Shown here: in pieces, positions 1-64,000 of the stretch
Layout: every line of letters begins with the position of its first letter
How positions within the stretch are numbered: position 1 is the stretch's first letter
Source: a virus
Lineage: Duplodnaviria; Caudoviricetes
Direction: 5' to 3' (one strand)
DNA length: 64,000 nt
IMG/VR virus record: IMGVR_UViG_3300021958_000024
The notes under the pieces: generated by a model
Told to the model about the DNA's origin: nothing
The model's database searches: none
The model's input: the letters and a program-made list of their open reading frames with translations, nothing else
Program-made: the position numbers and the translations under genes

Positions 1-71
1 GGATCTACATCTAAGATGTTAAATAGTTATTATAAAAGTCAACTCTTAGGCAACTTGTATAAAAACGGATA

Positions 72-1373
72 ATGGAAAATAAAGACGTACTATCTGGTAA
101 TATTGAAAAGTTTCTTATAACAAGTTTTAAGACCAATGCGTCTATTGATATTAGTGCTGGCATAACCGACTTAAGATACTATGAAAATATTTTATCCAAT
201 ACTATAAGTTTGTCTGTTGTATTTACAGACACTGGATATAAGCAAAATTCTAATGTTAAAGAATCTATATCAGTTTTAGATGGATTGCCATTAAGAGGTG
301 GAGAAGAAGTTGATATAGTCATAGAAGATGCGAAGGATAATCCAACAAGGTTAAAACTAAAACTTTATGTTAATAGAGTTAAAAGTGTAAACTCTAACAC
401 CAATACTGAAACTTATATAATCGATTTTTGCAGCGCAGAGACATTTGCCAACGAACAAAGTAGAGTAGTTGAAAGATATAGTGGTAAGATTTCTGAGAAT
501 GTTAAAACTATTTTAACCGATAAACTAAAGACTAATAAAAATATTATTCTTGATGATACTCTTGTTGATTATGAGTTTATTGGTAATGATAGAAAACCGC
601 TTCATGTTTGTACTTGGTTAGCATCAAGATCAGTTCCTTCTGGATATGGCAAAAAGAATGCCTCTGCTGGTTACTTTTTATATGAAACATCAGACGCATT
701 TAACTTTAGATCTATTGATGGACTAATGAGTCAAAAACCAAAGAATCAATATGTTTACAGTGATACTGCTGAAAAGAAAGATGGTTTTGAGAAAGTTTTA
801 TCATATGGTATTGATAGAAATATTGACTTGCAGGAGCAACTAATACTTGGATCTTACGCTAATAGATCAATATTCTTTGACTTTTATGCTATGGATTATG
901 AGGTTAGAAACTATAGTGTCGATTCAGATCAAAATGGAAAAGCAGTAAACCTTGGAAAGGATGAAAATAATCATGTTGCAGATCAGTTTAGACAACCGAT
1001 ATCGAGATTAATGTCACATATTCTTGATGTTGGAACTCTTCCTCCAGGTAAAACTCCAGTATCTCAGTTAGAAAACTGGAAAACTAGTCCATTAAATCCA
1101 ACTTATGATGTCAAAACCACAATGGTTCAATCAGTCATGAGATATAATCAAATGTTCTCTATTAAGATAAATATAGTAGTAGCTGGAGATTTTGGTTTAA
1201 AGTCAGGAGATGTAGTTTATTTTGAGTTCCCTCAAGTAAAAGCGGGAGATCCTGATGTTGATGTGTTGTCTTCTGGCAAATATGTTATTTCCAGTTTATG
1301 TCACAGAATAACTTCTGCCGACACATTTACTAGTATGACGCTAGTAAGGGATACATTTAGAAAACAAAAGTAA
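72..1373 (+). CDS. Baseplate hub / tail protein (T4 gp27- or GPD-like), putative
   Basis: 433 aa ORF directly upstream of the gp5-like gene; GYFLYETSDAFNFRSID and C-terminal SGKYVISSLCHRI...LVRD resemble phage hub proteins. Confidence 0.55.
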   Translation: MENKDVLSGNIEKFLITSFKTNASIDISAGITDLRYYENILSNTISLSVVFTDTGYKQNSNVKESISVLDGLPLRGGEEVDIVIEDAKDNPTRLKLKLYVNRVKSVNSNTNTETYIIDFCSAETFANEQSRVVERYSGKISENVKTILTDKLKTNKNIILDDTLVDYEFIGNDRKPLHVCTWLASRSVPSGYGKKNASAGYFLYETSDAFNFRSIDGLMSQKPKNQYVYSDTAEKKDGFEKVLSYGIDRNIDLQEQLILGSYANRSIFFDFYAMDYEVRNYSVDSDQNGKAVNLGKDENNHVADQFRQPISRLMSHILDVGTLPPGKTPVSQLENWKTSPLNPTYDVKTTMVQSVMRYNQMFSIKINIVVAGDFGLKSGDVVYFEFPQVKAGDPDVDVLSSGKYVISSLCHRITSADTFTSMTLVRDTFRKQK

Positions 1374-1383
1374 GGAGGAACAA

Positions 1384-1599
1384 ATGGAAAAGTCAATCGA
1401 AGATCATATTGAAAAGGATAAAAAAATCCTTGAAAATCCAATGATCTCTCCACAAATGAGAAGACACACCCAAGATGAGCTGGAACATCTGGAGTTGTAT
1501 CATAAAAATCATCCCGAAGACCATCATGATCCAACAGCATTAGAAATGTATTGTGACGAAAATCCAGATGCTAACGAATGTAGAATTTACGAAGACTGA
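1384..1599 (+). CDS. cp12: CP12 Calvin-cycle inhibitor (auxiliary metabolic gene)
   Basis: 71 aa with the C-terminal CP12 signature PTALEMYCDENPDANECRIYED; RBS AAGGAGG at 1372-1378. Confidence 0.92.
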   Translation: MEKSIEDHIEKDKKILENPMISPQMRRHTQDELEHLELYHKNHPEDHHDPTALEMYCDENPDANECRIYED

Positions 1600-3983
1600 T
1601 GATTCAAGAAGGGTTTTTAAAAAGTCAGCAAGTAGGACGTGACGGATTTGTATGGTGGATTGGTCAAGTTGTTCTTGAAGATCAGTGGGTAGTTAATATT
1701 CCTGGTCGTAGAACTGCTACCACTTCAGATCACTTGGGATTTGATTATAGATACAAAGTTCGTATTATGGGATACCATACTGCGGATGTTCAAGCACTTC
1801 CCGATGAAGATCTTCCTTGGGCAGGTGTAATGCTTCCTGTAACTGCAGGAACTGGTAATGGTGGAGCTTCTCAAACACCAAGCATTAGGCAAGGTGACTT
1901 TTGCTATGGTTTTTTCTTAGATGGTGAAAATGCTCAACATCCAATCATTATGGGTTTGATTGGATACAATCAATATGTTTCTATTAGCAAACTTCCTGCT
2001 GCTGCCTTTCAACCTTTCAGTGGATATACCAGTAGAGATCTTATCGCAAGGTATAACTTAAATGTTGTACAAGAACCCGCAAAAGCACAACAAAACCCAG
2101 AAGGAGTAACACAACAGCAAGGGCAAGAAATAAATCCACAAGTTAATAACTCCAATATTCCAAAAAAGGATGGCGCTTCTGCTGAGCAAGCAATTGATGG
2201 ATATGAAGCTGAGTATTTAGATTCTGAATGTGAACCAATCGCTATAAGCAAAATGCAAAGGGATATTAAAAATGCAATCCAAAAAATTGAAAAATATAAA
2301 AAAACACTATCAAAATGGGAGAATGCTGTATCTACAAAAGTAAATGACATTAGAAATGATCTAAGCACCACAAATGTAACTAACTTTCTTGACAATCTTA
2401 TTCAGTTTGAGATTGATGGATCAACAAAATCTCTTAGCGAAGTAATAAAATGGGTTTTTGTAGAATCACAAAAGTTTGTTACTAAAAAAATAAATGACGC
2501 TGCTAAAGTATCTTATTTCAATCTATTTCCAAATCAAAGACCACAATTAAAAGAAGGTATTGAGAAAGCTAGTGAAGCGGTAGTTTGTCTTTTTAGAAAC
2601 TTAATATCCAATCTGTTAAAAATGATTGGTAACTTCTTAAAAGATTCTTTGAATAAGTTTGTAAATGTTCCTCTTTGTGCCGTTGAAAATCTATTGGGAG
2701 GAATTTTTGGTGCTATCACTGGTCTTATTAATGGTGCATTAAATAATATTTTAGAACCTATTGCATCTTTACTTGGAAACGCTTTTGATATTGCTGGAGA
2801 TGTTCTAGACTTTATTACTGAACTTTTATCATTTATTCTTTGTGACGAAAAACCAGATTGCGCTAAAACAACCGAATGGAGTATATGGGATGGTCCAGAA
2901 CCATCTGCAAATCTAGACGTTGCTTCTATTGTTGATAAAGTTAAAGGTATTGCATCTGCTGTTTCTAACTTTGATATTGATCTAGATTTTATTGGAGACG
3001 TAAATCTTGCTGGAATAATTGATAATGTTGCAGGTTGCTTTACTGGTCCTATCTTGTGTGGTCCTCCCACTGTGACTATCTTCGGTGGTGGTGGTTCTGG
3101 GGCGACTGCAAATGCAATCGTTAGCGGTGCAGGAAAACTGATTGGTGCTGATATTACTGTACCTGGATCTGGATATACTTCTGCACCATTTGTTAAGTTC
3201 CAAGATAACTGTGGAAAAGGTAAAGGTGGATTTGGAAGAAGTAAAATAGATGATCAAGGACGTGTTGCAAGTATTCAAATAGTTACCTCTGGAACTGGAT
3301 ATTTACCTACATTTGACGGAAGTTATGGTGGTGATGGAAGAACTTGGGCAGATAAAGATGATACGATTGTTCAGAGAGCAGATGGAACTTGGGATTCTCC
3401 TTATGGACCAGGAGAAGAAGTTATATTAAATCCAGGAGATCAGGTTCTTTTCCCTGGAAATGATACATATGAAGAGATTACTGATGGATCAGTAGTAGTT
3501 ACACCTCAACAACAGGATCAAGAACAACAGGATCAAGAACTAGTTGAACCTATTTCAAGTGATGGATCAGTAGTAGTTACACCTCAACAACAGGATCAAG
3601 AACAACAGGATCAAGAACTAGTTGAACCTATTTCAAGTGATGGTCAATATCCAGTTGTTTTAGAGTTGATTGATGTTATTATAGATAGTCCAGGATATTC
3701 TTATAGTATTTCAGATGAAATAACTGTAACACCAGATAATGGTGTCAGAATATTCCCAATAATCAGTCCTATCGGATCTATTATTGGTGTAACAGTGGCA
3801 AGTGGTGGATTTGGATTCACAGACATTCCTGAGATAACAATTAGTTCTCAAACAGGATTTAATGCAAGACTTACTCCAGTACTAGGAACTAAGTTTGTTG
3901 GTGAGCAAGAGATTTCTGAGATTGATGATCCAGAAATCATAACAAAAGTGGTAACTGTAGTTGATTGTGTAGGTAGATTCTAA
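1599..3983 (+). CDS. gp5: Baseplate hub/spike gp5-like protein (N-terminal OB-fold); no lysozyme domain recognised
   Basis: FVWWIGQV...RYKVRIMGYH...LPWA...GFFLDG...PIIMG is the gp5 OB-fold signature; GSGYTSAP-type repeats in the C-terminal half. Confidence 0.8.
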   Translation: MIQEGFLKSQQVGRDGFVWWIGQVVLEDQWVVNIPGRRTATTSDHLGFDYRYKVRIMGYHTADVQALPDEDLPWAGVMLPVTAGTGNGGASQTPSIRQGDFCYGFFLDGENAQHPIIMGLIGYNQYVSISKLPAAAFQPFSGYTSRDLIARYNLNVVQEPAKAQQNPEGVTQQQGQEINPQVNNSNIPKKDGASAEQAIDGYEAEYLDSECEPIAISKMQRDIKNAIQKIEKYKKTLSKWENAVSTKVNDIRNDLSTTNVTNFLDNLIQFEIDGSTKSLSEVIKWVFVESQKFVTKKINDAAKVSYFNLFPNQRPQLKEGIEKASEAVVCLFRNLISNLLKMIGNFLKDSLNKFVNVPLCAVENLLGGIFGAITGLINGALNNILEPIASLLGNAFDIAGDVLDFITELLSFILCDEKPDCAKTTEWSIWDGPEPSANLDVASIVDKVKGIASAVSNFDIDLDFIGDVNLAGIIDNVAGCFTGPILCGPPTVTIFGGGGSGATANAIVSGAGKLIGADITVPGSGYTSAPFVKFQDNCGKGKGGFGRSKIDDQGRVASIQIVTSGTGYLPTFDGSYGGDGRTWADKDDTIVQRADGTWDSPYGPGEEVILNPGDQVLFPGNDTYEEITDGSVVVTPQQQDQEQQDQELVEPISSDGSVVVTPQQQDQEQQDQELVEPISSDGQYPVVLELIDVIIDSPGYSYSISDEITVTPDNGVRIFPIISPIGSIIGVTVASGGFGFTDIPEITISSQTGFNARLTPVLGTKFVGEQEISEIDDPEIITKVVTVVDCVGRF
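3483..3643 (+). repeat. Perfect 78-bp in-frame tandem duplication (DGSVVVTPQQQDQEQQDQELVEPISS x2)
   Basis: Identical copies start at 3483 and 3561; each holds a 15-bp inner repeat caacaggatcaagaa x2. Confidence 0.95.
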
Positions 3984-4603
3984 TGGCAGAACCAGTACGT
4001 TGCTACCATACTATTAGATATGGTAATGATCATGGAGAAATAATTTTTGGACACGTTCATGACGATGAGATTATTTCTGGTTGTCAGATTAGAACTGCAA
4101 ATGATGGTGGGCGTCATTATATAACTATGGATAGTTCTGGTCTTTCTGAGACTGGTAGAAAAGGTGGAACTATAATGTCATCACCAGGATCCACTCAGAT
4201 TGTTTGTGGTATGGATGTCGCAAAAGAAATACCAGCATTTATTACAATAGCGAAAAATGGTGATATTGTTTTTAAAGCAAAACGGGGAAGGATCAGATTT
4301 ATAGCAGAAAATATTGATTTGATTGCTAGTGGATCTGATGGAAAAAATGGTAGAATCTTACTAAAAGGTAATGAAAAGGTTAGTATTAAAACTCAAATGT
4401 TTGATGTTGATGCTAATGCTTCGTGTAAAATAGTTTCAGAAAATACTGTAGATATTATAGGAAAATCTATATTAAATGTTTATGGTGGTTTAATAGATTT
4501 TGCTGATGGAGCAACATCTATTAAAGGAGGAAAAGCATTGGGTGGATCATTCCCATTCAGTAATGAAATTAAAAACTCACCTATTATTGGAGACTTTTTA
4601 TAA
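3983..4603 (+). CDS. Baseplate spike-associated protein (beta-rich, gp5 C-terminal-like), putative
   Basis: 206 aa, coupled to gp5 (TAATG overlap); short beta-strand repeats such as NGDIVFKA..GRIRF. Confidence 0.5.
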   Translation: MAEPVRCYHTIRYGNDHGEIIFGHVHDDEIISGCQIRTANDGGRHYITMDSSGLSETGRKGGTIMSSPGSTQIVCGMDVAKEIPAFITIAKNGDIVFKAKRGRIRFIAENIDLIASGSDGKNGRILLKGNEKVSIKTQMFDVDANASCKIVSENTVDIIGKSILNVYGGLIDFADGATSIKGGKALGGSFPFSNEIKNSPIIGDFL

Positions 4604-5569
4604 ATGGCGAAACTACCTGATTGTCATATAACTAAGAGACTCTTTGTTGGCGAAGGTTTAGCCGCATGTCTAGGAGTATCTGCAGCTGAGATTCGTGGTT
4701 CTGCATATATTGAAGGTCCTGCCGTTGTAGGTGTCCCATTAAAGTTTCTTCCATATGAAGCTGGGGTGATGATCAGTAATGTTCAAAATACTGATATGCT
4801 TGCAGTACCAGCTCCAAGTATTGTAAAAATACGATCTACATCAGTACCAACACCGATTGATGTAGTTATTGGAGATATTGCTGGACCTGTAGGAGTTAAT
4901 ATCTTCTGTGGTCCTATGCCATTTGTTGTTTCATCAACATCTATTTCTTTAAATACTTTATTGCGATTTGATGTTTCTAACTTTGACTCAAAGGTTGCAT
5001 CTCTAAAATCTGATATTGGAGCAAAGTTTTTTGCAGGAACAAAACTTGAAACTGGATTTGATTCTAATCTGGGATTAGCATTTAATGCGGCACCTTTATT
5101 TGGTGAAGCTCCAGCAGCATATCCAGACTTTGCTAGTGATGCTACAACTTTAAACACAACTTACGGTATTGCTCTTTCTAAAAAACCATTTGATATTTTA
5201 CACCCAACTAAGGATGGACATAGACTTAGATATGTTTCTTTAGAAGGACCAGCAGCAGAAGTATATTGTAGGGGTAAATCTACTTCTGATGTTATTGATC
5301 TGCCAGATTATTGGTTGGGATTGGTTGAGGAAGATTCTATAACCGTTAACTTAACTTCAGTTGGTAGTGATCAAAATCTATACGTCAAAGAAATTGTAGA
5401 CAACAAGATTTATGTTGGTGGTGGAGTATTGATGAATGGAGAAAGATTATTTAAGTACCACTATACAGTATTTGCAGAAAGAAAAGATACTGAAAAGAAT
5501 ATTCCAGAATATAAAGGGTTGACACCAGATGACTATCCAGGCGATAATAGTGAATATAGATTGAGTTAG
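4604..5569 (+). CDS. Spike/fibre protein with C-terminal chaperone-like domain
   Basis: KPFDILHPTKDGHRLRYVSLEGP..VYCRG...LPDYW..LV...V.AERKD, a C-terminal module typical of cyanophage fibre proteins. Confidence 0.6.
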   Translation: MAKLPDCHITKRLFVGEGLAACLGVSAAEIRGSAYIEGPAVVGVPLKFLPYEAGVMISNVQNTDMLAVPAPSIVKIRSTSVPTPIDVVIGDIAGPVGVNIFCGPMPFVVSSTSISLNTLLRFDVSNFDSKVASLKSDIGAKFFAGTKLETGFDSNLGLAFNAAPLFGEAPAAYPDFASDATTLNTTYGIALSKKPFDILHPTKDGHRLRYVSLEGPAAEVYCRGKSTSDVIDLPDYWLGLVEEDSITVNLTSVGSDQNLYVKEIVDNKIYVGGGVLMNGERLFKYHYTVFAERKDTEKNIPEYKGLTPDDYPGDNSEYRLS

Positions 5570-5570
5570 A

Positions 5571-6248
5571 ATGAAAAAAGTTCATGAGTTATTTCCTCTG
5601 GTAATCTACCAGGGAAGTTTGGATTGCCATGAAGAGTTTAAAAGAGATAATATAGAAAGTTTAAAGAAGTATTGGTTTAATGGTTATGAGCATGAATCTC
5701 CAGAAGCGTCGTCAAATATTTTTGCCCATTTAAATACTGACTATTCTGTGTTCTTCAAATCACTTAGAAAGGTATTTGATGATTATTTTGATACGTTGAA
5801 TATAAAATATGATAGATTAAGTTATCATATATGCAAATCATGGGTTGTTTATCATAGAGATGATACTACTCCGCCAATGGCACCACATAATCACAATGAG
5901 GCAAATATAAGTTTTGTGTATTATTTAAATACTGACGAAACTTCTGATAGATTTGTTGCTATGCAAATGAATAACAGTAATGAAGTATGTCAAGGATTCT
6001 TTGATACTGCTGACGTACATAACCTCATGACAAACTTCAATAGATATAACTGCAATAACTATACAATAACTCCTATAGAAGGTTCTGTTATTGTAATGCC
6101 TACTCAAACGTTCCATAAGACTATTAAAAAGAAAGCTAGAACAAATGAAAGAATTGCTATTGCTGGAGATGTTCGGGTTACTTTAAAACCAGAACATTTT
6201 AAACATCATCAAGGTTGTACACATCCCTCACAATGGTTGGAAATATGA
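5571..6248 (+). CDS. 2OG-Fe(II) oxygenase-like protein (TIGR02466-like)
   Basis: SWV...PHNH...ISFVYYL...H...RIAIAGD double-stranded beta-helix motifs. Confidence 0.8.
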   Translation: MKKVHELFPLVIYQGSLDCHEEFKRDNIESLKKYWFNGYEHESPEASSNIFAHLNTDYSVFFKSLRKVFDDYFDTLNIKYDRLSYHICKSWVVYHRDDTTPPMAPHNHNEANISFVYYLNTDETSDRFVAMQMNNSNEVCQGFFDTADVHNLMTNFNRYNCNNYTITPIEGSVIVMPTQTFHKTIKKKARTNERIAIAGDVRVTLKPEHFKHHQGCTHPSQWLEI

Positions 6249-6571
6249 CGTATAAGATTGTAAATGATTCTAGAAAACCTATTTTAATAAAACATTCTGA
6301 AATATGTTCCCCTCCACCAAATGATCTTCTCATAGATGATGTTGATACATCTTATCCAGGGATTGTTATTAAATACGAAAATGGTTATTTGATTGAAGAT
6401 GGTGTTCATAGAATGGCAAAACTTCAAAAACAAGGAATATTTGAGTCTCTATTTTATGTTGTAAGTATTGAAGAATATAGGAATGGAATGGTTTCCATGA
6501 AGTATCGAGAAACTTTTATAACTCTAGGTGCATGGAATCATAACTTTTTATCGCCAAGACCTCACAAATAA
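6245..6571 (+). CDS. Small ParB/Srx-fold protein
   Basis: YPGIV...YLIEDGVHRM matches the ParB N-terminal DGxHR motif; ATG 6245 overlaps the upstream stop. Confidence 0.55.
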   Translation: MTYKIVNDSRKPILIKHSEICSPPPNDLLIDDVDTSYPGIVIKYENGYLIEDGVHRMAKLQKQGIFESLFYVVSIEEYRNGMVSMKYRETFITLGAWNHNFLSPRPHK

Positions 6572-6600
6572 ATAAACCATAGCAATGTTATGCGGAAGAA

Positions 6601-8229
6601 ATGGCTAAAAAAAGGAATGTTGAATCTATCGATAAGATTACATCCCAACTTATTACTGATAAGGTAGATATTGATAGATTTGCTAGAGAGCAAATAGTTA
6701 CTTTAGAAACTGCTAAAGTACCCTATCAAGAGGCATCTAAAAATTTAGATCTTTATTTGCTTGAAAGTTGTCAAGAAGTAAATACTGCTTATGAAAATGT
6801 AGAAAAATCTTATCAAAAGAGAATAGATGCTGGCGGTGCCAGTGATTTATTTTGGAGGATTGTGGGAGTATCTAGTCTTACTTCTACTACTCCAAATCCG
6901 AATACTGGACCACAAACAAAAGTTGTCGGTGTTTCATATGAGTTAAGATGTGAACGTTTGTCGAGAACGTATGATGCACAAGAAAATGTTGGATCAGGTT
7001 CTTCCACTTTTGATTTTAACCCTTCTAGCGTTCAAATATATCTTGGGAGAGAAGCGGGTATTGGTGATCAGCAACCATTAACGTCAGCTGGTAGTGATAT
7101 GGATAGTGTTTTTAAACCTGTCAATCTTCATGGGATAAAGATAGATATAGAACCATATAGTAGAGATGTTCTCGAAACTTATGTAAATGTTTCGATTGGA
7201 ACCGCTGATCTTGGAGGAACAAGACTATTTTTAGGTGAAATATATGATGATATTGAAATTGGACAGTTAGTTTCTTCAGAACCACAAATCTTATTTCCAG
7301 ACTCTGGTGTTAATATTGTAACTGGCGTTGGTACTGCAATCGCAAATCTTACAGGAATACCAAATACTTCTGGTGTAAATGGTGAGATAGTGACCTATGT
7401 TGATTTACGAGACCCCGTAACTCAACTTGTAACTGCTCCATTATTTGATGGGCAATATCCGACATTCACATTTTCAATATCTCCAGATCAAGTCTCTGAT
7501 AGTATTTCTGTTGGTGAACGTGATAGTCCTTATGAGCTTCAACAAGTGAAAAAAATGGTTGCATCTGATGCTGGAACAGGTGTAGAAGTAGAATACGATA
7601 ACTCTGGGGTGGAAGTGTATAATGCAGAATGGCCACATTTTATGGACGGATATCCAGACCCTAAGAATGTTAGTCGTATTATTAGAGAACCTAAAGTTGG
7701 AAGTGGAAAAGTATATTATCCAATTGGATTTGATAGAAAACCTTTGAAAGCTAGTGGTGGTAATGCTGCTGAGGGAGATACCAGAACAATATCGGAGTAT
7801 ATTTCTACATTTGGTGGATTTTTTGATCCTAACTCACCACAACATCCAGATTTTGTCCCCGCATATAGTAGTCAACTTAACAATACTCCAGAAATAGATG
7901 CTGAAATAAAATCTAATGAAACTGAAGCTTTACAAAAAGAGAGTTCATTGAAATATAATGATGAGTTTTATAATAGTATTTCTCTTGCCAACAAAATAAA
8001 AAAGGAATATAATGATTTTAATATTAGAATATGGGCATATAGAGTTCAAATCGGAAAAGCTAAACAGGAAAAACTAGAAAAAGAAGAGTTTAAAACTCTT
8101 ATCAATAATGATACATATAAACCTGTTGCCAATACTGGAGGGCCTCCAGTAGTAGATAGAAACTATCCAATGTCTTCTAATACCACTTTAATGACTTCGG
8201 CAGTTTTGACATTTGATATCACTGTATAA
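6601..8229 (+). CDS. Late virion structural protein, unknown function
   Basis: 542 aa; ATAAATA at 6568-6574; G/T/S-rich core. Confidence 0.55.
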   Translation: MAKKRNVESIDKITSQLITDKVDIDRFAREQIVTLETAKVPYQEASKNLDLYLLESCQEVNTAYENVEKSYQKRIDAGGASDLFWRIVGVSSLTSTTPNPNTGPQTKVVGVSYELRCERLSRTYDAQENVGSGSSTFDFNPSSVQIYLGREAGIGDQQPLTSAGSDMDSVFKPVNLHGIKIDIEPYSRDVLETYVNVSIGTADLGGTRLFLGEIYDDIEIGQLVSSEPQILFPDSGVNIVTGVGTAIANLTGIPNTSGVNGEIVTYVDLRDPVTQLVTAPLFDGQYPTFTFSISPDQVSDSISVGERDSPYELQQVKKMVASDAGTGVEVEYDNSGVEVYNAEWPHFMDGYPDPKNVSRIIREPKVGSGKVYYPIGFDRKPLKASGGNAAEGDTRTISEYISTFGGFFDPNSPQHPDFVPAYSSQLNNTPEIDAEIKSNETEALQKESSLKYNDEFYNSISLANKIKKEYNDFNIRIWAYRVQIGKAKQEKLEKEEFKTLINNDTYKPVANTGGPPVVDRNYPMSSNTTLMTSAVLTFDITV

Positions 8230-8264
8230 ATAATAAAAAATCGCCTCAAGATAGTAAAAATATT

Positions 8265-8885
8265 ATGTCTAAGTCTATTATCAATGTCGGTGCATTTGCT
8301 AATGACGCTAATGGAGATAGTTTAAGAGCAGCAGGTCAAAAAATCAATGACAACTTTACTGAGATCTATGATTATCTTGGGAATGGATCTGCAATTTCTG
8401 GCACTGTTCAATCTGCACAAACTGCATATTATTCTGAGATATCGGGAATCTCCACTTATTCCAAAGGATTAGCAGATAGTCCTCAGATTGCTGTAGATGG
8501 TGTTTCATGTGCAGGTATTGTTACTATGGCAAATAGTAACATTGTTGGAACTGCAGCAACATTTATTGCTGCAGGTATAACTACGGTAAGTTCTTCTTTA
8601 CAAGCATTTCATAAAGTTGATTATAGTAATAACGACGTACAAGTACATATTTCAGATTTTAAATCAGGATCTGTTTTTGAAGTTATTCTTAGAAACACAT
8701 CTGGTGGTTCTAGAAATATTCAAATTTTCACAAGTGAAACTGATACTGGTCATGTCGCCGTTCCTTTATTAGGATCACCCTATGATACTTTAGTTACTAC
8801 TGGAATTATTAGTCTTGGTGCTACCAGAATGATGAGTGTACGAATATGGAATGAGAACGGTTCCGTCTACGGCACGTATGGTTGA
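8265..8885 (+). CDS. Protein with gp9/gp10-type baseplate-attachment N-terminus
   Basis: IINVGAFANDANGDSLRAAGQKINDNFTEIY motif; TATAAATA late promoter at 8225-8232. Confidence 0.7.
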   Translation: MSKSIINVGAFANDANGDSLRAAGQKINDNFTEIYDYLGNGSAISGTVQSAQTAYYSEISGISTYSKGLADSPQIAVDGVSCAGIVTMANSNIVGTAATFIAAGITTVSSSLQAFHKVDYSNNDVQVHISDFKSGSVFEVILRNTSGGSRNIQIFTSETDTGHVAVPLLGSPYDTLVTTGIISLGATRMMSVRIWNENGSVYGTYG

Positions 8886-8911
8886 CAACTGCCCTCCACC
8901 CTGCTAAGATA
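8883..8911 (+). promoter_or_regulatory. Sigma70-type early promoter
   Basis: TTGACA-17 nt-TAAGAT. Confidence 0.7.
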
Positions 8912-8939
8912 TATGGGTAATCGAGAACAGGACAACGAA

Positions 8940-9116
8940 ATGCAAAATGAGTACCTGACAAGGTGCGTTGTAGATCCATCTCGTAAAACAGTTTATATCT
9001 ATGGGAGTGAAGGAAACGAAAATGAAATCGTTTGCGAGACCATTGATCAGTTTATGAACATGCTTAAGTTTATTCGTGCTACAGTTGATGAAGACATTTT
9101 AGGTTACGCTGAATGA
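8940..9116 (+). CDS. Small hypothetical protein
   Basis: MQNEYLTRCVVDPS...; start moved to 8940 because ATG 8913 abuts the -10 box. Confidence 0.65.
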   Translation: MQNEYLTRCVVDPSRKTVYIYGSEGNENEIVCETIDQFMNMLKFIRATVDEDILGYAE

Positions 9117-9301
9117 GACCAGAAACACGAGAAGCAATGGAAATGTTGTTCTCTGCTAAATGGAACTTGCCAAAAGCAGCACAACATGCTAATCTTACTA
9201 ATAAGGAGATGAAGATTACTTTTAACGAGTATTGCAACTTTCATCCTCCATTATTATATGAACTTGATTTAGAAAATCCCGAACTATTACCTACTGACTA
9301 A
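9113..9301 (+). CDS. Small hypothetical protein (possible HTH)
   Basis: 62 aa, WNLPKAAQHANLT; ATGA coupling to the upstream gene. Confidence 0.65.
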   Translation: MRPETREAMEMLFSAKWNLPKAAQHANLTNKEMKITFNEYCNFHPPLLYELDLENPELLPTD

Positions 9302-9471
9302 TGAAAATCAATCTTTGGTATTCCGAACAAAAAAAACAATGGAGATGGGTGTTGTGTGATGATACTGATAGAATGAGACAAGAGTCTGGTCAACAACCAT
9401 TTCTAAGAGATGCAATGGAAGACGTTACAAATACTGTAGAATATATGCTTAAAACAATGCAATCTGAGTAA
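9301..9471 (+). CDS. Small hypothetical protein (not in ORF track)
   Basis: MKINLWYSEQKKQWRW...QSE*, 56 aa, TAATG coupling. Confidence 0.65.
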   Translation: MKINLWYSEQKKQWRWVLCDDTDRMRQESGQQPFLRDAMEDVTNTVEYMLKTMQSE

Positions 9472-9511
9472 AAAGAAGAGGCTGTGTTTATTCACAGTCT
9501 CTTCTTTTTTT
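9472..9511 (+). terminator. Rho-independent terminator
   Basis: aagaagaggctgtg-ttta-ttcacagtctcttctt stem followed by a T-run; late promoter ATAAATA follows at 9517-9523. Confidence 0.75.
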
Positions 9512-9553
9512 GATTGATAAATAACTTATAACGGAAACTATAATGTAAATAAA

Positions 9554-12500
9554 ATGGGTCTCTCCAGATTAGATAATTTTCTAAAGTCAACTCGCGGAAC
9601 TATTCTTTACGTTGACCCAAATAGTCTTGACTCAACTGATAGCATTGAAAATCAAGGTAACTCTTTGACCAGACCCTTTAAAACTATTCAAAGGGCATTG
9701 GTTGAAGCATCTAGATTCTCATATCAAAGGGGAAAAGGTAACGATAGATTCGGTAAAACAACTATTCTACTTTATCCAGGCGACCACATTGTAGATAATA
9801 GACCTGGATGGATTCCTACTAGTAACTCATTCACCCTAAGAACTAGTGAGGTTAGAGACGACTTTGGTGAATGGACATTAGACACTAACTTTGACCTAAA
9901 CTCAGAAAGAAACGCTTTATACAAACTAAACAGTATTCATGGTGGTGTCATTGTACCTAGAGGTACTTCTATTGTTGGTTTAGATTTAAGAAAAACTAGG
10001 ATTATTCCTAGGTATGTTCCAAGTCCAACAAATGATCAGATTGAAGCATCTGCTATTTTTAGAGTAACTGGTGCATGTTATTTATGGCAGTTTACTATTC
10101 TAGATGCTGATCCAAATACCACATGTTATGCTGATTACACTACTAACCAGTTTATTCCAAACTTCTCTCACCACAAACTGAGAGTATTTGAATATGCTGA
10201 TGGTGTTAATAATGTAGTCATTAATGATGCGTTTATTAATGGTACTGCAGGTGAGTTCGATAGAACTGATCTTGACATGTACTATGAGAAAGTTGGTATT
10301 GTTTACGGTCAGAATGCTGGTAGAGAGATTCCAAATGACTATCCACCATCTGATCTAGTTGATATTGAACCAGTTATTGATGAATATAGAATCGTTGGTC
10401 CAAAGGGTGATGAAGTAGGTATTGCTAGTATCCGTTCTGGCAATGGAACACTTTCTTCAACTCTTGTTACTGTTACAACATCTGAACCACTTGATGGTAT
10501 CAGTGTGAATACTGCTATCGAGATTCAGGGCGTATCAACTCCTGGATATGATGGTAAATATGTAGTTTCTGGTGTTAATAGTCCAACAGAATTTGAATAT
10601 AAGGTACAAAATCCTCCTCCAGAAGCATTAGGAAACGTAACATCTTCAACTGTCAATCTGATTGTTGATACGGTATCATCTGCATCACCATATGTCTTTA
10701 ACTGTACGCTACGAAGCGTATATGGTATGTGTGGTCTATTAGCAGATGGATCTAAAGCAACTGGTTTCGTATCGATGGTGGTTGCTCAATATACTGGTGT
10801 TGGTCTGCAAAAGGATGAGAATGCATTTGTTAAGTATGATACTACTTCAGGTACATACAAGGATGCTACATCAAATCTTATCAATCTTTCATCAAATACT
10901 TTATCGCAATATAAACCAGATTATGAGAACTTCCATATTAAAGCGACAAATAACTCTTACTTACAGTTAGTTTCTGTATTCGCTATTGGATTCTCTCATC
11001 AGTTTGTATCTGAGAATGGTGCAGATATTTCTCTCAATAACTCCAACTCAAACTTTGGTAATAAAGCACTTGTTTCAAAAGGATTTAAACAGGATGCATT
11101 CAGAAAAGATGATGTTGGATATATCAGTCATTTAATTGCACCAAAAGAACTAGAGTCCGAAGACTATACAGTAGAGTTTTATTCTATTGACGTAAATACT
11201 ACAGTTGGTGTTGGAAGTACATCAAGAATGTACTTATATAATCAAACTAACGAAAACATTGTTCCAAATACTGTATTTGACGGATTTAGGGTTGGTGCTA
11301 AAGAAAATGATAAAATCTTCTTAGATGTATTTGATACGGCAGGTATTAAGAGTACCTATTCGGCAACTATTGTTATGCCGAATGCAGATTTTACTGATGG
11401 CATTTATGGCGCATATAGAAGAGACGATTTAGAGTTTTCATCAAAGAAACAGTTCTCAGTAAGAAGAACAAATAATGATACTGAGAATGACATTTTCAAT
11501 AATGTCATTTCTTTCAATGAACCTCACCAATTCTTAACTGGTGAATCTGTAAGAATATTATCTGATAATGGTAACTTACCTGATGGTATTGAAGAGGATA
11601 GAGTTTATTTTGTTATTACAGATTCTCTAGATCCAGTTGGATTAGGAACTACACAGATCAAACTGGCAACATCACTATCAGACTCCTTCCAAGAAAATGT
11701 GGTATCTATTAATGAAAAAGGCGGAAACTTAAAGATTATCAGTAAAGTATCTGATAAAGTTGCTGGAGATTATGGACATCCTCTCCAATGGGATGATCAA
11801 TACAATCAATGGTATTTAAATGTATCAAAGATTTCTGTCAGTAATCTAGGAGAAAATGATCTTTATAATGGTATTGTTGGACTTGGAACGACATCTCTTG
11901 GCAATGCTACATCCAGAACTTACTTTAAGAGAAAGATTGATAATAGATCATATTCTGACAACCTCTATAGTTTGAGATTTGTTATTCCAAAAGATTCTAA
12001 CATTGAATCTAGAGATCCACTTGATTCATTTATTTTACAAGAATCTAGTGCAGGCATTACAACATCTACAGAAGTTGTAAAGTATTTTGATCCAACAGGA
12101 TCACTATCACTATCAAACTCAACAGAACTTAGAAATCCAAGATTTATTTCCACATGTAGTTGGAGTGCTGGTCAAATCACTGTTGGCACAGAACTACCAC
12201 ACGATCTTGTTCCTGGTTCTGAAGTAACTATTATTAATGCTATCAGTGCTAATAATACTGATGGAACATTTAATAAAGGTTATAACGGATCATTTACTGT
12301 TACTGGTGTCAATAACTCTAGAGAGTTTACCTATAACTATGAATATGATCCAGGTGCATTCCAAAGTGATGTAAATACGAGAGACGAAAATCTTCCACGT
12401 TTCTATAAGAGTAAGTTAAGAAATACTTTCCAAGCATATAAGATTGAGAATGTTAAGCAATACATTCCAAGTTATCAGGATGGTGTTTATCATATTATTC

Positions 12501-15500
12501 CAATAAGAGCTTCAGAGTCTCCTATTGTTGCACCATTTACTGATAAGAAATATACACAGTCTTTAAGGAATCTATATCCTAGACTTGATAGAGACAATCT
12601 AGTATCAGATCCAAAAGAAGCAAGATCATTTGCTACCTCAGAGAAGATTGGTATTGTTGTTGTAGATGATCCACACAATAGTTTGACTAAAGAATCATCA
12701 AGATCATTCTTAAAAGATCTTGGTGTGGGTGTTGGAGTAACAAACATTGTATCTGATAGTGTGGGAGTATCCCATACAATCTTTACTGATATTGATCATA
12801 GTCTTTTTGGTATTACAAACCTAAGTATCCAAAGTATTGGATCTCAATATATTCCAGGCATTTACTATAATGTCCCATTAACATCTGGAGTATCATCAAC
12901 TACAGGATTTAATGCAACTGCTAGAGTGAGCGTTAGTGCTGCTGGTACTATTACAGATGTTACTATCATGAATCCTGGTAGTGCATATGGTATTGGTAAT
13001 ACATTATCACTTGCAACAAATATAAGCAGACAGGTTGGATCGTATGATGCGACAGTAAGAGTTGAAGGTATTAATGATGCAACTGGCGAAACTCTAGAAG
13101 TTTCTGGTATTGGAACTGGTAACTATACAAATCTGTATAGAATCTCTGGATATGAAGTTGGAGATGCTAAGAAGGTATTTGCTTATTCATCTGAAGATAT
13201 TATAGAACCAAATACTGGTGTAAATAGAATCATCGTTAGATCTACTGATAATGCTTCGATGATTAATGTTGGTAGATCAATCAAATCTTCCAGTGTCATT
13301 TATGATAATAGAGTTGGAGTTGCTACCTTTACATTCCCAAGAGCTCATGGTTTCTCTTTAGATGATAAAGTTAGAGTTGGTGGAGCAACAACTGAAGTAT
13401 TCAATGGAGACTTTATTGTTAAGTCTGTAGAATCTACAAGTTCTTTTGTTGCACCAACAAAGTTAAGTATCAATGTTAAAGGGTGGGATACTATAACTCC
13501 TATCGGAACTCCTATCTTCCATCCACATGGTTTAACATCAAGAGGAGGAACAGTTTCAAACGAATCTGAACTATATTCTTCAAGACTATTCACTACTTAT
13601 GCTGGTGTTTCTACACAAATCGGAAATACTATTAATGTATCCGACTCTAACAATGATCCAATCACTATTAACAGCGCAGTAGAAAGAGGGTTTAAACTTG
13701 GGGATTATGTTCAGATTGGAAATGAGATTCTAAGAATCAGATCTGGAGTTTCCAGCGATACTGTATATGTTTTTAGATCTCTACTAGGAACTGCAAAAGA
13801 AACTCATAGAGATACTAGCGTAATCAATAAGATTAAGGTACAACCTATTGAGTTTAGAAGAAACTCTATTATTAAAGCTTCTGCACATACGTTTGAATAT
13901 GTTGGTTTTGGTCCTGGTAACTATTCAACATCACTACCAGATAAGCAAGATAGAGTTCTAGGTTCACAGGAAGAAGTTCGCGCTATTTCTGAAAAGAATG
14001 AAGGTGGCGTGGTATTCTTCAGTGGAATGAATAGTAATGGAGATTTCTATACTGGTAACAAGAAAATCAACTCTTCTACTGGTGAAGAAAATCTGTTTGA
14101 TCTACCTGTACCAACAGTAACTGGTGAAGAACCAGATAAATCTAAATCAATCTTTGGTTTTGAGGTACTATCTCCAATGGAGATTAGTATTGGTAGAGCT
14201 ATTAGAGTTGAAGGTGGAAAGGACAAGAACGTTGTATCAAGATTTGATGGTCCAGTAATCTTTAATAACAAACTCACATCATATTCTACTAAAGGTATTG
14301 AAGCAAACTCCTTATATCTCCAGGGTTCTGAAAACGTATCTAGAAAGTATACTTTATCTGGAACAAAACCAGATTATACTGGAAACTATGGTGATATCGT
14401 ATTTTATTCAGATCCTAAGGATAAGGGATATACTGGATGGGTTTATACTCAAGAAAATAGATGGATGAATTGGGGATTTATTGGTGGACCAGCAATCCAA
14501 CTATCAACAAATAATAATAATGTAGGATTTATTTCTGCAATCAATATTGTTGGTCTAGGTCTGACATTAACCACTCAATACACTTCAGGTGCTAATGGTG
14601 GTATTTCTACTATTATTATTGATGATAATCCACTGATTGCCATTTCAACTGGTCCTTATAACCAACTTGTTGGTAATGCCAATCAAATGAACTTTGTTGG
14701 TGGTGGTATTACACTATCACAGATTGGACCTGCTGGAATAGTTACCGTCTACATGGAGAAGATCAATGTAGAAGCACTAGCACCATCTGGTCCATATCAG
14801 TCCATTCAGTTCCATGAAAGCGATGATACATTTGGCGGTGTTCCTTATTTTGCGTATAACAATGTAACTGGAACACTTGATATTGGTCCTACATCTTGGA
14901 CAAGTGATGGATTTGTAAGCTTTGGAACTACAAATCCAACATCTAAAGTTGAGATTTATACTGCTGCTGAAAGAGCACTTTATATTAACTCTACTTCTGG
15001 TACTGGTGAGATTGTAAGGATTGAAAACGTTGGTAGTGACCTGAGTCCATTCATCATTGATATTGATGGTAACGTTGGTATCAATACTGGAAATGTTCTA
15101 GCAGGTATTTCTCTACAAGTTAATGGTAATATTGGTGTTGTTGGAGATATTAGATTCTTCAATCCAAATCAATCATTCTATGCTGGATTTAAGGCACAGG
15201 ATGACCTTAGTACTAATCTTGTTTGGGAACTTCCAAAGATTGTTGGTTCTGCTAAGAGTATTATGATTAGTGAAACTTCTGGAACTATTGGATGGTCTAC
15301 AATCTCAGATCTATTAGCAATAACATCAACCGATGCTCTACCTGAAGGAGATGCAAATCTTTATCATACTGTTCAAAGAGTTGTTAATGCTTACATGAAC
15401 TCTTTAGGAAAACAGGTTGGTATTGCAATCACGTATAATCCAACTACACAAAAGATTGATTATGAGACATGTTTAGAAGAAGGTAAATATTTCTTCTCTA

Positions 15501-15520
15501 GTTTTGGAGTTATGCTTTGA
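9554..15520 (+). CDS. Large virion structural / tail-fibre-associated protein
   Basis: 1988 aa; N-terminal YVDPN...PFKTIQRAL..A motif, repeated H-x-F/L beta modules, GINT/GTTNP fibre repeats. Confidence 0.75.
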   Translation: MGLSRLDNFLKSTRGTILYVDPNSLDSTDSIENQGNSLTRPFKTIQRALVEASRFSYQRGKGNDRFGKTTILLYPGDHIVDNRPGWIPTSNSFTLRTSEVRDDFGEWTLDTNFDLNSERNALYKLNSIHGGVIVPRGTSIVGLDLRKTRIIPRYVPSPTNDQIEASAIFRVTGACYLWQFTILDADPNTTCYADYTTNQFIPNFSHHKLRVFEYADGVNNVVINDAFINGTAGEFDRTDLDMYYEKVGIVYGQNAGREIPNDYPPSDLVDIEPVIDEYRIVGPKGDEVGIASIRSGNGTLSSTLVTVTTSEPLDGISVNTAIEIQGVSTPGYDGKYVVSGVNSPTEFEYKVQNPPPEALGNVTSSTVNLIVDTVSSASPYVFNCTLRSVYGMCGLLADGSKATGFVSMVVAQYTGVGLQKDENAFVKYDTTSGTYKDATSNLINLSSNTLSQYKPDYENFHIKATNNSYLQLVSVFAIGFSHQFVSENGADISLNNSNSNFGNKALVSKGFKQDAFRKDDVGYISHLIAPKELESEDYTVEFYSIDVNTTVGVGSTSRMYLYNQTNENIVPNTVFDGFRVGAKENDKIFLDVFDTAGIKSTYSATIVMPNADFTDGIYGAYRRDDLEFSSKKQFSVRRTNNDTENDIFNNVISFNEPHQFLTGESVRILSDNGNLPDGIEEDRVYFVITDSLDPVGLGTTQIKLATSLSDSFQENVVSINEKGGNLKIISKVSDKVAGDYGHPLQWDDQYNQWYLNVSKISVSNLGENDLYNGIVGLGTTSLGNATSRTYFKRKIDNRSYSDNLYSLRFVIPKDSNIESRDPLDSFILQESSAGITTSTEVVKYFDPTGSLSLSNSTELRNPRFISTCSWSAGQITVGTELPHDLVPGSEVTIINAISANNTDGTFNKGYNGSFTVTGVNNSREFTYNYEYDPGAFQSDVNTRDENLPRFYKSKLRNTFQAYKIENVKQYIPSYQDGVYHIIPIRASESPIVAPFTDKKYTQSLRNLYPRLDRDNLVSDPKEARSFATSEKIGIVVVDDPHNSLTKESSRSFLKDLGVGVGVTNIVSDSVGVSHTIFTDIDHSLFGITNLSIQSIGSQYIPGIYYNVPLTSGVSSTTGFNATARVSVSAAGTITDVTIMNPGSAYGIGNTLSLATNISRQVGSYDATVRVEGINDATGETLEVSGIGTGNYTNLYRISGYEVGDAKKVFAYSSEDIIEPNTGVNRIIVRSTDNASMINVGRSIKSSSVIYDNRVGVATFTFPRAHGFSLDDKVRVGGATTEVFNGDFIVKSVESTSSFVAPTKLSINVKGWDTITPIGTPIFHPHGLTSRGGTVSNESELYSSRLFTTYAGVSTQIGNTINVSDSNNDPITINSAVERGFKLGDYVQIGNEILRIRSGVSSDTVYVFRSLLGTAKETHRDTSVINKIKVQPIEFRRNSIIKASAHTFEYVGFGPGNYSTSLPDKQDRVLGSQEEVRAISEKNEGGVVFFSGMNSNGDFYTGNKKINSSTGEENLFDLPVPTVTGEEPDKSKSIFGFEVLSPMEISIGRAIRVEGGKDKNVVSRFDGPVIFNNKLTSYSTKGIEANSLYLQGSENVSRKYTLSGTKPDYTGNYGDIVFYSDPKDKGYTGWVYTQENRWMNWGFIGGPAIQLSTNNNNVGFISAINIVGLGLTLTTQYTSGANGGISTIIIDDNPLIAISTGPYNQLVGNANQMNFVGGGITLSQIGPAGIVTVYMEKINVEALAPSGPYQSIQFHESDDTFGGVPYFAYNNVTGTLDIGPTSWTSDGFVSFGTTNPTSKVEIYTAAERALYINSTSGTGEIVRIENVGSDLSPFIIDIDGNVGINTGNVLAGISLQVNGNIGVVGDIRFFNPNQSFYAGFKAQDDLSTNLVWELPKIVGSAKSIMISETSGTIGWSTISDLLAITSTDALPEGDANLYHTVQRVVNAYMNSLGKQVGIAITYNPTTQKIDYETCLEEGKYFFSSFGVML

Positions 15521-15556
15521 TAAAAAAAAGGGAGGGTTTGATCCCTCCCTTTTTTA
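15521..15556. terminator. Bidirectional intrinsic terminator between convergent genes
   Basis: A-run, gggaggg-tttgat-ccctccc, T-run. Confidence 0.85.
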
Positions 15557-16189
15557 TTAACACTCAGGCATTACTAAGACGTTATATGTGATTTGTTGTT
15601 TTGTTGGAGAGAGTGATGCTCTTGTTCTCCAATCCAGAGCATTCTTTCTTCTAACTGCAAACTCGATAGATTGTCCTGGTTTTAGGAAATACTCAGTTGG
15701 GAATGGAACTTCTTGCAGTCTTCCCCACTTTCTCCACCAGTTCCAACCATATCCATAGAAATAATATTGTCTGGTGTTTAAGATTTCTTCTTTTGAAAAT
15801 AAGAACATATATCCATTTGGATTATCTCCTCCACCATCTCTATTTCTTTGGAATCCCCACCAATATCTCCAATACCATCCATAGTTTAGACTCAATGAAG
15901 AAAGGTTCCTTCCAATAATACCTTCAATCCAGTCAGTGTCAATATCTGGAAGGTTTGGTAACTGAATGTAGTTTGCAACAGTTCTAGTGACTGTTCTTCC
16001 AAAAGAATCTACTTCTGGTCCAGGAAAAGTTTCTCCAGGAGTTAGGATTCTAATCTCATTAGTTCCTGTACCTTCAATAGAAAGATAGTTAAAAATAACC
16101 CTTACATTTCCACCAGTATTATTGGTATACAGTGTAAAATCGTTCTGCTCACAAAAGTAACCAGTCAATACTTCAGTAATCGATGCCAT
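15557..16189 (-). CDS. Late hypothetical (probably structural) protein on the reverse strand
   Basis: 210 aa; YTNNTGGNVRVIFNYL N-terminus, PTEYFLKPGQS...YNVLVMPE C-terminus; own minus-strand late promoter. Confidence 0.75.
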   Translation of the reverse strand: MASITEVLTGYFCEQNDFTLYTNNTGGNVRVIFNYLSIEGTGTNEIRILTPGETFPGPEVDSFGRTVTRTVANYIQLPNLPDIDTDWIEGIIGRNLSSLSLNYGWYWRYWWGFQRNRDGGGDNPNGYMFLFSKEEILNTRQYYFYGYGWNWWRKWGRLQEVPFPTEYFLKPGQSIEFAVRRKNALDWRTRASLSPTKQQITYNVLVMPEC

Positions 16190-16213
16190 TTTATCTTTAG
16201 AATACTTCTTCTA

Positions 16214-16235
16214 TATTTATTTAGAGATATAAATA
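16214..16235. promoter_or_regulatory. Divergent late promoters
   Basis: TATTTAT (ATAAATA on minus) at 16214-16220; TATAAATA on plus at 16228-16235. Confidence 0.75.
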
Positions 16236-16272
16236 GTTAAAAATTTCAACTAAGAGGGGAGAGTGAACCTCA

Positions 16273-18021
16273 ATGGCAATTCAGAAGAACTTTGTCGTTA
16301 AAAATGGTCTTGAGGTAAGTGAAGCTCTAATCTATGCAGACAAAGTTGCCGATCAAGTAGGTATTGGTACGACAAGTATTGACGGTAACTGCAAAGTAGA
16401 AGTTAGGGGCAATATTAAGGTTAGGAACTTATACCTTGCAGAAACGCTTGGTATTGGATCAATACCAAATCTGCAAGGAACAACGGTAGACTATGGATAT
16501 GGTCGAATACTATCAGGTATTGTAACGTCTATTGTGGGCACGTCTTTGACGTACTCGTCGGGTGTAATAAACAAGTTTTATTCAGTATCGGGATTTGTAA
16601 CATCTCTTGCTGGATCTGGAGTAACGTATACAAATGCGTATCTCACAAATATTGAAAACACTCATTTAAAAGTATCTGGTATTTCAACCTTTGATGCTGA
16701 TGTAAGATTTGAAGATACCAGAAAACTAAAGTTTGGTAATAGTGATGATTTTGAGATTTATCATGATGGTTCAAATTCTTATATTCGTGATGTAGGTGCT
16801 GGTAACGTCTATATTGATTCTGTTGATGGTTCTATCAATCTTAGAGTCAATGGTACTGAAAATGCTATTGTTTGTAATGAAAATACTTCTGTAGGTTTAT
16901 ATTATAATAATGTCCAGAAACTGTCAACCACAGCTGAGGGTATACAGGTTGATCCTGGCGTTTCTGTTGGGAATACTGCTGGACAAGCATATTCTTCACA
17001 AGATATTGCTGTATTCCGGACCACTAATCCAAATCTATCCAAGTTAAGAATCGTTGAGAGTAGAGATGTAACTGGAAATACTTGGAAATCTGCAAATACA
17101 AGGATCCAAAAGACTATTGGATCCACTGACATGGGTTATATCCAGTTTAATGGTGAGGGAAACTCCAAAGGTATGGAGTTTGGAACAGAAAATGATGAAA
17201 AGTTTGCTCAGTTTATCAGAGAGGGATCTGTAGAACTTTATTATGATAATGTTAAAAAGTTTGAAACTATTTCGGATGGTATTAAAATCTATGATGACAC
17301 AGTAAATGCTGGCATTTTAGATTTCTCACCAAATGGAATCGTAACATCAAGATCTGGAATAGTAACTTATTACGGTGATGGTAATAACCTAGATCTATAT
17401 TACAATGATGCTACTGGTATTGGTATCGGAACAACAGGTGGACTTGTAGGTTATGCAGTAACATTTTTAGACCTTAAAGGTGATGGTATTTCTACTGCAT
17501 ATTATGGTGGTCCGCAAGGCATTACAACCATTTTCTTTGAAGATAAGAAAGCAGGTACAGTTGCAATCGGTACATTACCACCACCAAATCCCAAAAATGG
17601 TCAAACTTGGTATAGTACAGAATATGCTAGGACATTTGTTTATATTAAAGAAGATGCTCTGGGATATGGTGGAGCAGCAAATGTCTGGGTAGATGCAGCA
17701 CCATTTAACGTTGGTATTATTTCTGCTCTATCCAGAGTTTCATTTGATCCAGGAACACCATCACAACCAGCAATATATTTCAGTGGAGACACATCAACTG
17801 GAGTGTACTCTCCAAGTTCAGGAAACTTTAATATAGTTTCTTTAGCAAGCACTATTATAAATGTTACTCCAAAAGGAGCAAATGTTTATGGTGGAGATGG
17901 ACGTGACGGATATCTAACCGTAAATGAATCGGGTATAAACGTAGTTGGAGTTGCAAGTGTCAATAATAAAAAGATAATAGATCAAGTAACAGCATATGCT
18001 TATAGTGTAGCATTATCATAA
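16273..18021 (+). CDS. Tail fibre protein
   Basis: MAIQKNFVVKNGLEV, FGNSDDFEIYHDGSNSYI, V.LYY.N..K.ET repeats typical of cyanophage fibres. Confidence 0.75.
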   Translation: MAIQKNFVVKNGLEVSEALIYADKVADQVGIGTTSIDGNCKVEVRGNIKVRNLYLAETLGIGSIPNLQGTTVDYGYGRILSGIVTSIVGTSLTYSSGVINKFYSVSGFVTSLAGSGVTYTNAYLTNIENTHLKVSGISTFDADVRFEDTRKLKFGNSDDFEIYHDGSNSYIRDVGAGNVYIDSVDGSINLRVNGTENAIVCNENTSVGLYYNNVQKLSTTAEGIQVDPGVSVGNTAGQAYSSQDIAVFRTTNPNLSKLRIVESRDVTGNTWKSANTRIQKTIGSTDMGYIQFNGEGNSKGMEFGTENDEKFAQFIREGSVELYYDNVKKFETISDGIKIYDDTVNAGILDFSPNGIVTSRSGIVTYYGDGNNLDLYYNDATGIGIGTTGGLVGYAVTFLDLKGDGISTAYYGGPQGITTIFFEDKKAGTVAIGTLPPPNPKNGQTWYSTEYARTFVYIKEDALGYGGAANVWVDAAPFNVGIISALSRVSFDPGTPSQPAIYFSGDTSTGVYSPSSGNFNIVSLASTIINVTPKGANVYGGDGRDGYLTVNESGINVVGVASVNNKKIIDQVTAYAYSVALS

Positions 18022-18064
18022 TATCATTTCATCCCATAAATAACATTCAAGGAGTCTTAACACA

Positions 18065-21000
18065 ATGGCAAAGAAACTAGTATACAACTACACATTTAAC
18101 CCAGGTGCTGCTGGTGTTGGTAATATAGTCATACATGGTTACTATCCACTAAAAACATTATTATTGGTTACTAATGTAACTGATAGTCAGATTATCTTTA
18201 GTTTTGCTGATCCCACTTATGCAGGATCTGTAGATTATAGTGATGCTACTGATGAAACCACTATTATCTTCAACTACGATACATCCAGCATGGATGCATC
18301 TGATCAAATTCAAATCTTTGTAGATGAGCAAGAAGCAAAGATTGATTTTTCAGAAACATTTGTTGATCCTGTAAATAAACTAAGAGTTTCCAATCCACAA
18401 AACCTCATTGATACTGACTTTGAATATGGTCTACAACCAACTAAATGGGAAACCATAGAACTTGTTAATAATATACCATCATTTTATTCAAAAGACTCCC
18501 AATATTCGATTGAAGATGTTGCTATTGTAGAAGCAATCAATAGATCTTCAACTGTTACAGTTACTACATCAACACCCCATGGATTATCTGTTGGTGTTCC
18601 TATTGACGTTCAAGGACTAACAAGTCCAACAGCTGAAGGAAAGTTTTTGATTACATCTGTACCTTCACCAAGTAGTTTCACTTACGTTGCAAAAGAGAAT
18701 CAGATTTTAGAACAAGGTGCTGTCAATATTAATACCTCGTATACAACTATTAGAACTGGCGAGTTTTTTATTGGATCCGATGTTAAGTTTAGAGAAGATG
18801 ATGGATTAAGTTCAGATAATAGATCCAATAGTACAATCAATGTAACAACTACTGATTATGTTCATGGATTCACTCCAGGATCAAACTTTTATGTTACAAA
18901 CACTGTAGGTTCAAAGCAATATAGACTGGGATATGTAACTAACGATCTTGCTTCTGACGATAGACCTAATGTTGATTTTGAAGATACCATTGAAACTAGC
19001 GGTACTATTACTCCAGCATTAACAGAAACAAAGAAAATGACGGGCACATACGCCCTAAAGTTTGATGTAAACTCTGTTAGTACTGTTGATAATAGCATTA
19101 CTTGGCCAAATCATAGATTAAGAGCAGGTGACGTTTTATTATATGTTCCTCCTTCGAATGATACTGAAATCGGAGGACTTCAAAGATTTCAACTCTATTA
19201 TGTAAAGCAGGCATTGACTGCGGATAAAATCACTCTTTGCGAGACATCAACTTCAACTACTGTTGCGGTTAATCCAGAAATCAATCTCACTTCTACTGGC
19301 ACTTCTAACTTTGGAAGGCACCAGTTGATTTTAGCATATGAGTATTATTATCTTAGAACTTGGTATAGTTCCTGGATAGGTCTTATTCCAAGACATGTAG
19401 GATATGGATCTGGATCTGGATGGGATAGAATACCCACTTCTCCATTCCAACCACATGGATTAAGTGGTAGATTAGCACAAAGATGTAAGTTTATTTTTAA
19501 AAATTATGGTCTAAACAACAATTGGACTGGAAATAGATCAGTTTATGCAACAAATCGAAACGCAAACTATACTTTAGGAAAATCAGGAACAACTCCTGAT
19601 GGATATGATTTTATTGAAGATTTCTCTAGATTTGATCTCCCACATCCATTTAACACTGCTACTAACACATCAGAACCAAACTATAATTGGGATGCAACGT
19701 TTAGATATTTTAGAAGATATAGTGATTATAGTTATCGGAACACGCAACCTGGATTTGGATATATTTTCACAGTTGATTTGGATTTTGATACTGAAGGAGA
19801 CTCAATTTATGTTGAAAACCATGGCGTGAGTGTTGGTTCGGCAGCAACTGCATATTTCGAAAAGACTGGCGGCGGAAATGCGGTAACAAGATCTGATGTT
19901 GTTACTACTGAGGGCGTGGCACCAACAACGACAGTATTTTCTGGCGATTTAAATGTCAATGTAACTGCTATATCACCAGATAGATTGAGAATAGGTGATC
20001 TGAATAGATTGCAACAATGGAATGGATCTTATAATCTAACATTATATAGAAATAATGGAACAAAAGATACCTTCTATGTTCCTGGTATTTCTGTGATATC
20101 TAATAATGAAACTATATTTGTTGAAACAACAGGTACAGCAACTTTGCCTACGGGATTAACTGGACCAGTTAAACCAGAAAAAGGCAATGTTCAAGCGGTA
20201 TATAATGCTTCTACAAGAGCATTAGATACTATTAGAGAAACACTTACTTCAAACTCACTATCTACACTTTTAGCATATAACAATAGTCAAGAGTATTATC
20301 CTTTTGTTAATAGTAATATAACTGTTGATGGTGGCATACAAAGATTGGGTTGGAGAAGAACTGCACTTACGGTTGCTGGTTATTATCCAGAAGGATCTGG
20401 AAATGATGCAAATATTTGGTCAACAACTAGCAAGGACTTTACATCACTAACTGGATGGGCAAATGGTCAAGCATTTGATCCTTTCGATACTACAAATCGT
20501 GCTGGTGAAGGTTGGTACATGTGCATCACACCGTTTACGGGTCAAAATACAACCATTCCTTACTGGGTTAGTGTAAAGCAAATACCAGAATACATTGAAG
20601 ATAATCCAGCAGTAGGTGCAAATGCATTCTTCTGGTCCAATAGACCAAATGAAGACTTTCCACCAACAAACTTATCAAGTGAAACAAACAATGCCAACTC
20701 TGAAGCAAACTGGACTGATGTTACTGGTTCTCAAGCAGGGCTAGGTTGGAGATATACTCATGAAGGAAGATGGTATCAACCAAATGCGAACAGGCATGGT
20801 TATATCTTCTTACAGGTAACAATAGCAAATAACACCTGGCCACAATATAAACCACAAAATACTGCTTTTGATATTTCTCCTATTCTACCATTTGAATCAT
20901 TAGGCAACGTATCTGGACAAAGATATATTATTTGCTGTGTTATTCCAGTCAAAAACAATACTGCTGCTGCAAACTTTGGTCTTACTGGAAATATCTACAC

Positions 21001-24000
21001 CTTCCAAGAACTTGCAGATATTGTTGCAAATGAAGTAGCAGAGACTCTATCCAACCCAGTATTAACTGTTGGTATAAACACAGTAAAATCTAGAGTCGTA
21101 TCAAATACTAGATTAGCACTGCAAAATGATGATGGAGTTCTTTACAACCTTAGTGGTTTTGGAACTGCTTCTCCTGGTGGAAATATCGTCATCAGCACAG
21201 AAGAAAAAACAGGTGGTGTTGATGGTTACTACCAAGCATATTCTGTAGATAGTAACTCATTTAAACTGGGCACAAATACAGGTATCGCTGAAAAAGTAGT
21301 CGAGTGGGATTATCAGAATGTAAATTCATTATATATTACTTCGGTTAATCACAAAATACCAAACACCCAAAAAGTAGTATATGATGAAATATCTGGTGGT
21401 ATTCCTGGATTAACAACTAATACAGAATATTATCTCGATGTCACTGGTCCAGATACATTTGGATTTAAAAATAGTATCAGTGGTGATAGGATTACGATGG
21501 GCAGTACTTTGAGTGGTTCATTCAAACTAACTGTCAATAGTATTGCAGGTATCTCATCGATTCCAGGAACGGTTTCTATCTCAACTATATCTAAAGTTAT
21601 TACTGGAACTGATACTGATTTCCCAAGGTATTTTAAAGTTGGAGATGATTTTATAGTTGAAAATACCACTGTATCACCCTCAGAATACGTTAGACTTACC
21701 GTTGATTCTATCGTTGATAACACTGCTTTAACAGTAAGAGAATCTCCAGGAATATCTAATGAGACTGCAAGACTGTTTGTTCCAACAAAAATCAATGTTA
21801 GACCTGATGGGACAAATGTTCATAGACCTTTCGATGGTGGCGTTGAAATAACAGCAGGTAGTTCACCTAATAGCAATATTGTACGTCAAACTCGTAAATA
21901 CTTTAGATATCAGTCAGGTAAAGGTATTCAATGTTCTCTTGCTATCAACTTCAATCCTCCAAGACAAATCGTATCTATGTTCGGTCAAACTAACGGAACA
22001 TTAGTTGACAATCAAGACTATGAAGTTAATATAAGAAATAGAGCATCTTCTGCATATATTTCATTTGGGGAAGATAGAAATGGTAATGTCTTATCTGATA
22101 ACTCTAAGATTACTGTTTATGATATTGACACCTTAACTCTTAATGTTGGTGCTCCAGGACATCCTCTTTGGATTAAATCAGCACCAACAACGGGTATAGG
22201 TGATTCTATTTCACAGACATATGTAACTAATAATGGAACTGATGAAGGAAGCATTGTATTTGATACCACTACAGTTGGTGTAGGAACGTATTATTATCAG
22301 TGTGAAAATCATTCTCCTATGGGTGGTGAGATTGAAGTTCTTCCAACTCCTTCTGCTGGTCCAGGTGAAACTTTTGTTAAGTTCTCTACATTAACTCCTC
22401 ATGGATTATTGAAAGGAAATGATGTCAAAATAAGAGGTGCTGGTGATTCTGCATACGATGGTTCTTATGAGATTGTGGCAGTAAACAATGAAGATGCATA
22501 TTATATTTCTTCAACAACATCTGCAACTTCTATTGTTTCTTCCCCATCATTAGAATACAATATCCAAGAGTGGAATAATAGTGCAGTTAGATGTGGATTG
22601 TTTGATTTCCAAAATGGATTCTTCTTTGAATATGACGGATCTACATTGTATGCGGTTAGAAGATCATCAACTTTCCAACTTCCATTAAGAGCAGATGTGA
22701 CTTTCCATAGTCATATTGTCAACTGGACAGCAGGCGCTAAGTTTACTAATAAAGTAGACGTTAATGATTATATTGTTATTAGAGGAACTTCATATAAAGT
22801 GACTTCAGTTACTGATGAACAACTTAATATTCAACCTGCATATAGAGGTACAAGTGATGTTGGTATTACTATTACCAAGACAGTTGATACTAAAGTAGCA
22901 CAGCAAGATTGGAATATTGATAGAGCAGATGGAACTGGTCCATCAGGATTTAAACTTGATAAGACCAAAATTCAAATGGCATATTTAGATTATTCTTGGT
23001 ATGGTGCTGGTAAGATTCGCTTTGGATTTAAAGATACTTATGGTCATGTTAAGTATTTCCACGAGTTCATTCATAATAACCTCCTAGATGAAGCATATAT
23101 GAGATCTGGTAACATCCCAGGTAGATATGAAATCACTAACTTTGGTGGGGTTGTTCCGTCATACATTCCATCACTATTCCACTGGGGTACTTCAGTCATG
23201 ATGGATGGTGGATTTGATGATGATAAAGCATATCAGTTTACAGCAACTTCCAACTCACTTGTGTTCACAAACGGTGATGGTGATTCTGCGGATACTGTAG
23301 CAAACTCCGTTGTTTATTATACTTCGAGAAATGGTAGAAGAAACTGGTATTTGAGACTATTTGTTGCTCCTGTTAACTTGAGTAAGTTTACTAGTGGTTC
23401 TGCACTTTATACAGTGGATGGGCAACTAAATGGAGAGACTGTTAACAGAACAGGATTCTTTGGATCTGCTGGTTTTGTTGACATCTTCATTGGTCAGACA
23501 AATGGAGGTCAAAACTTAGATATTACACCAAGTATTGTTTCTAGCACAACTATCTACATTGGTGCTCCTCCATCAGGAGGTACTGCGGTTGAACTAGGTC
23601 CAGATACTGAGATCCCAGTTATTAGTATTAGACTTGCTCCATCTGTTGATAACAACCTAACTGGTCCTGTAGGTTCAAGAGATATTATTAACCGAATGCA
23701 GTTACAGTTGAAGTCATTAGGTATTACATTAACACATGATTGTAATGTTGACCTGATCTTAAATGGATCTATTGATAATAAAGATTTCGCAGCAGTTGAT
23801 ACACCTTCACTATCCGAACTTATTGTTCATGATGGCGGAGATCAACTAAAGAATGGAACTAAGGTGTTCTCATTCAGAGCATCTGGCGGTGCTGAAGATG
23901 CAACAGGTGCAAGACTTGGATCAACATCTGACTTTGATTTGAGCAACATTACTGACTTGGGTAATAGTATCTTAGGTGGGGATGATATTTTCCCCAACGG

Positions 24001-24109
24001 TCCTGACCTATTGACTATTGCAGTTTCACCTATTGATACCTCTGGTGTTAATGCAACTTCTCCTCTGAAAGTTTCTGCTAGAATCACCTGGACAGAATCT
24101 CAAGCATAA
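18065..24109 (+). CDS. Large virion structural/fibre protein with a cupredoxin-like insert
   Basis: 2014 aa; KLRVSNPQNLIDTDFEYGLQPTKWE, RQTRKYFRYQSGKG, WYGAGKIRFG; ATAAATA at 18036-18042. Confidence 0.75.
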   Translation: MAKKLVYNYTFNPGAAGVGNIVIHGYYPLKTLLLVTNVTDSQIIFSFADPTYAGSVDYSDATDETTIIFNYDTSSMDASDQIQIFVDEQEAKIDFSETFVDPVNKLRVSNPQNLIDTDFEYGLQPTKWETIELVNNIPSFYSKDSQYSIEDVAIVEAINRSSTVTVTTSTPHGLSVGVPIDVQGLTSPTAEGKFLITSVPSPSSFTYVAKENQILEQGAVNINTSYTTIRTGEFFIGSDVKFREDDGLSSDNRSNSTINVTTTDYVHGFTPGSNFYVTNTVGSKQYRLGYVTNDLASDDRPNVDFEDTIETSGTITPALTETKKMTGTYALKFDVNSVSTVDNSITWPNHRLRAGDVLLYVPPSNDTEIGGLQRFQLYYVKQALTADKITLCETSTSTTVAVNPEINLTSTGTSNFGRHQLILAYEYYYLRTWYSSWIGLIPRHVGYGSGSGWDRIPTSPFQPHGLSGRLAQRCKFIFKNYGLNNNWTGNRSVYATNRNANYTLGKSGTTPDGYDFIEDFSRFDLPHPFNTATNTSEPNYNWDATFRYFRRYSDYSYRNTQPGFGYIFTVDLDFDTEGDSIYVENHGVSVGSAATAYFEKTGGGNAVTRSDVVTTEGVAPTTTVFSGDLNVNVTAISPDRLRIGDLNRLQQWNGSYNLTLYRNNGTKDTFYVPGISVISNNETIFVETTGTATLPTGLTGPVKPEKGNVQAVYNASTRALDTIRETLTSNSLSTLLAYNNSQEYYPFVNSNITVDGGIQRLGWRRTALTVAGYYPEGSGNDANIWSTTSKDFTSLTGWANGQAFDPFDTTNRAGEGWYMCITPFTGQNTTIPYWVSVKQIPEYIEDNPAVGANAFFWSNRPNEDFPPTNLSSETNNANSEANWTDVTGSQAGLGWRYTHEGRWYQPNANRHGYIFLQVTIANNTWPQYKPQNTAFDISPILPFESLGNVSGQRYIICCVIPVKNNTAAANFGLTGNIYTFQELADIVANEVAETLSNPVLTVGINTVKSRVVSNTRLALQNDDGVLYNLSGFGTASPGGNIVISTEEKTGGVDGYYQAYSVDSNSFKLGTNTGIAEKVVEWDYQNVNSLYITSVNHKIPNTQKVVYDEISGGIPGLTTNTEYYLDVTGPDTFGFKNSISGDRITMGSTLSGSFKLTVNSIAGISSIPGTVSISTISKVITGTDTDFPRYFKVGDDFIVENTTVSPSEYVRLTVDSIVDNTALTVRESPGISNETARLFVPTKINVRPDGTNVHRPFDGGVEITAGSSPNSNIVRQTRKYFRYQSGKGIQCSLAINFNPPRQIVSMFGQTNGTLVDNQDYEVNIRNRASSAYISFGEDRNGNVLSDNSKITVYDIDTLTLNVGAPGHPLWIKSAPTTGIGDSISQTYVTNNGTDEGSIVFDTTTVGVGTYYYQCENHSPMGGEIEVLPTPSAGPGETFVKFSTLTPHGLLKGNDVKIRGAGDSAYDGSYEIVAVNNEDAYYISSTTSATSIVSSPSLEYNIQEWNNSAVRCGLFDFQNGFFFEYDGSTLYAVRRSSTFQLPLRADVTFHSHIVNWTAGAKFTNKVDVNDYIVIRGTSYKVTSVTDEQLNIQPAYRGTSDVGITITKTVDTKVAQQDWNIDRADGTGPSGFKLDKTKIQMAYLDYSWYGAGKIRFGFKDTYGHVKYFHEFIHNNLLDEAYMRSGNIPGRYEITNFGGVVPSYIPSLFHWGTSVMMDGGFDDDKAYQFTATSNSLVFTNGDGDSADTVANSVVYYTSRNGRRNWYLRLFVAPVNLSKFTSGSALYTVDGQLNGETVNRTGFFGSAGFVDIFIGQTNGGQNLDITPSIVSSTTIYIGAPPSGGTAVELGPDTEIPVISIRLAPSVDNNLTGPVGSRDIINRMQLQLKSLGITLTHDCNVDLILNGSIDNKDFAAVDTPSLSELIVHDGGDQLKNGTKVFSFRASGGAEDATGARLGSTSDFDLSNITDLGNSILGGDDIFPNGPDLLTIAVSPIDTSGVNATSPLKVSARITWTESQA

Positions 24110-24117
24110 TAATCCTC

Positions 24118-24147
24118 AGAGGGTATAAAACTGTTTTATACCCCCTC
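24118..24147 (+). terminator. Hairpin/terminator followed by a late promoter
   Basis: gggtataaaa-ctg-ttttataccc; ATAAATA at 24151-24157. Confidence 0.55.
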
Positions 24148-24175
24148 TTCATAAATATTTCAAAAGCAGATAAAA

Positions 24176-26191
24176 ATGTCACCTATCAACTTTCCAGATA
24201 GTCCTACTCCAGGAGATGTCTTTAGAGACTTTGATACTGGGTACAAATATGAATATGATGGCGTAGTTTGGAAAAGTTACGTCGATGGATCATCATCAAG
24301 TATCAAAGTTATTGATGATGTTTCATCACTATTTGATAGTTTTCAAAGAACTTTTGAGTTGAGAGTTGGTGGGACGTTATTTTATCCAATCAGTGCTCAA
24401 CATATTAGAGTAGCACTTAATGGAGAACTGCAAACACCATATACAGATTATACCGTATCTGGAGCACAGATTACATTCGATGTTCCACCAACACCAGGAA
24501 CTGAGTTTTCTGTTGTCAATCTTCTGGTCACAGCAGGGTCTCCATACACTGAAAGTTATCTAACCAATCTAGACGTAGAGAATAAAGTTACAGCATTATC
24601 TGGTGTTGTAACTACTATTCTTGGAACTAATATCGAATATGTTGGGGTTGGTTCTTTTGGTACTGTTGCGATTGGAGAAACTGTTGTTATTAACTCTGAT
24701 CAAGGATTAGAGAATATCCTTTCTATTGACCCCACTACATCACAGACAATCTATGATGCTCTATTAGTAAGTCCAACTCAGAACTTTCCTAATATTAACG
24801 TAGCAGGTGTTTCTACATTAGGTTTTACATCAACTAGTGGATTGTTTGCAGCATCAAATACTACCACGCCAGCTGCAATAATATATGGAAATGTTGGCAT
24901 TAACACTGATAATCCTGGTAATACTCTAGATCTTACTGGTGATGTAGACCTTTATGGAAAGGTTATTATTGGTCCCAAGGATTATGCTGATACACTAGAT
25001 CCTAATGTTGCATTAGGAGGTACTTTTGGTCTTAGACCACTTAATATCGTTGGTTCTGATGCATCAATAAAAATTGCAAGATATGAACCAATACCAGGTA
25101 CTGTTGGTCCTATTATAGAACTGCAACAATTGAATTCTAGTACTTCTGATGTTGTAGGCAAATCTTACATATCAAGTTCGAAAGGTAGTATTAGACTGGG
25201 TAATGTTATTGGATATGGAAACACTCTTATTTCATTTGAAACATTTGATGAAATAACTGGGGTTACAGAATATCTTGTTCAAATAAATGAAAAAGGTAAT
25301 ACAGGTATTGGTACAACTAATGCATCCGAAAAACTGGTTGTTGTGGGTAATGCCATTGTCAGTGACAGAGTAAGTATTGGTAGTACACTCAAAGTTCTTA
25401 AAGATGCTTGGGTAAGAAATACCTTAAGTGTTGGAAGTTCAGATGTTTCAGGTAGCGTTCCTACAGATGAAGGTGTAATCTCTGCTGTTGGTAATGGTAA
25501 GAATGTTATTATCATCCAAGCAGATGAAAATACTGGTGATAGAGGATTAGCATTTAGAAATGAGTTTGATCGTTATGCTGCATACATCAATCTAGCACCA
25601 AATGATACTCCAGATCAAGGAGATCTTGTATTTGGACATGCAGTAACCAACGTTGCTAATGTTGATGACGTTGATGAAGTAATGAGATTAAGTAATGGTG
25701 GTGTTGGTATTGGAACCACCATTGCAAGAGAGTCTCTGCATGTTTTTGGTGGAACAAGACTTGAAGGTGATGTATATCTCAGGGGAGGTATGTTGGTTGA
25801 GAAATCAATAACCTCAAATGGTAGTGTTGGAAATCAAACATTAACTCCTATAGGTCTTTCTACGGGAACAAGTTTTTTCTATGATGCTGTCGAACTTGGA
25901 GAAATGATACCTCACTTCAGATATGATGCATCAACAACATTGTATGATTCGTTAGATATTGGCGAATCTGTTACAGTTTCTATATCTGCAAATACAAATA
26001 ACATAGGATTCTGTACAACTATCTACATTGATGGTGCATTACAATATCTGTACTGGCCAAATGGTGTAGTACCAACAACTACCGCTGCCCAATCACGCGA
26101 CAAATATGTATTTAATATCATGAAGACAGGTGTTCCACCAAATGAATGGACAGTTATGGCAACAGTTTCCAACAACATTCTAGTCTCATGA
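24176..26191 (+). CDS. Tail fibre protein
   Basis: INFPDSPTPG..YEYDGVVW N-terminus, VGIGTT repeats, C-terminal WPNG..PT...D.Y.F.I.KTG domain. Confidence 0.75.
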   Translation: MSPINFPDSPTPGDVFRDFDTGYKYEYDGVVWKSYVDGSSSSIKVIDDVSSLFDSFQRTFELRVGGTLFYPISAQHIRVALNGELQTPYTDYTVSGAQITFDVPPTPGTEFSVVNLLVTAGSPYTESYLTNLDVENKVTALSGVVTTILGTNIEYVGVGSFGTVAIGETVVINSDQGLENILSIDPTTSQTIYDALLVSPTQNFPNINVAGVSTLGFTSTSGLFAASNTTTPAAIIYGNVGINTDNPGNTLDLTGDVDLYGKVIIGPKDYADTLDPNVALGGTFGLRPLNIVGSDASIKIARYEPIPGTVGPIIELQQLNSSTSDVVGKSYISSSKGSIRLGNVIGYGNTLISFETFDEITGVTEYLVQINEKGNTGIGTTNASEKLVVVGNAIVSDRVSIGSTLKVLKDAWVRNTLSVGSSDVSGSVPTDEGVISAVGNGKNVIIIQADENTGDRGLAFRNEFDRYAAYINLAPNDTPDQGDLVFGHAVTNVANVDDVDEVMRLSNGGVGIGTTIARESLHVFGGTRLEGDVYLRGGMLVEKSITSNGSVGNQTLTPIGLSTGTSFFYDAVELGEMIPHFRYDASTTLYDSLDIGESVTVSISANTNNIGFCTTIYIDGALQYLYWPNGVVPTTTAAQSRDKYVFNIMKTGVPPNEWTVMATVSNNILVS

Positions 26192-26988
26192 ATCTAGATT
26201 TTAATACTAAGCAGAAACCTTTCGATACTTTTGGATCATTTTCTTCTGGAAGTATAACTCCAACCTCACAAAGTGGTAGAAGTCCATATGATCCTGGGAT
26301 TAGTGCTTATGATATCAAAAGAAGGTATCCAGATTCTCCTAATGGTTTTTATTAGATTAAAGGTGCTAATGGGAATGCAATACCTGTTTGGTGTCAGATG
26401 ATCGATAATGGTAATGGTTTTGGGTGGATGTTAATCGCTACTGCTCAAGGTAATGGTAATACTGCTGCTGGAAATGCAGCATCATCAGCTATACATACTA
26501 CCGCCGCTGTAGGTGAAATTGATCTTTCTACTGGCACTATTCCATCAGCATATAAGATTTCAGATGTAGATATAAACTATTGGACATCTAGAGCACGTCC
26601 ACAACTAGATCACCCAAAACTTGTAAGTACACCAGTTTTTGGACTTGCGTGTCCTGCTACAGTTCCTGCTAATAAAAATCTATGGTATGGAGAAGTCATT
26701 GAATGGTTCATTCCAGATACTAATTGGACTAATAATAACATAGATTTTAGGGGGAAAAACACTGGGACATTTAGTAATAGAGGTTATGATACCTATAGTC
26801 AATATTTTTTAGGAACACCACTTAATAATAACTCATACCTTTCTGGAACATTTACTGGATTGGGTCCAACTCTATTTGAAAGTTGGAATTCATGGGGAAA
26901 TCAAATAGTATTTGGTGCAAATATTGGTGGTGGTTTTTATCAAGTGGAATGGAGAACTAATGGATTTTGTTTCTATCGTGCAGGATAA
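26188..26988 (+). pseudogene. Fibrinogen-like/lectin receptor-binding protein interrupted by one in-frame TAG
   Basis: Track ORFs 26146-26355 and 26398-26988 share a frame; joined they read SAYDIK...PNGFY*IKGANGNAIPVWCQM...GWMLI, with TAG at 26353-26355 where G-x-Y-W-I expects TGG. Confidence 0.75.
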
Positions 26989-26990
26989 AA

Positions 26991-27047
26991 CCAGTTTATA
27001 AACTGTCCACTTAACCCCGCAGCAACGCTGTGGGGTTTTATACTATA
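26991..27047 (+). promoter_or_regulatory. Early promoter cassette with embedded hairpin/terminator
   Basis: ccagtttataAACTGTCCAC, aaccccgcagc-aac-gctgtggggtt hairpin, TATACT. Confidence 0.65.
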
Positions 27048-27067
27048 TGGGTATCCATGAGGTGAAC

Positions 27068-27166
27068 ATGTCAACCACAGATAAAATCATTTTTGTGGGA
27101 TCCTTTTTCATTTTAATGAACTGGGGTGTTCGCGTTACTAATGCAACCTTTGAGTTTTTGTTCTGA
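27068..27166 (+). CDS. 32-aa hydrophobic peptide
   Basis: GAGG RBS, MSTTDKIIFVGSFFILMNWGVRV..., TGATG coupling to the next gene. Confidence 0.55.
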   Translation: MSTTDKIIFVGSFFILMNWGVRVTNATFEFLF

Positions 27167-27597
27167 TGTTGTACTTAGAACAGTCAGGAAAAGGGTCTAG
27201 AAGACTCTCTAAGGACGTTGTAACGTGGTTTATGTGGAAATACCTTCCTAGACACAATATAGAGGTTTCTTTGCTTCATAGAGGTCTTTTAAGAGAAGGT
27301 GTTTATGGGTGGTGTAGCGTACAAGATTGTGATCATCGACCAAGATCCTTTTTGGTTGAGGTTCATAATAAACTAGACCAAGACACTTTCATTAAAGTTT
27401 TACTACATGAACTTTGGCATGTCAAACAGTTTGTTACTGGTGATATGAGAGACAAAAAAGGTAAAAAACACTGGAAAGGAGTTGACATCTCTGATGTTGA
27501 CTATGATGACGATCCTAGTGAGATTGAAGCAACTGAAATGGAAAACCCATTGCATTACGAGTACAGTCTTGACAGACTCATCGGATCCATTGTATAA
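27166..27597 (+). CDS. Zn-metallopeptidase-like protein
   Basis: LLHELWHVKQ (HExxH) plus downstream PSEIEA. Confidence 0.7.
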   Translation: MLYLEQSGKGSRRLSKDVVTWFMWKYLPRHNIEVSLLHRGLLREGVYGWCSVQDCDHRPRSFLVEVHNKLDQDTFIKVLLHELWHVKQFVTGDMRDKKGKKHWKGVDISDVDYDDDPSEIEATEMENPLHYEYSLDRLIGSIV

Positions 27598-27598
27598 T
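27569..27598 (+). promoter_or_regulatory. Sigma70-type early promoter
   Basis: TTGACA-18 nt-TATAAT. Confidence 0.75.
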
Positions 27599-27635
27599 CG
27601 CTTTGTCAGTATTGGAGTTCATTAAAGACTAATCT

Positions 27636-27830
27636 ATGAAAAAGAAGTTTGTTTCTCTTGTTCCTTTGAGTTCAGCAGCAAAGTTTCGATTTGCCACTGA
27701 AATGGATCATTTTCACGCATGTATGGTTTTAGGAGAGACTGATGACATGTTTGATTTGGTTTCTTTGAATGGTCAGTATTTGACTAAAGTTCCTAAGAAA
27801 GGGAACTCTCACTGGCAAGTTGTTAAATAG
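27636..27830 (+). CDS. Small hypothetical protein
   Basis: 64 aa; FVSLVPLSSAAKFRF...LVSLNG resembles 43240-43425 (FVTPKSKKARNRF...LRSLNG). Confidence 0.65.
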   Translation: MKKKFVSLVPLSSAAKFRFATEMDHFHACMVLGETDDMFDLVSLNGQYLTKVPKKGNSHWQVVK

Positions 27831-27853
27831 TTTTACATTAGAGTATTCTAACT

Positions 27854-28051
27854 ATGAAAGATCAGTACACCATTGACGACGGCGAATCCAAACAAGACAA
27901 ATGGAATCGTGGTCTTGATATTTTTATTGAATCAGTGCATAAACCAGATCCTGCACTAAGGCAATGTGCCCATAATCAAAAGTGTTACCATGAGTTAATG
28001 GAAGTGAGAGATAATGTATTGAAATACTTAAATACACTTAGATGGCATTGA
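27854..28051 (+). CDS. Small hypothetical protein
   Basis: 65 aa, KPDPALRQCAHNQKCYHELM. Confidence 0.65.
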   Translation: MKDQYTIDDGESKQDKWNRGLDIFIESVHKPDPALRQCAHNQKCYHELMEVRDNVLKYLNTLRWH

Positions 28052-28052
28052 A

Positions 28053-28247
28053 ATGAACTATAAACCATATAGTCCTGAGTGGCACAGATATAGGTATTTG
28101 AAGGAAGCGATTGATAAGTACCTGGATGATTATGTTGATAATCAGGATATCATGAATGATATTTTAGATATTATCTGTGATCGTTCAGAAATAGCATACA
28201 AAGAGTTTAGTAAACTCAATGAACTAGAAGCAAAATTGCGTAACTAA
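28053..28247 (+). CDS. Small hypothetical protein
   Basis: 64 aa, tightly packed in the operon. Confidence 0.65.
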   Translation: MNYKPYSPEWHRYRYLKEAIDKYLDDYVDNQDIMNDILDIICDRSEIAYKEFSKLNELEAKLRN

Positions 28248-28248
28248 A

Positions 28249-28566
28249 ATGCTTTCAACTCAATACAGACTAAAACTAGAGTTTATTTGCAAATGTATTG
28301 TAAATGGGGAAGAAGTAAAACTTGAAGATATTATTTGGGCAGAGAAACTTGCTAAAGCAAATACTACTGCAAGGGATTGGTTAAACAAAGCACGCAGAAA
28401 GGCAGCAAATCCTGATATGCAGGAGGGAAGTATGGATGATTTTATGAATAAAATGGGTTTAGGAGATCCTGACCCATCAAATCACCGCACTGGTTTCGGT
28501 AGTGCTGATGAAATAGTAGACTGGTTTAGGCAAGACAAACCAGATGATTGGCGCACTCGTGATTGA
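28249..28566 (+). CDS. Hypothetical protein
   Basis: 105 aa, MLSTQYRLKLEFIC...DKPDDWRTRD. Confidence 0.7.
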   Translation: MLSTQYRLKLEFICKCIVNGEEVKLEDIIWAEKLAKANTTARDWLNKARRKAANPDMQEGSMDDFMNKMGLGDPDPSNHRTGFGSADEIVDWFRQDKPDDWRTRD

Positions 28567-28567
28567 T

Positions 28568-28659
28568 GGTGGGCAGCAACAGTAAGTCTTGGCGGAATTA
28601 TGTTGCGTAAGACCCACCCATATGTTATGATAAATAATAATAGTCACGCCAAGACTTAC
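28568..28659 (+). promoter_or_regulatory. Structured leader with antisense loop plus late promoter for the HNH gene
   Basis: ggtggg/cccacc and gcaaca/tgttgc stems; loop gtaagtcttggcg (28582-28594) is the reverse complement of cgccaagacttac (28647-28659) next to the ATG; ATAAATA at 28630-28636. Confidence 0.7.
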
Positions 28660-28660
28660 A

Positions 28661-29122
28661 ATGAAAGTATCACAACATCCACTGTATCATACTTGGAATG
28701 GTATGGTTCGTCGCTGTAAAGACCCCAAAAATATAAATTATCCAGATTATGGTGCTCGTGGAATAGAAATTTATGAAGAGTGGTCTGAAAGAGGGTTTCA
28801 CGGCACCACACAAACTCCGCCAGGTTTTATAAAGTTTCTAAAATATATTGATGAAAATTTGGGTGAAAGACCAGAAGGATGCTCTATTGATAGAATAGAC
28901 AACAACTCTGGATACATTCCTGGTAATATAAGATGGGCGGATAACTATACACAAAATATAAATCGTAGATGTCCGAATGGTTCTTTGAGAAATATAAGAA
29001 AAGTTCCGTCTGGTAAATATCAAGTTAATATGTGGTATAAAAAAACTAACTATTATGTTGGAACTTATAACACAGTAGATGAGGCAGTTATTGCCAGAGA
29101 TAAGTATAGAAAAGAATTATAG
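28661..29122 (+). CDS. Free-standing HNH-family homing endonuclease with AP2-like C-terminus
   Basis: W.GM..RC...YPDYGARGI...RPEGCSIDRIDNNSGYIPGNIRWA...Q..NR; C-terminal YVGTYNTVDEAVIARD. Confidence 0.85.
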   Translation: MKVSQHPLYHTWNGMVRRCKDPKNINYPDYGARGIEIYEEWSERGFHGTTQTPPGFIKFLKYIDENLGERPEGCSIDRIDNNSGYIPGNIRWADNYTQNINRRCPNGSLRNIRKVPSGKYQVNMWYKKTNYYVGTYNTVDEAVIARDKYRKEL

Positions 29123-29130
29123 GAGGCAAC

Positions 29131-29370
29131 GTGACTAAAACTGTAGTTATCTATTCTAATGGTAGTCAAGAATGTGAACGTATAAAAATGCTTTTACAAA
29201 GTCTTGATGGAGAATTTCATGAATATCTTGTAGATTGTGATTTCAGTGAAAGACAGTTTCGGATGGAGTTTGGAGATGAAGCAACATATCCACAAGTTGC
29301 GATAGGTAACAAACACATCGGAAATATGAATGAAACTCTTAAATATATGAAACAAAACGGAATGATTTAA
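29131..29370 (+). CDS. Glutaredoxin-like protein (single active-site Cys)
   Basis: VVIYSNGSQECERIK...TYPQV.IG.KHIG; GGAGG RBS, GTG start. Confidence 0.7.
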   Translation: MTKTVVIYSNGSQECERIKMLLQSLDGEFHEYLVDCDFSERQFRMEFGDEATYPQVAIGNKHIGNMNETLKYMKQNGMI

Positions 29371-29615
29371 TGAATACTTACAACTCAACACTTCTAATAA
29401 TCTTTGGTGTTATTGGATACATAATGATAGTTGACAAAAATGTTGCAGACTATTTTATTCTTTTAACTAAGATTATTGGGTTAAATGCTGAGAGATTGTA
29501 TTGGATGATACGGTTGCATCCTAAAAACTTTGTAACAACCTGGATCAGCAACCGAAAGTATGATAAGATTGCAAGGCAGATGCACAAGGAGTTCCAAGAC
29601 CGCAGTGATCAGTGA
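29370..29615 (+). CDS. Small membrane protein
   Basis: 81 aa with a hydrophobic N-terminus. Confidence 0.6.
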   Translation: MNTYNSTLLIIFGVIGYIMIVDKNVADYFILLTKIIGLNAERLYWMIRLHPKNFVTTWISNRKYDKIARQMHKEFQDRSDQ

Positions 29616-30009
29616 CAGCATTTACAAACTTGCTATTGAAGTTGCAAAATCATCACGCTCAAAAAAGAAAGTTGGTGCAGTTTTACTAAACAAAAGCAAA
29701 GTAGTTGTTTCTGGCACTAATCTAGAAAGAAAATCACATCCTCTACAGGCAAGATTTGCTGAACGTGCAGGACTCAAAGAAAAGATTTATCTTCATGCCG
29801 AGATTTCCGCACTTGTCAAATGTAGAGAAGAATGTGATACTATAGTAGTTGCACGAGTTAATCCTCAAAACAAACTTCGAATGGCACGTCCATGCCCAAT
29901 CTGTGAACTGGCACTAAAAGAAGCAGGGATTACAAAAATCCATTACACTACAAACCAAGGTTTTCTTTACGAGTATCAATGTTTGACAAAACTGACCATG
30001 ATGAGATGA
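29605..30009 (+). CDS. Cytidine/dCMP deaminase-family Zn protein
   Basis: VGAVL...HAEISAL...RPCPIC; likely GTG start at 29605 after AAGGAG. Confidence 0.8.
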   Translation: MISDSIYKLAIEVAKSSRSKKKVGAVLLNKSKVVVSGTNLERKSHPLQARFAERAGLKEKIYLHAEISALVKCREECDTIVVARVNPQNKLRMARPCPICELALKEAGITKIHYTTNQGFLYEYQCLTKLTMMR

Positions 30010-30281
30010 AAGAGCGTCTTAGTGATGTTGTTTTTGAATATCTTTCCGATAAAGAATCACTGCCACTATTTCTATCAGACTTAAATGAAATAGTTAAAAG
30101 TAACTATGACTACTTCAAAACTTATGCAGATGGGTGTAAAGAAGTTTTAGATAAACTTCCTGTTTATCACAACGATCTTGTTGAGTACTCCAAGTATTAT
30201 TATGATCGAGATCGTAATCGAAGCACCTCAATCAATAATGCTTCTAAAAAGGATTGGGATGACTTTTGGGAAGGTTTGTAA
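29979..30281 (+). CDS. Hypothetical protein
   Basis: 100 aa ORF in a packed operon. Confidence 0.55.
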   Translation: MFDKTDHDEMKERLSDVVFEYLSDKESLPLFLSDLNEIVKSNYDYFKTYADGCKEVLDKLPVYHNDLVEYSKYYYDRDRNRSTSINNASKKDWDDFWEGL

Positions 30282-30451
30282 TGGCAAATAACAAATGGAA
30301 CATTGATGATGATGAGAGTCTATACGAGATCATCATGAACTTAGAAAAAAGAGTAAATGAGTTAGAAAAAGAAAATGTGGGAACCACAAACACACTTTAC
30401 GAAATCTTGAACACTTTAGAAACAATCCAATGGCACTATCAAAATCAGTAG
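30281..30451 (+). CDS. Small coiled-coil protein
   Basis: LEKRVNELEKENV; TAATG coupling. Confidence 0.55.
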   Translation: MANNKWNIDDDESLYEIIMNLEKRVNELEKENVGTTNTLYEILNTLETIQWHYQNQ

Positions 30452-30627
30452 AAGAAAGTTTGAATGAAGCGGAGAGTAATCTTCGCAATGCTCTAGCATT
30501 TGCTGCTAGACAAGAAAGACCTCTTGTTTGTAATAACATCTCCAAACTTATTTTGGATATTGAACATATCAAGTCTTTTGATGAACTACTAGATACTATT
30601 GATCAATCTATTCAGATTGACAAATAA
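30430..30627 (+). CDS. Small hypothetical protein
   Basis: MALSKSVEESLNEAESNLRNALAFAAR. Confidence 0.65.
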   Translation: MALSKSVEESLNEAESNLRNALAFAARQERPLVCNNISKLILDIEHIKSFDELLDTIDQSIQIDK

Positions 30628-30645
30628 ACTACAAACAAGTAAACT
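30617..30645 (+). promoter_or_regulatory. Sigma70-type early promoter
   Basis: TTGACA-17 nt-TAAACT. Confidence 0.7.
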
Positions 30646-30667
30646 TACGGAGTAACCTAAAGAAGAA

Positions 30668-30901
30668 ATGAAGTACCTCTACGTTGTCGATCATTTTGTT
30701 CCATTCCCATCCTCTGAATATGGTGGTATTTGGAATGTAGTCGCTTCAAATAATGAAGAATGTTTTGATTTGATTACAGATTTTGATGCAGATGATAATG
30801 TTGGGCATTATTCTGATCTACGACAAAACATTATGAAAGCAAGGGTATTTCCTCTTGCACAAGATATTGAATCATCAGTAATCGCTGAGTTTACAACATG
30901 A
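30668..30901 (+). CDS. Small hypothetical protein
   Basis: YVVDHFVPFPSSEYGG. Confidence 0.7.
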   Translation: MKYLYVVDHFVPFPSSEYGGIWNVVASNNEECFDLITDFDADDNVGHYSDLRQNIMKARVFPLAQDIESSVIAEFTT

Positions 30902-31077
30902 AGTTTTCATTAAAATCTGAAGTCTGTTACAAAGATTTGTATGGATTTGTAGATTTTATTGACAGTGAGTGTATAGTTATTCAACTACCAACACCACCAG
31001 GTAGAAATCCTCCAAGAGTTGTTGTTTATCACTGTGACTTTGATAAAGTCAAAGTTTTGAAAGATAGTGATAAATAA
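30898..31077 (+). CDS. Small hypothetical protein (not in ORF track)
   Basis: MKFSLKSEVCYK...LKDSDK*, 59 aa, ATGA coupling. Confidence 0.6.
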   Translation: MKFSLKSEVCYKDLYGFVDFIDSECIVIQLPTPPGRNPPRVVVYHCDFDKVKVLKDSDK

Positions 31078-31098
31078 TAAAAAAATACTATTACTAAA

Positions 31099-31275
31099 AT
31101 GGCAAGATTAATGGCAAAACTAGGACTAGGTGTTTCCGTTGCGGATTTCAACAACGATGAACACGTTGAAGATAGGACACCAACAGTCACTGCTGTTGCA
31201 GATGATATCTCTGTGTCAGAACCTGAAAGTAAACTTAATCTAGGTATTTCTGTAGATACTGATCTTGATGAATGA
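31099..31275 (+). CDS. 58-aa acidic late peptide (not in ORF track)
   Basis: ATAAATA at 31070-31076; MARLMAKLGLGVSV...KLNLGISVDTDLDE*. Confidence 0.55.
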   Translation: MARLMAKLGLGVSVADFNNDEHVEDRTPTVTAVADDISVSEPESKLNLGISVDTDLDE

Positions 31276-31484
31276 TTAAAAAACGAGTTCAACCAGAAAC
31301 TCCAACAAAACCTTTCCATGAAACCTTTCCTTTTGGTCTAAGTTGGACCACAAAAGAAGGAAAGAAAGAACTTGAACACTTTGCTTATTTCCCATACGAT
31401 GACTACAGATCAAGATACATGCAGCGATTCAAAAGTGAAGGAGGTAGAAAGTTCAAGCGATTCAAAACCAAACCAAGAGTATGA
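31272..31484 (+). CDS. Small basic hypothetical protein
   Basis: 70 aa, ATGA coupling. Confidence 0.55.
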   Translation: MIKKRVQPETPTKPFHETFPFGLSWTTKEGKKELEHFAYFPYDDYRSRYMQRFKSEGGRKFKRFKTKPRV

Positions 31485-31689
31485 GTGGATTGATGATGCT
31501 TTCCGCGTAGAAGAAACACGTTTTATGTGGAAAAGTGTCCGTAAAGATAATGGTAAAGACTTTTTATTTGGTGTTACTAAAGAAGCGGTGATTCATATGT
31601 CACGCTGGCATCTTAAATGTGAACAAGAAGGAACTCTTGAACAACATACAAGAGTAGTTGGAGATGGTTTTGTTGGTGGAAAACTATAA
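31399..31689 (+). CDS. Hypothetical protein
   Basis: EWIDDAFRVEETRFMWKS...VGGKL; start uncertain. Confidence 0.6.
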   Translation: MTTDQDTCSDSKVKEVESSSDSKPNQEYEWIDDAFRVEETRFMWKSVRKDNGKDFLFGVTKEAVIHMSRWHLKCEQEGTLEQHTRVVGDGFVGGKL

Positions 31690-31692
31690 ATA
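31685..31692 (+). promoter_or_regulatory. T4-type late promoter
   Basis: TATAAATA 25 nt upstream of ATG 31717. Confidence 0.75.
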
Positions 31693-31716
31693 ACACTAAA
31701 CTGTGTTTATATAAAA

Positions 31717-32151
31717 ATGAAGTCTTACAAAGAGTTTGTTTCTGAAGCATTCAAAAGAACTGGCAAGAAAATATCCTTTGTAAGACTTCATCATGGGTCT
31801 GATGAAGACTCAGTAAAATCAATCAAAAAGAGTGGTCCTAGACCTTCACCTAAAGGTAGTGAGGGTCCAGGACATTATGTCACTCCAGATAAAAAGAAAG
31901 CATCAAAATATGCTGAGTTTACTTCTAAATCAAGAAAGAAGAAACCAGCAGTAGTATCATATAGAGTTTCAAAGAAAAGGATTACTAATACAGATAGTAT
32001 TCCAAAAGGACTTACATCTCAAAAGAAAACTACAAGTGAGAAACCAGTTGTAAGAAATACACGAACTGGTCATGTTGCCATGGACGCTGACTATGCGAAT
32101 AAGAAAATGATTCGTAAGACAGAACCTATTATTCGTAGAAAAAGGAGGTAA
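31717..32151 (+). CDS. ADP-ribosyltransferase-fold protein with capsid-targeting-like N-terminus
   Basis: MKSYKEFVSEA versus T4 CTS MKTYQEFIAE; RLHHGS...GPGHYVT....A..YA ART motifs. Confidence 0.65.
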   Translation: MKSYKEFVSEAFKRTGKKISFVRLHHGSDEDSVKSIKKSGPRPSPKGSEGPGHYVTPDKKKASKYAEFTSKSRKKKPAVVSYRVSKKRITNTDSIPKGLTSQKKTTSEKPVVRNTRTGHVAMDADYANKKMIRKTEPIIRRKRR

Positions 32152-32156
32152 GTATT

Positions 32157-34154
32157 ATGGCAGATCCAAAAACTGATATAAATGAATCTTTATGTTGTAT
32201 TGCTTTAAGATATATTGATAAGTATCCAACAAATAGTGTGGATGATTTTGTTGACATGATAACTACTGAGGGTAAAAAACCAGAGGAGTGGAGTGATAAT
32301 GGTGTTCTGGAAAATTTGGAAATAGGAAGAGGAAAATATAGAACACATTCAACATATAGATCTGCTTATGGTCAGAAAGATTCAAATAAAAATTTAAAAT
32401 ATGAAACTTGGATTAAAGGGTCATTTTATAGTGCTCAAGCAATAAGGAAAAAGTTAAATGTTGTTTTAAGTCAATACATCATATCAAGACCAGACGAAGA
32501 AGAAAATAATAAATCTTATATAATTAAAGAGAAATGTGCTTCTGCAATCAAAAATTGGTCAAATGTTTTTAGCAGGACTGATGTAGCAAAAGCACAAAAA
32601 TGGTCTCCGGGAATTTTATCTAAGTTAAACTCTGATAAAATTAATATTGCAGATATTATGTTAATACATAAAAATCCTGAAGTTTATGATGAACTTGATG
32701 AAATTCAAGAAATAACAAATAAAGTAAAATGGAAGGATGTCTGTAATAATCCATCAATCATTAAAAATTTACTAACACCCAAAAAATATAATGAATACAT
32801 GAATAGAGCATGGTTGATAAAAGATATATTCAACATTTCTTTAAAAAAAGTATTGTCTGAAAATTTTCCTGTAAAACTGATAAACTTAGACAGAAACTCT
32901 GCCAAAGAATATGATAGTGATATTGACGAATTTCAATTTTTGCTAACATCATTAGTTGGTGCTGCTAAATCTGGTTCTCTTTCTAATTTTGAAAACCTAA
33001 TTAAAGAAACTATTGATTTAGAACCTGTTATTTTTTCTGCAAATGATAGATTGGAAGTTAAATATAAACTTAATATCAAAAATCTTAACTTGAATAAAGT
33101 AAAGTCATATGATTATACAATGTGGACTAATTTTGGTGGAGGTCAAAATTCTGTTTACTTTTCTCAAGCAGGCAGTAAATCTGCTTCTGGAGAAGGAGGA
33201 ATAACACTTACTTACTTTTCAAATTTGGTTAAAGATATTCCAAAGTTAAGAACGTTCCTAACATATATGAAACTAAAAAGAAAAGAATATTTTAATGCAG
33301 CATGTCAAAAATATGGTTTAAATTTTAGTGATTCTAAAATGGGAGATTCTTCACTATCAAATGCCAAATATAATTCTATTCTTTATACATCAAATGATTT
33401 CAAAAAGTTAGTTCATGTTCTATTGACTGATGAACCAGTAACACAAAAAGATGTAATCACGCCTATAAAATATATCACCAAAAGTACTGGAGAGGTGATT
33501 ATAAATGATGGTCAAAAATTAACCAAAATTGATTATAAGTCAATGTTAGTCTTGGAAGATTTTTTTAAATCATATGTTAATTTTTTATCAAACAATAGTA
33601 GTCAAATGGGAACATATTTTGGTTTGAGTGAAAAAACGAAAAAAAGTTTAATAACTCAAGGAAGAAAAATGTATCAAAAATTTGAACAAGTTTATAATAA
33701 AGAAGTTTTATCAAAGAAAAAGAAAAAATTAGATCAAAAAAAATATGAAACTTTGAAAAAAGACATTGGTAAAATTAAAGGCATTAGTGGAACAGAGACA
33801 ACAAAACTAAAAAATGAAAGAATACTTAACGCAGTTTCTTTGACAGAGAGTGAAATTAAGTCAATAAAACAATTTTCTGTCTCAGAAGCAAGAAAATGGA
33901 AAAGCAAAGAATATAAAAGTTTTAAAGAATCATATAAAAAAGGATTTGCACTTCTTGCAAATGCGGAGTTTGGTTATATGTATTCTGAATACGCAGATAA
34001 AATTAACGAATTGGTGAAAAAACAAGTATTACTATCATTATATGCCGCAGCAAGTGGTAGAGGTTATATTATATTTGAAGGAAAAAAATTTGAAATGGAT
34101 GATTATTTTGAAAAAGATGTAAAAGGTGCTCCTTATCTAAAAGTTGGTATGTGA
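32157..34154 (+). CDS. Large AT-rich, Lys-rich protein with a PD-(D/E)xK-like nuclease motif
   Basis: N-terminal ESLCC helix, DKINIADIMLI...ISLKK (NPADIW..SLKK-type nuclease motif). Confidence 0.5.
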   Translation: MADPKTDINESLCCIALRYIDKYPTNSVDDFVDMITTEGKKPEEWSDNGVLENLEIGRGKYRTHSTYRSAYGQKDSNKNLKYETWIKGSFYSAQAIRKKLNVVLSQYIISRPDEEENNKSYIIKEKCASAIKNWSNVFSRTDVAKAQKWSPGILSKLNSDKINIADIMLIHKNPEVYDELDEIQEITNKVKWKDVCNNPSIIKNLLTPKKYNEYMNRAWLIKDIFNISLKKVLSENFPVKLINLDRNSAKEYDSDIDEFQFLLTSLVGAAKSGSLSNFENLIKETIDLEPVIFSANDRLEVKYKLNIKNLNLNKVKSYDYTMWTNFGGGQNSVYFSQAGSKSASGEGGITLTYFSNLVKDIPKLRTFLTYMKLKRKEYFNAACQKYGLNFSDSKMGDSSLSNAKYNSILYTSNDFKKLVHVLLTDEPVTQKDVITPIKYITKSTGEVIINDGQKLTKIDYKSMLVLEDFFKSYVNFLSNNSSQMGTYFGLSEKTKKSLITQGRKMYQKFEQVYNKEVLSKKKKKLDQKKYETLKKDIGKIKGISGTETTKLKNERILNAVSLTESEIKSIKQFSVSEARKWKSKEYKSFKESYKKGFALLANAEFGYMYSEYADKINELVKKQVLLSLYAAASGRGYIIFEGKKFEMDDYFEKDVKGAPYLKVGM

Positions 34155-34230
34155 CACTACACAAAGTGTCCATTGTATATTGATTTTCCTAGAGAATATA
34201 TTATACTGTCTTCATACTTAGAAAAAATCC

Positions 34231-34395
34231 ATGTCCAAAGATTTTAAAATCAATCTTGATGAACGAGAAATCAACACTATCTTGTATGCTTTAAGTTGTC
34301 TTTCCGATACTACACAAGAATGGACTGCATACAACGATAAGTATGAATATTCCGTATATTTGAAAGAAAAACTTGAAGAGATTATTGTAGAATAG
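34231..34395 (+). CDS. Small hypothetical protein (not in ORF track)
   Basis: MSKDFKINLDEREINTILYAL...*, downstream of promoter cassette 34151-34207. Confidence 0.55.
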   Translation: MSKDFKINLDEREINTILYALSCLSDTTQEWTAYNDKYEYSVYLKEKLEEIIVE

Positions 34396-34490
34396 ACAAT
34401 CAAAAAACTGACGCCAGTTTTTTGATATGATTCCATTGTTGACGAATGTCAAGGAGTTCAAATCAAATAACAACAAATCAAAATAGGACC

Positions 34491-34519
34491 TTGCCTAGCG
34501 GTCCTTTGGGTGCTATAAT
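34491..34519 (+). promoter_or_regulatory. Sigma70-type early promoter
   Basis: TTGCCT-17 nt-TATAAT with TG extension. Confidence 0.7.
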
Positions 34520-34544
34520 TCATTCATACGCAACAGAGACTACC

Positions 34545-35774
34545 TTGACCATCTCCCTTCGTCCTCACCAGCAACGTGCTTGCGATGCTATGCTGGCATT
34601 TGACAAGGGTCAAATCATTGTTCCTACTGGTGGAGGCAAGACTCTTGCCATTATTACTGATGTCAAAAATATCTTTGATTCCAACGATGGTGCTAAAACT
34701 ATTGTTGTAGTTGTTGCTCCACGTATTCTACTTGCAGAGCAACTTTGTTCTGAGTTCCTTGAGCATATTGATAATGTTGCTGTGATGCACGTTCACAGCG
34801 GTGATACTAAGCATTTTAGTAGCACCAAACCAAATGCTATTCACAATTGGTCATATCGAGCATACAGTAAGCAACTAATCTTTACCACATATCATTCCCT
34901 GCATCGTATTAAAGAAGCAGGTCTAAATGTTCACACCATTCACTTTGATGAAAGTCACAACTCAGTCCAGAAAAGTTTCTTTCCTGCCACAGAGTATTTC
35001 TCTGCTAATGCTAACCGCTGCTATTTCCACACTGCTACTCCCGTTCATTCTGCGGTTGCTAACAAACCTGGAATGAACGATGGTGAAGTTTATGGGGATG
35101 TAATCTACAAGGTTCCTGCACCTGAACTTGTTAATGGTGGTTTTATTGTTCCTCCACTCGTCAGTGTGAAGCAACTTGACATTGCTTCCTCTAACGTGTT
35201 TGAGAGAGATTGTAAGCACCTTCTAGAGACCATTGAGAGTGAATCTATTCACAAGGGTCTTATTTGTGCAAAGTCTACAAAAATAATCGTTGGTCTTGTT
35301 TCTAACACTAGTTTTGTGGAGGAAATGAAAGAGCGTGATTATTCTGTACTTTACATCACATCTAAGACTGGTGCTGTCATTGATGGCAAGAAAGTGAAGC
35401 GTGATGTATTCTTCAAGACTCTAAATGCTTGGGGTAAGGACAACGACAAAAAGTTTGTTGTCCTTCACCATAGCATCATTTCTGAAGGTATCAATGTCAG
35501 TGGACTAGAAGCAGTTATTTTCATGCGTTCTATGAACTACATTGGTATTCTTCAAAGTGTGGGACGCACATTGCGTCTACATCTTGAAGATGCTCAAGGT
35601 ATGCGAGATGGTACTATTCCTGCTGGACAGTACCATCTTTATCGCAAACCTTTTGGTAAAGTTGTGATTCCTGCCCATGATAAGGTTGGCATCACAACTG
35701 CCAAAAAGATCCAAAACGCACTTGACATTGTATTCCAGCAAGGTGAAGTGTGCGAAACCATTATCAAACGATGA
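34545..35774 (+). CDS. SF2 (ResIII/DEAD-like) helicase
   Basis: LRPHQ Q-motif, PTGGGKT, APRILL, DESH, TAT, SEGIN, QSVGRTLR; TTG start 34545 chosen because of the promoter position. Confidence 0.85.
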   Translation: MTISLRPHQQRACDAMLAFDKGQIIVPTGGGKTLAIITDVKNIFDSNDGAKTIVVVVAPRILLAEQLCSEFLEHIDNVAVMHVHSGDTKHFSSTKPNAIHNWSYRAYSKQLIFTTYHSLHRIKEAGLNVHTIHFDESHNSVQKSFFPATEYFSANANRCYFHTATPVHSAVANKPGMNDGEVYGDVIYKVPAPELVNGGFIVPPLVSVKQLDIASSNVFERDCKHLLETIESESIHKGLICAKSTKIIVGLVSNTSFVEEMKERDYSVLYITSKTGAVIDGKKVKRDVFFKTLNAWGKDNDKKFVVLHHSIISEGINVSGLEAVIFMRSMNYIGILQSVGRTLRLHLEDAQGMRDGTIPAGQYHLYRKPFGKVVIPAHDKVGITTAKKIQNALDIVFQQGEVCETIIKR

Positions 35775-35805
35775 TCATGTTTAAGTATTCACCAATCATT
35801 AACAT

Positions 35806-36003
35806 ATGTCAAAGGGATTTACTATAGGAAAATGGGAATATGATACATTATATGCTGCTGTTCCTTTAGCGGGAAGCACATCTAAACTTGTAATAATACA
35901 TCAAGGTCAACAAATAAAGGTGTGTAGAAATGAACAATCTGCACGAAACTTTATTGAAAAGCATAGAAAATCAAAATCAAAGGGTGTTCTGCCAGTTGAT
36001 TAA
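35806..36003 (+). CDS. Small hypothetical protein
   Basis: YAAVPL...IIHQGQQIKVCRNEQSARNFI. Confidence 0.65.
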   Translation: MSKGFTIGKWEYDTLYAAVPLAGSTSKLVIIHQGQQIKVCRNEQSARNFIEKHRKSKSKGVLPVD

Positions 36004-36074
36004 CTGTTCACTCATCACCCTGCTGTCGCGGTAGGGTGATATTATTAAAAGGTCAAAGCACACAACACAAACAC

Positions 36075-36443
36075 ATGGCAAAAGTCGTCTACAACAACTG
36101 TATTGGTGGTTTTGCACTATCAAACGATGCACTTTATCGCATGGTGCAACTTGGTTCTCCTTACATCAAACCAAATCCTGAGTTTGAAGCAACCAATGAG
36201 TATGGTGATGGAACTACCACCAAATGGTGGGAGGCAAAGTATATTTACGACTGGGATCTTCCTCGTCACGATGAGATTCTAGTGCAAGTAGTTGCTGAAC
36301 TGGGTGATCGTGCCAACGGTCCAGGCGCATCACTTAAACTTGCTGATGTAGTCTCCCAGTATATTATTATGGACACTCGGGGTATGGAGCAAGTTATCCA
36401 ACCCCAAGAGATCCAATGGCAAACCGCAACCAATCGTCTTTGA
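36075..36443 (+). CDS. Hypothetical phage protein
   Basis: KVVYNNCIGGFALS...RHDEILVQVVAELGDRANG; first gene after promoter cassette 35989-36045. Confidence 0.7.
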   Translation: MAKVVYNNCIGGFALSNDALYRMVQLGSPYIKPNPEFEATNEYGDGTTTKWWEAKYIYDWDLPRHDEILVQVVAELGDRANGPGASLKLADVVSQYIIMDTRGMEQVIQPQEIQWQTATNRL

Positions 36444-36445
36444 TT

Positions 36446-36985
36446 ATGACCTACACATTTAACGGTGGTATTCAAACAGGCACAGTTGCAACTGATGCCC
36501 GTGCTCGCAAACTTGACGAGCAATGTAAGCATGTGAAGAAAACTATTCTTCCTATTATTTCTGCGATCTATCCTGAAGTAACTATGCAGATCAGACTTAC
36601 TAAAGCACAGATTCCTGGCAGTAAAGGTGCTTGCGAACCCGATGGTGGTTTGTGGTTCTACAAAGGCAAACTGATTTCAGTGTTTGAAGGTAAGAAACAG
36701 CAGGATCGAGGTAATGCTATCGAACGCTGGTTCAAAAACAACTATATTTGCCGAAAGATCAATTCTGAGGTGAGTTATGTCACTTTCTGTACTGGTGAAG
36801 GTGCATATGATGATGGTACGATTGGCAAAACCCTGCATGTTGCTCATCTTGCAGGAGTGAATCAGTATAATCCTGGAGATAACTCTGTATTTTACAATAC
36901 AGACTGCTTTACACGAGAGTTTATTTCTGATACAATGCTAGAAGTGCTCTCAGAGCGTATTCAATCGGTAGATCTATCTCAATGA
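36446..36985 (+). CDS. EcoRI-family type II restriction endonuclease (minimal)
   Basis: PDGG (36638), FEGKKQ (E at 36686), RGNAIERWFKN (36707) match EcoRI PD91..E111AK113 and G140NAIER145. Confidence 0.8.
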   Translation: MTYTFNGGIQTGTVATDARARKLDEQCKHVKKTILPIISAIYPEVTMQIRLTKAQIPGSKGACEPDGGLWFYKGKLISVFEGKKQQDRGNAIERWFKNNYICRKINSEVSYVTFCTGEGAYDDGTIGKTLHVAHLAGVNQYNPGDNSVFYNTDCFTREFISDTMLEVLSERIQSVDLSQ

Positions 36986-37821
36986 AACCTTTATTCATCT
37001 GGGCAGGTGGTAAAACAAAGGTGCTAAAACATTATGCACCTTTTATGCCATCTGCCCCTTTTTCTACATATTATGAACCATTCTTTGGTGGTGGTGCAAT
37101 GTTTGTCCATGTGATGAACACATATAAACCAAAGAATGTTGTCATCAATGACATCAACGATGATGTGATGAACATCTATCGTTCGATTCGTAATGAATAT
37201 GATGAGTTTATTGATAGAGTCGATAGTTTAGAATCTCAATATCTGCCATTGAGCAAAGAAGATCGCAAGAAGTTTTATTTTGATATTAGACATCTTCATG
37301 CATGGAACTATCAAGAATGGAGCAAACCATTTGAAGCAGCAACACTATATTTTTTGATGAAGACTGGATTCAATGGTATCTATCAACTGAACAAGAATAC
37401 TAATGGAAGGTATGGAACACCTGCTGGATTGCTGAACCAGAAGGATAAGATCTATGATCGCTCTGTGATGCTATGGTGGAAACAAGCACTGCAAAGTGTA
37501 GATATTCGCTCTGGTGATTGGAAAGATGCCGTAACTGATGATCCTGATGGTTTCTTCTTCTTTGATCCACCATATCGTGATAGTTTTGCAGATTATGGCA
37601 ATGGATTTGATGAGCAGGCACTGCTAGACCTTATCGACTTTGCCGATGCACAAAATACAGTTTTTGTTGCTAACCGTGCAGATGATAACTGGTTTGATGA
37701 TAAATCAAAGTCATTAAATGTTCATTACTTTAACATCACATACACTGCTGGTCGTAGGAAGAAAACAGCAACAGGATATGCTGCAAAGCAAGCGCGTGAA
37801 ATCCTACTTTACAAACCTTGA
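36982..37821 (+). CDS. Dam-family (D12, alpha-class) N6-adenine DNA methyltransferase, probably not GATC-specific
   Basis: WAGGK, EPFFGGG, NDIN, GFNG, DPPY; ATGA-coupled to the nuclease gene. Confidence 0.9.
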   Translation: MKPLFIWAGGKTKVLKHYAPFMPSAPFSTYYEPFFGGGAMFVHVMNTYKPKNVVINDINDDVMNIYRSIRNEYDEFIDRVDSLESQYLPLSKEDRKKFYFDIRHLHAWNYQEWSKPFEAATLYFLMKTGFNGIYQLNKNTNGRYGTPAGLLNQKDKIYDRSVMLWWKQALQSVDIRSGDWKDAVTDDPDGFFFFDPPYRDSFADYGNGFDEQALLDLIDFADAQNTVFVANRADDNWFDDKSKSLNVHYFNITYTAGRRKKTATGYAAKQAREILLYKP

Positions 37822-37846
37822 CAGACTCATCCGTCCATACTAATCT
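37818..37846 (+). promoter_or_regulatory. Sigma70-type early promoter
   Basis: TTGACA-17 nt-TAATCT; shares cttgacagactcatc with the promoter at 27568. Confidence 0.65.
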
Positions 37847-37869
37847 ACCTATGTTGTCCACACTACATT

Positions 37870-38391
37870 ATGTTTGACATCAAACAAATCAATCTTGAAG
37901 AGTTTTTCGGTTGTGTAGATGCAACTAACACAACGCAGATGAAGTCTAATACCTTCAAGACCTTTCGTACATGGTTGCAAGAGAAATCATTTGCCAAATG
38001 GAGTAATAATCAACTGAAATATGTTGGTGACTATACTGATGGCACAGATTTTACATCAGATGATGGTACTCGATATGAAATGAAAGGTGCTCTCGGTATG
38101 TTCAACAAGAATGGATCTACCAAGAGCATTGTTCTTAAGAACTTTCAATCTGATAATAAAGTAATCGAAAAGACTTTTGATTACATGCTACTGGTTGATA
38201 CTAAGAACATGTCTATTGCATCAGTTGATTGGGAAACTGTAGAGAAGCGTATCTACTACACTCCCAAATCACCAACAGCAAAAGTAAAGTTTATTCCTGG
38301 TGATTTTACTATTCTAGCAACAGATATTAAACCCGCAAGTAAATCTATCAGTGCAGGTGAGATTCTAGATAAGGTTGAGGTGATTCTGTAA
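37870..38391 (+). CDS. PD-(D/E)xK nuclease-like protein
   Basis: WLQEKS helix, GTDF...RYEMKG, FDYMLLVD. Confidence 0.6.
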   Translation: MFDIKQINLEEFFGCVDATNTTQMKSNTFKTFRTWLQEKSFAKWSNNQLKYVGDYTDGTDFTSDDGTRYEMKGALGMFNKNGSTKSIVLKNFQSDNKVIEKTFDYMLLVDTKNMSIASVDWETVEKRIYYTPKSPTAKVKFIPGDFTILATDIKPASKSISAGEILDKVEVIL

Positions 38392-38696
38392 TGGCAACTT
38401 GGGAAGGTGAAGCATGGTTAGGATCTGCATCTGGAAGACAAAAAGTTAGAGTTCAGTCTAACACTTTCCATGGTGCAAAAGAGCAAATCGAGCAAATCTA
38501 TGGATCTACAGATGTTTGGAATCTGAGAGAAGTTCGATCATCCTCAAGTTCTAGTTCTTCTGAAGGTGTTTTTTCACTGTTAGTTGTATTATTTGTCATT
38601 GGTTTGATTGTTCAATTTTGGCATATTGCTATGTGGATAATCTTAGGTCTGCTTATTCTTGGGGTTGTTGGTTATATCTTTGGAGATGATGAATAA
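38391..38696 (+). CDS. Small membrane-anchored protein
   Basis: Soluble N-terminus, Ser linker, two hydrophobic C-terminal segments. Confidence 0.65.
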   Translation: MATWEGEAWLGSASGRQKVRVQSNTFHGAKEQIEQIYGSTDVWNLREVRSSSSSSSSEGVFSLLVVLFVIGLIVQFWHIAMWIILGLLILGVVGYIFGDDE

Positions 38697-38786
38697 TACT
38701 CTGTGACAGTCCTAGAAGCGTCCACAAGGCGCTTCCAACCCACCTTCCTGCCTTATACTATAAGAGTCAACAACACACCTCTGAGC

Positions 38787-38960
38787 ATGTCTGACGCTTA
38801 CCTGGATGAAGTTCAAGTCGAAGAACTGATGGTCGAGGAAATGATATATGATGATTACGCTCCCACAGAGGAAGATTGGGAGTCTAATCCTTTCTTCGAC
38901 GATGATGCCGATCTCGAAGCATTCTCTCTTGAATGTGCATTTGGTCCTGAAGAGTATTGA
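38787..38960 (+). CDS. Very acidic small protein
   Basis: MSDAYLDEVQVEE...AFGPEEY after promoter cassette 38703-38760. Confidence 0.6.
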   Translation: MSDAYLDEVQVEELMVEEMIYDDYAPTEEDWESNPFFDDDADLEAFSLECAFGPEEY

Positions 38961-38962
38961 TT

Positions 38963-39130
38963 ATGCTTTCAGCATTAAACAAACCACGCTCACCATCATT
39001 TTATCACGGACTAATGTTTAAGATCGCAATCACTGTCGGTCTTTTATATTTTTTTTGGGAACCACTGCGTCCCGTTCGCCATGTGACAGCAGACGCACTG
39101 TCCTTCACTGCCGAACAGATCCGCCGATAG
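38963..39130 (+). CDS. Small membrane peptide (not in ORF track)
   Basis: 55 aa, ...MFKIAITVGLLYFFWEPLRPVRHVTADALSFTAEQIRR*. Confidence 0.5.
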   Translation: MLSALNKPRSPSFYHGLMFKIAITVGLLYFFWEPLRPVRHVTADALSFTAEQIRR

Positions 39131-39169
39131 GGTCTAAACTTACTTCAGTTCACACAACCACACCGAACA

Positions 39170-39346
39170 ATGACCAAGCAACAGTCCCTCCAGTCTGCTC
39201 GCAACGTGATCACTGACAAGCAGGATGCTAACCGCGAAGAACTGAAACGTGCTGCACTTGCAGCAGGTCGTGGTGCTCAAGCAGTCAGCAAAGCAAGCAC
39301 TCTGCGCCTTGCTTTCTGGATTTCTTTTGGTGCTTCTGCTATCTGA
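39170..39346 (+). CDS. Small hypothetical protein (not in ORF track)
   Basis: MTKQQSLQSARNVITDK...ASAI*, 58 aa, followed by agggca-tt-tgccct hairpin. Confidence 0.55.
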   Translation: MTKQQSLQSARNVITDKQDANREELKRAALAAGRGAQAVSKASTLRLAFWISFGASAI

Positions 39347-39392
39347 GTAGGGCATTTGCCCTCTAGTTTCATTCACTTTATTCTTGCAAATC

Positions 39393-39806
39393 ATGGGAAC
39401 TCGCTCACGAATCGGTATCGAACTCTCTGACCAATCCATTCTTTCTGTCTATCATCACTGGAATGGTTATCCTGAATGGTTGGGTCGTATTCTAGAGACA
39501 CACTACAACACCAGAGAACTGGTGGAAGAGTTGATTGATGGTGGTGATATGTCTATCTGTTGGACTGATAAAGTGTGGGGACAACCTCGCACTGATGGAC
39601 AGAAGTATGGTCCTGAGACTTATGCTGCCCGTGGTGAACATTGCCCTCCTCGTTTGGATAAAGATATGGAAGAGTTCTTCTCTATGGGTGAAGAATACTC
39701 TTACATCTTCCGTGATGGTAACTGGTTTGCCTATGATATGCACCAGTTTGATGACACTTTAGCACCAGAACCTGTTGAAATCCCTAGTGGAGCGTTGATG
39801 GTATGA
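39393..39806 (+). CDS. Hypothetical phage protein
   Basis: MGTRSRIG...SVYHHWNGYPEWLG...LIDGGDMS. Confidence 0.7.
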   Translation: MGTRSRIGIELSDQSILSVYHHWNGYPEWLGRILETHYNTRELVEELIDGGDMSICWTDKVWGQPRTDGQKYGPETYAARGEHCPPRLDKDMEEFFSMGEEYSYIFRDGNWFAYDMHQFDDTLAPEPVEIPSGALMV

Positions 39807-40081
39807 TTATCACCAAAGATCAACTGCAAGTAAAGCGTAGTGAGTGGGAGTGCTATATTGACACTCCCGATTCTGTCATTGAAAGTATCAACAATGAATT
39901 TCTTGAGATTCTGAACACGACAAACAGTCCAGTGCTTGCTCAGAAGCGGATTTATCGGTTTTTATATAATAATCATCGAAAGTGGGGATTTAGTGATTCT
40001 GAATGTAACGAAACTGCCACAAATGTGATCAATCAATACTATAATAGTAATATAAATCGTTGGGCATCTTTAATCCTATGA
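39803..40081 (+). CDS. Hypothetical protein
   Basis: 92 aa, ATGA coupling. Confidence 0.55.
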   Translation: MIITKDQLQVKRSEWECYIDTPDSVIESINNEFLEILNTTNSPVLAQKRIYRFLYNNHRKWGFSDSECNETATNVINQYYNSNINRWASLIL

Positions 40082-40290
40082 TTGACCGTACATTTTTAGA
40101 CAACATGACCCACGATCAGAAAGAATGTCTAGCAGAAGACTGTGAAGACTATCTTGTTCATCGTCACATTCCTCTGCATTCTCACTCTTACGATAACATT
40201 ATCATGCAGGCGATTAAGGAAGGTTATCAACTATCAAAAAATAATAGGACACTTCCCAAACCGCCCACTATTCATCCATATTTCCCCTGA
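40078..40290 (+). CDS. Hypothetical protein
   Basis: MIDRTFLDNMT..., ATGA coupling. Confidence 0.55.
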   Translation: MIDRTFLDNMTHDQKECLAEDCEDYLVHRHIPLHSHSYDNIIMQAIKEGYQLSKNNRTLPKPPTIHPYFP

Positions 40291-40328
40291 TTTCTGCAAT
40301 ACTATAGGAGTCGTCGGGATTTCACCCC

Positions 40329-40607
40329 ATGCTCACTGTTAATCTCACTGAAGATCAACTCTCGCTCCTGGAAGAACTTGTGGGTGAGAAGTTTAATGAA
40401 GTCGCACAAGCATGGTTGCCTGCTGAAGAAACAAAGGACATGAACAAACTTTGTTATGATACTATTTTGAACCTCCGTTGTGTTCGTATGTCCAAAGAGT
40501 ATGATGAAAACAAGTGTCTTAAGGGTGGACTTTTTTCTAAGAAAGAGTATCTGGTGGATGTGGGTCTTGTGACGGATGAAGAACTTGCACAGCAGGGCAT
40601 CTGCTGA
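40329..40607 (+). CDS. Hypothetical protein
   Basis: 92 aa after a TACTAT -10 box. Confidence 0.55.
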   Translation: MLTVNLTEDQLSLLEELVGEKFNEVAQAWLPAEETKDMNKLCYDTILNLRCVRMSKEYDENKCLKGGLFSKKEYLVDVGLVTDEELAQQGIC

Positions 40608-40655
40608 TCGCATTTCTACCCTATACTGATTACATCAACACAGGAGACATCTCCA

Positions 40656-41099
40656 ATGATCACCGAAACCTTCTCCGAATACGTTGCTCAGCAAGATGCT
40701 CGTAACACTATTCAACTGAATGTCACCAAGCATTGTCTGATGCTGTGTGATGCTCTGCGCCAGAACTACATTGATTACAGCATCAAATCTCATCAACGTA
40801 ATGTAGAGCGTGGTGATAGCGTTGATTATCACAATGCCTGCATTACCGACCTGAAGAATGGTGAGTGTGATTACGAGTTCACTGTTGAGAGTGGACGTAA
40901 GTATCACAAAATCATGATGAGTGCCAATGGTTCTCGATCTGTTCATGCCTTCGTTGATAAGAAGACTGGTGAAGTGTATAAACCTGCCAGCATTAAGTCT
41001 CCTGCCAAAGGTATTCGTTTCGATCTGCGATTGATTAAAGATCGTGAGTGGTTGCTGGAGAATGCTGACTGGGCAGGTTCTTATCTCTACATTCGATGA
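40656..41099 (+). CDS. Conserved-type early phage protein
   Basis: GRKYHKI...SVHAFVDKKTGEVYKPAS..SPAKG.RF; AGGAG RBS. Confidence 0.75.
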   Translation: MITETFSEYVAQQDARNTIQLNVTKHCLMLCDALRQNYIDYSIKSHQRNVERGDSVDYHNACITDLKNGECDYEFTVESGRKYHKIMMSANGSRSVHAFVDKKTGEVYKPASIKSPAKGIRFDLRLIKDREWLLENADWAGSYLYIR

Positions 41100-41375
41100 T
41101 ATACTTTCTCATCATAAGTGCTGGCGTTGCGTGGGCAATGCTAGCACTATTCTCTCCATGGTTTAATCATCTTGATAAGAAAAAATGACTGAAATGGATC
41201 TGAAAATCAGTGACCTCGCAGAAGAGTTTGAGGTCACTTGTGATTATATCATTGATGAGTTTATCATTGATGATAAGTTGCAACCTTGCACAATGTTTTT
41301 CGTCATTATTGACGACAATCCAATAATCATTAATTTTAACTAATACTAACCAACCCTTCACTATCTAACAACATC

Positions 41376-41630
41376 ATGGCAAATCAGTTCTATTCACTCA
41401 AAGCACTGCAATCACGGGTGCAAAGTCTCATCGAAGAGCAAGGTGAAGATGCACCTTGTGCGGGTTGGATTTACACTAGCGAAGATGTTGTAAAGTATGA
41501 TGATAATGGAGATGAAGTACAACAACCCAAAGAAGTTTGTGAGAATGTGTTAATCAACTTGCAAGACTACGATTTCATCTATCAGGCAATTGTGGATGCT
41601 ATTGATACAGAACTCGGTGAGGTTAAGTAA
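41376..41630 (+). CDS. Hypothetical protein
   Basis: LIEEQGEDAPCAGWIYT. Confidence 0.6.
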   Translation: MANQFYSLKALQSRVQSLIEEQGEDAPCAGWIYTSEDVVKYDDNGDEVQQPKEVCENVLINLQDYDFIYQAIVDAIDTELGEVK

Positions 41631-41755
41631 CACTAACTGTGGTGTCACTAAATGATACTCAGGTCAGATGCCTCCCAATCGGTAAAGTGTCACAAGGTTT
41701 CGGCACGAACCTCAAAATCGTGTATTATTAAAGAGTCAAAGAAACGAGTTCGATT

Positions 41756-41938
41756 TTGGTTTACACAGTTCACTGCCCTGAGTTTAATGAAACTGAGAAT
41801 TGTGCTTCTCAGGAACATGCTATCGATGTGGCATATTCAATGTACGAAGAATTTAATTCTATTGTCTGGGTTGAAGATTACCTAGGTCATACAGTGATAG
41901 AATTAGGTGATCATATGGGAACTTACTCACCTAAGTAA
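41756..41938 (+). CDS. Hypothetical protein
   Basis: 60 aa after promoter cassette 41669-41730. Confidence 0.5.
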   Translation: MVYTVHCPEFNETENCASQEHAIDVAYSMYEEFNSIVWVEDYLGHTVIELGDHMGTYSPK

Positions 41939-42031
41939 CATTATTTCAAAGTGTTACAGGTCGGGCAATCTTCCACGGTTGCCCGTTCCTATCCTGTAGA
42001 ATAACAAAGTCAAACCAGCACACCTGAACCG

Positions 42032-42325
42032 ATGACTGACTCTACGATGATCCTTGAACCATTGGCGAGTGACCTTTACCCCATTCCGGATGCTGCCGGA
42101 ACCGTATCCTGGCAGCAAGCATTAATGTTTGCATTCTATTACGGTAATCAGTGTTCGGAAATTGTCGTTTCTTTCACTAAAGAATACGATGTTAATAGGT
42201 TCGAAAGAATCGATTTGGGAGAATTAAATGTCTGGATTAATAACATCGAGGAAGAAATGATTGAACAGTTAATGTTACCCCAAAGACGGGGTATTATGCC
42301 TGCCCTGAGCGGGTGGATTTATTAA
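42032..42325 (+). CDS. Hypothetical protein
   Basis: 97 aa after a TAGAAT -10 box. Confidence 0.5.
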   Translation: MTDSTMILEPLASDLYPIPDAAGTVSWQQALMFAFYYGNQCSEIVVSFTKEYDVNRFERIDLGELNVWINNIEEEMIEQLMLPQRRGIMPALSGWIY

Positions 42326-42404
42326 GTTACACATAGATTGATTGGGCATTGATTTTATCATGTAAGTCCCACACATTGACCATTAAACCATTGCATTTTT
42401 GATT

Positions 42405-42569
42405 ATGTTTTCTCGTGAAGTAATGCTGGGCATGATTCGTCAGTGCAAGACTGGTGATCAAATGTTGGAAACGATTGATTCTATTCTGAATGCTGAATCG
42501 AGTCAAGAAGATGACAACTATGATCCTCTAGAAGATTTCAACTACGTTGGTGCTCGTTGCCATTATTGA
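42405..42569 (+). CDS. Small hypothetical protein (not in ORF track)
   Basis: MFSREVMLGMIRQCKTG...DFNYVGARCHY*, 54 aa. Confidence 0.55.
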   Translation: MFSREVMLGMIRQCKTGDQMLETIDSILNAESSQEDDNYDPLEDFNYVGARCHY

Positions 42570-42733
42570 TCCGATGAGAATCGCACTTTTAGTATTGTTT
42601 ACAGTGATAGGTGCTAATCTCATCAATCACACTGTAGAAACGGCGACTCGATTACAGATTCAACAGGTACAGCGATTGCATCACCAAATATGATGCAAAC
42701 TAGTTTCAAAAGTACAATCAAGTGAACAATCCA

Positions 42734-42949
42734 ATGTCTGAAACTGTGATGAACATCAACGAGCAGATTAGCACTGCATTTGCTAATCTTTCTGAACTAA
42801 GTGGGATGCACTATGATTATTGGATCTCACGATTGTATGATGTAGATGGAGACATGGTTGAAGATGAGTGGTCCAATGTAACACTAACTGAAATGCAGTT
42901 AGATGTTGATGAACTGAGTAAAGATCTCATGGAAACAGTTACAAACTAA
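42734..42949 (+). CDS. Acidic hypothetical protein
   Basis: ORF after a TACAAT -10 box. Confidence 0.5.
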   Translation: MSETVMNINEQISTAFANLSELSGMHYDYWISRLYDVDGDMVEDEWSNVTLTEMQLDVDELSKDLMETVTN

Positions 42950-43039
42950 GGTATAGGTGGACGGTTGAGAAATCGTCCACTTTTGCTTGATCTGGGCAGC
43001 GATCTATGGGATTCTATAGGAGTCAAAGGGAACACCCCA

Positions 43040-43243
43040 ATGCACATCTTCACCAACGCCTCAAAGATCGGAACCCTGATTCCTCGCACTGGTTTATCCT
43101 ATTGCGAGGATGATAACACTTACACAGAATATACTTTTGAGGTTAATGCTTGGGCATGTTCTCTCGATGATCGTCCTTTTTGGACATACCCCAAGAAAGA
43201 ATCTCAGGTTGATTTGTTCACTGAAATGTTTGGAGAATCATGA
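43040..43243 (+). CDS. Hypothetical protein
   Basis: MHIFTNASKIG...; after cassette 42957-43035. Confidence 0.55.
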   Translation: MHIFTNASKIGTLIPRTGLSYCEDDNTYTEYTFEVNAWACSLDDRPFWTYPKKESQVDLFTEMFGES

Positions 43244-43425
43244 CAGCATTTGTAACACCTAAGAGCAAGAAAGCACGCAACCGATTCTGTAACTTAATGA
43301 GACAAGAATCGGAGTGTGTGATTGAACAAAACAAAGGTGATCGTGTGTTTTTACGTTCACTCAATGGCAAGAACTTTTTCTGGGTTAATCTACATCATGA
43401 TAAGGATTGGAACCTGGAAATGTAA
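43240..43425 (+). CDS. Small hypothetical protein (paralogue-like to 27636-27830)
   Basis: FVTPKSKKARNRFCN...FLRSLNG..FFWV. Confidence 0.65.
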   Translation: MTAFVTPKSKKARNRFCNLMRQESECVIEQNKGDRVFLRSLNGKNFFWVNLHHDKDWNLEM

Positions 43426-43511
43426 CGATGTGCCAGTTGGACAACCTACACACAAAATAGGCACAGCACCCCGATCTCCTGTAATTTAGAAGAGTCAAAG
43501 GAACGCAACTC

Positions 43512-43748
43512 ATGGCAACTCCAATCTTTAACCTCTCTCCTGAAATGCAAGCAACCTGGGATGACATCATGGGGCAAATGTGCGTCTTCGTCGATGATAC
43601 AAATGCCGATGTCGATATGGCATACGATTGGGTATGTGAAATGCTGGAAATCGATTCCTTCATTGATAACAAGGAAGCATGGGATTCTTTCTACGATGTC
43701 TGGACATCATGTGACAATCGCAATGAACTGAACATTCCCTTTCTCTGA
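43512..43748 (+). CDS. Acidic hypothetical protein
   Basis: 78 aa after cassette 43430-43505. Confidence 0.6.
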   Translation: MATPIFNLSPEMQATWDDIMGQMCVFVDDTNADVDMAYDWVCEMLEIDSFIDNKEAWDSFYDVWTSCDNRNELNIPFL

Positions 43749-43784
43749 ATCATCAAACGTTCAACCTAATCTAACATCAAAACC

Positions 43785-43982
43785 ATGAATCGCTACTGCA
43801 TCGAACTTGATCGAATCGAACCCAATGGTGATGTTCATACCATTGTTGAGTATCGTCAACTGAAAGCAACAAAATCTAATCGTGGTCGTGATCGTCAAAT
43901 GAACAATCTAGTTAATCAAATCATTGAGGAACTAAAGTATTATCAAGTTCCCCATAAGCGTTTCACTGTGCGCCACGTTTGA
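43785..43982 (+). CDS. Hypothetical protein
   Basis: 65 aa ORF. Confidence 0.55.
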   Translation: MNRYCIELDRIEPNGDVHTIVEYRQLKATKSNRGRDRQMNNLVNQIIEELKYYQVPHKRFTVRHV

Positions 43983-43986
43983 CCTC

Positions 43987-44244
43987 ATGACTTTTCCTTA
44001 CATTAACATCGACAATAGCACTCTTGGCAATCACACTTCTACCTTTTTCAAGGTAAGTGCTGATGCTCAAGAATCATGGATTAACGGTATCTTCCATAAC
44101 TCAAGGTATGGAATCTTCTGTCTTGCTGATGGTAAACTAGAGTTAATCTCCAAAGGATTAAATACTGCTAAGTTTCGCAAGTGTAAATGTAGTGACCAAG
44201 AGACTGCATTCAATAAGATTAAACAATGGATGGAAAAGTTTTGA
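43987..44244 (+). CDS. Hypothetical phage protein
   Basis: STLG...WINGIFHNSRY...KFRK; followed by a terminator. Confidence 0.65.
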   Translation: MTFPYINIDNSTLGNHTSTFFKVSADAQESWINGIFHNSRYGIFCLADGKLELISKGLNTAKFRKCKCSDQETAFNKIKQWMEKF

Positions 44245-44260
44245 TCTAAAATAACACTTA

Positions 44261-44287
44261 AGAGAGGATAAAACCTCTCTTTTTTTA
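44261..44287 (+). terminator. Rho-independent terminator
   Basis: agagagg-ataaaa-cctctct followed by a T-run. Confidence 0.75.
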
Positions 44288-44325
44288 TATTAAATGTATT
44301 AAAAAATATAGTTAAGTGTTTTATC

Positions 44326-44369
44326 TTTTCCACAATAGGTGTGGAAAACCCTGTGTATTGTGTGGAAAA
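44326..44369. promoter_or_regulatory. Three DnaA-box-like 9-mers (TTTTCCACA)
   Basis: TTTTCCACA at 44326-44334; TGTGGAAAA at 44340-44348 and 44361-44369. Confidence 0.6.
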
Positions 44370-44387
44370 CTTATGATTTATTGTCTC

Positions 44388-44703
44388 ATTTAATGTACTC
44401 ATAAGATGGTGAAATAACTGATTTAATGTACTCATAAGATGGTGAAATAACTGATTTAATGTACTCAGGTCTTGTTAAATGTACTTAAGATCTCATTAAA
44501 TGCCTCATTAAATGCCTCATTAAATATCTCATTAAATGTACTCAGGTCTTGTTAAATGCTTCATTAAATGCTTCATTAAATATCTCATTAAATATCTCAT
44601 TAAATGTACTCAGGTCTTGTTAAATGCCTCATTAAATGTACTCAGGTCTTGTTAAATGTACTCAGGTCTTGTTAAATGCCTCATTAAATGTACTCAGGTC
44701 TTG
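44388..44703. repeat. Composite non-coding tandem repeat array
   Basis: 33-mer x2, six copies of AATGTACTCAGGTCTTG, interspersed 12-mers tcattaaat(gcc/gct/atc). Confidence 0.9.
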
Positions 44704-44818
44704 TGATCTTAGACCGCTCACTATCATAAAACCTCCGAAATGTCAAGCGGGTAGCATCAGGGTTTGCCAACATTCTCACAAAATCTCATAATCGTTCCGC
44801 ATAAATACTGAGCAACAC

Positions 44819-44847
44819 TTGACATTCAAACCATAAGATCTTACACT
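44819..44847 (+). promoter_or_regulatory. Sigma70-type early promoter
   Basis: TTGACA-17 nt-TACACT. Confidence 0.7.
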
Positions 44848-44878
44848 GTAACAGTCAATCAACCGCAGAGAGTTTCTC

Positions 44879-45043
44879 ATGGTCTCCTATCTTAAGGCAC
44901 AAAAGCGTCGGATACGCATTACTTTAGACATGGAAGTTATGGAGGATTTCGATCCTCGTCAGATTGATTATGAGAAGATTTTTAACCTCGAACCGACAGA
45001 AAAGGTTGAGGTTTATGTAGAAGATATGAATATTGACTGGTAA
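44879..45043 (+). CDS. Small hypothetical protein (not in ORF track)
   Basis: MVSYLKAQKRRIRITLDMEVMEDFDPRQIDYEKIF...DW*, 54 aa. Confidence 0.6.
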   Translation: MVSYLKAQKRRIRITLDMEVMEDFDPRQIDYEKIFNLEPTEKVEVYVEDMNIDW

Positions 45044-45129
45044 AATATCAATTAGCAAAACAGTATCAACCGCTACAGAACGGTGAGGCGAAATGTGGGA
45101 TTCTATAAGGGTCGAAGGGAACACACCCC

Positions 45130-45324
45130 ATGCAACTTGAGATTCACGGATGGCAGATCGAAACCCTGAAGCAGGCACTCAAGGAGTCTGATTCCCTTTG
45201 GGAGGATCGGATCCAACAGGCAGAACGTGGTGAGCGTTCCAACCTGAGCGTCGATGGCGCTCGAATGATGCAAGATGACCTGCGTGCCATCTTGGCACAG
45301 ATCAAGTGGCAGTCAGGTTCCTGA
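45130..45324 (+). CDS. Hypothetical protein
   Basis: 64 aa after a gtcgaagggaac leader. Confidence 0.55.
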   Translation: MQLEIHGWQIETLKQALKESDSLWEDRIQQAERGERSNLSVDGARMMQDDLRAILAQIKWQSGS

Positions 45325-45392
45325 ACTGTCACATAGGGTCTTTACAAGACCCCCATTATCTGCAATACTTAAAGAGTCAAAGGAACAAACAC

Positions 45393-45638
45393 ATGAGCAC
45401 CCTCTGCACTCAAGAGTTCGCCACCCCCGAGCATTTCGCACGTTGGGAAGCACATGCTAAAACCTGCGACATGTACACTCTAAAATATGTTATTAAGGAC
45501 TGCTATTCTGCCGCCGAAAATATGAAAGGGTGGAACCCAATTCGTGAGGGTTTCTATCTAGATCAGGCAGCAACGTATGGCATGGAGTTTACACGTAAGA
45601 ATCGGGAATTGCCTGCAGGTTTGTGTCATCGAATCTGA
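45393..45638 (+). CDS. Hypothetical protein
   Basis: MSTLCTQEFATPEHF...; after cassette 45325-45390. Confidence 0.6.
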   Translation: MSTLCTQEFATPEHFARWEAHAKTCDMYTLKYVIKDCYSAAENMKGWNPIREGFYLDQAATYGMEFTRKNRELPAGLCHRI

Positions 45639-45752
45639 GGTGTGACAATCACCAAACCGTCCACAACCGCTTGATCTCCTCCCTAAAACGACCTACTATA
45701 GGTTCATCGGGGGGAGGAAACAACCCCCGCACACATTACGTCACTTCTCACA

Positions 45753-46100
45753 ATGCGTAAGATCGAATCTCTGATGATTGCCGCCATTTCCAACAACGAG
45801 AACTGGCAGTCTGCTAACACCGCTGTAACCTACTGTGAGGAAACTGGCGAGTCTAAGGTTTACCTCCATGGCAATCACATTGCCACTGTGGGTGAAGATT
45901 TCGTGCAAATCTTCGATGGTGGGTATCAGTCAAAGACCACTAAGTCTAGACTGAATGCTATTCTCTCTGAGCACGCAATCGAGGGTGAGTATGTATTTCA
46001 ACGCAACTTTAAGTGGTTCGTTCATAAGTTCATCGGACAGGCAGGAACTTCTAAGGTTTATAACACCTTCGAGTTTAACGGTGAGTTTATGTTCGCCTGA
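45753..46100 (+). CDS. Early phage protein
   Basis: MRKIE...VYLHGNHIA...TTKSRLNA..VFQRNFKWF. Confidence 0.7.
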   Translation: MRKIESLMIAAISNNENWQSANTAVTYCEETGESKVYLHGNHIATVGEDFVQIFDGGYQSKTTKSRLNAILSEHAIEGEYVFQRNFKWFVHKFIGQAGTSKVYNTFEFNGEFMFA

Positions 46101-46166
46101 TAACTAATGAGAATGGGATGCGCTCTAAAGACACCCAAACCGTACACTTTGATTTCTTATTTCACA

Positions 46167-46388
46167 ATGAACTTCGCTATCTCCAACAGCACCGCAATCG
46201 AGAACATCGCTCTGGAAGATAACACCGCCACCCTCACTTTTACTGGCGGTCGTGCTTATGATTACACCGTGTCCGATGTTGCCAACTTCGTAACTTCGCT
46301 CTCTAATGTAATCGAACAGGGTCAAAGTGTTGGCAAGTTCGTCAACATCGCGATCAAGAATGAGACCCTGCAGCGTATCGCTGCCTGA
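46167..46388 (+). CDS. KTSC-like small protein
   Basis: STAIENI......LTFTGGRAYDY...SVGKFVN. Confidence 0.55.
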   Translation: MNFAISNSTAIENIALEDNTATLTFTGGRAYDYTVSDVANFVTSLSNVIEQGQSVGKFVNIAIKNETLQRIAA

Positions 46389-46396
46389 GTGTAATC

Positions 46397-46438
46397 GTGG
46401 GGGCATTCGTTATACACAGTGCCCCCACTTATTCTTTA
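46397..46438 (+). terminator. Hairpin terminator
   Basis: gtgggggca...tgcccccac followed by ttattcttt. Confidence 0.6.
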
Positions 46439-46454
46439 CACACACTCCTAAATC

Positions 46455-46535
46455 TTATTCGTTATTCTTTATTCGTGCAATCGCAGTTTATTCGTTATTC
46501 GTAACAGCAGCGATTACGATTTATTCGTTATTCGT
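46455..46535. repeat. TTATTCG heptamer cluster
   Basis: Six exact TTATTCG copies (46455, 46469, 46488, 46495, 46521, 46528) plus TTATTCT variants. Confidence 0.8.
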
Positions 46536-46697
46536 ATTAACAGTAAATGCGATTTGCGGGTTATTATAATAAGCGGGCGTACCGTATAAAAACGCTTAAC
46601 TACCCTAACCTACAGAGGTGACAAAGCGCGAGAGTGATATAAGACTCTCAAAAAAAATCCGAGGGGTATAAGAGTAGTCTAAGAGGTTTTATCAGAG

Positions 46698-46841
46698 ATG
46701 AAAAAACGGCGACCGTATTGGAACTTTTGGAAGGTTGTATTAGCAGGATGGATGATTAGGTATCCGAAAGTATTTCTTCGTATCTTAGGGATTCCGACAG
46801 GCATTGCATTAGTATGCATATATAAAGCGGTAACAAACTAA
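46698..46841 (+). CDS. Small membrane peptide (not in ORF track)
   Basis: MKKRRPYWNFWKVVLAGWMIRYP..., 47 aa. Confidence 0.55.
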   Translation: MKKRRPYWNFWKVVLAGWMIRYPKVFLRILGIPTGIALVCIYKAVTN

Positions 46842-46874
46842 GAATGATTGAAAAAATCGGCGGTAAATTTTTAT

Positions 46875-47066
46875 ATGGATAAAGTTTATCACATATATGC
46901 AAAAGATAGATGTATTATTCATAATGTATCAGAGGAAGACTTTGATACAGTATGGAGGACTTTGAATACTCTGGTAGAGTTTTTAAATACGGAGTATAAA
47001 TCAGAGGATCTAAGTTACTTAGAGTGTTTATCTAGTAGGGACAATACGATAAACGCATCGTATTGA
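46875..47066 (+). CDS. Small hypothetical protein
   Basis: MDKVYHIYAKDRC...ASY. Confidence 0.6.
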   Translation: MDKVYHIYAKDRCIIHNVSEEDFDTVWRTLNTLVEFLNTEYKSEDLSYLECLSSRDNTINASY

Positions 47067-47091
47067 CAAGAGATAAATAAGACGTTAGAGT
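47063..47091 (+). promoter_or_regulatory. Overlapping early (TTGACA-17 nt-TAGAGT) and late (ATAAATA) promoters
   Basis: TTGACA at 47063, ATAAATA at 47073-47079. Confidence 0.55.
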
Positions 47092-47116
47092 TTGATTTGA
47101 GGTTGATTATTCACTC

Positions 47117-47896
47117 ATGGCAAAAGGATTCACAGTAAAAGCAAAAACCCCCACAGCGGGCGCACCAGTTGAGGACTGGGATTATGAAGCAATCAAAGAG
47201 AGGATGCGAGGCAAGAGCATTGTATTCTGTCTACCAGGAAGGGGATGTTCATTTACATTTCTAAAAGCATTTGTACAGTTAGCATTTGACTTAGTACAAA
47301 ACGGAATGAGTATTCAGATTTCACAAGATTACTCATCGATGGTCAACTTTGCACGTTGTAAGTGTCTTGGTGCAAATGTACTACGTGGACCTGATCAGAT
47401 TCCCTGGGATGGAAAACTACAGTATGATTATCAACTATGGATTGATAGTGACATTGTTTTCAACACTCAAAAGTTTTGGCAACTATGTGATCTAGCAGTA
47501 CCAGCAGAAGGGGAAGAGAAAGAGATTGTTGCTGGTTGGTATTCTACAGAAGATGGTCGTACTACATCAGTAGCACATTGGTTAGAGGAGGATGATTTCC
47601 GTAGTAATGGTGGTGTCATGAATCATGAAATGGTTGATGGTATCAGCAAGCGTCGTAAGCCATTCACTGTTGATTATACAGGATTCGGATGGGTTATGAT
47701 TAAGAATGGTGTATTTGAGCATGAGGATATGAAGTATCCATGGTTTGCACCTAAGATGCAAATTTTTGAGTCTGGTGCAGTACAAGACATGTGTGGAGAG
47801 GATGTGTCATTCTGTCTCGATGCTATTGAAGCAGGATTTGAAATCTGGTGTGATCCACGTATTCGTGTAGGACATGAAAAAACCCGAGTCATCTGA
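47117..47896 (+). CDS. GT-A-fold glycosyltransferase-like protein
   Basis: FAR..., WIDSDIVF (DxD), TGFGWV, GEDVSFC, VGHEK. Confidence 0.75.
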   Translation: MAKGFTVKAKTPTAGAPVEDWDYEAIKERMRGKSIVFCLPGRGCSFTFLKAFVQLAFDLVQNGMSIQISQDYSSMVNFARCKCLGANVLRGPDQIPWDGKLQYDYQLWIDSDIVFNTQKFWQLCDLAVPAEGEEKEIVAGWYSTEDGRTTSVAHWLEEDDFRSNGGVMNHEMVDGISKRRKPFTVDYTGFGWVMIKNGVFEHEDMKYPWFAPKMQIFESGAVQDMCGEDVSFCLDAIEAGFEIWCDPRIRVGHEKTRVI

Positions 47897-48044
47897 TCCA
47901 AGGGTTACAATCTATTATGATGGAAAGATCCTTTATAAAGATTTAACTTACGATGAAACAACTGAGATGCTTGACGAAATGGCATCTCAGTTTTATGATA
48001 ACAATGCATACGATCCAAACAAAATCGAACTGGAGATTAACTGA
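47874..48044 (+). CDS. Small hypothetical protein (not in ORF track)
   Basis: MKKPESSDPRVTIYYDGKILYKDL...IELEIN*, 56 aa. Confidence 0.5.
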   Translation: MKKPESSDPRVTIYYDGKILYKDLTYDETTEMLDEMASQFYDNNAYDPNKIELEIN

Positions 48045-48046
48045 TT

Positions 48047-48190
48047 ATGGCAAAGCGACCTAGTTTTACTGGCGGGCAAAAGATTGAGTCCAAACCCAAA
48101 TCTACCCTTCAGGGTCAAGGGAAGAACACAAAATATGCTGCCACATCTCGTAATAATGCTCGCAAACCTTATCGTGGTCAGGGCAAGTAA
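48047..48190 (+). CDS. 47-aa highly basic peptide (not in ORF track)
   Basis: MAKRPSFTGGQKIESKPKSTLQGQGKNTKYAATSRNNARKPYRGQGK*. Confidence 0.7.
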   Translation: MAKRPSFTGGQKIESKPKSTLQGQGKNTKYAATSRNNARKPYRGQGK

Positions 48191-48488
48191 TGAAAGTCTT
48201 TGATGAATACTCACAAATTCATCAAGATGACCTTTGGGTTTATAATAAACTTATTTTAAGTCGGAAACTTGTGGACCTTCTGGAGTCCCTGTACCCAAGT
48301 TTCCGACTTTTTTATTGTCAGACCTTGTATGAATTTTATGGGTATGGGGCGCTTTACTCGGAAAGAACCGATTTTAACCGTAAGAGGCATACAAAATCAC
48401 GGAAAAGCTCTCTATAAATGGGAAAAATGGTAAATATAAGTATATGGAAGATCCAGATTACTTAAGAAGGGGATTTTTAATAGACTGA
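48190..48488 (+). pseudogene. Degraded gene remnant (possibly ATP-grasp-like)
   Basis: Coherent fragments in shifting frames: DLWVYNKLILSRKL / CGPSGVPVPK / SDFFIVRPCMNFMGMGRFTR / LYKWEKW* / EDPDYLRRGFLID*. Confidence 0.6.
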
Positions 48489-48541
48489 TACGGGATAGAA
48501 ACCCCGTAAAAAGTTCTGTTAACATAACTAGGAGTAAAAAG

Positions 48542-48784
48542 ATGGCTATCCATCCAGAACCAGATAGAGATGTAAACTATATGAAAGAGATTTGGGGAAC
48601 AACAAGCTTAATCACCGATTATTGGGCAGGAAGATCAAAACCTAAAATGCTTCGTGAGATTGCAGAAGACGATATGACACCTAAAAAGCATGATTTTAAA
48701 GTGCAAAAAGAGGTTCATGAAAGGATTCGAAATGATGATGACTATGATGACTGGGAATATGGAACAGAACCTATATTTGGGTGA
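48542..48784 (+). CDS. Hypothetical protein
   Basis: 80 aa, AGGAG RBS, ends DDYDDWEYGTEPIFG. Confidence 0.7.
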   Translation: MAIHPEPDRDVNYMKEIWGTTSLITDYWAGRSKPKMLREIAEDDMTPKKHDFKVQKEVHERIRNDDDYDDWEYGTEPIFG

Positions 48785-48812
48785 TAAATAAACATAGTTT
48801 AAATACTATTAA

Positions 48813-49214
48813 ATGCCATTAGAACGGGTATCAGCGGGTTTTAAGGATATTAGTGCAAGTTTTCAGTTTAACCCACTGAATAGGGACCTTATTGCAATCA
48901 AAAATGAGACCGCAATAGCCCGTTCTATTCGAAATATTGTAATGACTACCCCTGAAGAGAAACCATTTAATCCAAGATTTGGTTCTAGAGTATCAGATCT
49001 TTTATTTGAAAATATGGATTTTGCTACTGCAGCACTAATCAAGGATCAAATAAAAAATTCTATTGAAAACTATGAACCAAGGGTAAAACTTGATGAAGTT
49101 ATTGTCATTCCAGACTATGATAATAGCGAATTTAATATTACTATTAAGTATTTTATCATTGGTATAGATGCTTTACCACAACAACTATCGTTCGTATTAC
49201 AGCCTACTAGATAA
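48813..49214 (+). CDS. gp25: Baseplate wedge subunit gp25
   Basis: AI.RSIRN...EKPFNPRFGS...LLFE...ENYEPRV; ATAAATA at 48784-48790. Confidence 0.92.
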   Translation: MPLERVSAGFKDISASFQFNPLNRDLIAIKNETAIARSIRNIVMTTPEEKPFNPRFGSRVSDLLFENMDFATAALIKDQIKNSIENYEPRVKLDEVIVIPDYDNSEFNITIKYFIIGIDALPQQLSFVLQPTR

Positions 49215-51131
49215 ATGGCAATAGTAAACTTCACAAATTTAGATTTTGATCAGATAAAAGATAGTATAACGCAATATCTAAGATCAAACTCAAACTTTAC
49301 GGATTATGATTTTCAGGGATCTAATCTATCAACTATTATTGATGCTCTAGCATACAACAGTTACATATCAGCATATAATGCTAATATGATAACCAATGAA
49401 GTTTTTATTGATAGTTCTACATTAAGAGAGAACGTAGTATCTTTGGCAAAGCATATTGGATACTTACCAAGATCCAGAAACTGTTCCAAAGCTATTATAT
49501 CATTTATTGTCAATCTATCATCTGGTAATATATCACCAACTTACTTAACTTTAAAATCTGGCATTATCTGCACAACCCAAGTTGGATTCACTAAAACCAA
49601 CTATATTTTCTCCTTAAGAGATGATATTGTTGCTCCTGTTGTAAATGGGATTGCAGTTTTTAATAATGTTGAGATTCTAGAAGGAAGTCTAGTCTCACAA
49701 TCATTTACTGTTAATAGTATTCTTCCAAATCAGAGATATATTTTAGATAATGCAAATATTGATACTAATACTATTAGGGCAGTCGTAAGAAAAAGTGCCG
49801 AAAGTTCTGTTACTGAGGTTTTCAGTCTTTGTAAAGACTTTTGTGCTATTGGATCAGAATCTAGAGTATTTTTCCTACAAGAGATTGAAGACCAAAGATA
49901 TGAGATAATCTTTGGTGATGGAGTATTTGGTAGGAAACTTGAAGATGGTAATATTGTAGAACTCTCTTATATTGTTAGTGATGGTGGCGAAGAATCTAAT
50001 AATATTGAGACCTTTAAGTATGTTGGCAAGATTTATGATAATAATAACAGATTTGTAGATGCTGGCATTTCTCTAGTATCTTCTGATGGACCATCTCAAG
50101 GTGGTAGAAACATTGAATCCATTGATTCTATTAAAAAGTTTGCACCTAGATTATATTCTGCTCAAGGTAGAGCGGTCACTTCATCAGATTATGAAGCTAT
50201 AGTTACTCAGATTTATCCCGAAGCAGAATCAGTTTCTGTTTTTGGTGGTGAAGAGTTAGATCCACCACAATATGGTAAGGTTTTTATTACTATCAAACCA
50301 TATGAGGGAGATATCTTACCAATATCAGTTAAAAATAATATCAAAGATTCTTTAGGTAAATATGGTGTTGCTGGTATTAGACCAGAGATTATTGACCTTA
50401 AATACCTCTATGTTGAATATGATAGTAGTGTTTACTATGATATCAATAAAGTTGGCAGTGTAAATTCATTGAGATCAAACATTGCAGATTCTATTGAAAG
50501 ATATGCAGACTCTGTTGAGTTGAATAAGTATGGTGCTAGATTTAAATATAGTAAGTTCTTGAAGATTATTGATGATACTGATGCATCTATCACATCAAAC
50601 ATCACTAAAATTACTATAAGAAGAGATCTAAAAGCATCTATTAATGCTTTAGCTGAATATGAGATTTGTTATGGTAATAGTATACATGTTAATAACTGTG
50701 ATGGTTATAATATAAGGTCTTCTGGATTTAAGGTCTCTAACTACGTTGATACTGTCTATATTACCGATATTCCTAAAAGAGGGGGTATGGGTGAGATAAT
50801 CCTGTTTAAGTTGAATGGAGGCGTTCCTGTAGTGCTTAGAAGGAACTATGGGAAGGTGGATTATAAGAAGGGTGAGATTGTTCTATATCCAACTATTATT
50901 ACCTCTACAGAAAAAATCAAGTTCAATACCTCAGTTATTGAAATTTCTGGATCTCCATCTTCAAATGATGTTATTGGATTACAAGATCTATATCTTCAGT
51001 TAGACACTACAAATAGTATGTTAAATATGATTAGAGATTCAATATCTTCTGGGGAAGATACTTCAGGATCCTCGTTCATAACCTCATCAAGCTACACAAA
51101 CTCAACCAGCGGACAGTATATAAGAAACTAA
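49215..51131 (+). CDS. gp6: Baseplate wedge subunit gp6
   Basis: LDFDQIK...DYDFQGSNL...NEVFIDSSTLRENVVSLAK, FGDG..G, ESIDSIK..AP...QGRAVT..DY. Confidence 0.93.
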   Translation: MAIVNFTNLDFDQIKDSITQYLRSNSNFTDYDFQGSNLSTIIDALAYNSYISAYNANMITNEVFIDSSTLRENVVSLAKHIGYLPRSRNCSKAIISFIVNLSSGNISPTYLTLKSGIICTTQVGFTKTNYIFSLRDDIVAPVVNGIAVFNNVEILEGSLVSQSFTVNSILPNQRYILDNANIDTNTIRAVVRKSAESSVTEVFSLCKDFCAIGSESRVFFLQEIEDQRYEIIFGDGVFGRKLEDGNIVELSYIVSDGGEESNNIETFKYVGKIYDNNNRFVDAGISLVSSDGPSQGGRNIESIDSIKKFAPRLYSAQGRAVTSSDYEAIVTQIYPEAESVSVFGGEELDPPQYGKVFITIKPYEGDILPISVKNNIKDSLGKYGVAGIRPEIIDLKYLYVEYDSSVYYDINKVGSVNSLRSNIADSIERYADSVELNKYGARFKYSKFLKIIDDTDASITSNITKITIRRDLKASINALAEYEICYGNSIHVNNCDGYNIRSSGFKVSNYVDTVYITDIPKRGGMGEIILFKLNGGVPVVLRRNYGKVDYKKGEIVLYPTIITSTEKIKFNTSVIEISGSPSSNDVIGLQDLYLQLDTTNSMLNMIRDSISSGEDTSGSSFITSSSYTNSTSGQYIRN

Positions 51132-51135
51132 AAAT

Positions 51136-54100
51136 ATGGAAAAAGTATCTCTTAATAGTCTTGTAGAAAATCTTGTTCCCGAGTATGTTAGGGAAGAGTA
51201 TCCCCTGCTTGTAGAGTTTTTAAAAGAATACTATATCTCACAAGAAACTTCTGGGCAATCTCTAGACCTTATTCAAAATCTAGCAGAATATGTCAAGATT
51301 GATAACTTGACAAACCTAGTAGATTCTTGCAATCTAACTGCAAGTATTTCTTATTACGAAAAGGATATCTTTGTAGATACTACTAGAGGATTTCCATCTT
51401 CGCAAGGTCTTATTCAGATCAATGATGAGGTTATTTTTTATGATAGATCTGTAGAAGAGGAACCTATTGAGTTTGTTGGTAAGATTGATATTGGATTTAA
51501 TGAGATTACCAGTACTGAAGTTGAGGACACTACATCTACTGTTGGTTGGTATGTAAGAGTTTATAACTTAGATGAATCTAAATTTATTGGCGAAGGTCTT
51601 GTAACTGGCACCAATGATGGTAATAATATCAAAGTCAACTTTACACCAGTACCTTCTTCAGATATTGATGGATATGAGACTTCTGACCTATACATCTGTA
51701 AGATCACCAGATCCAAGTTTACGGGGTGTAGAAGGGGTTTCTCGGGGGTTACAGGACTAAAGGATAGTGTAACGTCGAATAAACTCATTTTCACGTCTAC
51801 GAAGGCATCTAAGCATAAGAATGGTGATGTTGTAACCAACTTAAATATCATCTTACTCAAAGAGTTTTTTAGAAAAATAAAAGTCCAGATTGCTCCTGGA
51901 TTTGAAAATGAGGAGTTTTATGACGTTATTAATGAGTCAACTTTTGTAAAAAATATTAAAGAGTTTTATAGATCCAAGGGTTCTGAATGCTCATTTGATT
52001 TATTATTCAAAGCATTATATGGAAAACCAGTAGATATTGTTATTCCAAGTAACTATCTGGTAGAACCTTCTAGTTCTAGATATTCCATCACAAAAAATCT
52101 TATTGTAGAACTTATTGAAGGTGATGCAAGCGAGTTAGAAAATAGAACATTATACCAAGATACCCAGTTTAATATTCCAAATACAAGGGGTATTATTACA
52201 AAACTAGAAAAACTGCAAAAAGATAATAAAGATTTTTATCGTTTATATATTGATAACTCTATTGAGGAAAACTACGATTCCACATATGGAAACTTTACCA
52301 TTCATCCTAAAACTAAAAATACTACACGTATAGAAAAAAATCAAACATTTGTTGATGTTGATTCAACCATTGGATTTCCTCTTAGTGGAACTTTAGTATT
52401 AAAAGATGACTTCAACCTAGAATATCGCGTAGAATATACTTCCAAAACATCTACACAGTTTTTGGGATGTACTGGATTAACAAGAGATTTTGAAGAGAAT
52501 AGTGATATTAATCTAGATGTATATTCGTATGTCAATGTTACGGGTGGTCAAGTTAAAGTACGTGTAACAGGTGTTCTTGATAATAGTATTGAATCTACTA
52601 TATTACCATCGGTAAAAAATCTAAGAAAAAATGATTATCTTCCAATAAAAACACTTGGTACTGAAATAAAAAATGATCCAAGATCTTCTTCTTGGATTTA
52701 TAACATTCCCAAAACTTATCAAGTAAAATCTATTGAGTTATTAGATAACACTGATTTTGCTTACAGAGTTTATTTTTATGAAAAGCATGATCTATCAGTT
52801 GGTCAAAACATTACTCTAACCCCAGTATCTGACATTTCTGGTTCCTATAATGGGGCTGTTGTTGAATGGAATAACCAGTTTTCTGTTATTGTAAGAGGTA
52901 GTAGAGTATTTTTAAATGAAAATATTAAATATGATTTAGAGAAAAAACTAAACAAATCAAACTTTGATGGAATAATCAACTATCCAGCTGATGTTCAGAA
53001 TACTTATTATGACAGAAAAACAGATGACATTTATGTAAACTCGCAATCTTTACCACTTTATAGACCATCTTTTGAAGTTGAAGAGTTAAATGTAAATAAA
53101 AGAATACGTGCATTTTCTGGCATATTTAAAGATCAAGACACTTTAGATATTGGTAAACATGGTTTTATAACTGGAGATGCTGTAGTATACAAACCCAGAA
53201 CTGTTTCATATATCCCAAGTTATACTCTTGATGCAAATGGTGTAAGAAGCTATAAGTTTATCAATAATGAAACTGGAGATTATGAGAATAATCCAACTTT
53301 GGTTCTAATAAGAGGTAAAAAATATACCTTTAGAAATGATATGAATCAACACCCCTTTAGGATTCAGATAGAATCCAATGGGACAGTTAGTGATCAATAC
53401 AATGATGGCATTAAAAATAATGATGTAAGTAATGGCGTATTAGTTTGGGAGGTTCAAGAAGATACTCCAGATGTTTTATATTATCAATGTTTGAACCATC
53501 AAGCAATGGGTGGTGTAATCAATATTATTGACGAAGATGAGCAAAAATCTTTAGATATTGATAAAGGAATATATTTTATTGAAAAAGTATCGCCAACTCA
53601 GATTAAACTTTATAGAAGTAGAACAAATATAGTTAAAGGTCAGTCAGTAAAATTTAGTGGCGTCGTTATCCAAGATACTATTGAATCGTATGATTATGTT
53701 TACAAAAATCTTGACAGTAGAAAGATAGAACCTCAGGATATCATCAGAAAAATAGTTCGTCACCCAGGACATGAAAATTCTAATGTATCAGCAAAGATTA
53801 CTGAATCAGGTACTATTGGTATTTGGAGAAATGGTATTGAACTATTAAACTATAAATCTAAAGATTTCATCTCTTATGGTCAAATTAAATCTCTAGACGT
53901 TCTTTCAAAAGGTTCTGGTTATGATGTAATCAATGTTCCTTATTTGCGAATTACTGATCCAAACGGTTCTGGATGTGTATCTAACCTTTCGGTAAAAGGT
54001 TATTTAAGTAGAATCGATATATTAGATAAGGGATTTGATTATATTGAAACTCCAGTGATAAAAATATCTGGGGGTAATGGAACTGGAGCAAAAGCAGAAG

Positions 54101-57100
54101 TAGAACTTGAAAAATATGTCCATTTTTCAACTTTTAATGCTTCTGAAGTAGATCTTGTAAATGATAGTATCGGTTTTTCTACTTATCACAAGTTTAAAGA
54201 TGGAGAATCCATTCAATATGAAACTTTGGGTCAAGTAGCTATTGCTGGTTTATCCACATCTTCATATTATTTTGTATCTCTTGTTGATAGTTACAATGTG
54301 AAGTTGCATAAATCCAAATCTGATGCTTTAGATAATAGAAATCCAATCAATCTGTATCAAATAGGAACTGGAAAGCACAATTTAAAGTCCACAAATAGAA
54401 AAAATAGAGTAAAAAGAGTAAATATTTCCCAAAATGGATATGGTTATGAGCAAAAATACAGATCATGTCCATCTTCTGGCATTAGTACATATAAAGATTT
54501 GATTGAAATCAAAGATCATGGTTATCAAAGTGGAGAAATAGTCACCTATAATCCAAAAATTGCTCCAGTTGCTGGTCTTTCATCTGGAACGGACTATTAT
54601 GTACTAAAAAATGATGATGATTCTTTCAGATTATGCGCTATTACAGGAATTTCAACACAAAAAGACATTTTTTATAAGCAGAAAAAGTATATTAACTTTG
54701 ATGGATTTATAGAGGGCGATCATACGTTCAAATATCAGGATATTGTAGTCACAATTGAGGGAAGATCTTCATTAAGTCAGGAAGATCTTAATGCTGATAC
54801 AAATGCTAGAATAAGACCCATTTTTAGTGGTGAAATTGATAGTGTTTTTATCGAAAATGGTGGTCAAAAGTACGGATCTCAAGTTTCAAACTTTGTTTCT
54901 CAACCAAATATTCAGATTTTACAGGGCAGAAATGCTAGATTAAAACCCATTATTAAAAATGGCGAGATTATTTCTGTAATAATCCAAGATCCAGGAAAAG
55001 ATTATTATTCCACACCAGATGTTTCTGTAATTGGTACTGGAGTTGGTGCAAACTTGATTCCAATCGTAAAAGATGGTTATATTTCTGATATTATAATCGA
55101 AAATCCTGGAATCGGATATCAATCTGAAGGTACTCAAGCACTTGTAGTCAACAGAGGAATCTCTGGTAGTATTTCTGCAAATATTCAGACTTGGAGAATA
55201 AATCTCGTTGAAAGATATGTTTCGACTGGACTGATTTCACCAGAAGATTCTTTCCTGTATGAAGGAAAAACAAAATCAAGAGGAATTCAATATGTTCATA
55301 CATATGCACCAAGAAAACTTAGAGAGATTTCTCTTGCTAGTAGATTCTTAAATGGTGTTGAAGTTTTTAATCCAGATTTAGAACTTATTAATGGAGTTGA
55401 ATCAGTTTCTTTAGCACATTCTCCAATTCTTGGATGGGCATATGATGGAAATCCAATCTATGGTCCATACGCTTATTCATCACAGACTGGTGGTAGAATA
55501 ATCCAGATGACTTCAGGATATGAATTAAGAACTGATTTAAACAAAGACAAAAATAGACCAAATCTAGTAGATTTTCCACCAGGATTTTTTATTGAAGATT
55601 ATACATTCACTGGAAATGGTACATTGGATAAACATAATGGAAGATATTGTGTTACTCCAGATTATCCAAATGGTGTTTATGCGTATTTCTGTACTGTAAA
55701 CACTGAGGTTGATTCAAATGGATTATTTAAATCATATAGAAGACCAGTTTTCCCATATGTTATTGGGAATGCATATATTTCTTCTCCTACAGAGTTCAAC
55801 TTTAAGTCAACATCAACTTTAGAATACTTTGATCTAAACACTTCTGATTTGACTAGAAATACTGCTCCATACAGCTTGCTGGCAGATACTATTAACTATC
55901 CATATTTAAAATATGATAAAGCATATAGAAATCAAAACGCAATCGTAAAATCTACAAAGTTTGGATCAGTAACTAGTGTTGGTATTGTTACTGGTGGTTA
56001 TAACTACAAAGTTGGAGATAGAGTTGTATTTGACGGACAAATTGATACATTTAAAGCAAAAGGTATGGTTAGCAAAGTAAAGGGGGTAGATGTTGAATCT
56101 ATCAGTTTACTTCACTCCGAATCGCAAAAATGCAATATTATAAAAACCAGTAAAGTATTCACTGCATTTACTGAAGACCCACATGGTTATACTCCTGGGG
56201 AGAGTGTAACATTAACATTCAATAATGAACTATTAACAACAACTGAGATAAATGTTAAGTTTAATATAATAACATTAAAGCAAAATCTTGATATTCCTTC
56301 AGTAACTGGAATTGTTACTCATATTTCTGTTGCAACTATTTTTGATTTGATTTATCCAAATGATGTTTATGAACTTAATAATGAAAAAATAAAGGTTTTA
56401 AGAGTAGAATCTAACAAGTCTAGATTATTAGTTCAAAGGGAATATGATGGTTCTATTGGATCAACTCACCAAGTATCTTCAGGATTTATTGAAGTTCCAA
56501 GAAAGTTCACCTTTAGTCCACAAAATTCTTTCATAACAACAAGTTTTACAAACTCTCTAGAAAATCCGTTATATTTTATCCCCTCAGAAAATGTTGGATT
56601 GAATACAGTAACAATCAATATAAGCAATCATCCTCTTATTACTGGTGATTTACTAGATTATTCAAATGAAGGTGGAACTTCTATAACCGTAGAAAATGAA
56701 AACGGATCATTCTTACTTTCTGATGTTGAACAGATTTATGCTGTAAAAATAAACAGCAATCTGATTGGTTTGACAACTGTATCTTCTGGAATCACCACAG
56801 ATCCACAACTATTGTTATTCACTAATGTTGGACTGGGTTCTGTTCACAGTCTAACTCCAAGATATTCAAATGTTTTAGAGTGTGATATTTCAGATGATAG
56901 AGTATTAGTTACTACAAGTACTCCACATGGTCTTTCTGTTGGCGATAGATTTGATCTTTATGTAGAATCGGGCATTTCTACAACTTATAAAGTAGAATAT
57001 AACAAACGAAACAGAGCTGTTATCATTGGAAGAAGAGATTTTGAGTCTTCTGATGTAAATACTTTAAAAAACTTCATTACAATAGAAAACCATAAGTATC

Positions 57101-60100
57101 AAAGTGGACAACAAGTAATATATCTATCATCTAATCCAGCAATAACTACTGGATTGGACCATGATAAAGTATATTATGTGTCTGCTATCACTTCTAATAG
57201 AATCAAGTTAGCAGAGCAGAAATATGATGCTCTGCTGGGCATAAACGCTGTAGATATTACAGCATCTCTTGCTGGATCAATATTACCAATAAATTCACCA
57301 CTAGAAGTTGTAAAATATGAAGATATTATTTTTGATCTTTCCGATTCTTCATTATCAATCGATAATGAGAGAGAAAAAGAGGCATTTGATTTTAGATTAT
57401 ATTGGGATCACATGTTGACCCATGAGTTCTATACAACTGCTAAACAACGTTCATTTGATCTGACATATAATGGTTCCATAGGTATTTCAAGTGATGCAAA
57501 AGCAACTCTAAGAAATAGTTCAAATCTACCAAAAGAGATTTATTATAATCTAGTTCCAAAGAGAAGATTTGGTAATAATACAGAAAATCTTGAACTTTAC
57601 ACTTATAAAAATAGATCAGATGATGGATATATTAATAACTCCATTAATGTTGTTGATAGTAAGTTTTCTAATACCTACAAAATCAACTCAAATACATCAA
57701 ATACATTTACAGCACCTATTTTTAATGACCCAGAAAGATATGAATATACTTCTGGTAGAGGAAACGTACTAAACTATTTTGTTAAATCTCCAGTTGTTGA
57801 AGGATCTATTGCTGAAATTGAGATTCAATCTAGAGGTGAAGGATATAAGAGTATCCCTAAAATAGATAAGATTGTTTCGGAAAATGGTAGTGGTGCCATT
57901 CTAAAGGTCGAAAGTAACAATATTGGTACACCATTAAATATCGAGTTTGACGATATTGGTTACGATTATTATTCTGACAATACTATTAGACCATCATCAA
58001 AAACTCCTACAATTATTGAGTTAGATTACTTGTCTTCTGTAAAGGAAGTTAAGGTTATTTCACCAGGTAAAAACTATTCTACTGCTCCAGATATCATCAT
58101 TATTGATGGATATACCAATAAGTTAGTGGAAGATTTGGAGTTTAAGTATAACATATTCACAAGAAAAGTCGATATTATTAAAAATACATATAACTTATCT
58201 GAATATTCACCAAAAATCCTCACTATAAACAACTCAAATGGCATTGGAATCAATACTATTACATTTAATGAGGATAATAAGCATGTAACTGTAGAACTTT
58301 CTCCATCATACAGTTTCTTACAAGACTTCCCATTTGAGATTGGTGATAAAGTATTGGTCGAAAATGTAAGTGTTGGTATTGCAACTACTGGTAAAGGTTA
58401 TAACTCAGAAAACTACAACTATACTACATTTACTATTATTGATAGAGATCCTGCTCTTGGTGGTATTGGAGCAACTGTTACATACAGTCTACAAAATCTT
58501 CTTGGAGAAGGAGAATCTCCTGGTAAGTTTAATGTTTTTAACTCAGTAGGAAGAATAGTTCCATTAAAATACTTACCAACTTTTGAGATTGAAACTCAAA
58601 AGAGTAAGTTCTTTAGCAATGAACCAGTTGTAGGAACCTCTGGTGCAAGAGGAAACATTCAGAGTATTGATTATGATAGAGACATTATTAAAGTTTATAC
58701 CCTGGATGATTTTAAGGTCGGAGATGTTCTTAGAGGACTAGTTTCTGGAAGAAGATCCAGAGTATTAAAAGTAGTCTCAGATGAGATAGATTTTCCAGTT
58801 ACTTCTGGATCCGTAGTTAGAAATGGATGGTCAACAAGAAAAGGTTTCTTAAATGATCCAGAACAAAGAATACACGATAGTGATTACTACCAATACTTCT
58901 CTTACTCTGTAAAATCTGAAGTTGACTATGAAACTTGGAATCCATATGTTTCAAATCTAGTCCATACTGTAGGATTTAAAAAGTTTAGTGATATTTTGGT
59001 TCCATCAGAACCAAACTCTTTTGTGGGAATAGAAACTATTCAATCATCTGGAGATATTAGTGGTATTGCTGACATCCATAGAGTTATTGACGTAGATTGC
59101 TATCAAGATTTTGATACTATTACAGAAACTACATCTATCATAAATGAGACTAGAAAATCTAAAGAGGTTATTCTAAGGTCTAGACTACTACAAGATTATA
59201 TTGAGTCTATTGGTAATAGAGTTTTAGAACTAGATGACATATCTTCAGAGTTTAATCAGGTTGTAAGATCTACAAGATATTCAACTATTGATGCATATGA
59301 AAGAGTCGTTGGATTTAGAAAATACTTTGTTATTGTTGAAAATATCGATAATCCATATGAAAGACAAGCAGGTGTAGTTCTACTACTCTCTGATGGTCTA
59401 AATGTATTTAATGTTGACTATGCAAAATTATTCCCACAAACAACTATTGGAGATTTTGATGCGGAGATTTCTGGTACTGAAGTTTTATTGAGATTCTTCC
59501 CAATCAGTTATAAAACGACAAACTACTTAGTCTTTGTAACTTCTTTAGAAATCGATGCTTCTACAGTTGGTGTTGGATCAATCTCAGAATCTATCCTTGG
59601 CGATGCTGTTCATATGTATTCTGAACAGATTCCAAGTATTGGTCCAGGTGTGTCTGAAGTCTTTAGATTATCTCTGAATGATACTACTAATAAGTTAATC
59701 ATTCACGTTGGTGCTGATAATGGATATGTGCAGACAGAAGAGTTGATTATTACTACTGATGGTACAGATCTATTCGTAAATGAATATGGATTTTTAAATA
59801 GTTCTGGTGGTGGTTCTGATAGTACTCCAGGTATTGCTACCTTTACATATTCTATAGATGGATCTGAAATCATTGTAACTGGTGCATTTGATTCACCAAA
59901 CTCAAATGAGTTCCAAGTAGATGCATCTATTACAGCATTCTCCTCGACAAATACTGGTGTAGGAACTGCTGCAGTAAATGGTGCTTTATTGGAGACTACA
60001 TACACTTCTTTCTCTGCATCACCAACACCAACCGCATCTACATTATCATCTTTTGGTGGTAGATATGATGCAACATATGTGATTGCTTCTGTACAAGATT

Positions 60101-63100
60101 TAACTAATGGTACTCATTACGCAGAAGAGTTTGTTGTAATGTCAACCTGGAATAAACAGGTCGATTATGTTGCTCCCATCGTTTCAAGTGGAACTGATAC
60201 TGGTATTGGAACGTTTGGTGCAATATCCAATGGATCTACTTGTAGTATAGTCTTTACTCCAGAACCAAATATCGATGTTGATGTTAGAACCTTCGAATAC
60301 AAGATTGGTTACTATGATCAAATAACAACTCCAGAACAAATCATTGATCTTGGAAACATGAAAGTTGATTCTGGATTTGGTGATTATGAAGGAACTGAAC
60401 TTTCAATCAAAAAATCATTTGAACTATATCATAAAGAACAACCATTATTCCAAAAAACTATTGATGCTACTCAAGCAAGTCAACTTGATATTGATAATAA
60501 TATTATCAGCACACCTGGACACTATTTTGTTACTGGAGAAGAGTTAGATTACTCATATAGATTCTCTGATGTTGGATTAACCGATAATGCTATTTCTATT
60601 GCGTCTACTACTGTTCCAGGAATAGGTCTTACCGATAAACTGCCCACAACGGTATATGCGGTTAAAGTAGACGAGTTAAGTATTCAAGTTGCAGCATCTG
60701 CATCTGATGCATTGGCATTTAATCCAAAAATCTTTGAGTTTGCGTCTTTAGGGATTACTACAGATCATAAATTTACATCTAAAAAACAAAATACAAGAAC
60801 TCTGATTTCTCTAGATAATATTGTTCAATCCCCAGTAGTTTCATCTGGAACAACTGCTCTATTGGCAATAGATTCAACTCCATTTAATGCTATCCTTGAG
60901 TTCCAATCTGTTGATGGATTCCAAGGTGGAGATCTGATTCAGATTGATAATGAAATCATGAGAATCTTTGTTATTGGATTTAATGATAATCCAAACTTTG
61001 TTTATTGTACAAGAGGATTTATTGGAACTAAGAGAAATACTCATCCAGCTGGAAGTGTAGTAACAAAAGTAACTGCAAACTATAATATAGTTGGCAATAC
61101 CATTTATTTCCCAGAAGCACCTTTTGGAAACATTCAGTTTGAAAACTCTCTCAACAAACCAGATGAAGTCGATTACTTTGGTATTGATGTAAGATCTAAG
61201 TTCAATGGTAGAGTTTTCTTAAGAAGCTCTTCTCCTGGGTCACAGTATGATCCATACAACGATAACTTTATCTTAGATACAGTATCCGATCAGTTTAATG
61301 GATATGATGATGAGTTTACTATCCAAAGTCTGGGTAGTAATGTGACAGGTATTGCATCACTAAATGCTGCAGTTCTTGTCAATAATGTTTTCCAGGTTCC
61401 AGATGGTCCATTCAATAATGGAAACTATTCAATGTTGGAAGTTGGTGGCGAAACTAAAATCAAGTTTACAGGATTTAGTAGCACCAGTTATTATGATATT
61501 AACCAATCTGGTTTACCAAGAGGAAGAATCATCCTTTCAGTTGGTTCTACTGCTGGACTTGGTTATCAACCTTTAGTTTCTGCTGGAGGAACCGCTACAA
61601 TATCTGGTACAGGATCAATTTCCAATATTTCTATTGGCAACTCTGGTTCTGGATATAGATCTGGAATCCAAACATATGTCAAGATTGGTGTTGTAACAAC
61701 ATCTTTAGATTCTGATGTAGAATACATTGGATTTGCAACTGTTTATAATGGGTCGGTGGTTTCTATTGCAATCACAAATCCAGGAACTGGTTATACCTCA
61801 TCAAATCCACCTCAAGTTATATTTGATGATCCAGAACCATATTGGAATATTCCTCTTCAATATCAAGCACCTTCTAGCGGACTGGGAACTGAGGCATATG
61901 TAGATCTTGTTGTAAGTCAAGATTCTAGTGTTTTAAGCTTTGAGGTAAGAAACTATGGTTATGGATTTAATGTTCGTGATCTATTAACAGTTCCTGTTGG
62001 TGGTGAAACTGGTATCCCAACTACATCGGATTATGGTGCATTCGAATACTTCACTATTATTGTAGATCGTTTATATGCAGATGATTTCTCTGCATGGCAT
62101 TTTGGAGAGTTGCAACCTATTGATTCTATTCAAGACCTCATTGATGGAAGTAGAAGATTCTTCCCAATCTATATTAATGGTCAACAAACAACTATTAGAT
62201 CAAAACCAGGATCTGGTATTGAAGTTAAATCTACACTTCTAGTATTTGTAAATGATATTTTACAAGTTCCAGATGAAGGTTATATTTTTGAAAATGGAAG
62301 TATTATTGAGTTCCCAGTTCCTCTAGAAATAGGAACAAAAGTAGATATAGTATTTTATAGGGGTTCTGGATCAGTTGACACTAGAAATGTAGACATTATT
62401 GAACCAATTGAAAAAGGTGATTTATTTACTATTAATAGCGATAATCCATTGTATTTGCAAAATGAACGTCAAGTATTTGATATTGTGAATACAAATACAG
62501 TTGAAACTATTGCGTATCCAGGTCCAGGATTAGATCAAAGTGAATCCATTATCAGACCTATTGCTCTTTGCCAACAAAAGAATGATATTGCAGTGAATGG
62601 TGGTTATGTTGGAAAATCTAGATCAATTTATGAACCATACATATCCCCAGTAGCAAGAGTGATTGATACTATCAATACAACTTCAACGGATATTTACGTT
62701 GATGGAGTTAAGATTTTCTTCGATGATCTTAGAGAATATTCTACTGAACAAACAAGAAAGCAAACGATAACAGTAGTATCACAAGAATCCATTACTTCAG
62801 CTGCTGGAACTGCTATTGTTTCTACTGCTGGAACTATTACTGGTGTTGTTATCAGTAATAGTGGTCTTGGATATACATTTACACCATCTGCATCTATTCC
62901 AAATCCAGACAATCTAACATTTACAAATAAAAATAACTTCTATACCAACCAAACAGTTCTACAAAGTAGCATTAGTAATGGATCAGTAGATTCAATAACT
63001 GTTGTTTCTTCTGGATCTGGATATACGGCAACGAATCCACCACAAGTCATTATTGAGTCTCCTAGAGCAATATATGAAGTTATAGAGAACGTTAGTTATG

Positions 63101-63627
63101 AAGGAGATTTTGGAGATGTGATTCAGATTAATAATGGAAATACATATCTGGACTTAGATTTATTTGTTCCATTAGATTCATATCTAAGAGATACAGATGT
63201 TGCTTCTGTTGGAGTTGCATCTACTGGTTTATCTGCACTACAAGTTGGTGATTATTTCATTTTAGATAACACAAATGTTGGTGATGGAATAACATCTAGA
63301 GATACCACAGGAACAGTAAATGTTTCTATTGGTAATAGCTTCTTAGACAATGTTTACCAAGTGCAGGCAGTTTCTACAGTATCATCTACTGTTCCAGGGG
63401 TAGGTGTTACCTTTGTAACTAGAGTGAGAGTAAATGTAGATTCTTCTACAAATAATGCTCCTGTAGGAGTAACTACCAGAGCAGGGACTTATACATGGGG
63501 TAAAATAACTAATCTAGGAAGAAGAATGCCAATGAGTTTTGTGGTTAATAGCAATCGTTTATCTGGAATAAATACATCACCTGTTGTTGTCAGGAAAAAT
63601 CGTTTAGATTATAAATCATACCTGTAA
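51136..63627 (+). CDS. gp7: Giant baseplate wedge protein gp7-like (4163 aa)
   Basis: Lies between gp6 and gp8; PEYVREEYP..F...YY, FYRSKG...LFKALYG, DSDYYQYFSY..S....W......VH.VG; YHYH-like and cupredoxin-like inserts. Confidence 0.8.
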   Translation: MEKVSLNSLVENLVPEYVREEYPLLVEFLKEYYISQETSGQSLDLIQNLAEYVKIDNLTNLVDSCNLTASISYYEKDIFVDTTRGFPSSQGLIQINDEVIFYDRSVEEEPIEFVGKIDIGFNEITSTEVEDTTSTVGWYVRVYNLDESKFIGEGLVTGTNDGNNIKVNFTPVPSSDIDGYETSDLYICKITRSKFTGCRRGFSGVTGLKDSVTSNKLIFTSTKASKHKNGDVVTNLNIILLKEFFRKIKVQIAPGFENEEFYDVINESTFVKNIKEFYRSKGSECSFDLLFKALYGKPVDIVIPSNYLVEPSSSRYSITKNLIVELIEGDASELENRTLYQDTQFNIPNTRGIITKLEKLQKDNKDFYRLYIDNSIEENYDSTYGNFTIHPKTKNTTRIEKNQTFVDVDSTIGFPLSGTLVLKDDFNLEYRVEYTSKTSTQFLGCTGLTRDFEENSDINLDVYSYVNVTGGQVKVRVTGVLDNSIESTILPSVKNLRKNDYLPIKTLGTEIKNDPRSSSWIYNIPKTYQVKSIELLDNTDFAYRVYFYEKHDLSVGQNITLTPVSDISGSYNGAVVEWNNQFSVIVRGSRVFLNENIKYDLEKKLNKSNFDGIINYPADVQNTYYDRKTDDIYVNSQSLPLYRPSFEVEELNVNKRIRAFSGIFKDQDTLDIGKHGFITGDAVVYKPRTVSYIPSYTLDANGVRSYKFINNETGDYENNPTLVLIRGKKYTFRNDMNQHPFRIQIESNGTVSDQYNDGIKNNDVSNGVLVWEVQEDTPDVLYYQCLNHQAMGGVINIIDEDEQKSLDIDKGIYFIEKVSPTQIKLYRSRTNIVKGQSVKFSGVVIQDTIESYDYVYKNLDSRKIEPQDIIRKIVRHPGHENSNVSAKITESGTIGIWRNGIELLNYKSKDFISYGQIKSLDVLSKGSGYDVINVPYLRITDPNGSGCVSNLSVKGYLSRIDILDKGFDYIETPVIKISGGNGTGAKAEVELEKYVHFSTFNASEVDLVNDSIGFSTYHKFKDGESIQYETLGQVAIAGLSTSSYYFVSLVDSYNVKLHKSKSDALDNRNPINLYQIGTGKHNLKSTNRKNRVKRVNISQNGYGYEQKYRSCPSSGISTYKDLIEIKDHGYQSGEIVTYNPKIAPVAGLSSGTDYYVLKNDDDSFRLCAITGISTQKDIFYKQKKYINFDGFIEGDHTFKYQDIVVTIEGRSSLSQEDLNADTNARIRPIFSGEIDSVFIENGGQKYGSQVSNFVSQPNIQILQGRNARLKPIIKNGEIISVIIQDPGKDYYSTPDVSVIGTGVGANLIPIVKDGYISDIIIENPGIGYQSEGTQALVVNRGISGSISANIQTWRINLVERYVSTGLISPEDSFLYEGKTKSRGIQYVHTYAPRKLREISLASRFLNGVEVFNPDLELINGVESVSLAHSPILGWAYDGNPIYGPYAYSSQTGGRIIQMTSGYELRTDLNKDKNRPNLVDFPPGFFIEDYTFTGNGTLDKHNGRYCVTPDYPNGVYAYFCTVNTEVDSNGLFKSYRRPVFPYVIGNAYISSPTEFNFKSTSTLEYFDLNTSDLTRNTAPYSLLADTINYPYLKYDKAYRNQNAIVKSTKFGSVTSVGIVTGGYNYKVGDRVVFDGQIDTFKAKGMVSKVKGVDVESISLLHSESQKCNIIKTSKVFTAFTEDPHGYTPGESVTLTFNNELLTTTEINVKFNIITLKQNLDIPSVTGIVTHISVATIFDLIYPNDVYELNNEKIKVLRVESNKSRLLVQREYDGSIGSTHQVSSGFIEVPRKFTFSPQNSFITTSFTNSLENPLYFIPSENVGLNTVTINISNHPLITGDLLDYSNEGGTSITVENENGSFLLSDVEQIYAVKINSNLIGLTTVSSGITTDPQLLLFTNVGLGSVHSLTPRYSNVLECDISDDRVLVTTSTPHGLSVGDRFDLYVESGISTTYKVEYNKRNRAVIIGRRDFESSDVNTLKNFITIENHKYQSGQQVIYLSSNPAITTGLDHDKVYYVSAITSNRIKLAEQKYDALLGINAVDITASLAGSILPINSPLEVVKYEDIIFDLSDSSLSIDNEREKEAFDFRLYWDHMLTHEFYTTAKQRSFDLTYNGSIGISSDAKATLRNSSNLPKEIYYNLVPKRRFGNNTENLELYTYKNRSDDGYINNSINVVDSKFSNTYKINSNTSNTFTAPIFNDPERYEYTSGRGNVLNYFVKSPVVEGSIAEIEIQSRGEGYKSIPKIDKIVSENGSGAILKVESNNIGTPLNIEFDDIGYDYYSDNTIRPSSKTPTIIELDYLSSVKEVKVISPGKNYSTAPDIIIIDGYTNKLVEDLEFKYNIFTRKVDIIKNTYNLSEYSPKILTINNSNGIGINTITFNEDNKHVTVELSPSYSFLQDFPFEIGDKVLVENVSVGIATTGKGYNSENYNYTTFTIIDRDPALGGIGATVTYSLQNLLGEGESPGKFNVFNSVGRIVPLKYLPTFEIETQKSKFFSNEPVVGTSGARGNIQSIDYDRDIIKVYTLDDFKVGDVLRGLVSGRRSRVLKVVSDEIDFPVTSGSVVRNGWSTRKGFLNDPEQRIHDSDYYQYFSYSVKSEVDYETWNPYVSNLVHTVGFKKFSDILVPSEPNSFVGIETIQSSGDISGIADIHRVIDVDCYQDFDTITETTSIINETRKSKEVILRSRLLQDYIESIGNRVLELDDISSEFNQVVRSTRYSTIDAYERVVGFRKYFVIVENIDNPYERQAGVVLLLSDGLNVFNVDYAKLFPQTTIGDFDAEISGTEVLLRFFPISYKTTNYLVFVTSLEIDASTVGVGSISESILGDAVHMYSEQIPSIGPGVSEVFRLSLNDTTNKLIIHVGADNGYVQTEELIITTDGTDLFVNEYGFLNSSGGGSDSTPGIATFTYSIDGSEIIVTGAFDSPNSNEFQVDASITAFSSTNTGVGTAAVNGALLETTYTSFSASPTPTASTLSSFGGRYDATYVIASVQDLTNGTHYAEEFVVMSTWNKQVDYVAPIVSSGTDTGIGTFGAISNGSTCSIVFTPEPNIDVDVRTFEYKIGYYDQITTPEQIIDLGNMKVDSGFGDYEGTELSIKKSFELYHKEQPLFQKTIDATQASQLDIDNNIISTPGHYFVTGEELDYSYRFSDVGLTDNAISIASTTVPGIGLTDKLPTTVYAVKVDELSIQVAASASDALAFNPKIFEFASLGITTDHKFTSKKQNTRTLISLDNIVQSPVVSSGTTALLAIDSTPFNAILEFQSVDGFQGGDLIQIDNEIMRIFVIGFNDNPNFVYCTRGFIGTKRNTHPAGSVVTKVTANYNIVGNTIYFPEAPFGNIQFENSLNKPDEVDYFGIDVRSKFNGRVFLRSSSPGSQYDPYNDNFILDTVSDQFNGYDDEFTIQSLGSNVTGIASLNAAVLVNNVFQVPDGPFNNGNYSMLEVGGETKIKFTGFSSTSYYDINQSGLPRGRIILSVGSTAGLGYQPLVSAGGTATISGTGSISNISIGNSGSGYRSGIQTYVKIGVVTTSLDSDVEYIGFATVYNGSVVSIAITNPGTGYTSSNPPQVIFDDPEPYWNIPLQYQAPSSGLGTEAYVDLVVSQDSSVLSFEVRNYGYGFNVRDLLTVPVGGETGIPTTSDYGAFEYFTIIVDRLYADDFSAWHFGELQPIDSIQDLIDGSRRFFPIYINGQQTTIRSKPGSGIEVKSTLLVFVNDILQVPDEGYIFENGSIIEFPVPLEIGTKVDIVFYRGSGSVDTRNVDIIEPIEKGDLFTINSDNPLYLQNERQVFDIVNTNTVETIAYPGPGLDQSESIIRPIALCQQKNDIAVNGGYVGKSRSIYEPYISPVARVIDTINTTSTDIYVDGVKIFFDDLREYSTEQTRKQTITVVSQESITSAAGTAIVSTAGTITGVVISNSGLGYTFTPSASIPNPDNLTFTNKNNFYTNQTVLQSSISNGSVDSITVVSSGSGYTATNPPQVIIESPRAIYEVIENVSYEGDFGDVIQINNGNTYLDLDLFVPLDSYLRDTDVASVGVASTGLSALQVGDYFILDNTNVGDGITSRDTTGTVNVSIGNSFLDNVYQVQAVSTVSSTVPGVGVTFVTRVRVNVDSSTNNAPVGVTTRAGTYTWGKITNLGRRMPMSFVVNSNRLSGINTSPVVVRKNRLDYKSYL

Positions 63628-63655
63628 ACCTCATAAATAGATAAAAAGTCTACCA

Positions 63656-64000
63656 ATGTCAGCAATTATAACTGATCAACTAAGAATATTTAATGCGGAG
63701 AACTTTGTCAATACCATTGGTGTTTCTTCAAACTCTTATTATGCATTCATTGGTCTCCCAAATGCAACTGAATATGACTCTGAGTGGGATATAACACCAC
63801 CATCTCCTAAAGATTGTTTTGACGAAGAGAATGATTATTGGGACACTATGACATCCTTAAAAAGGATTTCTAAAAATGATGTTAAAAGAGTCATTAGAAA
63901 GATCCAATGGGAAAGTGGATTTACTTATGACATGTATAGACATGATATAAGTAGAACAAACTTATCACAACCATCTGAAGCAACTAGTCTATATTATTCA
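63656..64000 (+). CDS. gp8: Baseplate wedge subunit gp8 (truncated by window end)
   Basis: MSAIITDQLRIFNAENFV...YYAFIG...W..G.TYDMYRHD; ATAAATA at 63633-63639. Confidence 0.85.
   Translation, partial: MSAIITDQLRIFNAENFVNTIGVSSNSYYAFIGLPNATEYDSEWDITPPSPKDCFDEENDYWDTMTSLKRISKNDVKRVIRKIQWESGFTYDMYRHDISRTNLSQPSEATSLYYS

Follow-up and report, generated by a model that had tools for sequence, protein, structure and literature searches.

The bare tetramer AATT is recognised by the enzymes MluCI, Tsp509I and Sse9I. Among lytic viruses, the chloroviruses (PBCV-1 and its relatives) possess restriction-modification systems, such as CviJI and CviAII, in which the nuclease is believed to break down the host's DNA and methylation shields that of the virus; in T4, EndoII and EndoIV break cytosine-containing host DNA, and hydroxymethylcytosine shields the phage DNA. 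With regard to EcoRI, the PDGG, EAK and GNAIER motifs occupy positions 90–93, 111–113 and 140–145, respectively (PMC11755562), and residues N141, A142 and R145 touch the inner AATT (PMC4081073). A review has grouped EcoRI, MunI and the AATT cutter MluCI as possible mosaics (PMC11755562).

Here, we analyzed a window of 64,000 nucleotides (the whole stretch of DNA under study; Table 1) from a T4-like marine cyanobacterial virus, in which about four in five AATT words have been lost by codon rewriting. Its backbone encodes tail, baseplate, tail-fibre and early genes as well as a gp7-like giant protein, as judged from PHROGs and Pfam. The strong AATT avoidance proposed in the initial annotation was borne out, since 128 AATT words were present against 523–686 expected under four nulls. 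Specifically, 686 words were expected from base composition, 673 from a first-order Markov model and 523 from a second-order (trinucleotide) model, the latter giving a z of −24.0, the lowest among all 256 tetramers; dinucleotide-preserving shuffles yielded 671 ± 23 words, with 0 of 100 shuffles near the observed number. When synonymous codons were shuffled within 72 ORFs, 598 words were expected and 124 observed (O/E 0.21). Consequently, the ratio did not approach 1 when codon usage, dinucleotides or trinucleotides were corrected for, but stayed at 0.19–0.24 across the Markov, dinucleotide-shuffle and codon-shuffle nulls, and was 0.15 when the 2-kb cassette described below was left out. The earlier manual counts were also reproduced, with 1 AATT in ORF 72–1373, 5 in 9554–15520, 7 in 18065–24109 and none in 36982–38391. 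All 16 NAATTN contexts were depleted (0.00–0.38), and GAATTC, CAATTG and RAATTY showed no depletion in the window beyond that of AATT. No avoidance of GATC was found in the window.

Table 1. Features of the 64,000-nucleotide window discussed in the text.
Feature	Coordinates	Strand	Basis or remark
AATT-depleted backbone, T4-like cyanomyovirus	1..64000	.	Four nulls; gene content from PHROGs and Pfam
393-bp divergent patch inside ORF 24176-26191	24876..25268	+	Gap between blastn segments versus G001
Insertion with HNH endonuclease gene (ORF 28661-29122)	28568..29359	+	Absent from G001
Replaceable cassette, normal AATT density	32147..34445	+	ORF 32157-34154, 665 aa, GC 27%
Miniature EcoRI-fold nuclease, 179 aa, candidate AATT-specific restriction endonuclease	36446..36985	+	AlphaFold2, Foldseek, motifs
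D12-class (Dam-family) N6-adenine DNA methyltransferase	36982..37821	+	Pfam PF02086, E 1e-31
Two small ORFs (41652-41885, 42032-42325), normal AATT density	41600..42330	+	Codon-shuffle nulls
Middle of gp7-like gene (51136-63627), less depleted	53600..56600	+	Windowed AATT O/E

The synonymous dodging of AATT that had been noticed by eye was pronounced and affected all three codon phases. Usage of AAA for Lys fell from 69% overall to 8% before TTN, that of AAT for Asn from 80% to 13% before T, and that of ATT for Ile from 69% to 16% after NNA; where AATT would form, GAA for Glu fell from 73% to 10% and CAA for Gln from 76% to 10% (p ≤ 1e-16 in all five cases). Codon preference flipped in AATT-forming contexts only, the loss of AATT being achieved through synonymous choices made according to the adjacent codon. 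Furthermore, between close relatives the turnover of AATT sites is two to four times that of other A/T tetramers, ranking third of 243 words in the comparison with the nearest relative (G001) and third of 216 in that with L007, and thus selection against AATT, which is strong and specific, is probably still acting.

The best candidate for the agent of this selection is a nuclease-methylase pair at 36446–37821, which lies outside the coordinates (72–34154) of the initial annotation, where no agent was named. On its predicted structure, the product of ORF 36446–36985 is a miniature nuclease of the EcoRI fold, in which the PD..ExK catalytic motif and the GNAIER hexapeptide, the reader of AATT in EcoRI, are retained. 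The ORF is counted here from the ATG at 36446; the reading frame is also open from 36416. The AlphaFold2 model had a pLDDT of 83, and its five best Foldseek matches were all EcoRI (E 3e-5, probability 1.0). Structural alignment to EcoRI with VIA-align gave a Z of 14.0–14.4 and an rmsd of 2.6–2.8 Å over 154–155 of 189 residues, while the next fold reached a Z of only 8.8. Residues P75, D76, G77, G78, E91 and K93 (PDGG, E-G-K) were invariant in 32 homologues, and G99-N100-A101-I102-E103-R104 was identical to the EcoRI hexapeptide at 140–145, with E103 nearly invariant (90% or more) across these homologues and the other five residues invariant. At the sequence level, the protein had no Pfam match and hence lies below the PF02963 gathering score, and a sequence profile run against the PDB did not reach EcoRI; PF02963 matched 3 of the 32 homologues (best E 0.011), and two database homologues have a precomputed match to this family.

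The start codon of the adjoining methylase gene overlaps the nuclease stop codon (36982–36985). The protein carries the DPPY motif, its best PADLOC model was Type II MTase (3e-45) and its best PDB matches were DpnM (E 3e-24) and EcoDam (3e-10). It is 78–80% identical to the methylase that neighbours the nuclease homologue of S-RIM2 and S-BM1, and only 25–32% identical to other cyanophage Dam genes. The EcoDam G:C readers K9, R124 and Y138, whose roles have been described (PMC4417163), correspond to I6, Q135 and L151, while Y119, N120, L122 and P134 correspond to F, N, I and P, which preserves the residues that intercalate into the inner A:T pairs and read them. The Gln at the R124 position was invariant in 59 nuclease-linked methylases. 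That both enzymes would recognise one sequence is indicated only indirectly, by this Gln and by the AATT-free lineage (G007) in which no methylase was found. Most carrier loci have a D12 methylase no more than about 1.5 kb from the nuclease, and one was in view in 32 of the 40 de-duplicated carrier loci that are at least 10 kb long; carrier loci with none in view were G007–G009, L118/L119 and L127–L134. From the motifs and the depletion itself, an active AATT-cutting nuclease and an AATT-modifying methylase may be predicted, an argument that is partly circular for both enzymes. Since about 100 AATT sites are left in the backbone, protection must rest on the putative AATT methylase.

AATT depletion is lineage-specific. 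An O/E of 0.12–0.19 was obtained for the window and its close kin (L006–L008), whereas 22 loci of the next relatives (about 50% amino acid identity, same GC) were at 0.76–1.28, and the nuclease was not found in five long contigs of these relatives. Among large carriers of the nuclease, values were 0.19 in the window, 0.20 in S-RIM2, 0.23 in S-CREM2, 0.09 in G010 and 0.00 in G007, a contig of 112 kb whose intact nuclease is 68% identical and which has zero AATT versus 599 expected; in G007, no D12, N6_N4 or EcoRI-type methylase was found. By comparison, 13 complete cyanomyovirus genomes that were nuclease-negative in a profile search ranged from 0.34 to 1.00 with a median of 0.82 (one-sided Mann-Whitney p = 8e-4 for the five large carriers versus these 13, shared ancestry uncorrected). 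The 40 de-duplicated IMG/VR carrier loci had a median of 0.29 versus about 1.1 in non-carrier relatives (p = 1.6e-9, shared ancestry likewise uncorrected). S-RIM2, S-PM2, S-T4, S-CAM1 and S-IOM18 have a common isolation strain, WH7803. Exceptions occurred in both directions. L118 and L119, with a 60–62% identical nuclease and no methylase in view, were at 0.69–0.85, and L032, L033, L036, L105 and several distant carriers at 0.56–0.94. Conversely, ACG-2014f, without the nuclease, was at 0.34 (base composition) or 0.60 (second-order Markov), and 56 fragments of at least 8 kb in a uvsW-anchored sample, with no nuclease in view, had a median of 0.58, a few going down to 0.20; the nuclease was not found in five of these fragments, the contigs of these five being only 6–35% complete. 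Nuclease carriage and AATT depletion are thus strongly associated, with these exceptions and with shared ancestry uncorrected.

The initial annotation had further read the AATT-rich regions as recently acquired DNA and AATT density as a residence-time clock. The nearest relative is 98.6% identical to the window over positions 1–32146, and only three indel or replacement segments differ from it, namely the HNH insertion, the 393-bp patch and the cassette (Table 1). These have near-normal AATT (O/E 0.65–0.77) and hold 38 of the 78 AATT sites of positions 1–34445 while making up 10% of this stretch (binomial p = 6e-18). In the cassette, where G001 has a different gene of 573 aa, the 665-aa ORF contains 29 AATT (codon-shuffle O/E 0.86) and had no Pfam, PHROG or convincing PADLOC match and no PDB fold match. 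Its family is at about 27% GC in each of the four genomes examined, and the composition is thus in part a property of the gene itself. At the HNH insertion, across which the G001 alignment is contiguous, 6 AATT were present versus 8.5 expected, 4 of them in the HNH gene (codon-shuffle O/E 0.76; PHROG HNH endonuclease match, E 6e-35), and the 393-bp patch accounts for each of the 3 AATT sites present in the surrounding 2-kb ORF. The two small ORFs at 41.6–42.3 kb (6 AATT versus 5.6 expected) had codon-shuffle O/E of 1.3 and 0.9. The counts given earlier for these rich regions were matched, and the exceptions hold under codon-shuffle nulls. The three segments that differ from G001 support AATT density as a marker of newly arrived DNA; it is a qualitative indicator of residence, consistent with the gradation of 0.87, 0.60, 0.20 and 0.05 at the cassette locus in other nuclease-carrying phages, and not a calibrated clock.

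A swapped segment in the middle of the gp7-like gene had also been proposed. Here, the heterogeneity is real, as the block at 53.6–58 kb has 18 AATT and an O/E of 0.31 versus 0.07 in the rest of the gene, with 1.2-kb windows between 53.5 and 56.5 kb at 0.38–0.45. A recent swap is not supported, given that nucleotide identity to the relative L306 is uniform along the gene (0.89–0.95 per 600 bp) and that L306 has most of the sites in this stretch too, 10 of the 21 AATT sites common to both copies falling in this block. If the block was ever imported, the shared sites indicate that this would have preceded the split from L306.

Taking these results together, we consider it reasonably likely that AATT is avoided because the phage carries its own nuclease-methylase pair, a Type II-like restriction-modification pair at 36446–37821 whose two enzymes would both target AATT. 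The nuclease would act on DNA other than the phage's own, cutting unmethylated AATT in the chromosome of the host or in co-infecting phages, and the phage genome would be shielded partly by methylation and partly by the scarcity of sites. Each unmethylated AATT on fast-replicating phage DNA would be a liability, and hence synonymous changes that remove AATT would be favoured genome-wide. Imported DNA would enter with normal AATT density, be tolerated thanks to the methylase and be purged with time; in the related lineage represented by G007, where the methylase was not found, the purge would be complete. As to the order of events, the depletion could have preceded acquisition of the nuclease.

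Classical anti-restriction, the textbook explanation in which host enzymes drive site avoidance, is the strongest competitor, albeit an unlikely one. According to it, AATT cutters of marine or estuarine Synechococcus hosts or of co-infecting phages would have driven the loss of sites, and the phage pair would either play no part in this or have been acquired for the sake of its protective methylase. Cyanomyoviruses without a known phage nuclease have lost other palindromes in a lineage-specific manner (GTAC in Syn1, S-WAM2 and P-HM1; GATC in S-RIM8; CCGG in many), and AATT cutters outside the genome would fit the low AATT content of ACG-2014f and of some fragments with no nuclease in view. However, the nuclease-negative WH7803 phages S-PM2, S-T4, S-CAM1 and S-IOM18 are at 0.72–1.00 versus 0.20 in S-RIM2; depletion tends to follow the nuclease gene; the zero-AATT G007 retains the nuclease, and it is the methylase that was not found there; and no close nuclease homologue was found in a scan of 185,579 prokaryote genomes with narrow patterns.

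Selection at the RNA level, exerted on AAUU in transcripts by an endoribonuclease or another RNA-level process, with depletion of the DNA palindrome as a by-product, is very improbable. Because the palindrome reads identically on either strand, strand asymmetry offers no means of telling DNA-level from RNA-level selection, and nearly the whole window is transcribed, 93% lying within ORFs. Nevertheless, this explanation accounts neither for the association with a DNA methylase and a nuclease of the EcoRI fold nor for the absence of depletion in close relatives whose codon usage is the same, and the depletion extends to each of the 16 flanking contexts and to all three codon phases. Least probable of all is an artefact of composition or structure, arising from codon usage, from trinucleotide bias or from the avoidance of bent DNA resembling A-tracts, which the slightly low AAT (0.83) and ATT (0.93) might suggest but which is refuted by the Markov, dinucleotide-shuffle and codon-shuffle nulls; the O/E of 0.21–0.24 persists after codon and trinucleotide correction, AAAA (0.98), AAAT, ATAT (0.90) and TTAA (second-order 0.96) are normal, the latter two in agreement with the initial annotation, same-GC relatives are near 1, and codons flip only where AATT would form.

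The locus can be placed among known systems. The predicted nuclease shares its fold (Z 14) with the EcoRI/RsrI/MunI/MluCI group (Type IIP, PD-(D/E)XK, alpha branch, PF02963) and, like EcoRI, has PDGG..ExK, the GNAIER hexapeptide and an adjoining methylase gene. It differs in its size of 179 aa versus 277 in EcoRI, with about 90 residues missing, about 21 of which EcoRI has between ExK and GNAIER, and in a sequence identity of about 17%, below the Pfam threshold. Its origin is a lytic T4-like phage rather than a bacterium or plasmid, its partner is a Dam-family (D12) enzyme rather than an EcoRI-type methylase (PF13651), and its site would be bare AATT, as for MluCI, Tsp509I and Sse9I. As in palindrome avoidance by phages and bacteria, a short palindrome is under-represented in a lineage-specific manner through synonymous changes. 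Unlike the usual case, the best candidate agent is encoded by the avoiding genome and not by the host, the putative protective methylase coexists in most carriers, and avoidance is total in a lineage where the methylase was not found. The chloroviruses are also lytic viruses with a site-specific endonuclease and a methylase, but they represent another virus group with other hosts and enzyme families, and genome-wide purging of sites is not a mechanism described for them. The breakdown of host DNA by T4 would follow the same logic if the phage nuclease attacks host DNA, a hypothetical role; in T4 a modified base discriminates, whereas here a 4-bp word and m6A would do so, and there is no homology. 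Finally, the methylase has the D12-class fold and DPPY motif in common with the GATC-specific Dam enzymes of E. coli, T4 and DpnII, from which it differs at the outer G:C readers (K9I, R124Q and Y138L) while keeping the inner A:T readers (Y119F, N120, L122I and P134).

The window belongs to an uncultured lineage whose DNA matches were T4-like phages of Synechococcus and Prochlorococcus; the best named relative of its tail protein was P-TIM68 (42% identity), and its nearest record was G001, a 47-kb IMG/VR contig with 98.2–98.6% identity over window positions 1–32146. PHROG and Pfam scans identified baseplate hub, tail, tail-fibre and virion structural genes, together with a 2OG-Fe(II) oxygenase, a dCMP deaminase, a UvsW-type helicase and a 4163-aa gp7-like protein. 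The strong AATT avoidance claimed in the initial annotation, whose counts were all exact on recount, was confirmed. We found 128 AATT sites, compared to 686 expected from base composition (the basis of all observed/expected ratios, O/E, unless otherwise indicated), 673 from a first-order and 523 from a second-order Markov model, with the second-order z value of −24 being the lowest among all 256 tetramers. Similarly, dinucleotide-preserving shuffles yielded 671 ± 23 sites, and synonymous-codon shuffles inside each of 72 ORFs yielded 598 compared to 124 observed, and therefore O/E stayed far below 1 under codon, dinucleotide and trinucleotide corrections.

The window encodes a candidate nuclease, which was identified only through structure comparison, since its ORF gave no significant Pfam or PDB sequence match, either singly or as a profile. 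With an AlphaFold2 model derived from 32 homologues (pLDDT 83), the top five Foldseek matches were all EcoRI (E 3e-5), with no other convincing match, and VIA-align superposed the model on EcoRI over 154–155 residues with a Z of 14.0–14.4 and an rmsd of 2.6–2.8 Å, the next fold reaching a Z of 8.8. In EcoRI, the motifs KPDGG, AEAK and GNAIER occupy positions 89–93, 110–113 and 140–145 (peptide table, PMC11755562), and in the complex with DNA, Ala142 is wedged between the central base pairs, while Asn141, Ala142 and Arg145 bond the inner A:T and T:A pairs (PMC4081073). The motif region of the phage protein reads …EPDGGLWFYKGKLISVFEGKKQQDRGNAIERW…, and P75-D76-G77-G78, E91, K93 and G99-N100-A101-I102-R104 were invariant in the nuclease alignment, with E103 nearly invariant. 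Compared with EcoRI, the phage protein is ~90 residues shorter, including ~21 missing from the stretch that links ExK to GNAIER. The S-CREM2 orthologue carries the depositors' annotation "restriction endonuclease EcoRI". A pattern scan of prokaryote genomes revealed no close homologue, although the back-translated patterns used were narrow and give this negative little weight.

The adjoining ORF begins four bases ahead of the nuclease ORF end and encodes a D12-class adenine methyltransferase (PF02086, E 1e-31), for which the best PADLOC model was a Type II restriction-modification methylase. It was 78–80% identical to the nuclease-adjoining methylases of S-RIM2 and S-BM1, and only 25–32% identical to Dam proteins of other cyanophages. 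In an alignment with EcoDam, whose residues have assigned roles in reading GATC (PMC4417163), the intercalating and inner A:T-reading residues were kept (Y119→F, N120, L122→I, P134) and those that read the outer G:C pairs differed (K9→I, R124→Q, Y138→L). All 59 readable nuclease-linked methylases have Gln in place of R124. Because GATC and AATT differ solely in their outer pairs, we may reasonably infer from these sequences that the specificity shifted from GATC to AATT, perhaps via a few substitutions. In many carriers of the nuclease, an extra ORF of ~340 aa with a weak match to DUF6551 (E 1e-4 to 8e-3) lies between both genes (gap 0.9–1.5 kb). This ORF is optional, being absent in the window and in some S-RIM2 isolates; the 8.5-kb S-RIM2 locus has 11 AATT sites, 3 of them in this ORF.

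Coordinates of features in the window and in related loci
Feature	Sequence	Coordinates	Remarks
Candidate nuclease ORF	window	36416/36446-36985	
Methylase ORF	window	36982-37821	
Nuclease homologue	L119	1797-2330	motifs intact
Split methylase	L032	10819-11678	nuclease ORF intact
Split methylase	L033	10819-11669	nuclease ORF intact
Extra ~340-aa ORF	L031 (S-RIM2)	3645-4688	
Extra ~340-aa ORF	L105	10824-11843	
HNH insertion	window	28568-29359	without counterpart in G001, which is contiguous across the gap; 6 AATT, O/E 0.71
Divergent patch, 393 bp	window	24876-25268	no alignment with G001; 3 AATT, O/E 0.65
ORF containing the patch	window	24176-26191	3 of 3 AATT sites inside the patch
Cassette	window	32147-34445	G001 has another gene before uvsW; 29 AATT, O/E 0.77
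665-aa ORF (658-689-aa family)	window	32157-34154	
658-689-aa family	L386	10001-12016	
658-689-aa family	L387	10001-11977	
658-689-aa family	L388	10001-12070	
gp7-like gene	window	51136-63627	
AATT-rich island	G010 (L243)	1-3000	10 of 26 sites
AATT-rich island	S-CREM2	65-85 kb	10-18 sites per 5 kb, 0-9 elsewhere

Depletion was compared with nuclease carriage in large sequences. Among carriers, AATT O/E was 0.19 in the window, 0.20 in S-RIM2 (175 kb), where AATT was the most under-represented word (z −26), 0.23 in S-CREM2, 0.09 in G010 (42 kb) and 0.00 in the 112-kb contig G007. Among non-carriers, i.e., complete genomes negative in the nuclease profile search, it was 1.00 in S-PM2, 0.94 in S-T4 and S-IOM18, 0.93 in S-RIM8, 0.91 in S-WAM2 and S-CAM9, 0.82 in P-SSM5, 0.74 in P-TIM68, 0.73 in Syn1, 0.72 in S-CAM1, 0.71 in P-HM1, 0.65 in S-SSM7 and 0.34 in ACG-2014f. 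All five large carriers thus lay below all non-carriers (one-sided Mann–Whitney p = 8e-4, or 1e-3 with second-order Markov values, genomes being treated as independent). Likewise, 40 de-duplicated IMG/VR carrier loci of ≥10 kb had a median O/E of 0.29, compared to ~1.1 in non-carrier relatives (p = 1.6e-9, loci treated as independent). In G007, zero AATT sites were present where 599 were expected; its nuclease was intact, between uvsW/lysozyme-like and 2OG oxygenase genes, and no D12, N6_N4 or EcoRI-type methylase was found in its 112 kb. Its sister contigs G008 and G009 had zero AATT in 20 kb each. The most likely mechanism, and in our view a probable one, is that the phage avoids its own predicted AATT nuclease; we infer the activity and specificity of both enzymes.

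The main rival to this mechanism, or a contributor to it, is that AATT cutters from outside the genome, belonging to hosts or to co-infecting carrier phages, drive or add to the depletion, which could account for intermediate O/E values. With regard to a host enzyme, S-RIM2 was isolated on Synechococcus WH7803, as were S-PM2, S-T4, S-CAM1 and S-IOM18, and the little depleted state of these four phages makes a host enzyme a less likely cause. Several sequences departed from the general association. L118 and L119 carry a nuclease homologue that is 60–62% identical with intact motifs, yet their O/E was 0.69–0.85, and no methylase was found within 10 kb of the nuclease. The carriers L032/L033, L036 and L105 and several with distant homologues showed values of 0.56–0.94; in L032 and L033 (contigs of 153–171 kb), where depletion was mild (0.64), the linked methylase was split into two ~140-aa ORFs, which may represent a decaying system. 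No nuclease homologue was found in the complete genome of ACG-2014f (L286–L289), which was moderately depleted, its second-order Markov O/E being 0.60 (z −9). Furthermore, a uvsW-anchored sample of 56 fragments of ≥8 kb, none of which showed a nuclease gene within its bounds, had a median O/E of 0.58 (range 0.20–1.06), which counts as a caveat and not as support, since the lowest values came from contigs 6–35% complete, so that a nuclease may lie outside them.

Close kin of the window (L006–L008, ≥95% aa identity), at loci around the same tail gene, had an O/E of 0.12–0.13, and the next relatives, 22 loci with ~50% identity and a GC of 0.34–0.37, had 0.76–1.28 (0.83–1.01 with the second-order Markov model); because the depletion is lineage-specific, AT content, codon usage and DNA bending are excluded as general causes. 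In the window ORFs, usage in AATT-forming context fell from 69% to 8% for Lys AAA (ahead of TTN), from 73% to 10% for Glu GAA, from 76% to 10% for Gln CAA, from 80% to 13% for Asn AAT (when T follows), from 69% to 16% for Ile ATT (following NNA) and from 46% to 5% for Leu TTR (following NAA; all p ≤ 1e-16), i.e., codon choice depended on the neighbour exactly at would-be AATT junctions. AAAA, AAAT and ATAT were normal, as was TTAA after trinucleotide correction. Together with the Markov and shuffle nulls, these data rule out that biases in codons, dinucleotides, trinucleotides or A-tracts cause the depletion. Nor is the true target RAATTY or GAATTC: with the 2-kb cassette taken out, O/E was 0.15 and all sixteen NAATTN contexts were depleted (0.00–0.38), with GAATTC and CAATTG showing nothing beyond the AATT deficit.

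Other words were depleted as well. In the window, RGCY was near-absent (GGCT 5, AGCC 4, GGCC 5, AGCT 41; O/E 0.04–0.20), a trait found whether or not the predicted AATT nuclease is encoded, including in S-RIM2, S-PM2, G007 and most loci examined. CCGG occurred four times (O/E 0.06); it was absent from S-RIM2 (175 kb), S-PM2 (196 kb) and G007 (112 kb), and normal in the freshwater-like relatives of the window (L011–L015, L024–L026). Other named cyanomyoviruses (L266–L305) were each short of a different palindrome, with second-order Markov O/E for GTAC of 0.00 in Syn1, 0.10 in S-WAM2 and 0.29 in P-HM1, and for GATC of 0.12 in S-RIM8 and 0.36 in S-IOM18.

The window and G001 showed only three structural differences, namely the HNH insertion, the divergent patch and the cassette, which make up 10% of the sequence compared and hold 38 of its 78 AATT sites (binomial p = 6e-18); the common backbone had 40 sites in 31 kb (O/E ~0.12). 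The HNH gene, with ~0.3 kb of flank, sits between two small conserved ORFs and looks like a recent homing-endonuclease invasion. At the cassette locus, G001 has a 573-aa gene with no significant similarity to the 665-aa gene of the window, and the resident genes of carriers ranged from undepleted to fully depleted: O/E was 0.87 in the window (665 aa; flanks 0.15), 0.84 in L388 (689 aa; 0.30), 0.60 in G001 (573 aa; 0.14), 0.20 in L389 (565 aa; 0.15) and 0.05 in L390 (565 aa; 0.04). AATT sites were also short-lived, as predicted by mutation-selection balance: 13% were unconserved in G001 (other A/T tetramers 3–6%; AATT rank 3 of 243), 68% in L007 (others 17–32%; rank 3 of 216) and 44% in L306 (others 18–26%). 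AATT density, proposed initially as a residence-time clock, can hence serve as a qualitative marker of recent arrival, as seen in the G001 segments and the cassette gradation, but not as a calibrated clock. Selection against AATT, also put forward initially, is likewise supported.

The 658–689-aa family at this replaceable locus, just upstream of uvsW, had a GC of ~27% in every genome compared to ~38% in the flanks and, since this holds in carriers and non-carriers alike, part of its composition is intrinsic to the gene. Two non-carrier phages have an N6_N4 methylase gene within ~2 kb of it. At E ≤ 0.001, no PDB structure matched the AlphaFold2 model of the 665-aa protein (pLDDT 77). Those of its Atlas neighbours that have restriction-enzyme families (scores of only 0.84–0.86) weakly suggest a relationship to restriction enzymes, to be taken as a lead. 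PADLOC gave a marginal match (E 0.007). Further AATT-rich islands were found in G010 and S-CREM2.

We also revisited the proposal of a swapped segment inside the gp7-like gene. The stretch at 53.6–58 kb had an O/E of 0.31, compared to 0.07 elsewhere in the gene (binomial p = 5e-4 for this post hoc block). However, the related locus L306, 91.7% identical to the window over 17.5 kb, showed no step in identity, which was flat at 0.89–0.95 per 600 bp along gp7, and nothing indicates a recent swap; of the 21 AATT sites common to both, 10 lie at 53.7–56.6 kb. An import older than the L306 split, or weaker purging there, is possible.

Considerably less secure than self-avoidance of the nuclease, and put forward tentatively, is a wider proposal in which T4-like cyanophages without modified bases would use a 4-bp word to tell self from non-self DNA. 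An AATT nuclease expressed early would break up the DNA of the host, of competitors or of both, and the phage genome would be spared through methylation and through codon changes along its whole length. In certain lineages, these changes would have run to completion, with 0 sites left in 112 kb, and the methylase would no longer be needed. AATT density would then record the time each gene has resided in a nuclease-carrying genome, and would also hinder gene flow from non-carrier phages. If the nuclease cuts AATT, a virus's own weapon, and not host defence, would have reshaped codon choice in a genome of ~160–175 kb. On the same condition, this would suggest an answer to the question of how cyanomyoviruses degrade host DNA without T4's modified bases, and provide a practical marker of recent gene flow into abundant ocean viruses. 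The enzyme pair is present in a cultured phage, S-RIM2, and a candidate 179-aa AATT cutter with a possibly respecified Dam-family methylase may interest enzymologists.

Searches of open-access full texts yielded no description of such a system. It is textbook knowledge that palindromes are avoided and that phages carry methylases, and virus-encoded restriction-modification systems are known in chloroviruses. What differs here is a predicted miniature EcoRI-fold enzyme in lytic T4-like cyanophages, a partner methylase of the Dam family with altered site-reading residues, one lineage with total avoidance in which no methylase was found, and a genome-wide avoidance apparently caused by the phage's own enzyme.

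What the first reader, a model, noticed from the sequence alone, without database searches (positions are those of the whole stretch)
36446..37821. Phage-encoded restriction-modification pair predicted to target AATT: minimal EcoRI-fold nuclease coupled to a re-specified Dam-family MTase
Seen: two translationally coupled genes (ATGA overlap at 36982-36985). The 179-aa nuclease has PDGG...EGK...GNAIER. Known: in EcoRI, D91/E111/K113 are catalytic, the 137-145 GNAIER segment reads the inner AATT, and R200/R203 on the outer arm read the flanking G. Seen: after YVTF the protein lacks the long outer arm and has no matching Arg pair (CTGEGAYDDGTIGKTL). Known: EcoDam reads G1 with K9, the G opposite C4 with R124, and the AT core with Y119/N120/L122/P134. 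Seen: this MTase keeps the core residues (GFNGI...P147) but has Ile at the K9 position (LFIWAGGK) and Gln135 at the R124 position (GIYQLN); Gln is a classic adenine reader. Inference: both enzymes independently point to AATT rather than GAATTC or GATC, and AATT is the word this genome avoids (next finding). A lytic phage with its own 4-cutter could use it to degrade host DNA for nucleotides or to exclude co-infecting phages while methylating itself.
Basis: partly seen in the sequence, partly recalled or inferred. Interest (0 to 1): 0.9.

Follow-up and report, generated by a model that had tools for sequence, protein, structure and literature searches.

The report
Phage AATT restriction-modification gene pair
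A marine T4-like cyanophage carries a movable two-gene cassette, a stripped-down EcoRI-type DNA cutter plus a Dam-type methylase with changed base-reading residues, that most likely cuts and protects the 4-letter word AATT; phages carrying it have purged that word.

Summary
Two overlapping genes (ATGA at 36982-36985) encode a 179-aa nuclease and a 279-aa D12/Dam-family methyltransferase.

The nuclease model matches EcoRI best (Z 14.0, next 8.7). A family profile finds EcoRI by sequence (E 1e-10), aligning PDGG, E-x-K and GNAIER. EcoRI's ~21-residue segment before GNAIER is absent.

The methylase keeps EcoDam's central readers but changes all three G:C readers: K9 to I, Y138 to L, R124 to Q. 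Gln at the R124 position occurs in 42 of 42 methylases next to nuclease homologues. Ordinary cyanophage Dams keep Arg.

AATT depletion tracks the cassette. O/E is 0.14-0.19 in the window, S-RIM2 and S-BM1, against 0.65-0.97 in five cyanomyoviruses lacking it, four grown on the same host strain. All 16 NAATTN contexts are depleted. One lineage with the nuclease and no D12 methylase in 74-112 kb contigs has zero AATT (0 of 537 expected).

CCGG and RGCY depletion occurs in every phage sampled, so it is unrelated. Close relatives have a 240-bp segment in place of the cassette.

Specificity and activity are inferred, not measured. The role (host DNA breakdown or phage rivalry) is open. The scan's other notes on this genome flag the same pair and the AATT avoidance.

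The parts
36446..36985 (+). Nuclease gene, 179 aa (minimal EcoRI-like PD-(D/E)xK enzyme). An alternative ATG at 36416 would add 10 non-conserved residues.
   Evidence: ORF. phrog_2400 at 3.9e-89. 306 homologues. Top fold match is EcoRI at Z 14.0. Profile hit to EcoRI at E 9.6e-11. No Pfam, NCBIfam or PADLOC model hits it directly.
36638..36649 (+). P65-D66-G67-G68, the first catalytic motif (aligns with EcoRI PDGG, which holds D91)
   Evidence: Invariant in A1 and A3. Aligned to EcoRI.
36686..36694 (+). E81-G82-K83, the second catalytic motif (aligns with EcoRI E111-A-K113)
   Evidence: E81 and K83 are invariant. Aligned to EcoRI EAK.
36710..36727 (+). G89-N90-A91-I92-E93-R94, identical to EcoRI 140-145, the element that reads the inner AATT
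   Evidence: G, N, A and R are invariant and E nearly so across 53 diverse members. GNAxER is present in 127 of 150 representatives. Aligned to EcoRI GNAIER. The roles of N141, A142 and R145 are given in PMC4081073.
36982..36985 (+). ATGA overlap: the methylase start codon overlaps the nuclease stop codon
   Evidence: Sequence. The same tight R-then-M order is seen in most related loci.
36982..37821 (+). D12 (Dam-family) N6-adenine DNA methyltransferase gene, 279 aa
   Evidence: PF02086 at 1e-31, 111 bits. TIGR00571 at 138.5 bits against a cut-off of 114.85. Best solved relative is DpnM 2dpm at 2.8e-24. PADLOC MTase_II at 3.3e-45.
36997..36999 (+). Ile6 at the EcoDam K9 position (a first-base-pair reader in EcoDam)
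   Evidence: Alignment. This position is I, M, V or T in 43 partner methylases but K in S-CREM2.
37081..37095 (+). FFGGG, the AdoMet-binding motif I
   Evidence: Invariant in A2. Aligned to DpnM and EcoDam FxGxG.
37369..37386 (+). F130-N131-G132-I133-Y134-Q135. The central-AT readers are kept (EcoDam Y119, N120, L122).
   Evidence: Alignment. Q is present in 42 of 42 scorable partner methylases and in S-CREM2's 32%-identical one. Other cyanophage Dams read NGLSRYN. The R124 function is described in PMC4417163.
37564..37575 (+). D195-P196-P197-Y198, the catalytic motif IV
   Evidence: Sequence. DPPY is present in the partner methylases.
36420..37869 (+). Extent of the accessory cassette. Close relatives L093 and L094 have a 240-bp segment with a 55-codon ORF here, between the same flanking genes.
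   Evidence: blastn of the flanks. The flanking-gene homologues are adjacent in L093 and L094.
36036..36443 (+). Upstream flanking gene (135 aa, phrog_16527, function unknown). Not part of the cassette.
37870..38391 (+). Downstream flanking gene (173 aa, no family). Present in relatives that lack the cassette, so not part of it.
   Evidence: The fold attempt failed.

Best explanation
The locus is a mobile, phage-borne type II restriction-modification cassette. The 179-aa protein is a minimal homodimeric EcoRI-type PD-(D/E)xK endonuclease. It keeps EcoRI's catalytic D/E/K residues and the GNAIER element that reads the inner AATT. It lacks the EcoRI elements that read or clamp the outer G:C pair, so it most likely recognises and cuts the bare tetranucleotide AATT. 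The translationally coupled Dam-family methylase most likely makes A-m6A-TT. It keeps the central A:T readers and the position-2 target geometry of GATC enzymes, and it replaces the three residues that read the outer G:C pairs (K9 to I, Y138 to L, R124 to Q). The phage protects itself in two ways, by methylating AATT and by purging it from its genome. Relatives that lost the methylase have purged the word completely. Unmethylated DNA in the infected cell, whether the host chromosome or co-infecting phages, would be cut about every few hundred bases. Shown here: gene structure, family membership, fold, motif conservation, strict pairing with the Gln-type methylase, the link between cassette presence and AATT depletion, and the insertion/deletion nature of the cassette. 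Inferred: the cleavage and methylation specificity, catalytic activity, and the biological role.
For: Fold and homology. EcoRI is the top structural match, standing well above all others: Z 14.0 against 8.7 for the next hit and 7.9 for MunI. A 53-member family profile hits EcoRI at E 9.6e-11 with PDGG, E-x-K, Q and GNAIER in register. The catalytic and recognition residues are invariant across 28-93% identical members. The homodimer prediction scored 0.70 against 0.01 for the best control. The mark was reached by 20 of 30 solved pairs of one chain and 1 of 23 single chains. The runs agree in at least 87% of contacts and the partner's pLDDT is at least 82. The interface includes residues 90-101 and 127-135. 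This pass may reflect likeness to the solved EcoRI dimer.

Methylase. It belongs to D12/Dam. The GATC outer-base readers are replaced, and their roles are documented in PMC4417163, where R124A loses discrimination at position 4. Gln at this position occurs in 42 of 42 methylases next to nuclease homologues. It also occurs in distant pairs and in S-CREM2's partner. Unpaired cyanophage Dams have NGLSRYN.

Site. AATT O/E is 0.19, 0.14 and 0.17 in the window, S-RIM2 and S-BM1. It is 0.65-0.97 in five cyanomyoviruses with no nuclease anywhere in their complete records, four of them grown on WH7803 like S-RIM2 and S-BM1. Among the closest helicase relatives, loci with the cassette show 0.13-0.38 and loci without it 0.55-0.83. 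Over deduplicated IMG/VR loci the medians are 0.27 and 0.63 (Mann-Whitney p 8e-10), while the TTAA control is 0.51 against 0.51. All 16 NAATTN contexts are depleted. The nuclease-only contigs G002-G004 have 0 AATT against 537, 320 and 330 expected. The window still holds 128 AATT sites, one of them inside the nuclease gene, so a protecting activity is needed if the nuclease is active.

Mobility. The cassette is replaced by 240 bp in close relatives. The nuclease is 71% and the methylase 79% identical to S-RIM2, while the neighbouring helicase is only 43% identical.
Against: No enzyme activity, cleavage site or methylome has been measured. The specificity rests on homology, residue logic and genome statistics. 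Zero counts can also arise from host pressure: CCGG is absent from many cyanomyoviruses, with no CCGG nuclease identified in this work. The three zero-AATT contigs are near-identical, so they count as one lineage, and they are only 41-63% complete. The with/without comparison is confounded by phylogeny. In an unbiased scan of 136 words, AATT ranked fourth by p-value, although it was the only top word depleted in carriers. Some carriers show little depletion: L051 0.73, L064 0.69, L065 0.85, and S-CREM2 0.33 mononucleotide but 0.73 Markov. S-CREM2's methylase keeps Lys at the K9 position. The nuclease itself does not reach Pfam's EcoRI threshold.
Confidence: 0.72

Rival explanations
1. The pair is a genuine R-M system, but its site is longer or degenerate and merely contains AATT, for example RAATTY as in ApoI, or GAATTC or CAATTG as in EcoRI and MunI.
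For: The only solved relatives read 6-bp sites. A conserved K128 and H134 lie on the helix that corresponds to EcoRI's R200/R203 helix and could contact flanking bases. TAATTA is the most depleted context, at 0.03.
Against: All 16 NAATTN contexts are depleted to 0.03-0.37. The nuclease-only lineage has no AATT in any context in 100 kb. The residues before GNAIER that correspond to EcoRI M137-A139 are not conserved in the family. EcoRI segment 117-137 is missing.
Confidence: 0.1
2. AATT avoidance is imposed by restriction systems of the natural hosts. The methylase is an anti-restriction orphan. The nuclease has another job, such as homing or recombination, or another specificity.
For: Other words (CCGG, GGCC, RGCY) are purged in all cyanomyoviruses with no phage nuclease implicated here. 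An orphan Gln-type methylase exists without a nuclease in L114, where AATT O/E is 0.33. Some fragments with no detected nuclease also have low AATT, such as L117 at 0.22 and L132 at 0.20, though they are only 6-8% complete.
Against: Phages propagated on the same strain WH7803 but lacking the nuclease are not depleted. Depletion separates close relatives by cassette presence. The nuclease carries EcoRI's AATT-reading motif unchanged. The nuclease is kept intact in the methylase-less, AATT-free lineage.
Confidence: 0.1
3. The biochemistry is the same (an AATT cutter plus an AATT methylase), but the cassette is chiefly a selfish or competitive element. In mixed infections it destroys unmethylated rival phage genomes, and so spreads or excludes competitors. 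It is not a tool for recycling host DNA.
For: The distribution is patchy and the genomic positions vary, with much higher identity than the neighbouring core genes. The cassette is a clean insertion/deletion against close relatives. Orphan Gln-type methylases could serve as immunity. Variable ORFs are inserted between R and M.
Against: Nothing here separates this role from host-DNA degradation. In chloroviruses the packaged restriction enzymes degrade host DNA and were found not to cause mutual exclusion (PMC7019647).
Confidence: 0.3

Closest known systems
EcoRI restriction endonuclease (G^AATTC; Pfam PF02963; PDB 1eri, 1ckq, 2oxv)
   Same: Same alpha/beta PD-(D/E)xK fold (Z 14.0). PDGG, E-x-K, Q and GNAIER align in register. 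A homodimer is predicted through the recognition helices.
   Different: 179 aa against 277. There is no counterpart of about residues 117-137, and the C-terminal half is about 44 residues shorter (and sequence). By my hand alignment, EcoRI's R200 and R203 fall opposite T129 and V132, so no Arg pair is present. The Pfam threshold is not reached. The partner methylase belongs to the D12 (alpha) class, not the EcoRI-methylase type. The family is found almost only in viruses.
MunI (C^AATTG; PDB 1d02) and the AATT four-cutter MluCI
   Same: MunI shares the fold (Z 7.9). The review PMC4081073 lists EcoRI, MunI and MluCI together as a possible case of mosaicism, so a link between an AATT cutter and EcoRI has been suggested before. 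The predicted site is the same as that of MluCI.
   Different: No MluCI or other AATT-cutter sequence was available here, so relatedness could not be tested. MunI is a much weaker match than EcoRI. The Atlas also shows separate small viral MunI-domain proteins.
EcoDam, T4Dam and DpnM GATC methyltransferases (D12 class)
   Same: Same family (PF02086, TIGR00571), the same FxGxG and DPPY motifs, and the same central readers (aromatic-N-G-aliphatic and Pro).
   Different: K9 is I, Y138 is L and R124 is Q, so the outer G:C pairs cannot be read as in Dam. It is always paired with the mini-EcoRI nuclease or derived from such a pair.
Chlorovirus R-M pairs (for example CviAI, CviAII, CviJI)
   Same: Virus-encoded adjacent nuclease and methylase genes that read very short sites. 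They are thought to degrade host DNA early while the viral DNA is methylated (PMC7019647).
   Different: Those are eukaryotic algal viruses with unrelated enzymes. Here the carrier is a lytic T4-like bacteriophage, where the review PMC4081073 says type II REase genes rarely occur. Protection here also relies on purging the site.

Membership tests
EcoRI-like type IIP restriction endonuclease (PF02963) | PD...(D/E)xK catalytic motif at the EcoRI positions (D91, E111, K113) | tested here: met
   D66, E81 and K83 are invariant and align with EcoRI PDGG and EAK.
EcoRI-like type IIP restriction endonuclease (PF02963) | GNAIER recognition element (EcoRI 140-145) | tested here: met
   G89-R94 is identical to the EcoRI element and aligns with it. 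It is conserved in the family.
EcoRI-like type IIP restriction endonuclease (PF02963) | Reaches the curated Pfam score | tested here: not met
   There is no hit for this protein at E up to 1. Only 5 of 38 homologues give weak hits, the best at E 0.011.
EcoRI-like type IIP restriction endonuclease (PF02963) | EcoRI fold | tested here: met
   VIA Z 14.0, rmsd 2.8 A over 155 residues, next hit 8.7. Foldseek E 1.8e-5. Model pLDDT 76.
EcoRI-like type IIP restriction endonuclease (PF02963) | Inner and outer arms and the R200/R203 contacts that read or clamp the outer G:C | tested here: not met
   EcoRI residues of about 117-137 have no counterpart in the profile alignment. The C-terminal half has 69 residues against about 113. 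The residue-level mapping of R200 and R203 is my hand alignment, not a structural superposition.
EcoRI-like type IIP restriction endonuclease (PF02963) | Homodimer | tested here: inconclusive
   The prediction supports it: score 0.70 against 0.01 for the best control. The mark was reached by 20 of 30 solved pairs of one chain and by 1 of 23 single chains. The pass may come from likeness to the solved EcoRI dimer.
Dam family / D12 class N6-adenine methyltransferase | PF02086 and TIGR00571 above the curated cut-offs, with FxGxG and DPPY motifs | tested here: met
   111 bits against 22, and 138.5 bits against 114.85. FFGGG and DPPY are present.
GATC-specific Dam (EcoDam equivalog NF008152) | K9, Y138 and R124, the readers of the G:C pairs; the equivalog score | tested here: not met
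   These positions are I6, L151 and Q135. NF008152 scores 46.5 bits against a cut-off of 441.
Type II restriction-modification system | Adjacent nuclease and methylase genes that co-occur across genomes | tested here: met
   A D12 methylase follows the nuclease in 43 of 53 IMG/VR loci where the nuclease ORF was found, many of them short fragments. The same holds in distant members.
Type II restriction-modification system | Nuclease and methylase act on the same sequence, and methylation blocks cleavage | not testable with these tools
   This needs biochemistry or a methylome. Indirect support: residual AATT is tolerated only where the methylase is present, and AATT is zero where it is absent.
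AATT isoschizomers (MluCI, Tsp509I, Sse9I) | Sequence similarity to a characterised AATT cutter | not tested
   No sequence of these enzymes was available through the tools. The literature search gave no sequence analysis.

The most novel reading that the evidence does not exclude
A large, almost purely viral family of roughly 180-aa EcoRI-derived AATT cutters serves marine T4-like phages as an offensive weapon against host or rival DNA. Carriers use at least three interchangeable self-protection strategies: a Dam methylase re-specified to AATT, complete purging of AATT from a genome of more than 100 kb, and an unknown third route in carriers that show neither. Orphan copies of the methylase would then circulate as immunity, which would be an inter-phage arms race written into tetranucleotide usage.
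Probability: 0.4. Interest if true: 0.85.

Novelty: new variant of a known kind. Interest (0 to 1): 0.72.

Why it matters
Type II restriction genes are regarded as rare on bacteriophages (PMC4081073). Standard defence and annotation models miss this nuclease (no Pfam, NCBIfam or PADLOC hit), so the methylase is read as an ordinary Dam.

If the reading is right, it gives three things:
- A natural minimal EcoRI scaffold that shows which parts of EcoRI add the outer G:C reading.
- A natural example of how Dam can be re-targeted from GATC to AATT by three substitutions.
- A candidate answer to how cyanophages that lack modified bases could tell their own DNA from host DNA when they recycle nucleotides.

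It also explains a strong compositional signal, AATT loss down to zero, that could be used to predict which uncultured phages carry or face this enzyme. S-RIM2 and S-BM1 grow on Synechococcus WH7803, so all of this can be tested directly.

Tried and rejected
- Direct sequence searches of the nuclease against PDB chains and against Pfam, NCBIfam and PADLOC found nothing. A profile of close homologues (A1) also missed EcoRI. Only the broader profile A3 found it.
- The genome-contig scan returned one locus, a 2.9-kb Aquirufa MAG contig. It used a single peptide pattern, so it only weakly supports the view that the family is viral.
- No whole genome is held for the window. A 4-base pattern is too short for the genome search.
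- Literature searches for MluCI, Tsp509I and Sse9I sequence analyses, and for AATT methylation in marine viruses, gave nothing usable. Hiraoka 2022 reports AATT m6A only in three Acidimicrobiia MAGs, and its supplements are not held. The S-CREM2 paper does not discuss the gene that its GenBank record labels 'restriction endonuclease EcoRI'.
- The promoter and terminator scan was no better than shuffled sequence.
- Four estuarine metatranscriptome assemblies hold the stretch without any difference. Contigs cannot show that it was RNA rather than carried-over DNA, so I do not claim expression.
- Low-AATT fragments with no detected nuclease (L114, L117, L132, L147, L127) are 6-20% complete, so absence cannot be judged.
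- The downstream 173-aa ORF looked faintly like small viral nucleases in the Atlas (0.91-0.92, the 'often chance' range). Its fold prediction failed (pLDDT 33), so nothing can be concluded.
- I considered that this ORF belongs to the cassette and rejected the idea, because it is present in relatives that lack the cassette.
- DUF6267, the gene after the nuclease in L064 and L065, has no solved or PADLOC relative.
Full report
**What is in the sequence**

The window is part of a T4-like cyanomyovirus (family Kyanoviridae). At this locus the nearest isolates are Synechococcus phages S-RIM2 and S-BM1, at 77-78% nucleotide identity over about 57% of the 2.4-kb query. On the + strand, ORF 36446-36985 (179 aa) ends in a TGA that overlaps the ATG of ORF 36982-37821 (279 aa). 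An upstream ATG at 36416 would add ten residues, but these are not conserved among homologues.

**The nuclease**

No curated model recognises it directly: Pfam, NCBIfam, PADLOC and PDB sequence searches all found nothing.

- It belongs to PHROG 2400, a family of unknown function.
- It has 306 homologues in the 90%-clustered protein collection.
- It has 273 representatives at 50% clustering, most of them 165-200 aa.
- P65-D66-G67-G68, E81, K83, G89-N90-A91 and R94 are invariant even in a 53-member alignment with 27% mean column identity.
- 127 of the 150 listed representatives carry PDGx...ExK...GxAxxR.

An AlphaFold model built on 38 sequences (pLDDT 76) matches EcoRI first. The Foldseek E-value is 1.8e-5. 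VIA-align gives Z 14.0, rmsd 2.8 A over 155 residues, against Z 8.7 for the next hit and 7.9 for MunI.

A profile of the diverse members then finds EcoRI by sequence alone, at E 9.6e-11. The alignment places PDGG on EcoRI's PDGG (which holds D91), E-x-K-x-Q on E111-A-K113-H-Q115, GNAIER on residues 140-145, and YVTF on YVLF. Between K113 and G140 EcoRI has about 21 residues with no counterpart. After the YVxF strand the phage protein has 69 residues where EcoRI has about 113.

From my knowledge of the EcoRI structure, the missing parts are the inner and outer arms. The review PMC4081073 describes the arms as reaching around the DNA, and describes N141, A142 and R145 as contacting the inner AATT. 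By my hand alignment of the helix after the YVxF strand, EcoRI R200 and R203 fall opposite T129 and V132. This mapping is not a structural superposition.

A homodimer is predicted with score 0.70 against 0.01 for the best control. The mark was reached by 20 of 30 proteins solved as pairs of one chain and by 1 of 23 solved as single chains. The runs agree in at least 87% of contacts and the partner's pLDDT is at least 82. The symmetric interface runs through residues 90-101 and 127-135. Because EcoRI's dimer is solved, this pass may only reflect the likeness.

**The methylase**

It is a D12/Dam-family enzyme: PF02086 scores 111 bits, and TIGR00571 scores 138.5 bits against a cut-off of 114.85. 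Its best solved relative is DpnM. It falls far below the EcoDam equivalog model (46.5 bits against 441).

In the HMMER alignments to EcoDam and DpnM, the residues that handle the central A:T pairs are kept: Y119 is F130, N120 is N131, L122 is I133 and P134 is P147. The three residues that read the outer G:C pairs are all changed: K9 is I6, Y138 is L151 and R124 is Q135. PMC4417163 documents these roles. It also reports that EcoDam R124A loses the requirement for C:G at position 4 and methylates GATT faster than GATC. The target adenine is at position 2 of a 4-bp palindrome in Dam. The equivalent position in AATT is the inner adenine. From my own knowledge, this is also the adenine that M.EcoRI methylates to block EcoRI.

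**Pairing across genomes**

A scan of IMG/VR with the nuclease alignment gave 54 loci.

- Wherever the contig extends far enough, a D12 methylase usually follows on the same strand. It either overlaps the nuclease gene or is separated from it by a 1.2-1.4 kb inserted ORF.
- In one locus, L073, the two are fused in a single open frame.
- All 42 methylases whose motif could be read have Gln at the R124 position. The K9 position is I, M, V or T.
- The same Gln-type methylase accompanies very distant nucleases at 28-35% identity. One of these has GNAHQR and sits between gp44 and gp62 of an AT-rich T4-like phage.
- In S-CREM2 the nuclease is 60% identical and is labelled 'restriction endonuclease EcoRI' in GenBank. 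Its methylase lies two genes downstream and is only 32% identical, yet it keeps FNGIWQ. It has Lys at the K9 position, so that substitution is not essential.
- Dam genes of nuclease-free relatives read NGLSRYN, like EcoDam.

**Which word is the target**

In the window AATT occurs 128 times, against 686 expected from base composition or 523 from a Markov model. All sixteen NAATTN contexts are depleted, to 0.03-0.37.

GGCT/AGCC, CCGG, GGCC and AGCT are also depleted. Sampling 50-64 kb from eight isolates shows these are low in every cyanomyovirus, whereas AATT is low only where the nuclease is present. The AATT values, as mononucleotide O/E and Markov O/E:

| Phage | Nuclease | AATT O/E (mono / Markov) |
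|---|---|---|
| Window | present | 0.19 / 0.24 |
| S-RIM2 | present | 0.14 / 0.21 |
| S-BM1 | present | 0.17 / 0.30 |
| S-CREM2 | present | 0.33 / 0.73 |
| S-SCSM1 | absent | 0.86 / 0.99 |
| S-SM2 | absent | 0.71 / 0.83 |
| S-RIM8 | absent | 0.65 / 0.73 |
| S-PM2 | absent | 0.97 / 1.00 |
| Syn30 | absent | 0.80 / 0.93 |

S-SCSM1, S-RIM8, S-PM2 and Syn30 were grown on the same host strain, WH7803, as S-RIM2 and S-BM1.

Further comparisons point the same way:

- Among the 80 closest relatives of the neighbouring helicase, the four loci with the cassette have O/E 0.13-0.38. The nine next-closest loci without it (helicase 73-80% identical) have 0.55-0.83.
- After removing near-duplicates, loci with the nuclease have median 0.27 and loci without have 0.63 (Mann-Whitney p 8e-10). 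The isocompositional control TTAA is 0.51 in both groups.
- This test is not corrected for phylogeny. In an unbiased comparison of all 136 tetramers AATT ranked only fourth by p-value. The higher-ranked words (CATG, CGTA, ACAT) are lower in the control clade, so AATT is the top word depleted in carriers.

The most telling case is a lineage of three related contigs (G002-G004, 74-112 kb, 41-63% complete). They carry an intact nuclease and no D12 methylase anywhere in the contig. They have no AATT at all: 0 against 537, 320 and 330 expected. Complete removal in every context fits a 4-bp site and argues against a 6-bp one.

The caveat is that CCGG is also zero there and in many other phages, so host pressure alone can produce zeros.

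**The cassette is accessory and mobile**

Two close relatives, L093 and L094, have the same flanking genes with a 240-bp segment holding a 55-codon ORF where the window has the 1.45-kb cassette at 36420-37869. The nuclease is 71% and the methylase 79% identical to S-RIM2's, while the adjacent helicase is only 43% identical, and the gene order around the pair differs. An orphan Gln-type methylase without a nuclease exists in L114.

The family looks essentially viral. The nearest Atlas clusters are 93-100% Viruses, and a pattern scan of 185,579 species genomes confirmed one small MAG contig (a weak test).

**How it most likely works**

The shown and inferred steps are separated under the best explanation. 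In brief, the dimeric nuclease would read AATT through the N90, A91, E93 and R94 elements and cut at D66, E81 and K83. The methylase would convert AATT to A-m6A-TT on phage DNA. Packaged DNA enters already methylated, so the nuclease-first gene order is harmless for a lytic phage. Selection against leaky self-cutting removes AATT over time, as is known for genomes that carry R-M systems (PMC4687349, abstract seen). That process has gone to completion where the methylase was lost.

A 2-kb island at 32000-34000 with 26 AATT sites suggests recently acquired DNA that depends on methylation. Unmethylated host or rival DNA would be cut frequently.

The closest biological parallel is the chlorovirus R-M pairs. 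Those are adjacent genes for 2-4 bp sites, and the nucleases are packaged and degrade host DNA within minutes (PMC7019647). Whether the cyanophage cassette serves nucleotide scavenging, competition between phages, or its own spread cannot be decided from sequence.

**Verdict**

The finding is a new variant of a known kind: a virus-borne type II R-M system with a minimal EcoRI-family nuclease and a re-specified Dam. It is not annotated as such and it is easy to test.

My confidence that this is an R-M-type pair is about 0.9. My confidence that the site is AATT is about 0.75. My confidence in any particular biological role is at most 0.5.

Noticed in passing
window 32000-34000 (ORF 32157-34154, 665 aa): An island with 26 AATT sites in 2 kb, where the rest of the window has 0-9 per 2 kb. 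The ORF has no PHROG hit. It looks like recently acquired DNA that has not yet been purged.
   Followed up: partly
window and loci L004-L026, L085-L092: CCGG is absent or nearly absent, and GGCC, AGCT and GGCT/AGCC (RGCY) are strongly depleted in every cyanomyovirus sampled, whether or not it carries the cassette. Hiraoka 2022 reports m4C at RGCY in marine Myoviridae-like genomes. The cause (host or phage enzymes) was not examined.
   Followed up: partly
L015-L017 (S-SM2); L018-L020 (S-RIM8); L083 and L084: There are other lineage-specific purges. CTAG is 0 in 60 kb of S-SM2. GATC O/E is 0.18 in S-RIM8. GATC, ACGT and TCGA are each 0 of about 15 expected in an AT-rich T4-like contig. These may mark other phage-borne or host four-cutters.
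   Followed up: no
L002:3645-4688 (S-RIM2 isolates); L036:3894-4871 and other loci: A polymorphic ORF of about 1.2-1.4 kb lies between the nuclease and methylase genes in many phages. In S-RIM2 it is 347 aa (phrog_2558, weak DUF6551). In L036 it is 326 aa (phrog_5778). Some S-RIM2 isolates lack it.
   Followed up: partly
L073:1878-3296: The nuclease and methylase are read as one open frame of about 473 codons. This is either a natural R-M fusion or an assembly error.
   Followed up: no
L114:12471-13334: An orphan Gln-type (NGIWQIN) methylase with no nuclease gene upstream. AATT O/E is 0.33 in that locus. It may be immunity without the weapon, or a remnant of a lost pair.
   Followed up: partly
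L064:361-1860 and L065:1779-3274: An intact nuclease is followed by a DUF6267 (phrog_455) gene instead of a methylase, and AATT is not depleted (0.69 and 0.85). The contigs are small, so a methylase may lie elsewhere. Otherwise the means of self-protection is unknown.
   Followed up: partly
window 37870-38391: A 173-aa ORF with a conserved D...EMK stretch and no family. Atlas features weakly resemble small viral nucleases (DpnI, PvuII, Bsp6I and PDDEXK_16 clusters at 0.91-0.92). The fold prediction failed (pLDDT 33).
   Followed up: partly
L005:11344-12177 (S-BM1): S-BM1 also has a second, unrelated D12 methylase between gp44 and gp62 (motifs RYPGGKS and FSGLSE). This is the same locus where some AT-rich T4-like phages carry the mini-EcoRI plus Gln-type methylase pair (L083).
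   Followed up: partly
Atlas search with window:36446-36982: A separate, mostly viral cluster of about 160-aa proteins carries the MunI Pfam domain (PF11407 in 100% of members). Miniaturised AATT-core nucleases may therefore have arisen more than once in phages.
   Followed up: no
window 36036-38391: The stretch occurs without a single difference in contigs from four estuarine metatranscriptome libraries, and in seawater, estuary and plastisphere metagenomes from many studies. Transcription is not shown by this.
   Followed up: partly
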